Notes under the pieces: generated by a model
What the model saw: only the letters and a program-made list of their open reading frames with translations
Database searches by the model: none
Told to the model about the DNA's origin: nothing
Virus record (IMG/VR): IMGVR_UViG_3300020044_009484
Span: 1 to 33,806 of that record
Length of the DNA: 33,806 nt
Strand: one strand, 5' to 3'
Source of the DNA: a virus
Lineage: Duplodnaviria; Caudoviricetes
Program-made: the position numbers and the translations under genes
Part shown: positions 1 through 33,806 of the stretch, piece by piece
Position numbering within the stretch: position 1 is the first letter of the stretch
How the letters are laid out: each line of letters begins with the position of its first letter

Positions 1-1239
1 TTGTGATGATGATGCTCCAGCGGCTGCTGGGGCTGCCATGACTGTGGCGATTACGGCGTTGATTGCTCGGCGCTTTCCGACGCTGACGGTGGACCCAGTG
101 GGCACATAAGTGTCGAATTTTCCGCTAAACACATCAATTTGTGCCTCAAAGGATTTCTTGACAAAGTCGGGGGCTGCCGACAGGGTTTCGGCGAGAGCGA
201 GGAGTTCCGTGTCGTTGAGGTTTTCGACCACTGCCTCGATTACATCAACAATCGCATCGACCTGTTCTGAGGTCAGTTCTTCGGCAATCGTCGGGTCAAG
301 CACGGCTTCTAAGTCATCGACAGTCACATCTTCTGGAGCGATTTCAGTCAGGGTTTCGACAGCGGCTTGAACCTCTGCGGGCGTTACCTGCTCTGGAATT
401 GTGGTGGTTGGGCTGGGTGCCTCGGTCGTCGTTGTGGTCTCTGGAATAGTGGTGGTTGCCAGCGGAACCGTGGTCGTGTTGAGGTGCATCGCATTGGTCG
501 TTGTTGTGACTGGAAGTGGAGCAGCGGTTGTCGTTGTCGTTGTCGTGGTGGTGGTGGTCGTGGTGGAAGTTGTGGTGGTTGTGGGAGGTTCAGTTGTCGT
601 CGTTGGCGGCTCAGTGGTCGTTGTAGGCGGTTCGGTAGTCGTCGTGGTCGTTGTGGTCGTTGTAGTGGTGGTGGTGGTTGTAGTGGCTTCTGGGAGCGCC
701 TGAACGGTAAAAGCAGAAGCAGGGATAATTTCCCACTCGTTGTTGACCATCCACCAAAGTTGAACCCAAGCACCGCCGCCGTTCTCGTAGAACCAGACGG
801 TTATCTGCTTTGAGACCGATTCTTGGAACTGCACGGGTTGAGAGACGGACCCGCCGCCTCCCTTATCTCGCCAGTCGTTGGTGATGAGAACCCCATCGAG
901 GTACAACTTCGTGCCGTCATCGGCTTTAGCCATGAACTGAACTGAGCAGGTGCATGGTGCCGTGATGTAGCCCTGATACTGGACCATGAAGTCCTCGTAC
1001 ATCTGGAATAGAGGTTTTTCATCGAAGTTATTTTCGATGTTTCCCTGCACAAAAGTACCGACGATTGGACGAGCGGGGGGTATTGGCGGTGAGGCGTTGT
1101 ACCCGTAGTTGTTGTAGACCGTGACGGTCACCCCGCTGACAATCGCATCGGCATGGGCAAAGCCCGCCCCAGTCAGGGACAGGAGCGGGACAGCGAAAAG
1201 AAGGAGGCTACTCGCCCTTCGTAGCGCCGAAGATTTCAT
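1..1239 (-). CDS. Secreted/surface PA14-domain protein with Thr/Pro-rich linker (3'-truncated by window; not in ORF track)
   Basis: Manual translation from ATG 1239 stays open to base 1. MKSSALRRASSLLLFAVPLLSLTGAGFAHA|DA looks like a signal peptide. PA14-type motifs ADDGTKLYLDG and WFYENGGGA follow, then a poly-Thr/TTTTEPP linker, an acidic helical region and a hydrophobic segment (RRAITAVIATVMAAPAAAG). Confidence 0.8.
   Translation of the reverse strand, partial: MKSSALRRASSLLLFAVPLLSLTGAGFAHADAIVSGVTVTVYNNYGYNASPPIPPARPIVGTFVQGNIENNFDEKPLFQMYEDFMVQYQGYITAPCTCSVQFMAKADDGTKLYLDGVLITNDWRDKGGGGSVSQPVQFQESVSKQITVWFYENGGGAWVQLWWMVNNEWEIIPASAFTVQALPEATTTTTTTTTTTTTTTTTEPPTTTTEPPTTTTEPPTTTTTSTTTTTTTTTTTTTAAPLPVTTTTNAMHLNTTTVPLATTTIPETTTTTEAPSPTTTIPEQVTPAEVQAAVETLTEIAPEDVTVDDLEAVLDPTIAEELTSEQVDAIVDVIEAVVENLNDTELLALAETLSAAPDFVKKSFEAQIDVFSGKFDTYVPTGSTVSVGKRRAINAVIATVMAAPAAAGASSSQ
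520..690 (-). repeat. Low-complexity Thr-codon tract with ~3 imperfect 21-bp TTTTEPP units
   Basis: Runs of gtcgtt/gtggtg on + strand that encode the poly-Thr linker of the PA14 protein. Confidence 0.75.
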
Positions 1240-1432
1240 TCAGTTCAGCCTTGGAGACCACGCCGTCGTCGGCGTAAGCACGAGCCAACTTCTCGATTAC
1301 TTGAGAGGCGGCAACGATTCCAGCAAGGGCTGCACCCTTTACGACTGAGACGCCCAGCATTGAAGCGCCACCAATCATGGCAAGGCTTGAGTAACCGAAT
1401 ACGGCAAAAACACGGAGAGCAATTTGCTTCAT
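1208..1432 (-). CDS. Small membrane protein, holin-like
   Basis: 74 aa with two hydrophobic segments and a charged C-terminus (DDGVVSKAELNEIF), located right after the tail genes. Confidence 0.55.
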   Translation of the reverse strand: MKQIALRVFAVFGYSSLAMIGGASMLGVSVVKGAALAGIVAASQVIEKLARAYADDGVVSKAELNEIFGATKGE

Positions 1433-1435
1433 AAT

Positions 1436-1496
1436 GAACCTCTGGTCTGGGACACAGGGGTCACTGGGATAGCGGCACCATGCTAGTGCATCGCAT
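1436..1496 (-). promoter_or_regulatory. Candidate late promoter (ATGCGAT-N4-TAGCAT) plus structured leader
   Basis: Intergenic. Same layout as at 9570-9587 and 18546-18562. Leader contains CCCAGTGACC..CCCAGACC..GAGGTTC. Confidence 0.5.
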
Positions 1497-1505
1497 TAAC
1501 CTCGT

Positions 1506-1832
1506 CTACTGGCGCAACTCGCTGTACGGGGGGAAGAAGCCATCGATGGTCCACTGGCAACTTTCCCTGTCAAACACTGCTCTTTCGACAGGCTTAGGCA
1601 AAATGAAAGCATCCAGTTCTGGGTCGTAGGTTGACCCTGATACAGCATAATTTTTCCGTACCGAGCCGTTTAGACAGGTGCGAATCCATGTTCCATTGTG
1701 AAACTGTTGGCAGTATTCTGCTCCGACTGATTCGTCGATGTTGCCGTCCTCATCGAGCATCGCATCGATTGGCACGAGAATCACATTGACGACTTGATTG
1801 GCTGCGTCGACCAGTGCGTAGGTCATTGTCAT
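1506..1832 (-). CDS. Small tail-fibre-associated protein
   Basis: 108 aa, YALVDAANQVVNVILV...RKNYA.SG.TYDPELDAFILPKP, a pattern typical of proteins following Gly-rich phage fibres. ATGA overlap with the upstream gene. Confidence 0.6.
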   Translation of the reverse strand: MTMTYALVDAANQVVNVILVPIDAMLDEDGNIDESVGAEYCQQFHNGTWIRTCLNGSVRKNYAVSGSTYDPELDAFILPKPVERAVFDRESCQWTIDGFFPPYSELRQ

Positions 1833-4549
1833 GTTTCAGTCCATCCTGTTCCAGAGCGGTTACCAGCGGGTCCATAATACTTAAATCCGCCGTAGCCACC
1901 AGTTCCTACAAGAACACTCGAACCGTCCGCACCTCGCCCATAAGTTGATGCCGTTCCGCCACCGTTCAAGCCTTGTCCATAATTTCCTTGACCGCCGCCA
2001 CCAGAACCGTAAGTAACGGTGTACACGGTTGAGCCTGAACCGCCGTTTCCTCCGTAGCCAACGCCCCCGTTTGCGCCCGCTGATGAATTTCCGCCGCCGC
2101 CGCCGCCGCCATAAATACCCCCAAAAATGTCTAAGTAGCCCGTGCCGCCAGTGTTCCCGTTTGCACTGTTGCCGCCGTTAGGGTCAAAATAACCTCCGAG
2201 TCCTGCGGCTTGTCCTGCCGCCGCCGAACCGAGATTTGTCAATGAACTAGAACCATCAACCGCCCCAATAACAGCGACCATGCTTGAGGAAAGAGTTATT
2301 GATGAGTTAGAAGTAGCGGTTCCTCCACCTCCGCCACCAAATGAGGCGCTTCCGCCTCCACCGATAACAAACGCATCGCTACCCGAAGTTAACGCTGCGC
2401 CCCCAGTTGGAGCAGTTGGCTTGGTCCAAGTACCACTTGCTGTGAAGCGAACTGTTTTCAACGCATAAGTGGTGAACGAGCCAGACAAGTATGTTGTTCC
2501 GACGGCATTTACGGCTTTGACTCGGTAGTAATAAAGCGTTCCGTTGGACAATCCACTTGCAGAACCAGAAACCGCTGTGGAGGTGCTTCCTGTAAGCGGC
2601 GATGGGGTAGCCGAAACGGTTGTCACTCCTGAAGCAAATGTTGAAGAGGTGCTGTATTGGAACTCCACAGTAGTCGAATCGCCATTCGCATTGACATTTG
2701 CTCCAAAGGTTGCGCTGTTCTGATTGAACGAAACCGATAGCGATGTAGCGGTTGGCGAAAGCAATGTGAACCGCTTGGAACCTTCGACCTTCATGCTCCA
2801 CTTTTTTGGTTCAAGAGTGAAATCGATGCTGTTGATAATCAAGTCTGTTACTAAGGCGGAACCGACCGATGGGGTGCGCTTGAAGGTCACACGGTCCAGC
2901 ACTTCTAGTTGAAGAAGAGTCTGCCAAACAGAGGGTGAACTTGTCTTTTTGCCGATTTCAATTGCGCTAACTGTCGGGACTATCTGCTTGTAAAAGGTCA
3001 GCCAGTGATTGGCGAGGTCCGCTGCCTCAGTTTCCGAACCGCTTTGACTGTCAATGGAGTGTGTGTGGCGACCGTAATCAGTTGCCGATGTTTCGTCACT
3101 CGCATAAGCCTGCAGACCGTTTGCCTGCTTTACCGTGACTTCATTGCGGAAGTTGTCGCCGTCGTACCAGATTTCGATGTCGCCGCTGTATTCGGTTCCT
3201 GAGCCGTCGTCTCCGATTGTGATTTGTGGCGTTGTCGAAGTTGCGTTAGTTGCAAAGTAGTTGCGATTGACGGTTTTTAGGACGCCTTCACGGGTGGCGA
3301 ACATGTACCCGCCTTCAGTCGACATGACCTGTTGTAGTGCTTCAGACACAATCGCATTGACGGCAGGAATACCATTAATAGTTCCAACTGGAGAACTATG
3401 AACCGATTTCAAGGTTGACCAAGATGACAAATCGGTCAGAGCAATCAAACGATTTACACGAGCGGTAGTGGATTCGTTCGAAGAACCAGACCCAAACTGA
3501 TAAATGGTGTCTATCTCGGTCGAAGTCAGAATTTTGTCAAAAATAGCGACTTCTTGATAAGTGATGTAGGTGAGCGAGATGTAATTGGTTGGAAAGAAAT
3601 TTATCGATGTGTTGACTCCAGTTGAAGCCATCGTTTGTGCAACGCCGTTGATGTACACCTGAACCGCTCCCGAAGATTTGGTGTATGTAATCGCATAATG
3701 CTTTGCAATGAGGTTTGTTGGATTGCGTCCAGTTTGTGACCATGCCTGATGAATGGTCCCAGAACGATTTGTTTCGACAAAAACACCGTATTCTCCCGTT
3801 GAGTATTCATAGTTGCCTTGAATAGCGATTGAATTGCCAGTGGAACCAAATACAAACACTTGTTCAGTGTTATTCGTGTCGTTCCATCTTGCCCAGAATG
3901 AGATTGTGATGTCCCCCGTGGTTGGGGTGGTACTCGTCGTGTAAACATACGGCGACTTAAAAAGGTCCGCAGAATTTCCGCTCAACCCCATGCCGAGCGG
4001 AAATGATGAAACCAACGGGACAGTTGAGCCAGATAGAGACAAATCTTTTGATGCCGAGCCAAAGTCTTTAATGGTTGATGAATCATTCGCATCAGAGCAC
4101 TTGTAGTAGTGAACTGGCGAAAGGGAGCGAGTGTAAATGTCGGCGAAGTCGTTTCGTAGGTTTGCTGTGTTGAGCAGACTGACAATGTCGTAAGCCTCAA
4201 TGGACACCGTCGAAATCTTGCCTGCTGAACCCCACGCCACAGGGAAACCATTGATGAAACCACGAAACATGATGTATTCGACACTGTTTGCGGTGCCCGT
4301 TATTTTTATCTGGCGTCTTGGTTTGAGGTCATTCGCATGAGCGCCACTTGAATTGAATGGGTCGAAGTAACGAGTGTTGTTGTTTAGGGTCAGCGAAGCA
4401 GTGGACACAAAAGACGAATCAAAGTCGTCGCTACGACCTCGATGGATTTTGCAGTCCAACACATAATCAGTGATGGGGTCCCAAGTGGGGCTTTCAACAT
4501 AAGGTCCATCAGTCCAAGCGATGTAGACCTTGAGTTCTGGGTAAGCCAT
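1829..4549 (-). CDS. Large tail-tip/minor tail protein (LamG/ConA-like, FN3-like and Gly-rich domains)
   Basis: 906 aa immediately after tape measure. LamG-like HYAITY..VQVYING..EVAIFDKILT; FN3-like GLSNGTLYYYRVKAVN; GGGG-rich C-terminus. Confidence 0.8.
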   Translation of the reverse strand: MAYPELKVYIAWTDGPYVESPTWDPITDYVLDCKIHRGRSDDFDSSFVSTASLTLNNNTRYFDPFNSSGAHANDLKPRRQIKITGTANSVEYIMFRGFINGFPVAWGSAGKISTVSIEAYDIVSLLNTANLRNDFADIYTRSLSPVHYYKCSDANDSSTIKDFGSASKDLSLSGSTVPLVSSFPLGMGLSGNSADLFKSPYVYTTSTTPTTGDITISFWARWNDTNNTEQVFVFGSTGNSIAIQGNYEYSTGEYGVFVETNRSGTIHQAWSQTGRNPTNLIAKHYAITYTKSSGAVQVYINGVAQTMASTGVNTSINFFPTNYISLTYITYQEVAIFDKILTSTEIDTIYQFGSGSSNESTTARVNRLIALTDLSSWSTLKSVHSSPVGTINGIPAVNAIVSEALQQVMSTEGGYMFATREGVLKTVNRNYFATNATSTTPQITIGDDGSGTEYSGDIEIWYDGDNFRNEVTVKQANGLQAYASDETSATDYGRHTHSIDSQSGSETEAADLANHWLTFYKQIVPTVSAIEIGKKTSSPSVWQTLLQLEVLDRVTFKRTPSVGSALVTDLIINSIDFTLEPKKWSMKVEGSKRFTLLSPTATSLSVSFNQNSATFGANVNANGDSTTVEFQYSTSSTFASGVTTVSATPSPLTGSTSTAVSGSASGLSNGTLYYYRVKAVNAVGTTYLSGSFTTYALKTVRFTASGTWTKPTAPTGGAALTSGSDAFVIGGGGSASFGGGGGGTATSNSSITLSSSMVAVIGAVDGSSSLTNLGSAAAGQAAGLGGYFDPNGGNSANGNTGGTGYLDIFGGIYGGGGGGGNSSAGANGGVGYGGNGGSGSTVYTVTYGSGGGGQGNYGQGLNGGGTASTYGRGADGSSVLVGTGGYGGFKYYGPAGNRSGTGWTET

Positions 4550-7548
4550 TACATGACCTTCAGTGGCAGACGACCGACACGCTTTTCATGTGATTGCAGG
4601 ACCTTAATTAGTTGACGGGCAATCTCTTGCTCGTCGCCGATTCCTGCTTGGACCGTGATGTGGTACGAGTTGCCCATCGCATTGCCGCCCTTGTTGAGAG
4701 GGATGACGGCTTCGTCTCGACCAGCCTCACCAAGCAAAGCGAGGGTTCCGCCGCTACGGGCACGGACGATGCCGCCCGTCGCCATTGGAGTGGCGAGGTC
4801 GCTAAGTGATGTCATCGAGAAAGCAATGTCAACACCGAAACTCTTTTGCAACTTGTCAATCTGAGCCTTGGTCATGCCCTTGGAACTCAAACGAAGGTTC
4901 AGTTTCTTTGCGGCATCGGTGATTCCCTTAACCAACTGCTCACCCTGTGACAGACCCTGCTTGTAGAACTGGTCCTTAGCAGCGTTGGCTGAATCATTCG
5001 AAGCCTTAATAAGTTCGTTGTACCAAGTGTTCGCATCGGAAACCGCCTGCTGACCGCCAGCAAGAATTTCCTCACCAATCTTGGTTCCAACTTCTGCTCC
5101 TGCAGCAACAATCTGAGCAATACCAGCCTCATTGAGTTGAGCAGCCCGCAACTGGTCAAGAATCTGACCAAACTTCTTAGCGTCGTCATACTGCTTCTTC
5201 AAAGCCTGCATGAAGGTCATCTTGTTTGACTCGGCGGAGGCGAGGTTGTCTGTTGCCTCCGAGTAATCTTGGATAGCACGGCTGTAGGCAGCCATGTCAC
5301 GGTTCGCCATAGCGGAGGCAACCGCTTCTTCGGCTTGGGCGACAGCGTCAAGAGCCGACTGATAATCCTTTTGTGATGACAGAGAATCACTCATCGCATT
5401 GGAGAAGGACCAGACATTCATCATGGCGGTCTTGATGCTCTTAGCAAAATCATCGGCACGGGTCTTAACTTGGTCAAAGAAGGCGTTGGCTTTTGCGACA
5501 GCATCCTCGCCGAGTTTCTTAGCGGCATCGACCAATTTTTTCATTGTGTTTGCGGCTTCCTCTTGTTGCTGAGCAACCTCTTCAGGGGTGGCTTTCGGCT
5601 TGTAATTGCCAGCACGATTTGCGGTTGAGTGCATTAACGCAATCATCTCAGGACTCATGTTTGAACCCCAACCGTTAATTGTGGTCCCCACTCGTTTTGC
5701 CTCGGCTTCAACGCCCGTCATACCAGACTTGACATTGTTAACTTTTGCCCCAGTGATGTCCAACTTCATGTTGATGTGGTCAATAGTGTCAATGTCTTTG
5801 TGAAATGGAATCTTGTTCCATGCTTTGATAATCAGGTTTACACCATCAATGAACTTATTCACAAACCATTCAACAATACCTAGCACCAAATTTATGGCAA
5901 ACTGGATAACCGAAACGATGGTGTTCCAAATACCTTTCAACGCTCTCCTGAACCATTCAAACTTTTTCCACATCAAAACCACGGCAACAACAAGAGCAAC
6001 AACAGCGGCAATAATCAGACCGATTGGGTTAGCAACCATCGAGGCGTTCAACGCATTTTGGGCTGCTGTGGCGGCAGTAGTCGCTGCTGTTTGAGCCGCT
6101 GTCGCTGCCGTCAGCGCCATTTCTGAACCAGAAGCGGTTGCAGCGGCGACCATTAACTCTGCTTGTGCAACTGCCAAAGCGGTTTGTGCTGCTGTCGCTG
6201 CAGCGGCTGCTGCTGCTTCTGCGGTCATAGTACCTGTGTGAGCAATTGCTGCGGTAACAATTCCCCAGATTTGCTTGGCACTACCCCAGATTGCTTGGAC
6301 TTTGCCGACAGCCTTGAAAGCAACATAAGCGCCAACTGCTGCCCCGATGACAGGTGTCAAAGCCTCAAGTGCTCCCTTATGGTCCGCAATAAAACCAGTT
6401 GCCGAAGAAACTGCTGTCGCCATAGTTCCAATAATGGGAACAAATTCGACAACCAATTGGGTAACCAAAGGCGCTATTACTGTGCTGAGGTCCATCATGG
6501 CTTGACCAATTGAAATAAACACGGGCTGCAAAGAAGGCAAAGCAGTAGCAATTTGAGCAACCACAGGAACAATCGACTGAACAGCAGCAACCATGATTGT
6601 TGATAAAGCCATCATCATTGGCTCGATAGCAGGCACCAATTTCTGGAAAGCATCCATCATCACTTGGACCATGTCATTGATTGGCTTAGTCATGGACTTC
6701 ATGGTTTTGCCAATCGCATCGTTGATGGCAGGCATTGCGTTTTTGATTCCCTCGGTGGCTGGAGCCATCATGTCGCCAAGCGCAATGTTGATGTTGTCCT
6801 TCAAAGTGGACATCAAACCAGTCAAAGTATTGGCTTGTTCAGCCATCATTCCTTTAACACGACCCATGGCTTCGCCTGAATAGTTCTCCAGACCAGACAT
6901 AAGGAGACCAACAGAATCTTGCAGTGTGCCCTTTTCGGTTGCTTTCTTGACCTCCGCAACCGACATTCCAGCAGCGGCTGCTAACGCATCCCAAGCGGGA
7001 ATACCAGCGTTAGCCAACTGCATCATGTCCTGACCAGTCACCTTGCCGACGAGGTTCATCTGCTGCAAGGCACGGGTTGCTGCAGCGATACCTTCAGCGC
7101 CCGTACCCATAGCAGCGGTGGAGTCACCGATGGCGGTCAAAAGAGGTTTAACACGCTCAGCGGCAACACCTGTGGTGAGCAACTTAGAAGCAGCATCACG
7201 AAGTTGAGGGAACTCGAAAGGAGTTGAAGCGGCAAAGTTTTGCAAGTCCTTGAACATTGCCTCTGCTTTTTCTTGACTACCAAGAAGAGTCTTGAACGAG
7301 ATGATGGCTTGTTCGTTTGCCATAGCAAACCCAATACCCATTTTTGCGCCCATCATGGCAGCGGTTTGCATCGCACCACCACCAAGAATTGCCGCCTTCG
7401 ACATAAGACCAAAACCACGCTGGGCGATTCCAGATTGACGCTGAACAGATTGCCCGAAGTTGTCGGCAGCATTTTGAGCACGATTGAACCCGCTGACCAT
7501 GTTGTCAGCGTTCGCCTTCAAGTGCGCTACGACCTCAAGCATTGCCAT
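4549..7548 (-). CDS. Tape measure protein
   Basis: 999 aa, Ala-rich and helical. Tape-measure N-terminal motif FKTLLGS..FAASTPFE; hydrophobic NPIGLIIAAVVAL; C-terminal ATGGIV..GEAG.EAVIPL. Confidence 0.95.
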   Translation of the reverse strand: MAMLEVVAHLKANADNMVSGFNRAQNAADNFGQSVQRQSGIAQRGFGLMSKAAILGGGAMQTAAMMGAKMGIGFAMANEQAIISFKTLLGSQEKAEAMFKDLQNFAASTPFEFPQLRDAASKLLTTGVAAERVKPLLTAIGDSTAAMGTGAEGIAAATRALQQMNLVGKVTGQDMMQLANAGIPAWDALAAAAGMSVAEVKKATEKGTLQDSVGLLMSGLENYSGEAMGRVKGMMAEQANTLTGLMSTLKDNINIALGDMMAPATEGIKNAMPAINDAIGKTMKSMTKPINDMVQVMMDAFQKLVPAIEPMMMALSTIMVAAVQSIVPVVAQIATALPSLQPVFISIGQAMMDLSTVIAPLVTQLVVEFVPIIGTMATAVSSATGFIADHKGALEALTPVIGAAVGAYVAFKAVGKVQAIWGSAKQIWGIVTAAIAHTGTMTAEAAAAAAATAAQTALAVAQAELMVAAATASGSEMALTAATAAQTAATTAATAAQNALNASMVANPIGLIIAAVVALVVAVVLMWKKFEWFRRALKGIWNTIVSVIQFAINLVLGIVEWFVNKFIDGVNLIIKAWNKIPFHKDIDTIDHINMKLDITGAKVNNVKSGMTGVEAEAKRVGTTINGWGSNMSPEMIALMHSTANRAGNYKPKATPEEVAQQQEEAANTMKKLVDAAKKLGEDAVAKANAFFDQVKTRADDFAKSIKTAMMNVWSFSNAMSDSLSSQKDYQSALDAVAQAEEAVASAMANRDMAAYSRAIQDYSEATDNLASAESNKMTFMQALKKQYDDAKKFGQILDQLRAAQLNEAGIAQIVAAGAEVGTKIGEEILAGGQQAVSDANTWYNELIKASNDSANAAKDQFYKQGLSQGEQLVKGITDAAKKLNLRLSSKGMTKAQIDKLQKSFGVDIAFSMTSLSDLATPMATGGIVRARSGGTLALLGEAGRDEAVIPLNKGGNAMGNSYHITVQAGIGDEQEIARQLIKVLQSHEKRVGRLPLKVM

Positions 7549-7561
7549 CTTTAGTTCATCC

Positions 7562-7735
7562 TCATCGTTGTTGCTGCTCCCAGTTCCTTATTTTGTAGAG
7601 AGCCATCCACTCCGTAATCTCCTGCGATGAAATCGCACGGTGACCTCCAGAGCCGTAGAGCAACTCTCCGACTGTTCGCCCCAGCGATTCGGCTAACTCA
7701 AAGAGGAAGCGTTGGCTGGGGCGTTCGAGAAATCC
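7562..7735 (-). CDS. -1 frameshift extension of tail assembly chaperone (gpGT-like)
   Basis: The -1 frame from G GAT TTC (7735-7729) reads FLERPSQRFLFELAESLGRTVGELL..ISSQEITEWMALYKIRNWEQQQR* and fills the gap to the tape measure gene. Confidence 0.7.
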   Translation of the reverse strand, partial: GFLERPSQRFLFELAESLGRTVGELLYGSGGHRAISSQEITEWMALYKIRNWEQQQR

Positions 7736-8076
7736 TTGCCTGCCTTGTCGACTGCATCTTCAAGCAATCCAGAGATTCGCATAGCGGTGTTGACAATGAG
7801 GTCCAGTGCGGCACCTGATTTGAGCATCAGGGTCTCACGGTCGCTCTCGGCAAATACTTGCTCATCTGTTTCAGGGTCGTATGTACACATGATGACGATG
7901 TCTGGCATCATCTTTGCAAAGTTCATTACGCCGTCGTTATCGGCAGCGTTCTGAATCATTGAGGTACGGGCGGCTCCTGACATGCCATGAACAGAAACCT
8001 TGCAGCCCCACTGGGGGACATCGATGATTTCTTTCTGGACATCGTCACAAGACAGGATGTGGTCACGAAGGGACAC
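7693..8076 (-). CDS. Tail assembly chaperone (gpG-like)
   Basis: 127 aa between tail tube and tape measure; V.VPQWG..V.V.GMSG..R pattern. Confidence 0.8.
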   Translation of the reverse strand: MSLRDHILSCDDVQKEIIDVPQWGCKVSVHGMSGAARTSMIQNAADNDGVMNFAKMMPDIVIMCTYDPETDEQVFAESDRETLMLKSGAALDLIVNTAMRISGLLEDAVDKAGKDFSNAPANASSLS

Positions 8077-8096
8077 GGGTTTTCTCCTTGTAAGAG

Positions 8097-8516
8097 TTAG
8101 GCGAAGGTGCCACGGGTGACTGTACCAGTCACCTGAAACTCTGCCGAGAAAGTAACGACATCAGCGACAGGGCTGCTTGTCTCATACGAGGTCATGAGAC
8201 CTTCGCCTGTGTACTTAACTGCGCCAGTGGCTGTGCCTTCTGGACCGTACTCGAAGGACACCGAAGCGTCTTGTCCGAGGATGCCAGCGAGGTGTGCGTC
8301 GAGGGTTGCGTCCCAAGTTCCCTTGATGGAAACGGTTGAGTCGTTGAGACCTACGACATAGGTCTTTGCTCCGCCTGCTGTCTGGAAAGAGGTTGTTTCG
8401 CCTGTTTCGATTGAGCGTGGGAGTGAAACCTCGTTGAGGTAGGAAGAGATGTCGGTCAGTGTTCCGCCCGAGTTATCAACCTTGAACGAAGCGTTTTTGC
8501 CGTGCTTGAAAGCCAT
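8097..8516 (-). CDS. Major tail (tube) protein
   Basis: 139 aa: ETTSF..AKTYVVGLND.TVS.KG, then SYETSSPVADVVTFSAEFQVTG. Sits directly before the chaperone. Confidence 0.85.
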   Translation of the reverse strand: MAFKHGKNASFKVDNSGGTLTDISSYLNEVSLPRSIETGETTSFQTAGGAKTYVVGLNDSTVSIKGTWDATLDAHLAGILGQDASVSFEYGPEGTATGAVKYTGEGLMTSYETSSPVADVVTFSAEFQVTGTVTRGTFA

Positions 8517-8531
8517 GATTTGGTGTTGTCC

Positions 8532-9254
8532 TTAGCGTCGTGCGAAGTTCGCATGGTAGGTAATGGAACCCGTGGAGCCAGCAAGGGTGTGCTGGATACG
8601 GATGTATCGGTTGACAGTCCCAGTTACGGTCTTGCGCTCCGATGTCTTGGTGGTCGAGCCGACTACCGAGAATGTGATGAGGTCTACCCATGTGGAGTTA
8701 TCCGCTGAGTGTTGGACCTTAAAAGTGGTGTTGCCGTTACGAGTGTTGGCTGTCACATGAAGGTTGGCTGCTCCGCCGTTTGAGGAGGAAGCGGCGTTGT
8801 CTTGAGATGTTCCGTTGGCTGTTGATGAGACGGCACCCAAGTCAATGAGGGAGATGCCACGGTCCAGACGGTCGTTTGTCTGTCCTTCGAAAGAGATGGA
8901 CACAACATCGGCTACTGGGGATGAAACTTCGTAGGAGGTTTCAATCGCATTAAGCGTTGTGACTCGACGACCGACGGTGAGACCTTCGGGGGCAAAGGTG
9001 ATGACCTTGTTGCCGCCGCCTACTGCTGTTGCCATGATTTCGTCTACTGCTGAGGTGGCTCCGTCAAAGAAGCCCTTCATTGAAATTGTCGAATCACGGA
9101 GACCAACCACATAAGTTTTGGCTCCGCCAGTGGTGTTGTAGGTCGTTGTTTCGCCCGTTTCAATGCTTTCGTTGGTTGAACTTTCGTTCAAATAACCGCT
9201 GAGGTCATACTCTGCTGAAAGAACCTTGGTGTTTTTACCGTGTCGAAAAGTCAT
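8532..9254 (-). CDS. Second tail-tube paralog with C-terminal beta-rich extension
   Basis: The first ~130 aa align by eye with 8097..8516 (FxHGKN, SIETGETT, GGAKTYVVGL.DST.S.KG, TSYE.SSPVADVV). An extra ~105 aa carries QHSADNSTWVDL..RYIR. Confidence 0.8.
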   Translation of the reverse strand: MTFRHGKNTKVLSAEYDLSGYLNESSTNESIETGETTTYNTTGGAKTYVVGLRDSTISMKGFFDGATSAVDEIMATAVGGGNKVITFAPEGLTVGRRVTTLNAIETSYEVSSPVADVVSISFEGQTNDRLDRGISLIDLGAVSSTANGTSQDNAASSSNGGAANLHVTANTRNGNTTFKVQHSADNSTWVDLITFSVVGSTTKTSERKTVTGTVNRYIRIQHTLAGSTGSITYHANFARR

Positions 9255-9463
9255 TCTGCTTCCTCCGCTGGGATTTCTTCCTCAACTGGAGCAACAGTTT
9301 CTTCGGCTTCTGGCTCTTCAATCGCATCGCCGTCTACTGGGCTGATTGCTCCGCTTTCACGAAGCCACTTGATTGCCTTCGGTGGGAGGTCCGATACAAC
9401 GGCTCCAGCCTCGGCTCGTTTGCCGAGGTATTCGATGCCTGAGTTGACCTTGTATTGCGCCAT
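9251..9463 (-). CDS. Small hypothetical virion-module protein
   Basis: The likely start is ATG 9463 (MAQYKV) after AGGAG, not 9514. Acidic C-terminus; ATGA overlap with the next gene. Confidence 0.6.
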   Translation of the reverse strand: MAQYKVNSGIEYLGKRAEAGAVVSDLPPKAIKWLRESGAISPVDGDAIEEPEAEETVAPVEEEIPAEEAE

Positions 9464-9489
9464 CGGTGCTCCTGTTGCTGGGCGTGACA

Positions 9490-9587
9490 GAACCTCGACT
9501 GAGGTCTGGACCACTCAGGGCACGAAAGCAAACCGACAACCGAGGTCACTAGGACACGCTGTGCCCCAGATTGTACGGCAATCGCAT
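9490..9587 (-). promoter_or_regulatory. Candidate late promoter (ATGCGAT-N5-TACAAT) plus structured leader for tail operon
   Basis: Near-consensus -10 TACAAT at 9575-9570. Leader CCTAGTGACC..TCCAGACC..GAGGTTC forms a GTGACCTCG/CGAGG..GTCAC stem. Confidence 0.55.
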
Positions 9588-9615
9588 AAGTCGAAGCGTT
9601 GACTAGGGTCAACCT

Positions 9616-10182
9616 TTAATGACGAGGTGGAGTCTGTGTGTATTGGTCTCGAAGGGGGCGACGGGTCCGCCAATCAACACAATTCTTTCCCCAGTTCATT
9701 GAACTTCTCCACCCAATGGCTGGACGGAAGAAAGGCTTGTTGTTTTGACGGTCCTCAAGAGTGGCAAAAGTGTTCTTTGTTTGGAATCCGAGAAATGAGA
9801 TTCGGTTGGCAACGATGATTTGCTCTTGTTTTGTTGCCCGTGCTGGGGAAGTTGCAAATTGCCAACCGCCATAGCCTCGCCATGCTGATTGGGCAATGCC
9901 CATGCCGCCTGCATAGTAGCCGCCGTTGGTCCAGTCATGTTGGGTTTCACACCATGACACCGCCTCCCAGAAGCGGATTGAGGGAACTTTTTTGGTGCGG
10001 AATTGAGCACGAAGTTCTGGGTGGATGCTTGAAGCAGAGACCTGTTGAAGTTGTTGTAGCGGATTCTGTGCCGCTGTTGTTGAAGTGAGTAGGACGCTTG
10101 GCTTTGCCGCTTGTGCTGCTGCTGGCGTGGAATGAATAGTGCTGATTAATGAAATTGCAATGATTGCGAAATGCTTACGCAT
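9616..10182 (-). CDS. Rpf-like (resuscitation-promoting factor) lytic transglycosylase, secreted
   Basis: Signal-peptide-like N-terminus. WEAVSWCET..W..GGYYAGGMGI..SAW..YGG..ATKQEQIIVA matches the Rpf core, with catalytic Glu in CET. Confidence 0.85.
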   Translation of the reverse strand: MRKHFAIIAISLISTIHSTPAAAQAAKPSVLLTSTTAAQNPLQQLQQVSASSIHPELRAQFRTKKVPSIRFWEAVSWCETQHDWTNGGYYAGGMGIAQSAWRGYGGWQFATSPARATKQEQIIVANRISFLGFQTKNTFATLEDRQNNKPFFRPAIGWRSSMNWGKNCVDWRTRRPLRDQYTQTPPRH

Positions 10183-10204
10183 GGTGCTCCTTTGAACGAT
10201 GGTC

Positions 10205-10315
10205 GGGGAAGCAGGCGTAAAACGCCGTTGAATTTAACCAAACAAACCTCCTAGCAGAGGGCGAAATGTAACGGCTGGTTAACCGTGCGTATCATGTCTA
10301 GTCGCATGATGTGTT
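10205..10315 (-). ncRNA. Candidate structured 5' leader RNA (three hairpins plus pseudoknot) upstream of rpf
   Basis: AUCAUG/CAUGAU hairpin; ACGG-UUAACCAG-CCGU hairpin whose loop is complementary to downstream UGGUUAA; CCUC/GAGG and GGCGU/ACGCC hairpins. Confidence 0.4.
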
Positions 10316-10322
10316 GTCAGCC

Positions 10323-10350
10323 AGCATAACTAAATCTGGCAAGAAGTCAA
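10323..10350 (-). promoter_or_regulatory. sigma70/SigA-like promoter for rpf
   Basis: TTGACT-N16-TATGCT immediately after the stop codon of the Com-like gene. Confidence 0.5.
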
Positions 10351-10506
10351 CTATTTAGCGTTTTGAGCCTTGCAGCGGTTACAAAGTATCAACCATGGTC
10401 TAGTGACCCTGATGGCAAGAAGGCGATTGCAGCGCCAGCAGCGTGGAGCCTCATCGGTCGGCGATGTCCGACCGTATGGGTCTGGGGAAGGGATTGGGTC
10501 AGCCAT
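10351..10506 (-). CDS. Mu Com-like zinc-finger regulator
   Basis: ~51 aa from ATG 10506: RCWRCNRLLA....LILCNRCKAQN, the Com-family CxxC..CxxC pattern. Confidence 0.7.
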   Translation of the reverse strand: MADPIPSPDPYGRTSPTDEAPRCWRCNRLLAIRVTRPWLILCNRCKAQNAK

Positions 10507-10783
10507 GGTGCATCGCATCGGTGACCGTGCCGCCGCAATCATCACAGATAATCGAGACGGCACCCATCGTTGATACTTCGATGGTGTTCAAATGCCTACA
10601 TTCGCCTAATTGGTCGACGACAGGCTCTGGTTCGTTAAGAAATGAGGCGGCGAGCATAAGGCTGACCGTCAGTGCTTCAAGGGCTGCAGAGGCGCTCTCA
10701 GCGGCTTTGATGGATGCAGCGAGAGCAGCCTCAAGATTGCGTGGACCAGCAAAAGCGGCATCTCGAATGTTCACAGGACCCAT
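10499..10783 (-). CDS. Hypothetical protein with C-terminal Zn ribbon
   Basis: 94 aa, helical N-terminus then CRH..CDDCG; overlaps both neighbours. Confidence 0.55.
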   Translation of the reverse strand: MGPVNIRDAAFAGPRNLEAALAASIKAAESASAALEALTVSLMLAASFLNEPEPVVDQLGECRHLNTIEVSTMGAVSIICDDCGGTVTDAMHHG

Positions 10784-11166
10784 CCCGAGAAATCAATTCC
10801 AACCACTGGACGGTCATCGCCGTCTCGACCAACTGGATAAAAGTCAGAAGTTGAGATGACTGTTAAAAAACTGACGCCAGAAATTGTTTGATTGCGGATG
10901 GCACCAATCGCATTACGGGCTAAAACAGCGTTTGCACGAGCGGTTGGATAATCGTTGCGTGATGCACGAGAAAATACCCTTATTCGAGGGCGCTGCACCG
11001 AATACACCGATGAGCCAAATGTCTGCATTGGTCCAACACCGTTGTCCTCAACGATAAGGATGCACACATCTGGTTCGTCTGGCATGACGGTTAAGAAGAT
11101 GTCTGTGGCGAGGGTTCCGACGCCTGAGGTTTGTAGGTGAGCACCTAACGCATCAAGTAAAGCCAT
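10771..11166 (-). CDS. Tail terminator / minor capsid-like protein
   Basis: 131 aa: GTLATDIF..MPDEPD..QRPRIRVFSR..YPVGRDGDDRP. Gene position fits. Confidence 0.7.
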   Translation of the reverse strand: MALLDALGAHLQTSGVGTLATDIFLTVMPDEPDVCILIVEDNGVGPMQTFGSSVYSVQRPRIRVFSRASRNDYPTARANAVLARNAIGAIRNQTISGVSFLTVISTSDFYPVGRDGDDRPVVGIDFSGWVL

Positions 11167-11597
11167 CAGGCAAGTCCTTCGATAATGGCGGAAACCCGCT
11201 TCTGCAATTTTCCTTCGAGAGTTTTTGCCGCTTCCTCAACGGGGTCTTTCAGGTAGTTGGCTTTCCTGCCTGCGGCATGTTTGAAAGTCAAGTTGTCATG
11301 TTGGATTTTTGCGTAGCCAACATTGATTTCTCCCCCATTTTTGGGGCTTTGGTCCTTGGCGGGTCCACCGTAGGAAATTTCGACCATGATGTCTCGCCCC
11401 ATAACAACGGGGTCATGGACCATTCCTGAGCCAGCAAGGGTTCCATGGTGAAACGGTACTTGTCGTAAGGATTTGCCGAGGACAATTTGTGCTTCTTGAT
11501 ACAGAGCAGCACGAGTCGCATCGATAGCAAGCGGGGAGCCTCTCAGAAGAACACGAAGGAGTTTGTCAAGTCCAGTAACACGAACGGTGGCGGTCAT
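11166..11597 (-). CDS. Neck/tail-completion protein (HK97 gp10-like)
   Basis: 143 aa: V.GLDKL..VP..GTL..S..YAKIQH..A.YLKDP. Confidence 0.7.
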   Translation of the reverse strand: MTATVRVTGLDKLLRVLLRGSPLAIDATRAALYQEAQIVLGKSLRQVPFHHGTLAGSGMVHDPVVMGRDIMVEISYGGPAKDQSPKNGGEINVGYAKIQHDNLTFKHAAGRKANYLKDPVEEAAKTLEGKLQKRVSAIIEGLA

Positions 11598-11603
11598 CAG
11601 AAA

Positions 11604-11930
11604 TCACTTACCAAAGGTCACGGTCGTGTGGTGAACGCCCGTCTCGTCGTTGTGGTTCTTGACCGACAGGATTACTGGGCTGGTGCCATCTGGCAAAACA
11701 ATCTTTGAACTGATTGTGATTGCTGGAGCGCCGTAGAAAATGATGGTTCCGTTCTCGAATTCATCACGGTTTCGTTCACTCGCATAACGGTTTGTACCTT
11801 CTTGAACACGGCAGCGAACCTTGACACCCGTGGCGCTGTGGCTGATTTTGCCGTAGGCGTCAAGACCCGAGTCTGCATAGATGGTTACCACGGACGGCAT
11901 CATCGAAAGGAACTCGGACTCAATGGTCAC
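11604..11930 (-). CDS. Head-closure (stopper) protein
   Basis: 108 aa: DAYGK..CRV..KIVLPDG. Lies between the adaptor and neck genes. Confidence 0.65.
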   Translation of the reverse strand: MTIESEFLSMMPSVVTIYADSGLDAYGKISHSATGVKVRCRVQEGTNRYASERNRDEFENGTIIFYGAPAITISSKIVLPDGTSPVILSVKNHNDETGVHHTTVTFGK

Positions 11931-12646
11931 AGGAAGGTGTCCATCCCGACTGAGAAGTGGCTTGGTCCAAAGACATTGCCGCTGGTGTCTGTGTAGTAGT
12001 AGCCCTGTGGCTGACCGTACTTGTTGGCTTGTTCACGGAGATGGTCGGCACGGGTAAGGAAAGCGTTTGCCTGTGCTTGGTGCTGGGTTGAAAGCGAGAG
12101 GTCGCCGACTGATTTGGAGTAGTCACCCAAGCGGGTGTACTTGCCAGAGATTGCAACGCATCCCTCTGCGCCAGCGGAGTAGATGTTGTCCTCCCATTGG
12201 GCGAGCAGCCAGTTGATTTCGGCGTCCATGAGCAATTGGTTGTCTGGGTCGGTGTCGCCGATTACAAAGCGACAGGCGTCAAGGGTGCTGTTTTGAGGGT
12301 TACCTGTGTAGGACCATGTGGACTTTGTTGTATCGAGTAATTCGATGACAACCATGCCGTTATTGGGTGCGGTAAGGGTGCGCCCTGAGAAAGTTGCGGT
12401 AAAAGACGCAAGATACTGCCCTGCGGCAAGAGTCGCATCGCTGCTCGACCATGAGTATTCGACACGACCTTGTGCGGCGTTAACGATTGAACAAGAACCC
12501 GATGTGATGACTTGGGTACCTGATGCCGCTCCCCACATGTTGAACACAACGGTGGCACCTGTGAGGTCCACGGCAACATCGTCAAGCAGGAACTGACGGG
12601 CGAGAACGGGGAGTCGGTTGCCTTTTTTGATTGTTACATCTGCCAT
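11927..12646 (-). CDS. Fusion of a BppU-like domain and a head-tail adaptor
   Basis: The likely start is ATG 12646 after GGAG. N-half IKKGN.LP..VDLTGATV.F..GRVEYSW..G.Y.A.F is BppU-like. C-half WSYTG..RFVIGDTD..LL.D.EI..SKSVGDLSLS is adaptor-like. Confidence 0.7.
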   Translation of the reverse strand: MADVTIKKGNRLPVLARQFLLDDVAVDLTGATVVFNMWGAASGTQVITSGSCSIVNAAQGRVEYSWSSSDATLAAGQYLASFTATFSGRTLTAPNNGMVVIELLDTTKSTWSYTGNPQNSTLDACRFVIGDTDPDNQLLMDAEINWLLAQWEDNIYSAGAEGCVAISGKYTRLGDYSKSVGDLSLSTQHQAQANAFLTRADHLREQANKYGQPQGYYYTDTSGNVFGPSHFSVGMDTFL

Positions 12647-12647
12647 G

Positions 12648-14456
12648 TCATTCTCCAAGTAAGACGATGCCAGAACCATCGCCAGTCGTGACCTCAAGAT
12701 TAGACCCACCTACGGTCAACTCTTGCCTAACCCCACTAGCGGAACTGGATTCATTGGCACCTTCGGCGATGACGGACCCAGTGGTGGTAAAAATTCTGAT
12801 TCTCTTAAATCCCTCAGATTCCGATGTCCCCGTTCCAGCCCCAGACGCTGTTCGCATAAGCCCTCGAAGGAACGCTGCGGATGATGAACCGCTGCCGAGA
12901 CCGCTGATTGAGCGGGGCACCCTTCTGACCGATGTGCATGTGGAGCCACCTATGCCAGAACTCGTACAGGTCCGTGGGGAGATAATGAGGCGTGAGGCTG
13001 TAGAACTGCCTGAGCCGCTTCCAGAAGCCGTCCTAAGCCTGATTCGAACGCCAGTGGATGTTGATGAACTTGTGCCACTTGAGGATGCTGTGCGGCGTCT
13101 TGTGATGATGTGAAGGACGACATCGTTTGTCGAAGCCTGCCCAGAACCTTGGGCATTTCGATAAACCTTGTGAGCGATGGCGTTGCTGGATGTTCCCGAA
13201 CCAGAACCCGAACCAGAACGGTGCATCGCATGAAGTTGAGCGTTGGTCGCCGAACCTTGACCCGTGCCGCTGGCGGACCGAATCGAGGTATGCCGACCCA
13301 TTGCCGTTCCGTCGGTTGTTCCTTGTCCTGAACCTTGAGCGTTTCGATAAACACTGTGCGAGATGGTGGTTTGGCTGCTGCTTGTACCTGTGCCGCTTGC
13401 TGTCTTTTTAACCGTGTGGAGGTAGGTCGTTGTAGAGCCGTCAGTTCCGCTGCCAGACGCTGTTCGCATAACCTTGCGAAGCGATGTGGTTGAAGTGCCA
13501 CCTTGCCCTGAACCTGACGCTGTTCGAGGATTGATGTGCAAATAAACAGTTGCCGATGTGCCGCTTCCAGAGCCGTTTGCAGCGGCGTAAACCGTATGAA
13601 GGGTTGCAATGGCTGAGGAGCCTGTACCCGAGCCTGTGGCGCTTCTAGGGGCTGTATGAAGGAATTGTGCTCCCCCAGAGGTTGAACCATTGCCAGCACC
13701 TTGAGCATTTCGATAAACGAGGTGGGCTACGGAGTTATTTGACGAGCCTGTTCCAGAACCTGTGGCTGTTCTTTGGTGACTGTGAAGGTCGTCGCTGATT
13801 CCTGAACCAGTACCGCTGCCCGATGCAATCGCATAATGAGTGGCAAAAGACGCTGTGGTCGAAGAGCCTGTTCCAGACCCTGTTGCATTGCGGGCTGCAA
13901 ACACACGACCAGTGGCAGAGGATGAGCCTGTACCAGAACCATTTGCTGAGCGATTCCGATAGATGAAACCTGTTGCCGATGATGAACCTGTTCCAGAACC
14001 TGTGGCTGTTCTGGGGACCGAACGATTGTCCGACGATGTTGAGTTACCAGTTCCCGAGCCTGATGCAGAACGAATGTTCGTGTGAAGTATTGAAGTCGAT
14101 TGTGTTCCCGAGCCAGATGCAGTCGCATTGCGTGGCGCTGTGTGCAGACCGACCGCTGTCCCCTCGGTTGCAGCCTGACCCGAACCTTGTGCGTTTCGAT
14201 AAATGGAATGAGAGATTGCCGTGGACGAAGAACTTGTGCCGCTGCCATTTGCGGTCCTCAAATTGGTGTGAAGAATTGAGGTGGTCTGAGAGCCTTGTCC
14301 AGAGCCTGTGGCTGAACGACGACGAGTAATTAGACGAGAGGTGCTAGAGGACCCTGTTCCAGCCCCAGACGCCGTTTTAGAGACCGTCTGAAAGGACTGG
14401 TTGTAAGTCGTCCCACTAGCGGAGTAAAGAACTCCTGAATAGTTGTATGTCGCCAC
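12648..14456 (-). CDS. Ser/Gly/Thr-rich repeat protein, probable virion fibre/appendage
   Basis: 602 aa made of more than 20 tandem ~21-aa units R[NTS]A[STQ]GSG[TQ]G[SS]. Confidence 0.7.
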   Translation of the reverse strand: MATYNYSGVLYSASGTTYNQSFQTVSKTASGAGTGSSSTSRLITRRRSATGSGQGSQTTSILHTNLRTANGSGTSSSSTAISHSIYRNAQGSGQAATEGTAVGLHTAPRNATASGSGTQSTSILHTNIRSASGSGTGNSTSSDNRSVPRTATGSGTGSSSATGFIYRNRSANGSGTGSSSATGRVFAARNATGSGTGSSTTASFATHYAIASGSGTGSGISDDLHSHQRTATGSGTGSSNNSVAHLVYRNAQGAGNGSTSGGAQFLHTAPRSATGSGTGSSAIATLHTVYAAANGSGSGTSATVYLHINPRTASGSGQGGTSTTSLRKVMRTASGSGTDGSTTTYLHTVKKTASGTGTSSSQTTISHSVYRNAQGSGQGTTDGTAMGRHTSIRSASGTGQGSATNAQLHAMHRSGSGSGSGTSSNAIAHKVYRNAQGSGQASTNDVVLHIITRRRTASSSGTSSSTSTGVRIRLRTASGSGSGSSTASRLIISPRTCTSSGIGGSTCTSVRRVPRSISGLGSGSSSAAFLRGLMRTASGAGTGTSESEGFKRIRIFTTTGSVIAEGANESSSASGVRQELTVGGSNLEVTTGDGSGIVLLGE

Positions 14457-14472
14457 CTGTTCGCATCAACCG

Positions 14473-14796
14473 TTAGTCGTAGATGTTCCAGTCCGCATCG
14501 GGTGTGAGGTTCACCCAACTTGCGGGACGCCCCCATTCGGGTGGGTCAGGAATTTCAATTGTGGCGGATGTCGGCTGAGGAACATTTGATGGGAGGTCAC
14601 GAAGCATTTGACGAAACTCAGCCCACAATGCCCGATTCTCGTCGGAAATTGGGTTGTCTGGCATCTGGGTCCAGTCAGATTCGTTCAATAAAACCCAACG
14701 AATGATTTTAATGACAAACTGAAGTTCTTCTTGTGTTTCAGCGAGTTTTTCAACGCCATTTGAGACAATTGGATAATTTTTCAATTGGATAATCAT
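14473..14796 (-). CDS. Fibre assembly chaperone
   Basis: LLNESDWTQMPD.P..W..FRQ.LRDLP motif; follows the collar-domain fibre gene. Confidence 0.75.
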   Translation of the reverse strand: MIIQLKNYPIVSNGVEKLAETQEELQFVIKIIRWVLLNESDWTQMPDNPISDENRALWAEFRQMLRDLPSNVPQPTSATIEIPDPPEWGRPASWVNLTPDADWNIYD

Positions 14797-14802
14797 TATT
14801 CC

Positions 14803-15672
14803 TCAGGTCTTTATGATGTAGTTCAACGCCAAAAACGGTGGCATGTTTTCATGTGATGAAGTCGCATCGGCGGCGGTAGCGGTGGTAACAGAACCAGAAA
14901 CAGTAATCGTGTGATTATGGCTTGCCGACATTCCACCACTGCTGAAGGTGTTTGTATTTACTGTTACCGTGTGGCTGTGTGAAGGGTCCGAAGCACTTAC
15001 AAACAAACCAGTGTCGGTCGGAGAAGCAGACAAAACGAGTCTGTTCGTTCCTGCGTTACCAATAGAAGCACGAGGGATTCTGTGGTCATGGTTGATGCTT
15101 GTGGTGCCACCCGATGCGGTGTGACCGTGAGAAACATCGTGCGTGTGGTCCACGGATTGGTTACCTGAAGATGCGGTAATTGTGTTCGCATGACCGTGCG
15201 CTGATGTTCCCGATTGAGCGCCAGTCAAAGTGACCGTTTCGGCACCGCCAGTATCAGCAGGGTTTCGAAGCGTTAAACCAGAACCAGTTCCAGCACCAAC
15301 TGGGACACGACCACTCAAAAATGGGATGTTGAATGTCGTGGTTCCGTTACCAGCGCCGTAAGTCGTGCCAATTGCAGCGAACAATGCTGCGTAGGTCGAC
15401 CTTGAAATAGGAGTTGAGGTATTGCACAATAACCAGCCAGCGGGTGCCGATGAGCCAGCATAAGGCATGATTGCCCCTGCAGGTACAAGGTTTGCAACTT
15501 TGTAATCAAGGCTGGTTGTATCTGCCGAGCCGTTAATGCCGACTTTGGCTTCAAGAGCCTCGATAGCGTCATTCGCATTGCTGTGCTGACCAGCATGGTC
15601 AGGTGAGGCAAGAGTGTCCGACCCAGTTGGGTTGGTAAGCGAGTCGAGCGATGTAGGGAAGTTCGTCGCCAT
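14803..15672 (-). CDS. Tail-collar-domain short fibre protein
   Basis: VPAGAIMPYAG..P.GWLLC..SR.TYAALF.AIGTTYG.G.G.TTFN.P; several HxH metal motifs; ends HENMPP..ALNYIIK. Confidence 0.9.
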   Translation of the reverse strand: MATNFPTSLDSLTNPTGSDTLASPDHAGQHSNANDAIEALEAKVGINGSADTTSLDYKVANLVPAGAIMPYAGSSAPAGWLLCNTSTPISRSTYAALFAAIGTTYGAGNGTTTFNIPFLSGRVPVGAGTGSGLTLRNPADTGGAETVTLTGAQSGTSAHGHANTITASSGNQSVDHTHDVSHGHTASGGTTSINHDHRIPRASIGNAGTNRLVLSASPTDTGLFVSASDPSHSHTVTVNTNTFSSGGMSASHNHTITVSGSVTTATAADATSSHENMPPFLALNYIIKT

Positions 15673-15686
15673 GACGACCTACCTTC

Positions 15687-16049
15687 CTAGTCGAGCGACA
15701 GTGTCAGCGAGGTGATTTCGAAAGTGTCGCCAGCGGTTACAGCAGCGGATGCCGACAAAGCGCCAGTCCACAAGCAGTTACCACCAGTTGAGTTGTCCCA
15801 CATTGACCAATGGGTGTAGGTCTCTGTAGCGGCGACATTCGTCCATGTAAGCGTCGCACTGGACGCCTTTGAACCACTTGATGCTGCGGACCAAGAAACA
15901 GCCTTACGAGTCGTCTCAGTGGCTGCTGAAGAGGTTCCATCCTCGCCTGCATCGCCAGTGTGCAACTTGATGTAGCAGGTGGTGACAGCAAAAGAGGTGT
16001 TGCCAAGGGTGTCGAGCAACTTGAGTTCTGCGTAGTTACTAATTGACAT
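15687..16049 (-). CDS. Conserved small virion structural protein
   Basis: 120 aa, beta-rich: SNYAE.KLLD..LHTGD.GE.G..WD..TGGN.L..G. Confidence 0.65.
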   Translation of the reverse strand: MSISNYAELKLLDTLGNTSFAVTTCYIKLHTGDAGEDGTSSAATETTRKAVSWSAASSGSKASSATLTWTNVAATETYTHWSMWDNSTGGNCLWTGALSASAAVTAGDTFEITSLTLSLD

Positions 16050-16314
16050 CTTCGGTCACTTCCTCTTCGGGTGCTTCAATCGTCTCTTCGACGACCTTCG
16101 ACTTTGGGGTTGCCTTAGGCTTTGGAGCCGCCTTTGGCTTCGGGCTTACGGGAGCAACAGGTGCTACTTCATCGTCGTCCAAGCGACGCAACCGCCCAGC
16201 GTTAATCAACGCCTTCTTGTTGCGCCACTCGGACGCATCGATGATTTCACCAGAAAAGATGGGCTTGCCATCGATTCCAGCAATCACTCTGAGCACTTCG
16301 TACATTTCAGGCAC
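16039..16314 (-). CDS. Hypothetical protein downstream of capsid
   Basis: The likely start is GTG 16314 after AAGGAG. Small domain followed by a Pro/Lys-rich then acidic tail. Confidence 0.6.
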   Translation of the reverse strand: MPEMYEVLRVIAGIDGKPIFSGEIIDASEWRNKKALINAGRLRRLDDDEVAPVAPVSPKPKAAPKPKATPKSKVVEETIEAPEEEVTEDVN

Positions 16315-16331
16315 TGGGTGCTCCTTCGTGA

Positions 16332-17309
16332 TTAGGCTACGACGCTTGCGAAGAAGGTGCCGAGGTCTGCAGCGATGACCTTGTGGTCCCATGCTGCTTC
16401 AGCCTCGATACGCTCCGACTTGAGCGATTCCATACGGAAGCGGGCGGTGCCGATTGTTGCACCGATTCCACCAGAGACGCCTGTCCAACCGAAGGTGTAA
16501 CCAGCGGATGGCTGGAGGAGACCTGCGTTTGGTGCGCTGTAGCAAAGCATCGCAGCCTTGCCATGCACGAATGAGTAAGCCTCTGAAGCGCCTTCGTTGT
16601 TCGTTGCCTTGACGGACTTGGTGACAAGCACACGGTCAACTTCGAACATACGAGCCATCATCTCTTCGGTGATGACATTCGAGGTTGTGTACTTGATGCG
16701 GTCCACGAGGTCTGGGTGGTTCTTCAACTTGCGGAAAGCCTGATAACCCAAGACGAGGGTGTTTGGCATGAAGCCTGTGGTCGAAAGAATCTTTTCCTTC
16801 GCTGCTTCGATGTCCTCAAGAGGGTCGCTATTCGCATAGTCGCTCCACTGCTTGAACTCGTTGGTTGATGGTGTTCCCGAAACGCCTGTGTAGTCGGTTC
16901 CCCACACGCCTGTTGTGAAGAAGGTTGACTGCCAATCGAGTTCCTGACGGAGAAGGATGCGGCTCGTTACGAACTCTGCTGCTTCACGGTCAAGGTTGAT
17001 TGGTGCGTCTGCGTTTGCACGGGTCTGGTCACCGACATCCTTGTGGAAAGCCCACACCTGTGCGGCGTAGGAATCGGTTGACAAGTTGTAACCGCCACCT
17101 GCTGATTCAGTCGCATCGGCACGAACTTGTGCTTCGTCTCGGAACCAGTCGTTCTTGGTGTACTTGAAGAACTTGTTGCTCTGCTTGTCCACTGGGACCA
17201 GAGGGAAAACCTTCGTTGCTACGAAGTTGTTCGCCTGCTGCATGTATGCGACCGAGATGTTTGTCAGGATTGCATCAATGTGGACGGAGGTCTGTGTTGG
17301 CTGTGCCAT
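16332..17309 (-). CDS. Major capsid protein (lambda gpE-like family)
   Basis: 325 aa: HIDAILTNISVAY..FP.VPV.KQS..W..SDP..DI..PNTLVLG..LKNHP. Follows scaffold and decoration genes. Confidence 0.9.
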   Translation of the reverse strand: MAQPTQTSVHIDAILTNISVAYMQQANNFVATKVFPLVPVDKQSNKFFKYTKNDWFRDEAQVRADATESAGGGYNLSTDSYAAQVWAFHKDVGDQTRANADAPINLDREAAEFVTSRILLRQELDWQSTFFTTGVWGTDYTGVSGTPSTNEFKQWSDYANSDPLEDIEAAKEKILSTTGFMPNTLVLGYQAFRKLKNHPDLVDRIKYTTSNVITEEMMARMFEVDRVLVTKSVKATNNEGASEAYSFVHGKAAMLCYSAPNAGLLQPSAGYTFGWTGVSGGIGATIGTARFRMESLKSERIEAEAAWDHKVIAADLGTFFASVVA

Positions 17310-17328
17310 TTTGGATTATTCCTTCTAC

Positions 17329-17721
17329 TTAGGCTGCTCGACCTGCAGTGGCGCAGGCAACAATTGCTGTAATGATTTCTCCAGAAGCACCCTCTGTAAG
17401 AGCGGTTCCGCAGATGTACTTGGTGGTGTCGGTGCCAGCAACAATTGCTACACCAGCGCCTGTTGAACTTGGGCTGACGATGCCGCCCTCGGTCACTGTT
17501 CCGCCGAGCACCAACTTGGTGCCGCCAGAAACAAGAACTTCAGCCACGCCGCCAGATGCTGGAGCGTTCTGAAGAACACCGATTGGACGGTCGGTTGCTG
17601 CAGCAACTGCAATAACCTGTCCGCTTGAGTTCAACTTCACGAAGTTGTACTGCTTCGAAGAGAGGTCTCCGCCAGCAACAAGGGAAACCTTGACGCTGTA
17701 ATTAGAAATCTCGTATGCCAT
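17329..17721 (-). CDS. Capsid decoration/cement protein
   Basis: 130 aa, Gly/Ala/Val-rich: Y.FVKL..IGVLQNAP..G..A.V..G. Lies between scaffold and capsid. Confidence 0.75.
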   Translation of the reverse strand: MAYEISNYSVKVSLVAGGDLSSKQYNFVKLNSSGQVIAVAAATDRPIGVLQNAPASGGVAEVLVSGGTKLVLGGTVTEGGIVSPSSTGAGVAIVAGTDTTKYICGTALTEGASGEIITAIVACATAGRAA

Positions 17722-17735
17722 GGGGGTTTCCTTCC

Positions 17736-18476
17736 TTACTTCTCTGAGAGGTATTGGTTGTAAAGGTCTGGGTTTTGAGCAACCAGTCCGCTGATTGCCT
17801 GCTCGACGGTGTTGTACTCGCCTGCGTCAACTGCTGCCTTGGCAAGGCTTGTGACCTTGCCGAACGCATCACTTGTCGTGGAGCGGTTACTTGCGCCGAG
17901 TTCTGAGAAGATTGCTGCTGCTTCTTGCTGAGCGTTAACAGCCTCAAATGCCTTCTCGATTGTGGAAGCGAGGTCCGAGTTGATGTCTGCAACCTTGCGG
18001 AGTGCAACACCGAAAGCATCGGCTTCGATAGGAAGGTTGGACCATGCTGCTGCCTTAGCGACATACGAGCGGTCACGCTGGATTTCCTTCTCCTTGCGGA
18101 GTTCTTCACGAGCCGATTCTGCGTCTGCTGCTGCCTTGGCAAGCATTTCACGCACTGGCTCTGGGAGGGACTTGATGAGTGCCTCTTCTTCGTCGATAGG
18201 AGCGTCCTCTTCTGGGTCGTTCGCATCGGCTGCCTTCTGGAGGTCAGCGATTACTTCACGAGCCTTAGCAAGTTCCGCTTCCAATTCGACCATACGGTCG
18301 ATGTACTGCTCATTGATGTCTACGACGACATCATCTTCTGCATGTGCCACTGAGTCCTCCGTGGGGTTTGCGTTCTTCATGACTATCCAACCTTCTTCAA
18401 GATGGGCAGGGTGGTCTACACCGCTGGTCTCTAGCACCTTTAGTGCCACCATCTTTTTAGGCGTCTTTGCTGTCAT
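17736..18476 (-). CDS. Scaffold protein with N-terminal protease-like segment
   Basis: 246 aa, acidic coiled-coil with many hydrophobic-x-K-A/S sites. N-terminal LKVLETSGVDHPAH resembles the EvSlVdxPAn strand of HK97/XkdF proteases. Confidence 0.75.
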   Translation of the reverse strand: MTAKTPKKMVALKVLETSGVDHPAHLEEGWIVMKNANPTEDSVAHAEDDVVVDINEQYIDRMVELEAELAKAREVIADLQKAADANDPEEDAPIDEEEALIKSLPEPVREMLAKAAADAESAREELRKEKEIQRDRSYVAKAAAWSNLPIEADAFGVALRKVADINSDLASTIEKAFEAVNAQQEAAAIFSELGASNRSTTSDAFGKVTSLAKAAVDAGEYNTVEQAISGLVAQNPDLYNQYLSEK

Positions 18477-18562
18477 GTTTCCTCAAAGAAAAACCCGAAA
18501 ATCGAAAGCCTGTTGGCTGACGACCCTCGGGTCTCGGTTCTTTGAAGTGTATGTCATCGCAT
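18477..18562 (-). promoter_or_regulatory. Candidate late promoter (ATGCGAT-N4-TACACT) plus long RBS-occluding hairpin
   Basis: UCAAAGAA..AGACCCGAG GGUCG..AGCC-AACA-GGCU..CGAUU UUCGGGUUU UUCUUUGA stem that ends in the GAGG RBS of the scaffold gene. Confidence 0.55.
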
Positions 18563-18585
18563 ACACATGGCAACTGAAGTGGCGT

Positions 18586-19755
18586 TTAGTGGACTGGGTT
18601 GTTGATGTACTCGATTGTCACTTTTGTTGGGCGCTTGTAGAAGCCGAACGATTCATCTTCGCTGGACCGCTCAACGCTTGCGATGAAACTGACCTTGTCA
18701 CCTGTGTGGCAGTCACTGATTTTCGAAGGGCAGGTGCCCCAGACCTTGAAGCCTCGGTCATCCTTGACTGTCATCACCGAGCGGTAACCCCAATCGGTTT
18801 CCTTGAGGCTGACCGAGACGACTGTGCCTGTGATTTGGACCTTGTCGCCAGTGATTACTGGAGTCTTGACTTCAATCTCTCGGGCTGCCTGCTCTGCAAT
18901 CCAACCGAGGTGGCGGCGGTAGGCGGTGAGGAAAGAAGCGATGAGACCGTGGTACTTGCGCTCCGAGAGGTCGTACTTGAAAACCGTCTGAAGGTTTCTG
19001 AGGTACTCGCTGTCAGCCTCAAGGTCGAGAATCCACTGGATGGCTGCTTGTGCCTCGTCACGCTGCTCGGCGGTCATTGCTGGGACATCGTCGAAGCCTC
19101 GGTTCGACATCAGGAAGGCTGCCATCTGGTTCTTGGTGGCTGCACCTTCTTGGTCTGCCTTGCGGAAGCCCATGTGGTTGATGAGGGTGGCTGCTGCCAT
19201 CGCATAGTCGATGACGCTGTAGCGGCTGCCGCCACCACCGCCACGGCTACGACCGAACATCTCGTCATCGTCCAGAATCTCGTCGAGTGTCTCGTACCAG
19301 TGGAACTTGACCTTGTGACCGAGGAAGTCAGTCATGCAGGTCGAACCGACTTGAACTTCGGTGCCATCTTCGCTCTTGAAGAAGTAGGTGCGGAGGCGGA
19401 GGCGGTCAACATGGCACTGGTCGCATCGGCTGGTCACCGTGTTGAGATGAGTGAGGTCCATGTCTCGGAACTCGGGAGCAACTCGGACCATGTTCACGCC
19501 CTCGGCGATGTGGTCGATTGCCGCTACGAACTGATAGCCACCAGCAACGACTGGGTAGGCGTTGAGGATTTCGACATTGAACCAGACCTCGGTGACGAAG
19601 TCGTCGTCCTTTTGGGTGGTGGTTTCGAATCGGTCAAGGATGACAAGTTCAGGTGCTGGAGCGTCAATCTTTGCAGCGATTTTTGCGAGTTTGGCAACTG
19701 CCTCTTTGAGGTCATCGACCTTGTAGGCGAGGATTGTGGCTGTCATTGTGGTCAT
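18586..19755 (-). CDS. Hypothetical non-structural protein with Cys cluster and C-terminal OB-like domain
   Basis: 389 aa: CDQCH..R.RTY..QVGSTC; C-terminal GDKVQITGTV..VKDDRG..GDKVSF.A.V. Strong AAGGAGG RBS. Confidence 0.75.
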   Translation of the reverse strand: MTTMTATILAYKVDDLKEAVAKLAKIAAKIDAPAPELVILDRFETTTQKDDDFVTEVWFNVEILNAYPVVAGGYQFVAAIDHIAEGVNMVRVAPEFRDMDLTHLNTVTSRCDQCHVDRLRLRTYFFKSEDGTEVQVGSTCMTDFLGHKVKFHWYETLDEILDDDEMFGRSRGGGGGSRYSVIDYAMAAATLINHMGFRKADQEGAATKNQMAAFLMSNRGFDDVPAMTAEQRDEAQAAIQWILDLEADSEYLRNLQTVFKYDLSERKYHGLIASFLTAYRRHLGWIAEQAAREIEVKTPVITGDKVQITGTVVSVSLKETDWGYRSVMTVKDDRGFKVWGTCPSKISDCHTGDKVSFIASVERSSEDESFGFYKRPTKVTIEYINNPVH

Positions 19756-19776
19756 TGGGTTCCTCCTTGTACCTTC

Positions 19777-19805
19777 ATGTTACACGCTGCAGAATGTTCG
19801 GTCAA
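19777..19805 (-). promoter_or_regulatory. sigma70/SigA-like promoter
   Basis: TTGACC-N17-TAACAT just upstream of the RBS of 18586..19755. Confidence 0.65.
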
Positions 19806-19945
19806 GCCCTAAGCGGCGTAATCAACGGAACCATTCGCACAGGGTGATTTACCTTCCTGTCCTTGCGAGCGCAGATTGGCGGCTCCGACGGTTTGACCTC
19901 TGTCGAAAATTGCTGCCCGCACTTCGGGCACTTGTACTTGTGCAT
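19802..19945 (-). CDS. Small Zn-ribbon protein, 47 aa (not in ORF track)
   Basis: MHKYKCPKCGQQFSTEVKPSEPPICARKDRKVNHPVRMVPLITPLRA*; TAATG overlap with the upstream stop. Confidence 0.55.
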   Translation of the reverse strand: MHKYKCPKCGQQFSTEVKPSEPPICARKDRKVNHPVRMVPLITPLRA

Positions 19946-20196
19946 TATTGCTTCACCCATTCCATCTCGATGCAGTATTTCATGTCCTGCATAATCATGC
20001 CCCAGACCTCGCTCTTCGGAATGTCACAGAGGTCGTGACCGCTGAAGCCAGTGGTGCCATCTTCCAAGAGATAGCCCTCTGGAATTTCAATCCAGTAGTT
20101 GACACCGAACCAGTCGCTGGTTCTTCCCTCTACCTCAAGTTTGAGATTGTGGGCAGCGGCGAAGGCTTCGCACTTCGCTTTTGTTGATGTTGCCAT
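19945..20196 (-). CDS. Hypothetical protein (83 aa)
   Basis: The likely start is ATG 20196 (MATSTK) after AAGGAGG, with extended -10 TGGTAAACT upstream (~20223-20231). Confidence 0.65.
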   Translation of the reverse strand: MATSTKAKCEAFAAAHNLKLEVEGRTSDWFGVNYWIEIPEGYLLEDGTTGFSGHDLCDIPKSEVWGMIMQDMKYCIEMEWVKQ

Positions 20197-20335
20197 TGGG
20201 TCCTCCTTTCCCTTACATCTCCAGTTTACCAGATGGAAAATTGGACAAAGGCTAGGGGACCGTTGATTCATAAGGGTTTTGACTTCCCGACCTCGGGAAA
20301 CCCTTTGTTTGCAGGTGTGACCAAGTTCACACTAA

Positions 20336-20563
20336 CTAATTTTGGAACTCCTGAGCGCCGCCGTTGAAAACGATGGTTGGAGCCTTGGGGACACGACCTT
20401 TCGACGCCACAAGCCGCACATCGACCCTGTCATACGGGCAAGCCTTCAGCATGGCAATGAACGCTGGGTCCAGAAGTTGCGCTATCCACGACAAGACCAT
20501 TTCTGGTGGTTCACTGGCTGTCGTTATTTCGTGGTGCATCGCATCACATCTTACGAAAGGCAA
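20336..20563 (-). CDS. Hypothetical small protein
   Basis: 75 aa ORF co-directional with its neighbours, filling the gap; start uncertain. Confidence 0.5.
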   Translation of the reverse strand: MPFVRCDAMHHEITTASEPPEMVLSWIAQLLDPAFIAMLKACPYDRVDVRLVASKGRVPKAPTIVFNGGAQEFQN

Positions 20564-20579
20564 GATGCCTCAATCAAAC

Positions 20580-21269
20580 TCACGATTTAAGTTTGTCCAA
20601 CTTTCGAACGGCTTGTTCCAACATTGACGCCATGTTCTTAAACACTTGAGCGTCCGTGAACAACCTTGCCGACCGAGTCATAATCCATTTGCCATTGGCA
20701 TCTTTCTTGGGACCGCCCTCTGCAAGTTGCAAATCTGCGCCTTTTTTCTTCGTTCTGGTCGATAGTGACTTCAATCGTCGTGACTCTTTGACCAAATCAC
20801 CTCGGACCTTTTCAATTGGAATACCAAATTCCAAAGATTGTTGAGCCTCAGCAAATGTTTTGCGGGTTCCTTCAACAGCGGCTAAAGCGTCGCCCTTTTC
20901 AGCACCAAATCCTGCTTTGTCATAAGCCCGATTGATTGATGTCTCGTTGTCGGCAAAAAGAAAGTCGTCATCAAAAACGCTTGCGAAGCGAGACTTTTCT
21001 GGTTCGACGGCAGCACCGCCTGCAGCAGTGGTGCCACCAGATTCTGTTTGAGTTTTTTTGCCCCAACGAATTGACGCTGCGTAAGCCCCAGCCGCTGAAC
21101 GGTTACCACCGAACGATTGCTTGGCTTTAATCAACTCGGCAAGAGCGACGCTATTTGTCAAGCCGCTGATACTGCCAGCCTTTTGGACCTCTTGAACAAC
21201 AAACGCATAACCGAGGTCGGTCATGAAAGGACGAAGCGCCTCAAGAATAAGTTCGTCGGGCGTGGTCAT
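20580..21269 (-). CDS. RWG-tag protein: helical EVxKAG domain + tag + unknown payload
   Basis: LIKAKQSFGGNRSAAGAYAASIRWG at ~aa 46-70. Confidence 0.8.
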   Translation of the reverse strand: MTTPDELILEALRPFMTDLGYAFVVQEVQKAGSISGLTNSVALAELIKAKQSFGGNRSAAGAYAASIRWGKKTQTESGGTTAAGGAAVEPEKSRFASVFDDDFLFADNETSINRAYDKAGFGAEKGDALAAVEGTRKTFAEAQQSLEFGIPIEKVRGDLVKESRRLKSLSTRTKKKGADLQLAEGGPKKDANGKWIMTRSARLFTDAQVFKNMASMLEQAVRKLDKLKS

Positions 21270-21877
21270 TCTGCTTGTTGTGCTCTCTGCGTCAACGAAG
21301 TAGCAATCTTTCCAATCACCTCAGCAAACTGACCGACCGAAGGCGGAATGTTCTTTTTAGGCAAAACCAAGCCGATAGTCCTCGAAGCCAATCTCGCATC
21401 GCTCGCTGCTCGCTGCGCTGCAACAGGGGTGACTTGCGTAGCCCCAGCGTCGTCGGACCTCTTTGCGTTACCAACAAGGCGAACCACTTCCATCACTCGT
21501 TGATGCTCAGGATGGTCAGGTCCTAAATCTGCCAAGGCTTTACTGCCTGCGTCGTCTGCTTCTTTCCAGCCAGATGCCCCAACCGTCGAAGCGGTCCGTG
21601 AACCCAATGGCTTCGCATCGCCTGCTCCACGACCTCCCCATCGAACTCGGGCGGCGTAAGCGCCTGCTGCTGAACGGTTGCCGCCAAACGAAGTGCCGAC
21701 TCCAGCGACGATTGCTGCCGCTGTCTTTTCAAGCAATTCACGGGCAACACCTGTGGTGTTCATAATGCCGCCAGCCTTTTCGACCTCCTCATGGAGGAAA
21801 CCGATTTGCTGCTCAGTGAGAATCTGTGAAAGTGCTGGTGCCATGGCGTCCAACACATTTTTGTCTTTTTCGTTCAT
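21266..21877 (-). CDS. RWG-tag protein: helical EVxKAG domain + tag + unknown payload
   Basis: EEVEKAGG..SFGGNRSAAGAYAARVRWG; ATGA overlaps at both ends. Confidence 0.8.
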   Translation of the reverse strand: MNEKDKNVLDAMAPALSQILTEQQIGFLHEEVEKAGGIMNTTGVARELLEKTAAAIVAGVGTSFGGNRSAAGAYAARVRWGGRGAGDAKPLGSRTASTVGASGWKEADDAGSKALADLGPDHPEHQRVMEVVRLVGNAKRSDDAGATQVTPVAAQRAASDARLASRTIGLVLPKKNIPPSVGQFAEVIGKIATSLTQRAQQAE

Positions 21878-22458
21878 GCTGCCTCTGCGTAGAAAGCGTC
21901 TGTGTAATCAACAACTAACCGCTTGAGCATCTCGTGAAGGCGCTTTACAACGCCTTTGGCACCTTTTGCCTCTGCCAAGGGTCGAACACGGAATTCGGCT
22001 GCCGATGCAAGGTTCCAAGCACCAAACGCATCGCCAGTCACATCAGCCTTAGATGCAGCCTTGACCTCTTTCTGGGCAAGGACCAATTCTCGACCAACGG
22101 GAGAATCTGCACCTACAGCGGCGATTGCTGCCGTGTGAGTCTCGCCAATCTTTTCCAAGTTCATGGCTTCGCCAGCACCAGCGGGATTCGATGTTGCTAC
22201 TGCACCATCAGAAGTCCCTCCTTTGCCCCTCTTACCCCACCTGATGCTCGCTGCATAGGCTCCTGCGGCAGAACGGTTACCACCGAAAGATTGACGCTGT
22301 GCAGCCTTCTGAAGGACCGTCTGGGCGTAGCCCTGAACCTTGAGAACGCTGCCCGCTTTGCGGACCTCATCGATGACGCCAATCCATTCACGCTCGGAAA
22401 CGATTTCCAAGGCGGAATGGTGCAACGCATAAAGAAGTCGAAGGTCGGCGTTGTTCAT
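21874..22458 (-). CDS. RWG-tag protein: helical EVxKAG domain + tag + unknown payload
   Basis: DEVRKAGS..LQKAAQRQSFGGNRSAAGAYAASIRWG. Confidence 0.8.
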   Translation of the reverse strand: MNNADLRLLYALHHSALEIVSEREWIGVIDEVRKAGSVLKVQGYAQTVLQKAAQRQSFGGNRSAAGAYAASIRWGKRGKGGTSDGAVATSNPAGAGEAMNLEKIGETHTAAIAAVGADSPVGRELVLAQKEVKAASKADVTGDAFGAWNLASAAEFRVRPLAEAKGAKGVVKRLHEMLKRLVVDYTDAFYAEAA

Positions 22459-23111
22459 CAGATTTTCTTTGCAGCCTTAGCGATGATTTCGGCGGCGTAA
22501 CCAGTGGTGTGGCGGATTCCCCCAGCCTTAGTTACTTCGTCAAGGACGATTGTCCACTGAGCGTCGGTGAGGTCTGTGTGGCGGCGTAATTGCTTGAGAA
22601 TCATGTCGTCAGCCTGAGCCAAAACAGCCTTTTGGACGCCAACTGAAGAGCGCAACTGCCATGCCCATTTCTGGGTGATGTCGATACGACCAGCAATGAA
22701 ATCTGCGACGCCCTGCTCGTTTTCTGAGGTTGCCACATCAAAAGTGCGCTTCAAAGTGCTGATTAAACCGTCGATTTCACGGAGAAGGTCTGTTGCCATG
22801 GCTTGGGGGTCATTGGCTGGAGCGCCCTCGGCGATGGTTCGCATGGAGACCAATTCGCTCATGTGGAAAGGTGCGTCGGCTTGAATCTTCAGCATGTTTT
22901 CGGCAATGTCGTCGATTGAGCCGTAAATGTCCTCGTAGACCTCTGCAAATAAACCGTGATACTGCGAGAAGTCCTGACCCTTGACATTCCAGTGATACCC
23001 GTGAGCGTCGTGGTAGACGGTGTACGAGTCAGCAAGCAATGTACCGAGGGCGATTGACAGCGGAGATACCACTGCCTTGTGCATCGCATCGGGGGTTAAG
23101 GGTTCAGTCAT
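22458..23111 (-). CDS. dps: Dps/ferritin-like protein with C-terminal EVxKAG domain
   Basis: Dps signature HGYHWNVKG.DF.QYH.LF.E.YE..D.IAE and K.AWQLRS, plus a ~55-aa C-terminal extension. Confidence 0.85.
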   Translation of the reverse strand: MTEPLTPDAMHKAVVSPLSIALGTLLADSYTVYHDAHGYHWNVKGQDFSQYHGLFAEVYEDIYGSIDDIAENMLKIQADAPFHMSELVSMRTIAEGAPANDPQAMATDLLREIDGLISTLKRTFDVATSENEQGVADFIAGRIDITQKWAWQLRSSVGVQKAVLAQADDMILKQLRRHTDLTDAQWTIVLDEVTKAGGIRHTTGYAAEIIAKAAKKI

Positions 23112-23158
23112 GGTTTGATTCTTCTTTAGTTTCGAAAGTCCGACAAGCAGACGGTTCT

Positions 23159-23374
23159 TTAGTTAAACGATGGGATTTCGTAGAAAGAGCCTTCTGGGGC
23201 TGGGTTTTGCTTGACATCCTCAGCAATAACATCCCAAGCCTTTGACTCGTCCTCTGTTTGTAAATAAGCCTTCTCTTTAGGCAGATTGTTCAGAATCATG
23301 GCGTAAATCTGTTCGATTCGACGCCCTTCAACCTCAACCGATGCCCAAAAAGCAATCAATTCATCAGTAGTCAT
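23159..23374 (-). CDS. Small acidic protein, possible antitoxin of the zeta-like domain
   Basis: 71 aa, TAATG-coupled directly behind the zeta-like domain. Confidence 0.55.
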   Translation of the reverse strand: MTTDELIAFWASVEVEGRRIEQIYAMILNNLPKEKAYLQTEDESKAWDVIAEDVKQNPAPEGSFYEIPSFN

Positions 23375-25563
23375 TACTGTCCTTTCGCTAAGAAGTCGGC
23401 ATACGCCTTCTCATCATGTACAACTGTACTCTTGCCTTTGCCGCCCGAGAAAATCAGGCGTGGCGGTGTGCCAGATGTATCAAACAATGTTGCCGAATCG
23501 AATTGTCCAACAACATTAGGGAACACTTGAGAAACGCCTCGGTGTGTACCTACGGTAATTGATTCGTTGACATAACGACCCTGACCACGACCTGTCCATG
23601 TGCTTGGGTCTTTGGGGTTTTCGCCAGCCTTGGCGTATTTCTCACCGACGGGTAAACCACGAGTTCTTGCACGGTCCACAGCCACAGCCGTAGGTACAGT
23701 CGCATAAACGCCCGTGACCTTGTAATTATGAGATGCGCCCTCGGGGTCACGAGCATTGCGAACATTGTCGATTTTGCTTGTCATGCTCTTGGATGAGTTG
23801 TCGCCCGTTCCGTCAAGAATGACATTGAAACCGCTTTGAATAGCCCTGTCGTTTACAGCCTTAGAAAGCAACGACGATTCTTCGTGGACAGTTGACGCTG
23901 CTGCCATTTGACCAACACGACCGTCTACACCTACGCCGCCCTTAGAGTCTTTTCCGCCAACAAGTTGCTTGTATGGGGGAAGTTCTCCCTTGATTTCGTC
24001 TGCGTTGATAGCAACTGAGTGAGAGTCGGTGCCTTTGCCGCCACGAGAGTCTGAGCGGTTTGTACCGTTTCCAGCCCATTCTGGACCTGCGCCTTCGGCG
24101 AGCATCGATGACTTACCAGATGCTGGACCGCCGCCCATGAACACATACTCTGGCTGACCAGTTGGTGGTGTTTTGCGGCTGCCATCTTCGTTTACAAAGT
24201 GGCTGTCAATGATTTCGTCGTGGAGAGCGGCTCTTTGCGGCGAGATGTGCTTCCGCAATGTTTTGTAGTCAGGGTCGTGTTTTGTTGGGTCTAGCCCTTG
24301 AGAAACCATGTCTGCAGCCAAAGCATCGAAGTCACAATGTGTCTGCAGCGAAGCAAACTTTCCTTGCTGAGCCATACCGCCATCGGTGGCTGGCTCGCCG
24401 AATGGTCCCTTGCCAGCGGCTGCAACGCCCACAGCGGCTGCTTGCTGCTCACGCTTCGGGTCAGAAGCAACTCGACCCCAGCGAACCTGCGCTGCATAAG
24501 AACCCGCTGCTGAGCGATTGCCGCCAAATGTTTGCTTGGCTTTTGCTACTTCAGCAAACGCATACTGCGCTTTGTCGAAAGGCAATGATTCGAGACGCTT
24601 GGAACCTGTTGCCCAGAAACGCTCACCGTCAGTGCGGACAATGGCGACCGAGCCGTCATCACCGTACAAACCAGCGACATTGAACACCTTGTCGTTGAAT
24701 GATTTCGACAACGGGACAATCGCATACTTGACGCCATCGATGATGATTGACTTTGTCACCTCTGGTTCAGGCTCAATGATTTCGGCGGGTCCGCCGCTAA
24801 TGAGATTGCGGACAGCGTCCTTCAATTGGTCGGCAAGTGACACAGCCTCTTTGCGGGCTGTTGTGCGCTCGGTCTTTAACTTCTCTGCGTATTCGGCAGC
24901 AACGCTTGCGGTAGAGAAACGGTTCTTGACGACACCGCCAAAGCCGCTATCTGTTGGGATGCCCATTTCGACACGGGCTGCTGAGCCGCCGATAGAAAAG
25001 CCTGTGATTTTGTTTTCCTTGACCATGTCCCAAGCCCAGTCGTTCCACTTGACACCGAGGAAAACGGTGCCTGCTGGATAGGTCACTTCCTTGGAATCGC
25101 CCTGTGCCTTCTTCATGTTGAGGGTTACGGGGACAGGGAAAGACATGGCTTCGACCCATTCGCCAGCCACAATGTCTGTGTTGTGCTGTAGGCGGATGTC
25201 ACGGTCACCAAGGCGGACATAGTCCCAGAGAGCCTTCTGGAGTTCGTCGGCGTCTGACCATTCGCCGTGGGCATCTTCCTTGTTGGGGATGTACCAAGGA
25301 CCGAGGGTGAACTTTTGTTCTTCGTTGGCTTTGTGAATCAGGTCCATCGCATCGGCGGCGGGCTTCTTCTTCTTTTGAGGTGTTTTCCAGTTGACGCCGT
25401 CTACATGGACGCCGCTGGAGGTTGGGTCACCCTTTTCAACGCCTTCTTCTTCAGCGATTAGTTCGTCGATGACTGTCTGGACGGTTGGGTCCATGTCGTC
25501 CCACTGAAGGGTGCCGTCAATCCATGATTGGGCTTGGGCAACGAGGTTGTTAATTGTTGGCAT
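23374..25563 (-). CDS. XkdF-type prohead protease fused via RWG tag to a zeta-toxin-like P-loop kinase
   Basis: Protease ~24970-25330: EEQKFTLGPWY.P..DAHGE..LQH..GTVF.GV.W..W..VK..ITGFSIGG. Kinase: MGGGPASGKSS, INADEIK, HEESS, VILDGT, RA..R..GRYV. Confidence 0.88.
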   Translation of the reverse strand: MPTINNLVAQAQSWIDGTLQWDDMDPTVQTVIDELIAEEEGVEKGDPTSSGVHVDGVNWKTPQKKKKPAADAMDLIHKANEEQKFTLGPWYIPNKEDAHGEWSDADELQKALWDYVRLGDRDIRLQHNTDIVAGEWVEAMSFPVPVTLNMKKAQGDSKEVTYPAGTVFLGVKWNDWAWDMVKENKITGFSIGGSAARVEMGIPTDSGFGGVVKNRFSTASVAAEYAEKLKTERTTARKEAVSLADQLKDAVRNLISGGPAEIIEPEPEVTKSIIIDGVKYAIVPLSKSFNDKVFNVAGLYGDDGSVAIVRTDGERFWATGSKRLESLPFDKAQYAFAEVAKAKQTFGGNRSAAGSYAAQVRWGRVASDPKREQQAAAVGVAAAGKGPFGEPATDGGMAQQGKFASLQTHCDFDALAADMVSQGLDPTKHDPDYKTLRKHISPQRAALHDEIIDSHFVNEDGSRKTPPTGQPEYVFMGGGPASGKSSMLAEGAGPEWAGNGTNRSDSRGGKGTDSHSVAINADEIKGELPPYKQLVGGKDSKGGVGVDGRVGQMAAASTVHEESSLLSKAVNDRAIQSGFNVILDGTGDNSSKSMTSKIDNVRNARDPEGASHNYKVTGVYATVPTAVAVDRARTRGLPVGEKYAKAGENPKDPSTWTGRGQGRYVNESITVGTHRGVSQVFPNVVGQFDSATLFDTSGTPPRLIFSGGKGKSTVVHDEKAYADFLAKGQ

Positions 25564-26557
25564 CGAGGAACTCCTTCTGAGCAGCCAAGGCTAATTCGCA
25601 TGCTTCGGTGAATACCAGCGCCTTGCCCACGGGTGTGGTGTGGTCTGCGAAACCACGGCGTGAAATACCGTTTGCAATGCCCCATTTGTCCATCACATTC
25701 AAAAGTTGTTTTTGTGGGGCGTTGATTCTGATGATGGAGATTTGTGTTGGTCGCATCGTCGACCCGAGGGCTGCTGCAGCCCAGCGGTGATGTCCGTCCA
25801 TGACGAAACCGTCTGACGAAACGACAATTGAGCCAGTCGGGTCCGCTGAGAAGGCTTTTGCTCCCCGAGCGGATTCCCTGCCCAGAATTTCAGCGGATGA
25901 TTTGCCGTTGATGTCTTTCTGGGTTGGCTTGAGAGATGCTGGGTCGACCGATTCGTGAGAAACCGTTAGCCCTTGCTTTTTGACATCTGCAATGAATTCG
26001 GCTTTTCGAGCGGTTGGGACCTGCGGCATGTCCTCACGATTTTTTGTCCCTGCTATCGCATTGAAGAACAATGTGCCTGTGATTTGGACATCTGAAAGGT
26101 CCTCTGAGCCGTCGCCAGAAGCCAGACCTTGGACATACGACGGGACTTGGTCCTTGCCGACTGTGGTCAAAGGGGGCTTAGTGCCGCCCTTGCTACCCCA
26201 GCGAACCTGTGCCGCATAGGACGCTGCAGCAGAACGAGACCCAAATTGACGCTTTTGGATGTCATGTTCGATGAGGTCGCTCTTGATGACCCAGAGTTTG
26301 CAGAGAGCCATCGGCTCAATCTGCCCCTCAACGATTTCGCATGCCTGACCGCCTTCGTAGAACGAGCAGTTGGCACACATCAAACCCTCTTCGGCAAAAG
26401 GGTTTTCGTTTTCCGACATGTAATGGGCACCGTCTGGACCGCTTGACTGGTCAAACATGCCAAACGCATCGACGATGATTTCAAGCGACTGATACAGAGC
26501 CTGTTGGCGGGGTGTCAGGTCGTCGATTTCGTCCACTGCTGTATCGTACCGACCCAA
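25550..26557 (-). CDS. HiPIP-like Cys4 domain + RWG tag + ParB/Srx-like domain
   Basis: CANCSFY..ACEIVEG.I.P.ALCKLW; then R.DMPQV, LKPTQ, IVVSSDGFVMDGHHRWAA. Start uncertain (GTG ~26536 possible). Confidence 0.78.
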   Translation of the reverse strand: MGRYDTAVDEIDDLTPRQQALYQSLEIIVDAFGMFDQSSGPDGAHYMSENENPFAEEGLMCANCSFYEGGQACEIVEGQIEPMALCKLWVIKSDLIEHDIQKRQFGSRSAAASYAAQVRWGSKGGTKPPLTTVGKDQVPSYVQGLASGDGSEDLSDVQITGTLFFNAIAGTKNREDMPQVPTARKAEFIADVKKQGLTVSHESVDPASLKPTQKDINGKSSAEILGRESARGAKAFSADPTGSIVVSSDGFVMDGHHRWAAAALGSTMRPTQISIIRINAPQKQLLNVMDKWGIANGISRRGFADHTTPVGKALVFTEACELALAAQKEFLDANN

Positions 26558-26584
26558 CTATGGTCAAGCCGTACTACAGGTCGG

Positions 26585-27250
26585 TCAAGCCATCGGCTTG
26601 TTTTCAAGAACATAAAACTTGGCTGCAAAATTCATCATTGCCGATTGAATCTTGTCGACGATTGCACCAACCGCTGGAAAATCTCTTCCGTATTGCCCTT
26701 GGGTTCCAAATTTCCAGCCGATGTCATCTGCCTTGTTTTGTATGTTGCCAACTCTTTTGACCGCTGAATCACCAGAATTACGAAAATTTCCGACATGATT
26801 GTAAAGTTCGTGAGCCTTATCGCCATTGACTTTCGCAGGGTTCACATGTGCCGTCATAATCTCTTTATGGACAATTGGAGAAATTTCTTTCAAAGCGTCC
26901 AATTCTGGTTTTATTTCGTCTTTGAAGTCTTGACCCATTGGGACTCCACGCTCTGCTGCTGTCGGAGGTCGTAATCCACCATTTTCCTGTTCGACAGCCA
27001 ATTCTCCGTTTGACATGACATGCACTGGAGAGTCAGTAATAAGTCCATGAGTTGACGATGTAGAACCTGATTCTGCTTGGCGAGCGCCCCAACGAGCACG
27101 AGCGGCATAGCGTCCAGCCTCTGAACGGTTACCTCCAAAGGATTGTGCCTTCTCAAGGTGCAACGCATCCTCGGCAGACATCTCATTGCCATCCTCGTCG
27201 ATGAAGGTCAGACCCATCAGTCCGTCGTATTGAAAGTTTTCTTTGCTCAT
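26585..27250 (-). CDS. RWG-tag protein with unknown payload
   Basis: Short acidic leader, then LEKAQSFGGNRSEAGRYAARARWG. Confidence 0.8.
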   Translation of the reverse strand: MSKENFQYDGLMGLTFIDEDGNEMSAEDALHLEKAQSFGGNRSEAGRYAARARWGARQAESGSTSSTHGLITDSPVHVMSNGELAVEQENGGLRPPTAAERGVPMGQDFKDEIKPELDALKEISPIVHKEIMTAHVNPAKVNGDKAHELYNHVGNFRNSGDSAVKRVGNIQNKADDIGWKFGTQGQYGRDFPAVGAIVDKIQSAMMNFAAKFYVLENKPMA

Positions 27251-29577
27251 TCCATTACCACCTTAATGACTTTGGTGTAGTTCGGTCTGTTCCGACCGCC
27301 GAATTGGTTTGGTTCATCACTGATTGCCCAAACTTTGAACTTTGCCTTACGAGGTAATAGTACCTCGTGTTCCGTCTTGTGCATACTTCTTTTACCCAAG
27401 ATAGGGTTCATCGGCAAAACTTTTGTGCCTTTTCTGACCGCAATTTCGAAGCGGATGCCAGTTATTCCGCCCCACTGTTGGGCAAGAGGCAAGGATGTTG
27501 AGGTTGATGTGAATCCCTCGTCAGAGAATGATTCACCGACTTTCAAAAGAGAGAAGAATCGAACCGCTCTTTCGCCGTCTTTATTTCGACCAAAATCCAC
27601 TCCACGGTGAACAATCAAGTCTGTGGGCAGAGGTACGGCTGCTTCGAAAGCACGGTCCACACCAACCGCTGCAGCGGTTCTGTCGTTGCCGTCACGAAGT
27701 TCAGCATTGATTACCTTGCCCCTCATTTGGTATGCGACAACGGAGTCTCGATTTTTCATGGACATGATGCCGTCAGAACCCTCTGGGTACATCGCATCGA
27801 GAATCTGGTTGGCGTCATCTCTGCTACGAAATGGCACTGTTGACGGGTCGAACGCTGGGGTTTCTTCCCCTGCTGTGTTCCCCCAGCGAATTCTGGCGGC
27901 GTATTGGGCTGCTTCTGACCGTGAACCGAAACGACGCTCACGGGCTTTTTCCACTCCGCCAGCGGGTTCAAGGACAAAGGTCAAGGTGAGACCTTCGCCA
28001 GAGATGTTTTGCCACTCGCCGTATTCCCGTTTGACTAATCGCATACGGGTGTTGCGGGGGAGAAGAACTTCTTTCTCTCCTGCGTAGGAATGTTTGGTGC
28101 CAATCATTGTGTTGATGGGCAAGACTTTGCTGCCTTCTGGACAGACAACTTTGAATCTGATTCGGCTTCTAGCGCCGAATTCATCGCCGATTTTGGTGCT
28201 GGTGGAAGTTGAGCCGAACGCTGGGTCGCTAAAGGATTGTCCAACTTTCATTCCGTCAAAGAAGGCAATTGTTGCTTTTCCGTCGTCGGTGAAGTTTTTG
28301 ACATCCAAGCCTCGGTGCAGGACTATTGCCTTGGTTAGTGGTTCTGCAGCCTCAAAAGCGGAATCAATTTGTCCAACCGTTGAATAAGGTCGAATGACTA
28401 CGCCTTCTTTGGCTTGTCCTCGGAGAGCGCCATTGATTGCCCAGCCTTCATCGGTGTATTCCCTGATGGCTGCTTCATGACCTGATGTGAATGGGTAATC
28501 CTCAGAATCAGAGTATGGATACAAACTGTCTAGGTATTGCTCCATCTCGTTGGAGGTGACTTCTCGTACTGAGAGGGGGTCAAACTCTGGTGCTTTCTTA
28601 CCCCAGCGGACCTGTGCGGCATAACGAGCAGCGGCGGAACGGTCCCCGCCAAACGACTGCTTAGCCTTGTCCAGTTGCTCTGATTTGACTGCTGCTGCAA
28701 AACCAGAACCGTCATCAGTTAGCGCCGTTGAGTGAACAATCTTTTTCCCTTCGAAAGTCATTTTCTCCGCTGCGGTCAGCATCGCCGTGGCGATACCTTT
28801 GCGTTTCCAACCGTCAGTGACAGCAATGTGGGTGATTTCAACCTCTCCAGTTGGCTTTCCAACAGTCAAATTTTTACTTCTGCCGTGCAGTTTCAGTTCG
28901 TTCGCATCGAGATACCCAATCTTTTGCCCATTGACATAAGCGTCAACTCGGGCACTTTGAACTCCAAGTCTGTATTCAGGCGTGAAATTTGGGTCATCAG
29001 CCAAAGCGGGCGGTAACCAATTTGGTTCTTTATCATAGTCTCTGTTTCCAGAAGCACGAAGTTGGACCTTGTCGCCATCTTCTGTAATGAATTCAAAATC
29101 GCCGCTTCTAACTTGCTCGTTTCTTTCGCCTTTTCGCTCATAAAATTCGCCAACTTGTGTAATGACTGCTCGGCGAGATTCAGACGGAGATTCTGTTTTT
29201 GTTCGATTACCCCAGCGAACTTGGGCAGCGTGACGACCTGCAGCAGAACGGTCCCCACCAAAAGAAGCCTTCTCGATGTCGTTCGCATCAGGGAAAATCA
29301 AATCGTCGCCGACGGTTACATCTGACTGTGGATTGAGGATGGTCTGGAAATCGGCGACCAGAAACACGGCTTCAGAAATAACGGCGTAAGCGCCCGATTC
29401 GTTATCCAGACTGGGTTTCACCATGATTACGGCTGAGCCGCACGGCAAGTTGTAGCCCTCAGCAATTAGGCGGTCGATGATTGGTTTGACCGTCGGGATG
29501 GTGCATCGCATGGACCCGTTGGACCATTCGGCTTCGTGGAAAACGCCGTCAACTTGGAACTCCCAGATAAGACTCAT
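27247..29577 (-). CDS. Polyprotein: GNAT acetyltransferase + two VIP2/Alt-like ADP-ribosyltransferases, each preceded by an RWG tag
   Basis: GNAT: IAV..GWKRKGIATAML. ART1: INGALRG/LHRG/STST/EKEVLLPR. ART2: INAELR/VHRG/STST/EHEVLLPR (R-STS-ExE). Confidence 0.88.
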   Translation of the reverse strand: MSLIWEFQVDGVFHEAEWSNGSMRCTIPTVKPIIDRLIAEGYNLPCGSAVIMVKPSLDNESGAYAVISEAVFLVADFQTILNPQSDVTVGDDLIFPDANDIEKASFGGDRSAAGRHAAQVRWGNRTKTESPSESRRAVITQVGEFYERKGERNEQVRSGDFEFITEDGDKVQLRASGNRDYDKEPNWLPPALADDPNFTPEYRLGVQSARVDAYVNGQKIGYLDANELKLHGRSKNLTVGKPTGEVEITHIAVTDGWKRKGIATAMLTAAEKMTFEGKKIVHSTALTDDGSGFAAAVKSEQLDKAKQSFGGDRSAAARYAAQVRWGKKAPEFDPLSVREVTSNEMEQYLDSLYPYSDSEDYPFTSGHEAAIREYTDEGWAINGALRGQAKEGVVIRPYSTVGQIDSAFEAAEPLTKAIVLHRGLDVKNFTDDGKATIAFFDGMKVGQSFSDPAFGSTSTSTKIGDEFGARSRIRFKVVCPEGSKVLPINTMIGTKHSYAGEKEVLLPRNTRMRLVKREYGEWQNISGEGLTLTFVLEPAGGVEKARERRFGSRSEAAQYAARIRWGNTAGEETPAFDPSTVPFRSRDDANQILDAMYPEGSDGIMSMKNRDSVVAYQMRGKVINAELRDGNDRTAAAVGVDRAFEAAVPLPTDLIVHRGVDFGRNKDGERAVRFFSLLKVGESFSDEGFTSTSTSLPLAQQWGGITGIRFEIAVRKGTKVLPMNPILGKRSMHKTEHEVLLPRKAKFKVWAISDEPNQFGGRNRPNYTKVIKVVME

Positions 29578-32500
29578 GCTGACGCCATCACTCCCAGAAC
29601 GAACGCCATGTGGTCGTTATCGAAATTGTCTCTGTTGCCGCCAAGCACTTGTTCGAATCCTGTGGTCATAATTTCAAAGGCTGGGTATCGGCTGTTATTT
29701 TCTTGGTCTCGGAAAAGACCCGTTTTGCGTGTTGCCCTGTCATAGCGGCGTCCGCTGTACAGATTCGAGAATGTGTCTCGGTCAAGTTCCAGTGTTTGCC
29801 CGCCTACGGTTTTTGCTCCGACACGAGTTTCACGCTTTGTGGACCTGACACGAGATGTTAAAGATGTGTTCTTTCCGCTGATGTCAAAACCTGTTGTTCT
29901 GTGGGTGATGAACGCCACTTCAAGGGCTGCGATAGCGGGGCGGTAGTGAGTGACGAAGTGTTGGGTTTCGTGTCCAATCACTCGAAGATTGTCTTTTTCT
30001 CCTCTTCCGTTGATGGTTCCCATTGTCGGGATGTTGATGACGGGTTGTGTTACAGAACCTTGCGGGATGCTGAATGAGCCGTTACTGACGCCGACATGAG
30101 AGTTCAGTTGAACATTTGAACCTTTTGTGGCGTTGGTCCAATCGGTTGGCATGACTTTGCCGACTGTTGAGAACGCTCCAAGGGTGTCTTGAAACGCCAC
30201 AGGGCTGGTGGCAAGGGTGTGTGGGGCTGTTGGGGCGAAGTCGAAAGTGCCGCCACATGGTCGAACTTCGGCGACTACCTGCTGCATTGCTTTCGCATAA
30301 GCGTCGTGCAGTTGCTCTTTGTCTGTTTTGTCCAGAGTGCCTGCAGCGATTTGTTGTTTGACACGGTCGACTGCTTCGATGTTCATTTTGTCGCCCAGAG
30401 CAATCGCACGGTCGTGAAGGTCTGCCACTTTTGGTGATGGAATCATCTCTTCGTTGGCGGTGTTGATTTGAATGTCGCCTTTTTCGTCATTCCAAGCGCC
30501 TTTTGCCTTCGGATTTCTGATGCTCATTGGGCTGGACCGTTGCATGTTTTCGAAACTGACCGATTGATTCAGCAGAAACATTTCTTTGCGTAGCGCCTCG
30601 GCTTCCTCTCGCATCGCCTTCATGTGAGGCTTTTCAGCGGGTGTATCACTAGATGTTGTGCCCCAGCGGATACGGGCTGCGTATTGAGCGGCTTCGGCAC
30701 GAGTAGAGAACTTGCGCTTACGACCCTTCTCAACGACCAAAGAATCAACGGCATCCCAGATACGAGCAACAGTGTTATTCAGGTCAACCGTCGACGATTT
30801 AGCAACATCTACTGGGTCAGGAAAAATTTTGAACTTGCCTGCTCCGTCTGTTCCGTCGCCAAGGATGACAATTGGAATTCCTTGTTTTTTAGCGGCTTTA
30901 ACTAACGCTCTGGACGGTTTTGTGCCAGAAAAGGCAATGTAGGAAATGTCCGACAATTTCAAACCGCCGTGGATTTGGGCTTCGGCATAACGAACAGGCT
31001 TGCCTTGTGAAACCTGACTCAGCCATTCACTGGAGTTGGTTGGAGAAGATTCATCTGTCCTCACCCGCAATTGACCCGAGGTAATTCGTCCGTTTACAGG
31101 TGAAGCCGCACGAACATTCTTCAGCGAATCAAAATTGGTGAAAGTGGAGCGGTCACCAACTTGTGGTTTTGCAACAAATTGAACGGTTCCGTACTGACTT
31201 GAACCGTTTGCCCCGCCGTGTTGAATACCCAAAGGATGAAGGCTCGCATAGATAGGGCGACGAGAAGGCTCAGCCAGAGGGTGAACACCAAAACTTGCTG
31301 CTTCGTGGACCGCTCGCATACCAAGGCTTAGTGTTCCACCACTCTGCTTTGTTTCGAACTGCGTGGTGATGTGCCCAGTTTCCAAAATGCTGACAGCGGT
31401 CTTTTCGCTACGAGTCAAAGCAATTTTCTTCATTGGAGAGGCAACTAGAAGTTTTGTGTCGGCAATTGCCTCTGCAGAGCGACCCGCTTCTCTAATTTCC
31501 ATGTGACGCCCCATCGTCGCATTTGCCATTGCGTTAGCAAGATTCTGTCTGTTCTGTTCTTGCTGACCGTTGTAGGTGTAATGATTATCGTAAACATTTG
31601 ATGGATGATTCGGTGGCTTTATTTTCTCTGGCTCAAAAGCAGCCATCAGAGAAAAAGCGTCTCCTGAATCTTTGCTATTGGCATTGGTCTGGTCAGTATC
31701 GAAGCCTCTTTTTTCCAGTGATTTGATTGTTTCTGGAGACAAGCCATCCGAGTTGAGATGTCCGAGGTAATAGGCATTTAGTTCTTTGTGCAAGCGGTAG
31801 TAATCACTTTGTGCGTTTCCAGAATCAATCACCATGGAACCGTTCTCAAGGGCAATTAGACCCTCTTGAAGGTGTGGCGGCATGCCCTCAAAAGTAAATG
31901 GGATGTACGGTGCCCCTGTTGCGATGGCGACATTGACATCCATCGTTGGAGGGGGCAGTGCATCTAAAGCATCGTTTCGTGTTGTCGCATCAGTGCTTCG
32001 GTTGCCCCAACGAATTTGAGCGGCATGACGCCCAGCCTCAGACCGTGAAGCAAATCGGCGTTCACGAGTTTTTTCTGTTGGTTCTGCTGGTTCGGCAACA
32101 ATGTCCCACGGTTGCGAGAACATCGAATAAATGTTGAGAACTGGTATTTCTTTACCAAGTTCGTCGATGACATGACCTGACGGGAATGTTTCCTCAAGCG
32201 GCGTTCCTGCTCGCAGGGTCGTGAACCCTGTTTGATACAAAGAGCGTTCGCCGTCGGTGGCAATCAATCGCATCATGCCGCTCTTGGCAACCTCGGCAGG
32301 TTCAGGAAGAATTTTCATCTTGCCTGTTCGGTCCCTTGGTTCTGTGCCAATCGAAATTACGGGGATGCCATGTTTTGCGGCTCTCTGGACCAAATCACTT
32401 GTTCGTCTGTTTGCCACGATGTAAGCAACATCAGAAAGTCTTACGCCACCATGGATTTGCGCTTCCGAATACTCCGTTCGGTCACCACGCCTAATTTTCC

Positions 32501-33806
32501 CAACTTTGTCCGAGGGATGAATTGGAGCATCTTTGGGGAACTTGCTGTATGGGTGTGCTTGACCCTTGTTGATTGGTCCTCGTACTGGCGAAGGATTGCG
32601 ATTTTGCCCAAGAGAATCAACAACCGAAAATGTTGAGCGGTCCGAAACTTGTGGTTTCATTACCAACTGAATAGTTCCGTATTGGCTTGCTCCCGTGGCA
32701 TACGGGTGTTGAACACCAACAGGATGAAGCGTCGCATAAACAGGTCGACGGTCAGGCAATGTTGCTGGGTGTGTGCCGTAGGCAACGGCTTCATGGGCTG
32801 CTCGACCTTTAGGGTTGTATGCCCCTTGGCTGCTTCTAGTTTCAAACTGAGTGGTGATTCGACCTCCAGTAAGAATTGCTGAGGCACCTGCTTCGGTGAC
32901 CGTCATTGCAATTTTCATTTCTGGGTGAGATACCAAATCTTTGGTGTCTTTTAGAGCCTCTGCCTCTTGACCGATGAGATACTGATTTTCTCTGTGACGA
33001 ATAACTGTTTGACGAGCCATGCTGCTGGCAAGGTCAAGGCGCTCACTAGCACGGTCTTGGTCTGCTTGTGTTCCTGTATTCGGCTTGAATTGCTGATAAT
33101 GCTTACCGAATTTTCTCATTTCGGCTTGATTCTCTGGAGAAATGTTGTCTGGACTCAACACTTTTGAGTAGTAAGCAGTGAGTTTTGCTTCAAGCACCAG
33201 TTCTTCGGTGTACGGCAGACTGCTCGTTTCTGTTTTAAGCAGACCCTCTTGAATGTCTGGGGGGAGACTTTCAAACAAAAGCGGTTTGTATGGAGCGCCA
33301 GTCGTAATTGCCTCGTTGACATCGTCGGTCGGCTCCATTGGAACACCATTCGATGCTGCAGAAGCGTTCGCATTGGGAGTTGTAGTCCCCCATCGAATTC
33401 GTGCAGCGTATCGAGCGGCTTCTGCTCTCGAAGCGAATTGCCTCTTACGACCTTTTCCCAATGGTTCGTCTGGAGTATCAATGATTTCCCAAGAATCATC
33501 TCTAAACATCGCATAGATGTTCTTAACTGGGATAATCACGCCCTCTTCGTCAACAACATGACCTGTTGGGACGGTTTCCTCAAGGTCCGTGCCTTGTTCG
33601 TCGTGAATCTTTTGCAGACTCGTGAATTTGTTCGCTAGGTTCTGCGCTTTCGCCGTGGACTCTTTCAGTGCGTCCACGCCCTCCCATCGCCGCCCGGTGA
33701 ACTTTGCGGAATTGAACTTCCAAAACTTCGCGAGCGGCAGAGCGACCGCCTGAGTAGTCAACGCCATCTTCAACCACTCCGCGAAGATGCGGCGCTCAGC
33801 AGTAGA
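29574..33806 (-). CDS. Large polyprotein: two DUF3626-like domains + HExxH domain, each preceded by an RWG tag (5' end beyond window)
   Basis: The frame stays open past TTG 33773 to the window edge (STAERRIFAEWL). Duplicated TQFET..S.G / RP.YA.L / QYG / Y.EAQIHGG domain; GHETQH..YSGR.Y..FEIMTTGFE at the C-terminus. Confidence 0.8.
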   Translation of the reverse strand, partial: STAERRIFAEWLKMALTTQAVALPLAKFWKFNSAKFTGRRWEGVDALKESTAKAQNLANKFTSLQKIHDEQGTDLEETVPTGHVVDEEGVIIPVKNIYAMFRDDSWEIIDTPDEPLGKGRKRQFASRAEAARYAARIRWGTTTPNANASAASNGVPMEPTDDVNEAITTGAPYKPLLFESLPPDIQEGLLKTETSSLPYTEELVLEAKLTAYYSKVLSPDNISPENQAEMRKFGKHYQQFKPNTGTQADQDRASERLDLASSMARQTVIRHRENQYLIGQEAEALKDTKDLVSHPEMKIAMTVTEAGASAILTGGRITTQFETRSSQGAYNPKGRAAHEAVAYGTHPATLPDRRPVYATLHPVGVQHPYATGASQYGTIQLVMKPQVSDRSTFSVVDSLGQNRNPSPVRGPINKGQAHPYSKFPKDAPIHPSDKVGKIRRGDRTEYSEAQIHGGVRLSDVAYIVANRRTSDLVQRAAKHGIPVISIGTEPRDRTGKMKILPEPAEVAKSGMMRLIATDGERSLYQTGFTTLRAGTPLEETFPSGHVIDELGKEIPVLNIYSMFSQPWDIVAEPAEPTEKTRERRFASRSEAGRHAAQIRWGNRSTDATTRNDALDALPPPTMDVNVAIATGAPYIPFTFEGMPPHLQEGLIALENGSMVIDSGNAQSDYYRLHKELNAYYLGHLNSDGLSPETIKSLEKRGFDTDQTNANSKDSGDAFSLMAAFEPEKIKPPNHPSNVYDNHYTYNGQQEQNRQNLANAMANATMGRHMEIREAGRSAEAIADTKLLVASPMKKIALTRSEKTAVSILETGHITTQFETKQSGGTLSLGMRAVHEAASFGVHPLAEPSRRPIYASLHPLGIQHGGANGSSQYGTVQFVAKPQVGDRSTFTNFDSLKNVRAASPVNGRITSGQLRVRTDESSPTNSSEWLSQVSQGKPVRYAEAQIHGGLKLSDISYIAFSGTKPSRALVKAAKKQGIPIVILGDGTDGAGKFKIFPDPVDVAKSSTVDLNNTVARIWDAVDSLVVEKGRKRKFSTRAEAAQYAARIRWGTTSSDTPAEKPHMKAMREEAEALRKEMFLLNQSVSFENMQRSSPMSIRNPKAKGAWNDEKGDIQINTANEEMIPSPKVADLHDRAIALGDKMNIEAVDRVKQQIAAGTLDKTDKEQLHDAYAKAMQQVVAEVRPCGGTFDFAPTAPHTLATSPVAFQDTLGAFSTVGKVMPTDWTNATKGSNVQLNSHVGVSNGSFSIPQGSVTQPVINIPTMGTINGRGEKDNLRVIGHETQHFVTHYRPAIAALEVAFITHRTTGFDISGKNTSLTSRVRSTKRETRVGAKTVGGQTLELDRDTFSNLYSGRRYDRATRKTGLFRDQENNSRYPAFEIMTTGFEQVLGGNRDNFDNDHMAFVLGVMASA

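Follow-up and report, generated by a model that had tools for sequence, protein, structure and literature searches.

A strand-polar ATGCG(A/T) lattice in an actinobacterial phage family, with a possible role as target of a ParB and methyltransferase pair

Oriented and dispersed words in described systems

Many phages carry ParB-terminase modification cassettes, whose predicted role is DNA modification at the time of packaging; the accessible part of PMC4738411 gives this role only as a prediction and describes neither a target site nor a genome-wide lattice. We analysed a 33,806-nt stretch of phage DNA, here called the window. In its close relatives, as in the ParB-Tls methylase loci of the same source, a ParB gene and a neighbouring methyltransferase-fold gene immediately precede the terminase. 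However, the ParB-Tls enzymes belong, in that text, to the N6A (DPPY/NPPY) clade, whereas the enzyme of the window's relatives is Trm1-like.

Other systems resemble the short word that recurs throughout the window. The WACTRTGAC/TACTRTGMC motif of the Pseudomonas phages Rembedalsseter and tf is likewise asymmetric, one-stranded, mostly coding, family-wide and of unknown function (PMC11780129). It is a nick-associated word of 9 bp in about 9–13 copies toward one end, whereas the phage lattice has 6 bp and 120–190 copies, is evenly spread with a floor on its gaps, and is known from sequence alone. Cluster A mycobacteriophages have stoperators (L5 gp71 type) that are also asymmetric and dispersed over an actinobacterial phage genome, and whose orientation follows transcription, with which that of the lattice coincides; in the accessible text of PMC9283540 they are 13-mers at more than 20 sites, placed at promoters and in short stretches between genes of a temperate phage with a repressor. 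In contrast, the lattice is an intragenic 6-mer with mobile sites in phages where we found no tyrosine integrase. Instead of the 13-bp asymmetric L5-type consensus we observed 6 bp plus a weak upstream pyrimidine, with an 11-bp subclass at 9 of 83 sites.

HIP1 (GCGATCGC) of cyanobacteria shares with the lattice the character of a hyper-abundant, intragenic, quasi-periodic short word, and is recognised by methylases; as portrayed in the accessible portions of PMC5861425 and PMC13756078, it is palindromic, chromosomal and phylum-wide, whereas the phage word is viral, asymmetric and polar, and lineages have swapped it for others. Type III/MANTIS sites, such as the 36 EcoP15I sites of T7 (10.64898/2026.09.23.753747), are asymmetric 6-bp direct repeats with one strand depleted. 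That bias arises by loss, whereas the phage lattice shows strong gain, even spacing and maintained density. In the open-licence literature searched, we found no earlier description of such a lattice.

The lattice in the window

What the sites have in common is the hexamer ATGCG(A/T), mostly in its A form. ATGCGA occurs 68 times on the minus (coding) strand of the window and twice on the plus strand. The weaker variant ATGCGT is found 15 times on the minus strand and never on the plus strand, at sites that occupy gaps left in the ATGCGA lattice, and all 29 copies of the heptamer ATGCGAT are on the minus strand.

252..33514, minus strand: whole extent of the ATGCGA lattice, 68 sites, given in the next five lines as TCGCAT on the plus strand
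Part 1: 252, 489, 1143, 1491, 1760, 2686, 3100, 3352, 3691, 4087, 4333, 4677, 5031, 5394
Part 2: 6714, 7777, 8549, 8945, 9322, 9582, 10302, 10513, 10908, 11516, 11780, 12433, 12852, 13226
Part 3: 13464, 13829, 14123, 14461, 14862, 15186, 15573, 16832, 17111, 18221, 18557, 19200, 19421, 20539
Part 4: 21394, 21613, 22839, 23084, 23700, 24720, 25347, 25596, 25751, 26056, 26337, 27792, 28039, 28902
Part 5: 29283, 29506, 30293, 30609, 31244, 31314, 31517, 31985, 32268, 32732, 33368, 33509
2371..27168, minus strand: ATGCGT variant, as ACGCAT on the plus strand at 2371, 2461, 6051, 6984, 10177, 11148, 12156, 16233, 17864, 21203, 22026, 22425, 24558, 26464, 27163
17246..17251, plus strand: opposite-orientation ATGCGA, inside the major capsid gene
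27732..27737, plus strand: second opposite-orientation ATGCGA

The lattice is a strand-polar nucleic-acid signal that is under selection and independent of reading frame. Coding regions hold 64 copies of ATGCGA (one site counted twice, in two overlapping ORFs), compared with 7.8 +/- 2.5 expected from 1000 synonymous shuffles, the highest of which reached 16, and by this measure ATGCGA ranks first among all hexamers (z about 23). We reject a codon or dinucleotide artefact; the excess survives synonymous shuffling. Of the 68 frame-1 opportunities ([DNYH]-A-[IMTNK]), 46 spell ATGCGA, and GCG is the least-used alanine codon in the window (186 of 1263). The reverse orientation is depleted, with 2 copies against 8.1 expected, a count equally low in 10 of the 1000 shuffles. 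A pyrimidine is favoured two bases upstream of ATGCGA, weakly yet clear of the null, and the remaining flank preferences mostly track codon structure.

The spacing of sites is also constrained. Gaps below 200 bp between ATGCGA sites number 3 in the window, where 22 are expected, and for ATGCG(A/T) gaps below 100 bp number 2 versus 18 in the window, 7 versus 52 in the relative G021 and 1 versus 24 in G027; in G032 there are none among 138. Among the 11 other most frequent hexamers, a similar deficit is seen only in the overlapping GATGCG. Within genes lie 63 of the 68 ATGCGA sites (the coding fraction of the window is 97%), and gene starts are not favoured, with 6 sites within 50 bp against 7.2 expected.

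Beyond the hexamer, the 11-mer ATGCG(A/T)TGCAC is enriched, at 9 of 83 sites versus 0.07 expected. It can be read as a pseudo-palindrome, ATGCG-W-TGCAC or RTGCR-W-YGCAY, several copies are close to gene starts, and the extended form is confined to the window's subclade.

484..494, minus strand: 11-mer ATGCGATGCAC, in the Thr-rich linker of a PA14-domain gene
1486..1496, minus strand: 11-mer, intergenic
10508..10518, minus strand: 11-mer, within two overlapping small ORFs
13221..13231, minus strand: 11-mer, within a Ser/Gly/Thr-repeat gene
20534..20544, minus strand: 11-mer
22420..22430, minus strand: 11-mer, T variant ATGCGTTGCAC
23079..23089, minus strand: 11-mer, at the start of a ferritin/Dps-like gene
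27158..27168, minus strand: 11-mer, T variant
29501..29511, minus strand: 11-mer, at the start of an ADP-ribosyltransferase/GNAT gene

The first-pass annotation had taken this 11-mer as the motif. Its seven exact one-strand copies are those of ATGCGATGCAC listed above, all on the minus strand (484, 1486, 10508, 13221, 20534, 23079 and 29501), and to its one-mismatch copies at 25342 and 27787 we add three, at 1755, 22420 and 27158, again all on the minus strand; exact and one-mismatch copies together number 12 against 0.56 expected. The 20–30 TCGCATC heptamers it estimated on the plus strand are 27, all in that orientation (5.45 expected on both strands). The 11-mer is a real subclass of 9 copies, but the shared unit is the hexamer, and the opposite-orientation copies it had not noticed are rare rather than absent. 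Its reading of a DNA- or RNA-level signal that falls in different frames (DAMH, SMRCT and TNAMH) holds, including under the codon-aware null that it had proposed.

We found no structured RNA or tRNA in searches of the window. Eight 4-bp palindromes are missing or nearly missing from it. Three DNA sequencing runs match the window, all labelled freshwater, from one study and with small shares; none of those listed is RNA.

Relatives and the gene pair upstream of the terminase

The lattice spans the whole genomes of relatives. In G021 (61.5 kb, with terminal repeats) the ratio of orientations is 121:5 for ATGCGA and 73:6 for ATGCGT, and in G032, which uses the A form alone, it is 139:6; G025 prefers the T form. 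Complete relatives have 110 coding-strand hits versus 22.5 expected and 123 versus 30.1. Between relatives, site positions turn over while density stays constant: of 24 sites each in the window and G011, 9 are in common, and of 15 and 14 sites in the window and L008, 4 are. Carriers span 44–60% GC and 70–98% capsid identity, and palindrome avoidance, like GC, differs among them. In G023, whose tail block is unrelated to the window's, that block has a sparser and less strand-biased lattice (13:4 in 11.5 kb versus 48:1 in 24.1 kb). Polarity matches the direction of transcription in all ATGCGW genomes seen, where the genes are co-oriented. The signal likely acts as DNA rather than RNA, and only likely because every ATGCGA phage seen has this gene arrangement; pointers to DNA are the lattice of G005, which runs in both orientations, and two reverse-strand genes of G001 in which polarity does not flip (4:2, too few sites).

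Close relatives carry a PF02195 ParB gene and a 192-aa SAM-fold gene between WhiB and the terminase. The pair lies outside the window, upstream of the terminase in relatives (for example L109:10377-11542). Of 28 loci retrieved through the methyltransferase alignment, many of them redundant, 27 show a clear polar excess and the 28th a weak one. The word also differs when another ParB cassette takes this position. G001, with a capsid identity of 87%, has no copy of this methyltransferase-fold gene; its slot between WhiB and the terminase contains two ParB genes with TAGT, MTase, MgsA_C, WbqC and PIG-L, and it uses GGGATC (178:51) with a gap deficit of its own. G005, whose cassette we take to be IbrA/IbrB-like, has the densest lattice, of CTCGAH in both orientations, though its genes are co-oriented. 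We detected no lattice in G002, G003, G016, G017 and phage Ottawa, which have ParB cassettes and might conceal a short or degenerate site. Unrelated PA14-bearing phages are without the ATGCGA word, and Dulem virus 36, with a ParB and a 32% homolog, has no lattice.

The 192-aa protein has the predicted fold of a class I SAM methyltransferase (pLDDT 87). Trm1 is the best profile match, with 25 of 40 family members matching weakly (best E 5e-4). A PDB sequence search gave no match, and structure searches matched it only to the widespread SAM fold, with a best Z of 12.7 and many ties. The motifs DAFAG and DLDAFG are intact. N6-adenine methyltransferases have the catalytic motif (D/N)PP(Y/F), described in part in the accessible text of PMC5512222. 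This motif is absent, DLDAFG standing in its place. No target-recognition domain is obvious in the protein, and its ParB partner bears a conserved basic KRKR patch.

Distant homologs did not serve as independent contrasts. Around them we found the ATGCGW lattice in 0 of 61 loci of at least 7 kb (this excludes 18 shorter loci, and several weak genome-contig hits could fall outside the family); cyanobacterial HIP1 appeared in one locus, and two borderline polar words otherwise. A 145-aa putative peptidase and the RW cargo peptide track the lattice as well as the methyltransferase does. In a quick terminase tree the lattice carriers form a single clade, so that only two or three independent events underlie the link between gene and lattice. 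As other candidate readers, an HNH protein is disfavoured by its 52–55% identity in G001, which uses another word, and the only shared HTH protein, which we presume to be Ner-like, by its variable recognition helix and the lack of a G032 homolog by BLAST.

Possible roles of the lattice

Our leading, tentative reading is that the phage's own ParB and Trm1-like methyltransferase pair docks at or targets ATGCG(A/T), giving a one-strand 'self' mark for a directional process; the link between gene pair and lattice is correlational. The pair would read ATGCG(A/T) and methylate the DNA, and the Trm1-like fold hints at an exocyclic amine, possibly N2 of guanine. A chemical mark would sit on one strand every 300–500 bases and cover about 100–250 bp per side, so that closer sites would add nothing or carry a cost. 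Polarity would follow the machine reading the mark, in a process that would most likely be packaging or entry into a heavily restricting host. A dimeric reader would find its full, high-affinity site in the 11-mer and a half-site plus centre in the hexamer.

An unlikely alternative is that ATGCGW is bound by the RW helix that ADP-ribosyltransferase, zeta, GNAT and further head proteins carry, which would space cargo one way for co-ejection.

20580..33773, minus strand: head-region genes with 12 copies of the peptide RS(A/E)A(G/A)xYAAxxRW

The peptide has 3–12 copies in 9 of 9 lattice-bearing records tested and is absent from all 8 records that lack ATGCGW. Its core, small-faced and flanked by Arg, hardly varies, and a preceding Lys may be a protease site. 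However, G005, with the densest lattice, has no RW-type tag by the patterns used, identical peptide text accompanies differing A/T preferences in G021 and G028, G002 and G003 carry a different tag about 30 times without showing a lattice, and neither the Atlas nor cultured phages gave an informative match. It seems quite unlikely that the words are programmed single-strand nick sites of the kind known from T5, tf, phiKMV and the WACTRTGAC phages, with either the ParB domain or the HNH protein making the cut. The precedent is a one-strand motif, 88% in coding sequence and kept across a phage family (PMC11780129), and the window motif is likewise one-strand, enriched and mostly coding. Nicks would account for one-strand use and for the rarity of gaps below 100 bp, which by a rough estimate falls below even the neutral background (2 versus 7, 7 versus 31 and 0 versus 16). 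Against this, opposite-strand sites are not kept apart from forward sites (13 of 66 within 50 bp versus 14.2 expected; 19 versus 26.5 within 100 bp), the lattice is about ten times as dense as the 13-nick precedent, the HNH protein is 52–55% identical in G001, which has its own word, and G005 uses both strands.

We consider it improbable that the phage mimics a host-encoded polar signal (Chi-like, translocase-orienting) or that Type III/MANTIS-type avoidance produced the strand bias. The phage does rely on host replication proteins (a lambda-O-like initiator), reverse ATGCGA sites are depleted, and MANTIS and Type III select for single-strand depletion (10.64898/2026.09.23.753747). However, avoidance yields depletion rather than a 4–8-fold gain with even spacing, and GC and palindrome avoidance vary among carriers. 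Fetched bacterial contig DNA has ATGCGA on both strands; in 10 genomes belonging to the same class as an Acidimicrobiaceae bin, which may not be the class of the host, it occurs 1–13 times per strand with no marked polarity in each of 20 sampled 20-kb stretches, whereas the phage has about 40 copies in that length. Equally improbable is a transcription-level element, whether a stoperator-like roadblock, antitermination or an RNA signal, perhaps limited to the 11-mer subclass. The match of polarity to transcription, the Ner-like HTH gene common to most carriers and the 11-mers near gene starts speak for it; the intragenic sites without start bias, their turnover, the variable recognition helix with no G032 homolog and the two orientations in G005 speak against it. 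The first-pass analogy to stoperators is not supported, on these grounds and on site length (6 bp), and a PF00589 tyrosine integrase was found in none of five near-complete relatives. Stoperators are unlikely, and the modification or packaging sites that it had also offered are nearer the evidence.

A wider proposal, more doubtful than the first, is a swappable genome 'barcode' in this actinobacterial phage family. Each ParB cassette would read its own word (ATGCGW, GGGATC or CTCGAH), the genome would be rewritten by synonymous codons into an even lattice, and the marks, possibly N2-methylguanine made by a first Trm1-like DNA methyltransferase, would be checked by the packaging motor or shield DNA on entry. 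The phage genomes name candidate targets of ParB cassettes, three words in one phage family. If the link between cassette and word holds, a spacing constraint of one site per few hundred bases in one orientation would steer codon choice genome-wide, and a new DNA base modification may be involved. Even if another protein reads the sites, the lattice is real, and it is conserved in density rather than position.

A strand-polarised lattice of ATGCG(A/T)

The hexamer ATGCGA, the common unit of the array, occurs 68 times on the coding strand of the window and twice on the other, and ATGCGT 15 times and not at all, respectively. All motif counts of the first-pass annotation, which had described a polarised 11-mer scattered through the window, were reproduced on recount, and the enrichment it had reported persists against a codon-preserving null: the 64 ATGCGA hits in coding regions compare with 7.8 +/- 2.5 expected from 1000 synonymous shuffles, and the reverse-strand count falls below its expectation (2 versus 8.1). 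Coding-region hits use all three reading frames (50, 11, and 3), and in frame 1 the word is spelled at 46 of the 68 places permitted by the protein, despite requiring the rarest Ala codon. Sixty-three of the 68 sites are intragenic, with no clustering at gene starts (6 within 50 bp versus 7.2 expected). The lattice is real and strongly selected.

Its spacing is also constrained. ATGCGA gaps below 200 bp number 3 in the window, versus 22 expected. For ATGCG(A/T), gaps below 100 bp number 2 versus 18 in the window, 7 versus 52 in genome G021, and 1 versus 24 in genome G027; genome G032 has none among 138. The deficit at 100 bp is not significant in G026, which has the thinnest array (0 versus 2.6). 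By a rough estimate, short gaps are below even the neutral background. Codon-aligned orthologues of the window and genome G011 contain 24 sites each, nine in common, and those of the window and locus L008 contain 15 and 14, four in common. Because site number is constant while positions shift, these alignments indicate selection on density and orientation rather than on position.

The 11-mer proves to be a true second tier, with ATGCG(A/T)TGCAC at 9 of 83 sites versus 0.07 expected. Each of the 11 records in the window's subclade has it, at positions that differ between them, and 11 lattice-bearing records from further away all lack it. Set against its own reverse complement, the 11-mer reads as the pseudo-palindrome RTGCR-W-YGCAY, a form that a dimeric reader would favour.

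Genome context and alternative words

The 33.8-kb window is the entire viral contig, and its head-cargo, capsid, tail, and PA14-domain genes all lie on the - strand. The head-cargo genes include:

22458-23111, - strand, ferritin/Dps-like gene

Twelve copies of a peptide, (K)xxFGGNRS(A/E)A(G/A)xYAAxxRW, lie on head-region proteins (20580-33773, - strand) with ADP-ribosyltransferase, GNAT, zeta-toxin, DUF3626, and XkdF-protease domains; this RW peptide is possibly a signal for capsid targeting or ejection. Other tags are found in relatives (KHPGHADQSVHG in genome G001 and KHLAGQHDQSSHG in G002 and G003).

The other half of the genome, as seen in close relatives, encodes WhiB, a lambda-O-like initiator, HNH, RusA, an amidoligase and amidotransferase, a ParB_N protein with a 192-aa partner, GP88, and terminase, likewise all co-oriented, and the ATGCGA array extends across the terminase and replication regions. 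The WhiB gene suggests a host among the actinobacteria; of cultured phages, Arthrobacter phage Ottawa matches best in the capsid (59%). Eight 4-bp palindromes are absent (ACGT, AGCT, ATAT, GATC, GGCC, and TATA) or nearly so (CCGG, 1; CGCG, 2) in the window, a sign of restriction pressure. Loci of G021 and G027 have no such avoidance, and G021 encodes a 643-aa C5 methyltransferase.

Where capsid identity is at least 92%, the viral loci (12 of 12) are biased to ATGCGA on the gene strand, and 20 loci of the same search at 76% or less lack this bias. The complete genome G021 (capsid 70-72%) has gene-strand to opposite-strand counts of 121:5 for ATGCGA and 73:6 for ATGCGT, and G032 and G033, with a 49% methyltransferase homolog, have 139:6 and 122:4. 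The one locus at 87% in the capsid search, G001, instead uses GGGATC, whose counts over 57.7 kb are 178:51 and whose short gaps are likewise too few. In G005 (loci L070 and L071; capsid 71%), CTCGAH occurs 176 times in 36 kb, 100 times in one orientation and 76 in the other, with a longest gap of 455 bp and 15 gaps below 80 bp versus 56 expected; the perfect palindrome CTCGAG is absent. Contiguous and gapped word scans found no lattice in G002, G003, G016, G017, Ottawa, and others. Three ParB-like genes precede the terminase in Ottawa (L088), where all 22 copies of CACCGGCA are on the strand of the genes, versus 1.9 expected. In two unrelated PA14-bearing phages (L074 and L075), the palindrome CTTAAG is enriched (26 versus 4 expected).

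Candidate reader and competing explanations

The 192-aa partner of ParB has the predicted fold of a class I SAM methyltransferase (pLDDT 87). Its family comprises more than 1000 clusters, and Trm1 is weakly its nearest profile (25 of 40 members match, best E 5e-4). It correlates with the lattice: of 28 loci fetched by methyltransferase alignment, complete G021 among them, 27 have a clear polar excess of ATGCGA or ATGCGT, and one a weak excess. G001, the genome with the GGGATC lattice, lacks this gene, and in the slot before the terminase it has a ParB-glycosyltransferase cassette, likely for DNA glycosylation:

G001 44478-49819 (L061:4478-9819), two ParB genes, TET-associated glycosyltransferase, methyltransferase, MgsA_C, WbqC, and PIG-L

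Against the link, carriers form a single clade in a quick terminase tree, ParB cassettes without lattices exist, the RW peptide and a putative peptidase track the lattice as well as the methyltransferase does, and no ATGCGW lattice was found in 61 loci around distant methyltransferase homologs or in Dulem virus 36. Borderline polar words occur beside two distant homologs (GCTGGAG, 21:1, in L242; GATGAG, 20:2, in L227). A common HTH protein and HNH are poor candidate readers because the HTH recognition helix varies and HNH is conserved across genomes with different words.

Our leading but tentative reading is that the sites are putative targets of the phage's own ParB-methyltransferase module, which would mark one strand once per few hundred bases, the marks being read by a process that runs in one direction, for instance packaging or entry. 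The data establish the lattice, its constraints, and the correlation with the genes, whereas binding, chemistry, and purpose are what we infer here. It is rather unlikely that the RW helix instead anchors virion cargo at ATGCGW sites. Programmed nicks are somewhat less probable still, as sites on opposite strands are not kept apart. We give little credence to a host signal, which was not seen in 10 candidate-class genomes, and as little to a transcription element; causes beyond these are about equally improbable.

Relation to known systems

Like stoperators, as they appear in portions of PMC9283540, the lattice is a dispersed, oriented phage word; the earlier analogy to them nonetheless fails on motif length (6 bp) and on the intragenic placement free of start bias. 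TLS repeats (in part of PMC11447400) and nick motifs (in part of PMC11780129) are known words of this dispersed, oriented type, and in evenness the lattice resembles HIP1 (PMC5861425). It is not of the restriction-avoidance kind, as compared with passages of the MANTIS preprint (10.64898/2026.09.23.753747). Excerpts of PMC4738411 predict that ParB-terminase loci modify DNA during packaging, and ParB nuclease activity and cargo proteins are treated in parts of PMC5512222. Our search of open-licence literature returned no account of the ATGCG(A/T) word or of such a lattice. The lattice adds to the dispersed recognition sites of phages, here with a candidate enzyme open to test.

Follow-up and report, generated by a model that had tools for sequence, protein, structure and literature searches.

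A short lysine motif marks the module borders in nine head-module proteins of the window, the whole 33,806-nucleotide stretch of viral DNA (Caudoviricetes; IMG/VR record IMGVR_UViG_3300020044_009484) that was analysed. The motif, which in its strict form reads [VILM]-x-K/[ASG] and in a wider form [V/I/L/M/F]-x-K/[A/G/S], probably serves as the recognition signal at which the XkdF-type protease of the phage cuts; by this protease the scaffold and the acidic leaders would be degraded and the modules freed, most of them with an N-terminal tag. The original prediction had read these sites as cut sites of the embedded protease, and that reading gains from a family-wide, lysine-specific enrichment with controls, from conservation without lysine-to-arginine exchange, and from the order of site before tag, all of which are features of the sequences.

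Lysine sites and tags in the head module

The minus strand carries all 17 border motifs and all five scaffold motifs that had been named in the original prediction, and all features described below lie on that strand. Twelve tags with the pattern RxxAGxYAAxxRW are spread over eight ORFs. The 1399-aa cargo polyprotein (29574..33773; its N-terminus is tentatively assigned) contains three tags, two DUF3626-like domains, and a C-terminal metallopeptidase-like domain. Upstream of tag 1 (33387..33437) lies the site L-G-K107/G (33450..33461), which is kept in eight of eight aligned relatives. Both DUF3626-like modules end in V-A-K/S, as had been claimed: K497 (32280..32291) closes the first one, without a tag directly downstream and with a lake-contig joint at 32279, and K992 (30795..30806) closes the second. 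Tag 2 (32004..32054) has TEK-TR, which is no strict site, where the relative L035 has LEK/G, and tag 3 is found together with V-E-K1016/G (30660..30734). The 776-aa cargo polyprotein (27247..29577) consists of an acidic leader followed by a tag with GNAT and twice by a tag with ART, an Alt/VIP2-like ADP-ribosyltransferase domain. Its site-tag pairs are I-E-K103/A with tag 4 (29209..29277; joint end 29270), L-D-K304/A with tag 5 (28600..28674; joint ends 28662 and 28673), and V-E-K544/A with tag 6 (27880..27954; joint end 27943). The AVK-SE predicted after GNAT is present close upstream of K304 as A-V-K298/S, but alanine at P3 places it outside the strict motif.

The 221-aa ORF (26585..27250) comprises an acidic 34-aa leader, L-E-K34/A (27146-27157), tag 7 (27086-27139), and a payload of no named family. 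In the 335-aa ORF (25550..26557), an acidic Cys-rich leader is followed by V-I-K92/S, I-Q-K102/R, tag 8 (26195-26245), a PHROG 2859 domain, and V-G-K312/A. This domain is presumably ParB-like by a motif; the label ParB leans on that motif and on PHROG 2859, whose function is not annotated, and finds no support in Pfam. The 729-aa protease-cargo fusion (23374..25563) runs from an acidic leader over I-H-K78/A, the predicted site in front of the XkdF protease, to V-A-K341/A, tag 9 (24475-24528), a zeta-toxin-like kinase domain, and L-A-K727/G. Effector domains are joined per polypeptide as GNAT with two ART, two DUF3626 with HExxH, and the protease with the zeta-like kinase. The Dps/ferritin-like domain (22458..23111; joint end 23075) is flanked by M-H-K12/A and V-Q-K161/A, as predicted, and is followed by a copy of a shared leader module of ~45 residues. 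The same leader module opens the 194-aa ORF (21874..22458), with two sites (K34, K51) and tag 10 (22234-22287), the 203-aa ORF (21266..21877), with V-E-K34/A, a degenerate second site LEK-T, and tag 11 (21635-21688), and the 229-aa ORF (20580..21269), with two sites (K30, K48), tag 12 (21060-21113), and a joint end at 21122, each with a basic payload. The putative scaffold of 246 aa (17736..18476), a role suggested by position, acidity, and conserved synteny, contains seven sites (K71, K81, K102, K114, K141, K175, and K213). The major capsid protein (16332..17309) has one internal match (K231), and its N-terminal area is without a site.

A strict motif is located within about 12 residues upstream of nine of the 12 tags, against a background of 5.9% of 3535 sequence windows (p=1.5e-9). 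The statement that nearly every tag is preceded by a site therefore holds strictly for nine tags and loosely for a tenth (IQK-R), but two have no near strict site, namely tag 2 (1399-aa ORF) and tag 11 (203-aa ORF); for the latter, the closest strict site is 34 residues upstream of the tag's Arg. All 12 tags derive from a single repeat and so cannot count as 12 separate events; the support that does not depend on them is provided by the untagged borders, by the scaffold, and by other phages. In the ten head-module ORFs, 39 motifs were counted versus 15.4 in shuffles (p=3e-4), and the 25 other ORFs hold 18 versus 15.2 (p=0.27). Counted per lysine, the predicted enrichment of head over other genes is real but modest, about twofold (39/281 versus 18/240, p=0.024). 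The scaffold is as dense in motifs as had been described (seven strict motifs versus ~0.98-1.0 expected), and the T4-like L/I-x-E rule fails in it (one Glu motif versus 1.75 expected).

Cargo cores have five motifs per 175 lysines versus 27 per 90 outside the cores, and among aligned relatives border sites are kept in 115/160 cases versus 6/34 for cargo-internal matches, both contrasts being partly circular because the borders were drawn with the sites in view. Since five strict matches lie in cargo cores and two in the protease core, the motif alone is not sufficient. These observations bear on the idea that cutting merely clears the head, with the tagged proteins forming a core to be discarded, or the tag serving only for packaging, and no active enzyme delivered. 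The T4 core proteins gp22, gp67, and gp68 are indeed cut up and mostly exit the head, as described in the consulted part of PMC9026906, and several payloads in the window are small basic proteins without a known family. We consider this idea unlikely, however, since the cargo cores are poor in motifs that relatives moreover lose, the ART domains retain their STS and ExE motifs and the zeta-like kinase domain its Walker A motif, and the tag lies between site and cargo.

Conservation among relatives and in other XkdF phages

Among 68 distinct tags, including the 12 of the window, a strict site lies within 16 residues upstream in 57 and downstream in none, such an upstream site is present in 31 of 37 linker clusters, and the net charge around the tag-linked sites is -2.3 over the 20 residues before and +3.8 over the 30 after. 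Tags occur in 110 of 119 long protease homologs; of the 131 distinct tags in this set, 88 are preceded by a strict site and one is followed by one, and [VILMF]xK accompanies 126 versus 7 for the Arg version. The tag profile was then searched against 1.84 billion proteins. In the best 150 of 321 matches, the predicted order extends to distant proteins, with a strict site upstream of 204/262 tags and downstream of 4/262, although the tags have a common ancestry and the 150 representatives apparently include some of the proteins behind the profile. In the same 150, [VILMF]xK[ASG] was counted 220 times versus 4 for the Arg form, P3 also takes Phe, P1' is mostly Ala, P2 is free, and the lysine is 2 to 14 residues away from the tag; only 5/150 representatives have the protease in the same chain. 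The tag matched no Pfam family of note and no cultured phage record, and its profile matched no PDB sequence. A leader-plus-tag query of the ESM Atlas scored <0.9 (DUF6291), which is a lead only, and the listed matches of a metagenome DNA pattern scan were mostly GC-rich chance, of which only L117, L136, and L142 were used. Fusions of tagged cargo to MuF exist in relatives. In L035, the cargo directly follows two genes, one gp7/MuF-like and one taken for the portal gene because it resembles that of Laroye; in the window, the cargo genes are upstream of the scaffold and capsid genes.

The scaffolds extend the lysine preference. In 120 homologs, each holding 6-9 motifs, the Lys motif was found 865 times versus 122 expected, with 99 versus 76 for Arg and 229 versus 245 for Glu. 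In the alignments of relatives used for the border sites, lysine changed to arginine at 2/185 site positions versus 120/1244 other lysines. Among phages with XkdF proteases, the scaffold or protease-scaffold protein is enriched (p<0.03) in 11 of 12, HHTV-2 gp38 being the exception, versus none of nine controls. Site-rich scaffolds occur in cultured XkdF phages of Arthrobacter, Microbacterium, Rhizobium, Bacillus, and Lactococcus hosts. T4 gp22, a positive control in the same test, gave 10 Glu motifs versus 2.55, in agreement with the T4 rule L/I-X-E as stated in the consulted part of PMC9026906.

The motif could instead stay uncut and be a structural or binding element, such as an amphipathic helix end, of the tag cassette and the helical scaffold that has spread by copying. 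Such copying would fit the movement of site and tag as one repeat; in addition, scaffold and tape measure protein are rich in Ala and Lys, the latter with nine matches (5.4 expected, p=0.085), and four non-site scaffold lysines are likewise almost never Arg. An uncut element nevertheless appears quite unlikely in view of the variable spacing between lysine and tag with a free P2, the exclusion of Arg, and the marking of untagged borders as well. Moreover, the Lys motif is not enriched in the helical scaffolds of P22, T7, lambda, P2, Mu, and T4, and the portal tails of Mu-like prophages have a tag-like helix without the site, the protease there being Mu gpI-like.

Module exchange occurs at motif sites: of the 29 joint ends listed for related lake phages, 10 are no more than 10 nt away from the lysine of a motif, where 5.1% would be expected, and two of the motif sites at joint ends carry no tag. 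The lake contigs compared came from four of 20 freshwater or lake metagenome runs with a small share of the phage, and none of the runs listed was an RNA sequencing run with the phage.

The XkdF-type protease and known processing systems

The XkdF-type (PF14550) prohead protease domain (24967..25344, residues 74-199) matches positions 3-126 of the 126-position profile with 50 bits versus a cut-off of 24. His127 is conserved in 121/121 sequences and Ser190 in 118/118 rows with a residue, and both are presumed catalytic residues of a procapsid serine protease. A structure search of 48,161 chains with a protease model gave T4 gp21 as the best match (5jbl_A, Z 7.3, rmsd 3.0, 94 aligned) and VZV protease as the second (1vzv_A, Z 5.4, rmsd 3.1, 89 aligned), Z-scores below 8 that may mean only a common arrangement. 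Foldseek of this better model found no match at E<=0.001, a single-sequence model (pLDDT 45) was set aside, and the protease profile matched no PDB sequence. At the N-border of the protease, Lys is found in 110/120 homologs and a strict site in 94/120, with variable P3 and P2. The literature searched gave no stated cleavage rule for the XkdF prohead protease family.

In a further alternative, the cuts would be made by a host protease or by the metallopeptidase-like domain in the 1399-aa protein, perhaps after injection. The HExxH at residue 1268 is present in relatives too, and Iyer et al. propose HExxH-type domains as self-processing enzymes of polyvalent proteins in the consulted part of PMC5512222. 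Yet the HExxH domain matches none of 50,697 phage genomes, whereas cultured XkdF phages have site-rich scaffolds, and the motif follows the XkdF family across hosts, which makes another cutter very unlikely.

Cutting by the XkdF-type protease at the lysine motif would be a variant of T4-style head processing. The T4 set of gp21, gp22, internal proteins with their capsid targeting sequence, and Alt likewise has a short motif with a hydrophobic P3 and many scaffold sites, and propeptides are cut off packaged cargo including an ADP-ribosyltransferase, as proposed here (PMC9026906, consulted part). However, P1 is Glu in T4 and Lys in the window, the window protease has no sequence match to gp21, and the cargo consists of multi-enzyme polyproteins with internal sites. 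The T4 targeting signal is removed, whereas the window tag sits after the site and would be retained; by analogy, the separate leader module before the site could fill the role of the removable signal. In phiKZ (gp175) and SPN3US (gp245), a prohead protease likewise acts on many head proteins with multi-site propeptides, but with A-X-E specificity in ejection proteins, and the cuts take terminal propeptides instead of splitting enzyme modules; the consulted part of PMC10052503 describes no repeated retained tag. It also reports that ~80% of SPN3US head proteins are uncleaved, so that location in the head does not imply cutting. Phage polyvalent proteins (Iyer et al. 2017, PMC5512222) are also mosaic strings of ART, GNAT, kinase, and HExxH domains near head genes, for which the consulted part proposes processing mainly via metallopeptidase domains and gives no cleavage motif or tag.

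HK97 gp4, with a cut at K103/S104 according to the consulted part of PMC10275583, and T5 pb11, with a propeptide of 159 residues as given in PMC10219371, are likewise cleaved after Lys before a small residue (T-F-N-K/S and R-H-L-K/A, respectively). The motif is enriched in the HK97 and T5 scaffold domains (3 versus 0.63 and 5 versus 0.90), but their proteases do not match the XkdF profile and their substrates are capsid propeptides instead of enzyme polyproteins. The annotated mature Cps of Listeria phage A511 begins at Ser24, after Lys23, and had been cited as established precedent. It is too loose a parallel, as the site D-A-L-K/S has Ala at P3, the XkdF profile finds no match in the protease gp84, and the motif is enriched in neither gp84 nor gp85. 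HFTV1 was also rejected, its protease being annotated as P2 gpO-like without an XkdF-profile match and its residue 100 not being Lys. The closer precedent is Bacillus phage 0105phi7-2, whose gp5/gp6, together with the Arthrobacter phages Laroye and Ottawa, resemble the window in protease family and site-rich scaffold; Laroye and Ottawa also have a site immediately upstream of the protease domain. They differ from the window in that the cultured records have no tag match, and the consulted literature states no cleavage rule for their proteins. In the 0105phi7-2 capsid protein, K11 lies within I-E-K/A, and capsid residues 1-10 are missing from virions, in data that are trypsin-based and from which, according to the authors, the status of K11 cannot be fixed (PMC10219371, consulted part). 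These data are compatible with the cut code, though confounded by trypsin. A search for solved capsids from which to read a mature N-terminus gave none for 0105phi7-2 and none for HSTV-1; the window capsid protein had a single distant match, chain 3bjq.

Proposed processing and its significance

The cargo proteins would enter the procapsid with the scaffold, plausibly through their acidic leaders, including the shared leader module. The protease would very probably cut after Lys at exposed sites, and motif matches within folded cargo domains would be protected from cutting. The freed modules of 15-50 kDa would probably remain in the head and be delivered with the DNA. That every payload is freed with a tag, as the original prediction had it, fits most modules but has to be given up as a general claim, since Dps is untagged and two tags have no near site. 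Whether the retained tag is a basic helix by which the module is held on the packaged DNA or routed to the portal is evenly balanced in our judgement. More tentatively, the cassette of an acidic removable leader, a Lys site, and a retained tag might act at once as processing signal, delivery address, and recombination joint of a plug-and-play capsid cargo, so that an enzyme spliced behind it would be loaded, released, and injected separately, and payloads would be shuffled anew among hundreds of protein clusters. In that case, the tag would be an undescribed DNA-riding or portal-routing signal with a topology opposite to that of the T4 capsid targeting sequence.

The underlying logic, in which a prohead protease recognises a short motif in scaffold and cargo and cuts there, is already established in T4, phiKZ, and HK97. 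With the lysine motif, the XkdF prohead protease family has a proposed specificity that can be put to the test in the cultured phages named above, and the motif also suggests how big polyvalent proteins would get split into pieces that the head can manage. The coincidence of module joints with cut sites is a proposed reason for free domain swapping. Should the tag prove to be a delivery signal, capsids would have a second natural route of protein loading besides that of T4.

Lysine sites and tags in the head module

The lysine motif [VILM]-x-K|[ASG], with a putative cut after the P1 lysine, is a real feature of the window. All the motifs named in the original prediction were found in the sequence. 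The prediction had placed a site before nearly every copy of a basic tag and a tag on every payload. The tag, F-x(2,3)-R-[SA]-x-A-[AG]-x-[YH]-A-A-x-x-R-W-G, occurs 12 times across eight ORFs, and a strict site lies close upstream of nine copies, compared with 5.9% of background windows (p=1.5e-9), whereas two tags have no near site and the Dps payload bears no tag. Observed versus shuffled motif counts are 39 versus 15.4 for the ten head-module ORFs, 7 versus 0.98 for the scaffold, and 18 versus 15.2 for 25 other ORFs. Counted per lysine, head genes exceed the others in the predicted direction (39/281 versus 18/240, p=0.024), but the contrast is only modest. When P1 was scanned over 20 residues, Lys was outstanding in the cargo ORFs (2.2-fold) and the scaffold (7-fold); Trp was likewise high in the cargo ORFs, which we attribute to the R-W-G of the tag itself. 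The tape measure protein (4549-7548, minus strand) has 9 matches against 5.4 expected (p=0.085), and its processing by the XkdF protease is possible but unsupported.

This single phage contig of 33.8 kb encodes its structural proteins on the minus strand. Nine cargo-like ORFs (33773-20580) come first in reading order; a few small genes separate them from a 246-aa putative scaffold, which is followed by a decoration-like gene, the gene of the major capsid protein, and then the tail genes. Among cultured phages, Arthrobacter phages Laroye and Ottawa and Microbacterium phage ValentiniPuff have the closest head modules; from these actinobacterial-phage modules and a transglycosylase-like domain gene (PF06737; 9616-10182, minus) among the head-tail genes, we infer an actinobacterial host. 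The region at 18586-20563 (minus), between the cargo genes and the scaffold, has a non-structural-looking content of a PHROG 2319 protein, a zinc ribbon, and small ORFs. A similar insertion occurs in Laroye, Ottawa, and ValentiniPuff, and the insertion genes are poor in motifs. The ORF at 1-1239 (minus) runs off the contig; its signal-peptide-like start, globular domain, and lengthy linker rich in Thr and Pro suggest a host-surface protein. The last 211 bases (33596-33806) diverge from close relatives and have no match in the relatives compared, whose ORF start differs. This leaves it uncertain where the 1399-aa ORF begins; a contig-end artefact or a genuine variant is possible.

A related module of about 45 residues with one or two sites is found at the start of the three small cargo ORFs of 229, 203, and 194 aa (module copies at 21126-21269, 21730-21877, and 22306-22458) and at the end of the Dps ORF (22461-22630), all on the minus strand, and also in two other phage or prophage sequences (L074, L059). 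Relative to the last site it falls on the side predicted to be discarded, and it is a candidate removable capsid-loading signal. An acidic leader with a CxxC...C...C pattern (26282-26557, minus), which also precedes the protease in the protein P0359, may correspond to a small iron-sulfur domain, which it resembles.

Module exchange and the order of site and tag

With domain borders drawn in this analysis from family matches and repeats, which makes the following contrasts partly circular, 5/175 lysines in cargo cores lie within the motif versus 27/90 elsewhere, conservation in aligned relatives is 115/160 for border sites and 6/34 for the five cargo-internal matches, and Arg replaces Lys at 2/185 site positions versus 120/1244 other lysines. 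The evidence from module exchange is less circular. Relatives gain or lose entire domains between sites. Contigs from four sequencing runs of freshwater or lake samples gave 29 listed joint ends, and 10 of these fall within 10 nt of a site Lys, where 5.1% of positions qualify by chance (p about 1e-6; 12 more joints lie outside the 29 listed). At one such joint, the stretch between K103 and K304, the GNAT module, is missing. Because the joints at Dps K12 and DUF3626 K497 lack the tag, tag homology alone fails to explain them. At the protein level, 16/31 alignment ends lie inside site or tag windows, which cover 22% of residues.

In multi-tag relatives retrieved from viral contigs by DNA pattern, which together with the window make up 17 sources and 68 distinct tags, a strict site lies within 16 residues upstream of 57 tags and within 19 residues downstream of none; counted by linker cluster, the upstream site is present in 31/37. 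In this set, the stretch ahead of the site is acidic and the one behind it basic. The tag is found in 110/119 long protease homologs, where a strict site lies upstream of 88 of the 131 distinct tags and downstream of one. A tag profile built mostly without the site residues matched 321 of 1.84 billion proteins; in the best 150 of the 321, some of which appear to be those used to build the profile, a strict site lies upstream of 204/262 tags and downstream of four, seven tags too close to the N-terminus being left out. The sites in these best 150 have L/V/I/M/F at P3, a free P2, mostly Ala (181/248) or Gly (39/248) at P1', and a spacing of 2-14 residues to the tag; only five of the 150 carry the protease in the same chain. 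A Pfam scan of 56 of these proteins found ART, GNAT, DUF3626, DRAT, HNH, and metallopeptidase-like domains among the cargo; in two of the 56 there is a fusion to MuF.

Tag and site are separable, since a tag-like helix occurs without the Lys site in portal tails of Mu-like prophages, whose protease is Mu gpI-like. In the Mu-like prophage portal proteins at L031:8354-10471 and L033:8468-10510, such a helix connects an acidic linker to a basic domain that forms the C-terminus. The 321-aa protein P0444, a weak tag-profile match with no Pfam match, consists of repeated RSEAGR..AEARWG units, which presumably resemble KGG-type repeats of stress proteins.

The XkdF protease and the distribution of the motif

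Residues 74-199 of the 729-aa ORF match PF14550 (XkdF) above the cut-off, with a zeta-toxin-like domain behind, and His127 and Ser190 are invariant across 120 protease homologs. A structure model built on the homolog alignment (pLDDT 73) best matched T4 gp21 (Z 7.3) and the varicella-zoster protease (Z 5.4) among 48,161 chains, both with moderate scores; a Foldseek search with the model gave no match. The N-terminal border Lys is kept in 110/120 homologs and the strict site in 94/120, with P3 and P2 freely variable; in longer homologs, a site lies 3-9 residues ahead of the protease core in 107/116, behind an acidic leader. Two strict matches inside the core would fit self-destruction once maturation is done. 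In Ottawa and Laroye (L015:9332-10471, L016:13834-14955), the XkdF protease is C-terminal to another domain, and the records label the fusion proteins RNA ligase or aldolase.

In the sections of the polyvalent-protein study cited here, processing is ascribed mainly to metallopeptidase domains (PMC5512222), and the 1399-aa ORF does end in an HExxH metallopeptidase-like domain (29577-30641, minus) kept in relatives. Against cutting by another protease, which we consider very unlikely, this domain had zero matches among 50,697 phage records. The motif, in turn, follows the XkdF family. Of 12 XkdF phages, ten of them cultured and the other two being the window and L074, 11 have a scaffold or protease-scaffold protein enriched for the motif (p<0.03), for example 15 versus 1.98 in gp5 of 0105phi7-2; the HHTV-2 protein is not enriched. 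The scaffold label was assigned here wherever the record says hypothetical. All nine controls lack enrichment (T4 gp22 and gp68, lambda Nu3, Mu gpI, P2 gpO, P22 gp8, T7 gp9, and two Mu-like prophage proteases). T4 gp22 has instead the Glu form (10 versus 2.55), matching the L/I-X-E rule reported for T4 in the portion cited (PMC9026906), which shows that the method can recover an established specificity. The Lys motif is also enriched in the scaffold domains of HK97 and T5; HK97 protease, T5 protease, and A511 gp84 and gp85 are not. The SPN3US comparison data were drawn from part of PMC10052503.

Across 120 scaffold homologs, enrichment is 7.1-fold for the Lys motif, 2.6-fold for Gln, 1.3-fold for Arg, and 0.9-fold for Glu. 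Site columns contain 0-4% Arg, whereas Lys and Arg both occur in several of the other basic columns; four lysines outside sites are also almost without Arg. That the motif is structural and not cleaved is, in our view, quite unlikely.

The capsid protein of 0105phi7-2, whose gp5 is XkdF-type, has K11 within I-E-K|A. The cited section on virion mass spectrometry, with trypsin, reports that residues 1-10 are missing and that 12-38 gave many spectra, and its authors leave the status of K11 open (PMC10219371). Capsid proteins of phismq86 (residue 16), RHph_Y1_11 (residue 9), and Mufasa8 (residue 18) contain the motif; it is absent from residues 1-125 of the Laroye protein and from the region near the start of the window's major capsid protein. 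HK97 is cut at K103/S104, according to the passage cited (PMC10275583), in the context T-F-N-K|S. The A511 precedent invoked earlier is apt in that the annotated mature capsid protein begins at a Lys|Ser junction, but its D-A-L-K context lies outside the strict motif and its protease is different.

Putative head maturation and its relation to T4

The predicted cleavage at the Lys motif by the XkdF protease is well supported by the sequence data. The proposal that the embedded protease frees tagged payloads draws on the family-wide enrichment and the site-before-tag order, and does not extend to the two tags lacking a near site or to untagged Dps. Most likely, polyproteins and scaffold co-assemble into the procapsid, and the XkdF protease then most likely cuts after exposed [VILMF]-x-K. 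The scaffold would fall into pieces of 10-71 residues and the acidic leaders would be shed; the fragments predicted for the 776-aa protein begin at residues 104, 305, and 545, with a tag 7-9 residues from each new end. We regard cleavage that serves clearance only as unlikely. Under XkdF cleavage that releases payloads, the charge and position of the tag suggest that it might anchor the module to DNA or to the portal, the weakest step of the scheme. The Dps/ferritin-like domain (22458-23111, minus), flanked by sites on both sides within the head module, may, if loaded, shield packaged DNA against iron or oxidation.

The cargo fits the phage polyvalent proteins of Iyer et al. as described in the cited parts of PMC5512222 and PMC9503650. 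XkdF has been named a likely head-processing peptidase, with no cleavage rule in the section cited (PMC7824862); neither an XkdF cleavage motif nor this tag was found stated in the searched literature, and the polyvalent-protein supplements may list the tag. T4 gp21, together with gp22, the internal proteins, and Alt, operates in a similar way, but the present system differs in the P1 residue and the topology of the tag. The putative head processing at the Lys motif is a variation on a known kind of system, which keeps a T4-like logic and departs from it in P1 and tag topology.

Follow-up and report, generated by a model that had tools for sequence, protein, structure and literature searches.

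Swappable enzyme cassettes with a shared helical tag and predicted protease sites: likely head cargo of an uncultured tailed phage

We describe an array of enzyme cassettes in the head-gene region of an uncultured virus (Duplodnaviria; Caudoviricetes), cassettes which are swapped between related phages and whose products probably are cut and packaged as cargo of the phage head. It is encoded in the IMG/VR record IMGVR_UViG_3300020044_009484, a contig with late genes only, which was analyzed as a single window, i.e., the whole stretch of 33,806 nt. The tagged block comprises eight ORFs (20580-33806; like all features detailed below, on the minus strand) and repeats a short basic helix, the tag, ahead of its enzymatic modules. 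The complete chain of events proposed below, in which the tag tethers these enzymes to the packaged DNA, seems to us evenly poised between right and wrong.

The tag has the core R-S-x-A-G/A-x-Y/H-A-A-x-x-R-W. A six-frame scan of the window recovered 19 RWG tripeptides, of which 12, without exception on the minus strand, have the full motif, in agreement with a preliminary description of this DNA that counted 12 copies over eight genes, one for each payload. A core pattern fitting 11 of these copies had 0 matches when the eight proteins were shuffled 2000 times. That description had also reported synonymous codons varying between copies; indeed, codons differ at 426 of the 611 same-residue codon pairs, and the DNA of the 12 cores is 50-79% identical, with a longest exact common stretch of 17 nt. 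Hence, an origin of the motif as a DNA repeat or by recent duplication was rejected, and, as the codons are free to vary, selection acts on the tag peptide. The tag bears a net charge of +2 to +6 and is modeled as a helix with a low-confidence linker; the linker behind it is rich in Gly/Ser/Thr, and the helix presents an Ala/Gly face and conserved Tyr and Trp residues. Few tags (5 of 264) are 40 residues or less from a C-terminus; 79 of the top 150 clusters have 2-4 tags per chain. Searches with the 32-residue copies, queries of low power, matched PHROG for 0 of the 12, Pfam by one chance hit (E 0.12) and PDB sequences not at all; tblastn with one such copy, a short query of low sensitivity, found none in cultured phages.

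Just N-terminal to the tags we observed a hydrophobic-x-Lys site of a type that abounds in the scaffold-position gene (17736-18476; PHROG 13547, unnamed), which contains seven hydrophobic-x-K/(A or S) sites versus 1.0 expected (0 of 1000 shuffles). Across the window and contigs akin to it, whose sequences are related and not independent, such a site lies at most 12 residues before 65 of 70 tags, compared with 9% of background positions obeying the same rule. It is likewise present before 237 of the 266 tags that the top 150 clusters contain; 2 of the 12 tags of the window miss the strict rule. The protease gene has 10 sites versus 3.4 expected. No enrichment was seen in the tail proteins or in genes A and B taken whole, and the major capsid protein (16332-17309; Pfam and PHROG) lacks a propeptide from which the specificity of the site could be gauged. 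The preliminary description had placed a prohead protease inside the block, and gene E accordingly yields an XkdF-type domain (24967-25344; PF14550, E 3.8e-13, 50 bits against a cut-off of 24), at 58-60% to the Arthrobacter phage Laroye group. Its His and Ser motifs, IRLQH and GFSIGG, which we take to be the catalytic motifs of the XkdF protease, are intact. The HK97 protease is presumably a relative of this family. HK97 cleavage is placed at K103/S104 in one report (PMC10275583). A literature search for XkdF combined with a cleavage site found nothing. Because the tags sit behind the type of site that fills the scaffold, cleavage by the XkdF protease likely releases each payload and leaves the tag at the N-terminal end thus created.

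The cassettes are configured as follows (slashes mark predicted cuts). Gene A (29574-33595) is a polyprotein of three site-tag-payload modules: LGK/G with tag 1 (33387-33461) precedes DUF3626 payload 1, the atypical TEK/T with tag 2 (32004-32078) precedes DUF3626 payload 2 (30798-32003), and VEK/G with tag 3 (30660-30734) adjoins a HExxH payload (29574-30659). The true start of this gene is lost; in relatives it lies about 22 codons earlier, directly behind MuF. Further along, IEK/A with tag 4 (29209-29277) precedes a GNAT, and LDK/A with tag 5 (28600-28674) and VEK/A with tag 6 (27880-27954) precede VIP2-type ARTs 1 and 2, respectively, there being no leader between these payloads. LEK/A with tag 7 (27086-27157) leads a payload of unassigned family (26585-27085), IQK/R with tag 8 (26195-26260) stands between a four-Cys HiPIP-like leader and a ParB-like payload (25550-26194), and VAK/A with tag 9 (24475-24549), an allele swap point, precedes a zeta-type kinase (23374-24474). 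Genes F (21874-22458), G (21266-21877) and H (20580-21269) each combine a generic leader (50 aa in F) with an unassigned payload across, respectively, LQK/A with tag 10 (22234-22314), LEK/T, 16 residues before the core, with tag 11 (21635-21733), and LIK/A with tag 12 (21060-21134). The stop/start overlaps reported earlier for most genes occur at 7 of the 9 gene junctions. The block first delineated as tagged genes does consist largely of these, and also includes two untagged genes (23159-23374 and a Dps-like one at 22458-23111) and a fragment of a lambda-type portal (33596-33806; PHROG portal match). This 211-base fragment, at 36-40% to Roseobacter/Rhodobacter phage portals, is not present in relatives. 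As 95%-identical relatives and contigs from 4 of 4 runs diverge from the window at 33595, a portal-payload fusion at the window end was rejected; the terminal bases are probably a mis-assembled, chimeric portal fragment outside the system, although these runs contain relatives and not the window strain, which leaves a true recombinant as the less probable reading.

Among the payloads, the families originally named for the DUF3626 pair, the ART pair and the zeta kinase are confirmed by Pfam matches, and that of the HExxH payload, a zincin-type metallopeptidase, by the invariance of H230, E231, H234 and the distal E329 in 16 of 16 aligned sequences. The GNAT assignment stands on a weak match slightly below the Pfam cut-off. 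The ParB-like one retains a DGHHR motif, presumably ParB-like, and an unnamed PHROG, but has no Pfam match; four payloads are without family assignment. The 12 payloads are not all unrelated as once claimed, since DUF3626 and VIP2-ART are each represented by two payloads and, with DUF3626 modeled as an ART fold, four payloads share that fold. The model of DUF3626 payload 2 (pLDDT 82.7), predicted to adopt a SopF/DarT-like ADP-ribosyltransferase fold, matched SopF in Foldseek (E 1.3e-5) and VIA with Z 11.8 (rmsd 3.5, 197 aligned), and a Y-x-E-x-Q motif is invariant near the C-terminal strand. DUF3626 is thereby assigned a predicted place in the ART superfamily, by a fold that gives no function. 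Sequence searches of PDB with the HExxH, ParB-like and DUF3626 payloads gave nothing significant, and payload C had no match over the reliability bar in the ESM atlas; homologue searches for two payloads returned 4 and 3 matches.

The tag search matched 256 protein clusters, and the 226 tagged modules in the examined loci fall into 65 sequence clusters, including truncated pieces and some non-cargo proteins. The reading as head cargo holds across these relatives: in 41 of 43 mapped tagged loci (single-tag Mu-like and non-cargo loci excluded) a head marker, namely portal, MuF, XkdF, scaffold or capsid, is present with the tags on its strand. So does the proposed exchangeability of the payload set, as relatives switch payloads at the tag. 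Identity to locus L057 is 93% ahead of tag 9 and 31% behind it, and the same leader and tag carry a GNAT, ART, HExxH or unknown payload in different relatives; homology shows only a modest excess of break points at tags, where 5 of 22 downstream ends fall versus 10% of the block. The phages Laroye and ValentiniPuff have this head module but no tag, which is thus dispensable for this head type. A pattern scan of the genome collection yielded six loci: one tagged portal, in an Akkermansia genome record, three non-cargo loci and two without a convincing ORF.

What, then, does the tag do? Of the roles suggested earlier, a packaging signal is the weakest, as each module has one tag and carries it on the C-terminal side of the likely cut; a role in DNA binding or ejection would be the better fit. 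A loading address, which would bind the portal, MuF, scaffold or inner face of the capsid before the cut and have no later role, strikes us as unlikely, even though it would account for a single constant motif on very different head-module cargo, could use the Ala/Gly face with its Tyr and Trp to pack against a protein, and has a precedent in the capsid targeting sequence of T4 (PMC3012670). Against it, the tag would remain on the cleaved product, recurs 2-6 times in single chains, and is found in two unrelated head modules, the XkdF/cap-E type and the Mu type. Moreover, it is present on modules already fused to MuF (P0036, P0049, L175), portal (L007) or protease; hence, it likely acts after the cut.

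The helix is also found outside cargo: a near-identical 13-residue core occurs in HNH, P63C, MT-A70 and Lin1244/DUF6291-type proteins, often C-terminally or in tandem. The preliminary description had held that a motif spread over non-structural genes would argue against its proposal; the helix is indeed there, but the cut site is absent in 13 of 13 such proteins, which were hand-picked, five for their Pfam family (weak in one case) and eight solely for their architecture. An atlas feature led to DUF6291 at 0.83, below the reliability bar. These observations bear on whether the tag is rather an element recognized by the protease (an extended prime-side or exosite element) or a shield of the new N-terminus. 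The site and tag are closely coupled, with a spacing of 8 residues being the commonest (40 of 70), but the spacer varies between about 1 and about 10 residues, and site and helix are thus separate elements. Furthermore, the scaffold sites carry no tag, and in a Mu-like Akkermansia prophage, whose protease is of a different family, the tag follows a D-T-N motif, which occurs 6 times versus 0.45 expected in the prophage's own protease-scaffold (a pattern chosen post hoc). With the helix lacking the site altogether in non-cargo proteins, we consider such a role quite improbable.

Our best guess, drawn from the proteins that share the helix, is that it may tether the payloads to DNA. The basic helix of the P63C/MT-A70/HNH-type proteins presumably resembles the short KGG/NUMOD-like helices, and PDB and the literature yielded no structure or paper on it. 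The internal proteins of T4 touch packaged DNA via lysines, and DNA-bound ejection has been proposed for IPI* (PMC3012670). Alternatively, the tag could be a homing or translocation signal and attach to the tape measure, to the portal or tail channel or, once inside the new cell, to a host target. A post-cut N-terminal position and a Gly/Ser/Thr-rich linker, as expected of a threading end, would suit this role; yet the helix is common to cytoplasmic non-virion proteins and to phages of differing tail and head types, and no partner protein co-occurring in both groups was identified, making this a more doubtful reading still.

Many N-terminal leaders co-travel with the enzyme of the preceding gene (compared over closed, abutting gene pairs only), and some are free-standing, like immunity genes; therefore, the swapped unit runs from tag to tag. 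Such leaders, the cut site and the non-cargo helices had all been overlooked at first. The N-terminal 103-aa acidic domain of gene B (29269-29577) is a candidate cognate partner, likely an inhibitor, of the HExxH enzyme: all 10 matches to its profile lie directly behind a HExxH domain, and it is free-standing in L119, with a detectable partner behind the HExxH domain in only 12 of 27 cases. Its predicted fold is confident and found no match in PDB or BFVD. Similarly, the N-terminal 34-aa acidic peptide of gene C (27149-27250) lies behind ART payloads and is stand-alone and untagged in L011. An untagged 71-aa acidic gene (23159-23374) is the putative cognate partner, likely an antitoxin, of the zeta kinase; over 23 cases its identity and the kinase's rise and fall together (counting only kinases with a following ORF of at least 40 residues), and it swaps together with the kinase allele. 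One leader family is generic; another co-varies with its own payload. A C-terminal copy of the generic leader of genes F, G and H is borne by the untagged Dps/ferritin-like gene (22458-23111; PF00210), and in relatives (P0062, P0079, P0099) ferritin is fused to a tagged module. Linkage of partners could also stem from hitch-hiking, were crossovers located at tags. Small acidic partners are likely inhibitors of the enzymes upstream of them. Toxin-like enzymes with small cognate partners, exchange at tags and a helix seen in non-virion proteins would also befit an unpackaged late toxin-antitoxin or exclusion array, its tag binding cell DNA or serving mainly as a recombination handle, but the in-frame fusions to MuF, portal and protease, the site type shared with the scaffold, and codons varying freely under selection on the peptide make it the least probable reading.

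In the tethered-cargo scheme that we prefer, cassette products would be loaded into the prohead via fusion to MuF, portal or protease, or via generic leaders, whereupon the XkdF protease would cleave after hydrophobic-x-Lys. The basic helix would stay at each new N-terminus, binding the enzyme to packaged DNA, and the DNA-tethered enzymes would enter the new host together with the genome. There, ART, GNAT, kinase and peptidase payloads may, soon after infection begins, target the host or its defences. The partners would inhibit the enzymes in the producing cell and, being untagged after cleavage, would be left behind. A tentative and rather doubtful extension is that the array arms itself, with the protease severing inhibitors from tags in the prohead and only genome-clinging tagged pieces being injected. 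If this scheme is correct, any protein could be sent along with phage DNA, in unrelated head types, by means of a portable tag of 13-20 residues, and recombination from tag to tag would supply dozens of enzyme types, many undescribed. The array offers a candidate signal for internal proteins exiting the capsid with DNA, predicts where exactly the mature proteins begin and matches enzymes to candidate inhibitors, each step being testable with purified proteins. The tag also serves as a search handle, as many of the 65 module clusters have no family.

The closest known systems are of four kinds. The polymorphic toxins of MuF proteins, as described by Jamet et al. 2017 (PMC5576092), by Zhang et al. 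2012 (PMC3482391) and in work on Apk2 (PMC12226406), have variable enzymes in the head module, a small partner ORF directly after the enzyme and proposed head loading, all paralleled here: a variable C-terminal enzyme follows a constant N-terminal part, and, for some payloads, a small cognate ORF lies directly downstream, as judged from linkage. No window protein matched MuF in Pfam, and L011 encodes MuF in a gene of its own upstream. The differences are that arrays of about ten cassettes, mostly unfused to MuF, are seen here, that every cassette comes with a protease-type site and a tag of its own, a joint not mentioned in the parts of the MuF papers covered, and that, unlike in the MuF toxins portrayed there, the partner is often fused in-frame with the next module. 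The polyvalent proteins (Iyer et al. 2017, PMC5512222; 2022, PMC9503650) similarly feature multi-enzyme chains near late genes and share the ART, GNAT, zeta kinase, ParB-type and HExxH peptidase domains. Genes A and B indeed combine at least two disparate effector domains per chain among virion genes, and one tagged protein has a sub-threshold ART-PolyVal match. There the HExxH peptidase is the proposed processor, whereas the joints here show the head protease motif and a kept tag. Neither the literal tag strings nor a description of the tag were found in the literature covered, with subscription journals and the external supplement of the 2017 paper outside its scope. Likewise, the P63C/MT-A70/HNH/Lin1244 helix shares the 13-residue core and differs from the tag in having no cut site.

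The T4 capsid targeting sequence is removed by cleavage. The tag, on the other hand, is not N-terminal to the cut but lies behind the site and inside chains, and the generic leader of genes F, G and H is a better analogue of that sequence. In PMC3012670 and PMC10052503, the T4 internal proteins and Alt, with their capsid targeting sequence, and the gp245-processed head proteins of SPN3US combine diverse cargo, a constant short peptide, prohead-protease processing, injection and basic DNA contact, the first two of which are seen and the others predicted here. As depicted there, the T4 sequence directs precursors to the core, whereas here the tag would be kept after the cut and recurs inside polyproteins, and the site is of the Lys and not the Glu type; the cargo does carry the motif that fills the scaffold, a likeness in motif only. 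Going by its sequence, the system appears to be one of head effectors of the MuF/polyvalent type, with a site and a tag at each module.

The 12 tag copies that the preliminary description had counted in eight genes are borne out, comprising 12 of the 19 RWG tripeptides in the window, with no match in 2000 shuffles. Its further claims of protein-level selection and of overlapping genes also hold: synonymous codons differ between copies (426 of 611 same-residue codon pairs are unlike), and 7 of the 9 junctions in the block overlap. The whole 33,806-base contig bears the minus-strand late genes of a tailed phage, including those for a tape measure, tail tube, capsid, a scaffold-position protein and an XkdF-type prohead protease. 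The host is likely to be actinobacterial, given that the protease domain shares 58-60% identity with its counterpart in the Laroye group of Arthrobacter phages and that the contig encodes an Rpf-like transglycosylase. The transglycosylase gene (9616-10182) lies among tail genes, together with one (1-1239) for a PA14 protein that looks secreted and has a Thr-rich stalk; a Ser/Gly/Thr repeat protein of 602 residues (12648-14456) accompanies the tail-fibre genes. Two genes of non-structural look (18586-19755 and 19945-20271), the larger matching unnamed PHROGs, separate the cargo block from the scaffold. Four runs from lakes or fresh water contain contigs from relatives that match parts of the tagged block at about 90%. 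In the close relative L011 a Mu-type portal is followed by MuF and then by the tagged block with the protease; in other relatives, the tagged block is followed by scaffold and capsid. A lambda-type portal fragment (33596-33806, minus strand) is joined in frame to gene A (29574-33595) at a short shared stretch; the segment is probably a chimeric assembly end rather than a portal-cargo fusion, since relatives 95% identical up to 33595 lack it and contigs in 4/4 runs diverge there, which changes how this end should be annotated.

Searching with a profile built from the 12 copies recovered 256 clusters at E <= 0.001, 56 of them at 1e-10. As the preliminary description had anticipated, the mapped tags lie near head genes, and tags stand ahead of diverse enzymes: a head marker is present at 41 of 43 mapped loci (which overlap, and from which single-tag Mu-like and non-cargo loci were excluded), with the tags placed between MuF and scaffold or as a second cluster ahead of the portal. 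Pfam searches of the best 150 clusters returned DUF3626, VIP2-like and DRAT-like ARTs, GNATs, zeta kinases, HExxH peptidases, ferritin, XkdF and MuF, and many of these clusters had no match. Among the same 150, 79 bear two to four tags, and the C-terminus lies within 40 residues of the tag in only 5 of 264 tags. Further loci supply a MuF chain with six tags and a topoisomerase IB payload; the latter (L170:9144-10277) is the catalytic core, and its own acidic leader comes after it. Upstream of a portal, a second tagged cluster (L115:16704-19537) includes a basic DUF6321 domain preceded by a Lys-type site. Cultured phages searched with one tag copy gave no match, and the cultured Laroye and ValentiniPuff have the same head module without tags. 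Laroye gp18 (L075:11269-12390), annotated as an RNA ligase or aldolase, has an XkdF-type protease as its C-terminal part and is therefore a fusion of another domain with the head protease; the Laroye gene in the MuF position is much extended at its C-terminus.

A hydrophobic-x-Lys site precedes each tag in the window, and the residue after the Lys is small or basic. A strict rule (site within 12 residues of the tag) holds for 10 of the 12, the others having a Thr at the first position and a site 16 residues off, respectively; across the window and relatives it holds for 65 of 70 tags versus 9% of background, and a site precedes 237 of 266 tags in the best 150 of the 256 clusters. Such sites also abound in the scaffold-position gene (7 versus 1.0 expected; 0/1000 shuffles) and the protease gene (10 versus 3.4 expected); no enrichment was found in tail proteins or in genes A and B, each taken whole. 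The HK97 protease is related to XkdF. In the HK97 capsid protein the cut position is given as K103/S104 (PMC10275583), and we infer that the prohead protease cleaves at the hydrophobic-x-Lys sites. In two head modules that are unrelated, XkdF-type and Mu-like, the tag thus goes with whichever site type prevails there, since in a Mu-like prophage in an Akkermansia record it is found in the C-terminal tail of the portal, after D-T-N, a pattern that, though picked post hoc, fills that phage's own protease-scaffold (6 versus 0.45 expected), where Lys sites are not enriched. The tagged tail of this portal (L007:8354-10471; L069:4354-6375 for the whole gene) is basic, spans about 140 residues without a family match and comes in two variants (L009); the portal has many IMG/VR copies. 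A Dps/ferritin-like gene within the window's head block (22458-23111) has four Lys-type sites and in relatives forms one chain with a tagged module; its product could be packaged as DNA protection.

As for the payloads, the predicted structure of the second DUF3626 module (pLDDT 82.7) matches ART folds, namely SopF (E 1.3e-5; Z 11.8, rmsd 3.5 over 197 residues) and DarT (Z 9.5), so that four payloads in the window are predicted to have the ART fold, DUF3626 among them. The others are a weak GNAT, a zeta kinase, an HExxH peptidase, a ParB-like domain and four without a family. Domains of these kinds are the usual components of the polyvalent proteins of phages and of ARTs packaged in heads (PMC5512222, PMC9503650).

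Every module has its own tag, even where it is joined to MuF, portal or protease, and only the site separates tags 5 and 6 from the payload before them. As a single loading signal per chain would suffice, this argues that the tag works on each product after cutting. AlphaFold models it as a single helix, separate from the payload, with a low-confidence linker; its net charge is +2 to +6, and it combines an invariant Ala face with Arg, Tyr and Trp. P63C, MT-A70, HNH and Lin1244-type proteins, as well as small basic ORFs, contain nearly the same helix, and the site is absent from 13/13 non-cargo carriers in a hand-picked set. Most of these protein kinds associate with DNA, as is well established for HNH and MT-A70. 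One HNH protein (L073:5869-6522) has an N-terminal tandem pair of helices, arranged in the manner of the DNA-binding modules of homing endonucleases. Our preferred reading, at about even odds, is that this basic helix, with near-identical counterparts in mostly DNA-associated proteins, would tether its product to DNA so that the product is retained and ejected together with it, a role for which T4 internal proteins offer a precedent. The latter are described as contacting packaged DNA via lysines, and IPI* is proposed to eject DNA-bound (PMC3012670).

The payloads are exchanged as cassettes: gene E, which joins the protease to a tagged zeta kinase, is 93% identical to its L057 counterpart before the tag and 31% beyond, and residues 1-125 of gene B are 88% identical to an L050 gene with HExxH in place of GNAT. 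In 10 leader families with at least three members (63 cases), the commonest preceding payload accounts for 46 and the commonest own payload for 25. The N-terminal domain of gene B is directly behind an HExxH domain in 10/10 profile matches, a distant phage group included, and the converse is weaker (12 of 27 HExxH domains have such a partner behind them); in L119 this domain is a separate gene, as is the gene C leader in L011, behind an ART. Likewise, the identity of a small acidic ORF after tagged zeta kinases parallels kinase identity over 23 cases, and it changes together with the kinase allele. Hitch-hiking via crossovers at tags could account for part of this linkage; the excess of break points at tags is no more than modest (5 of 22). 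The pairing of an enzyme with a small partner, a putative inhibitor, is laid out as in toxin-immunity pairs; this layout is reported for MuF toxins (PMC5576092, PMC12226406). Two leader types fall outside this pattern: that of gene A tracks DUF3626, and that of genes F, G and H (20580-22458) is generic and makes the strongest candidate for a loading peptide that is later removed. The leader of the ParB-like gene (26261-26557) is a four-Cys HiPIP-like domain with weak Pfam and PDB matches, to which relatives add an extra conserved domain.

In keeping with the earlier view that the tag is no described system, searches of Pfam, PHROGs and PDB with short, low-power queries gave no description of it, nor did the papers covered. 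We judge the tag and its cassette layout to be real, widespread and, as far as these sources show, undescribed. The tag would not belong to the T4 capsid-targeting family, because it is apparently kept on the product; and whereas MuF toxins carry the MuF domain, the window's own proteins do without it. As far as sequence tells, its parallels in mode of action are MuF toxins, polyvalent proteins and T4 internal proteins.
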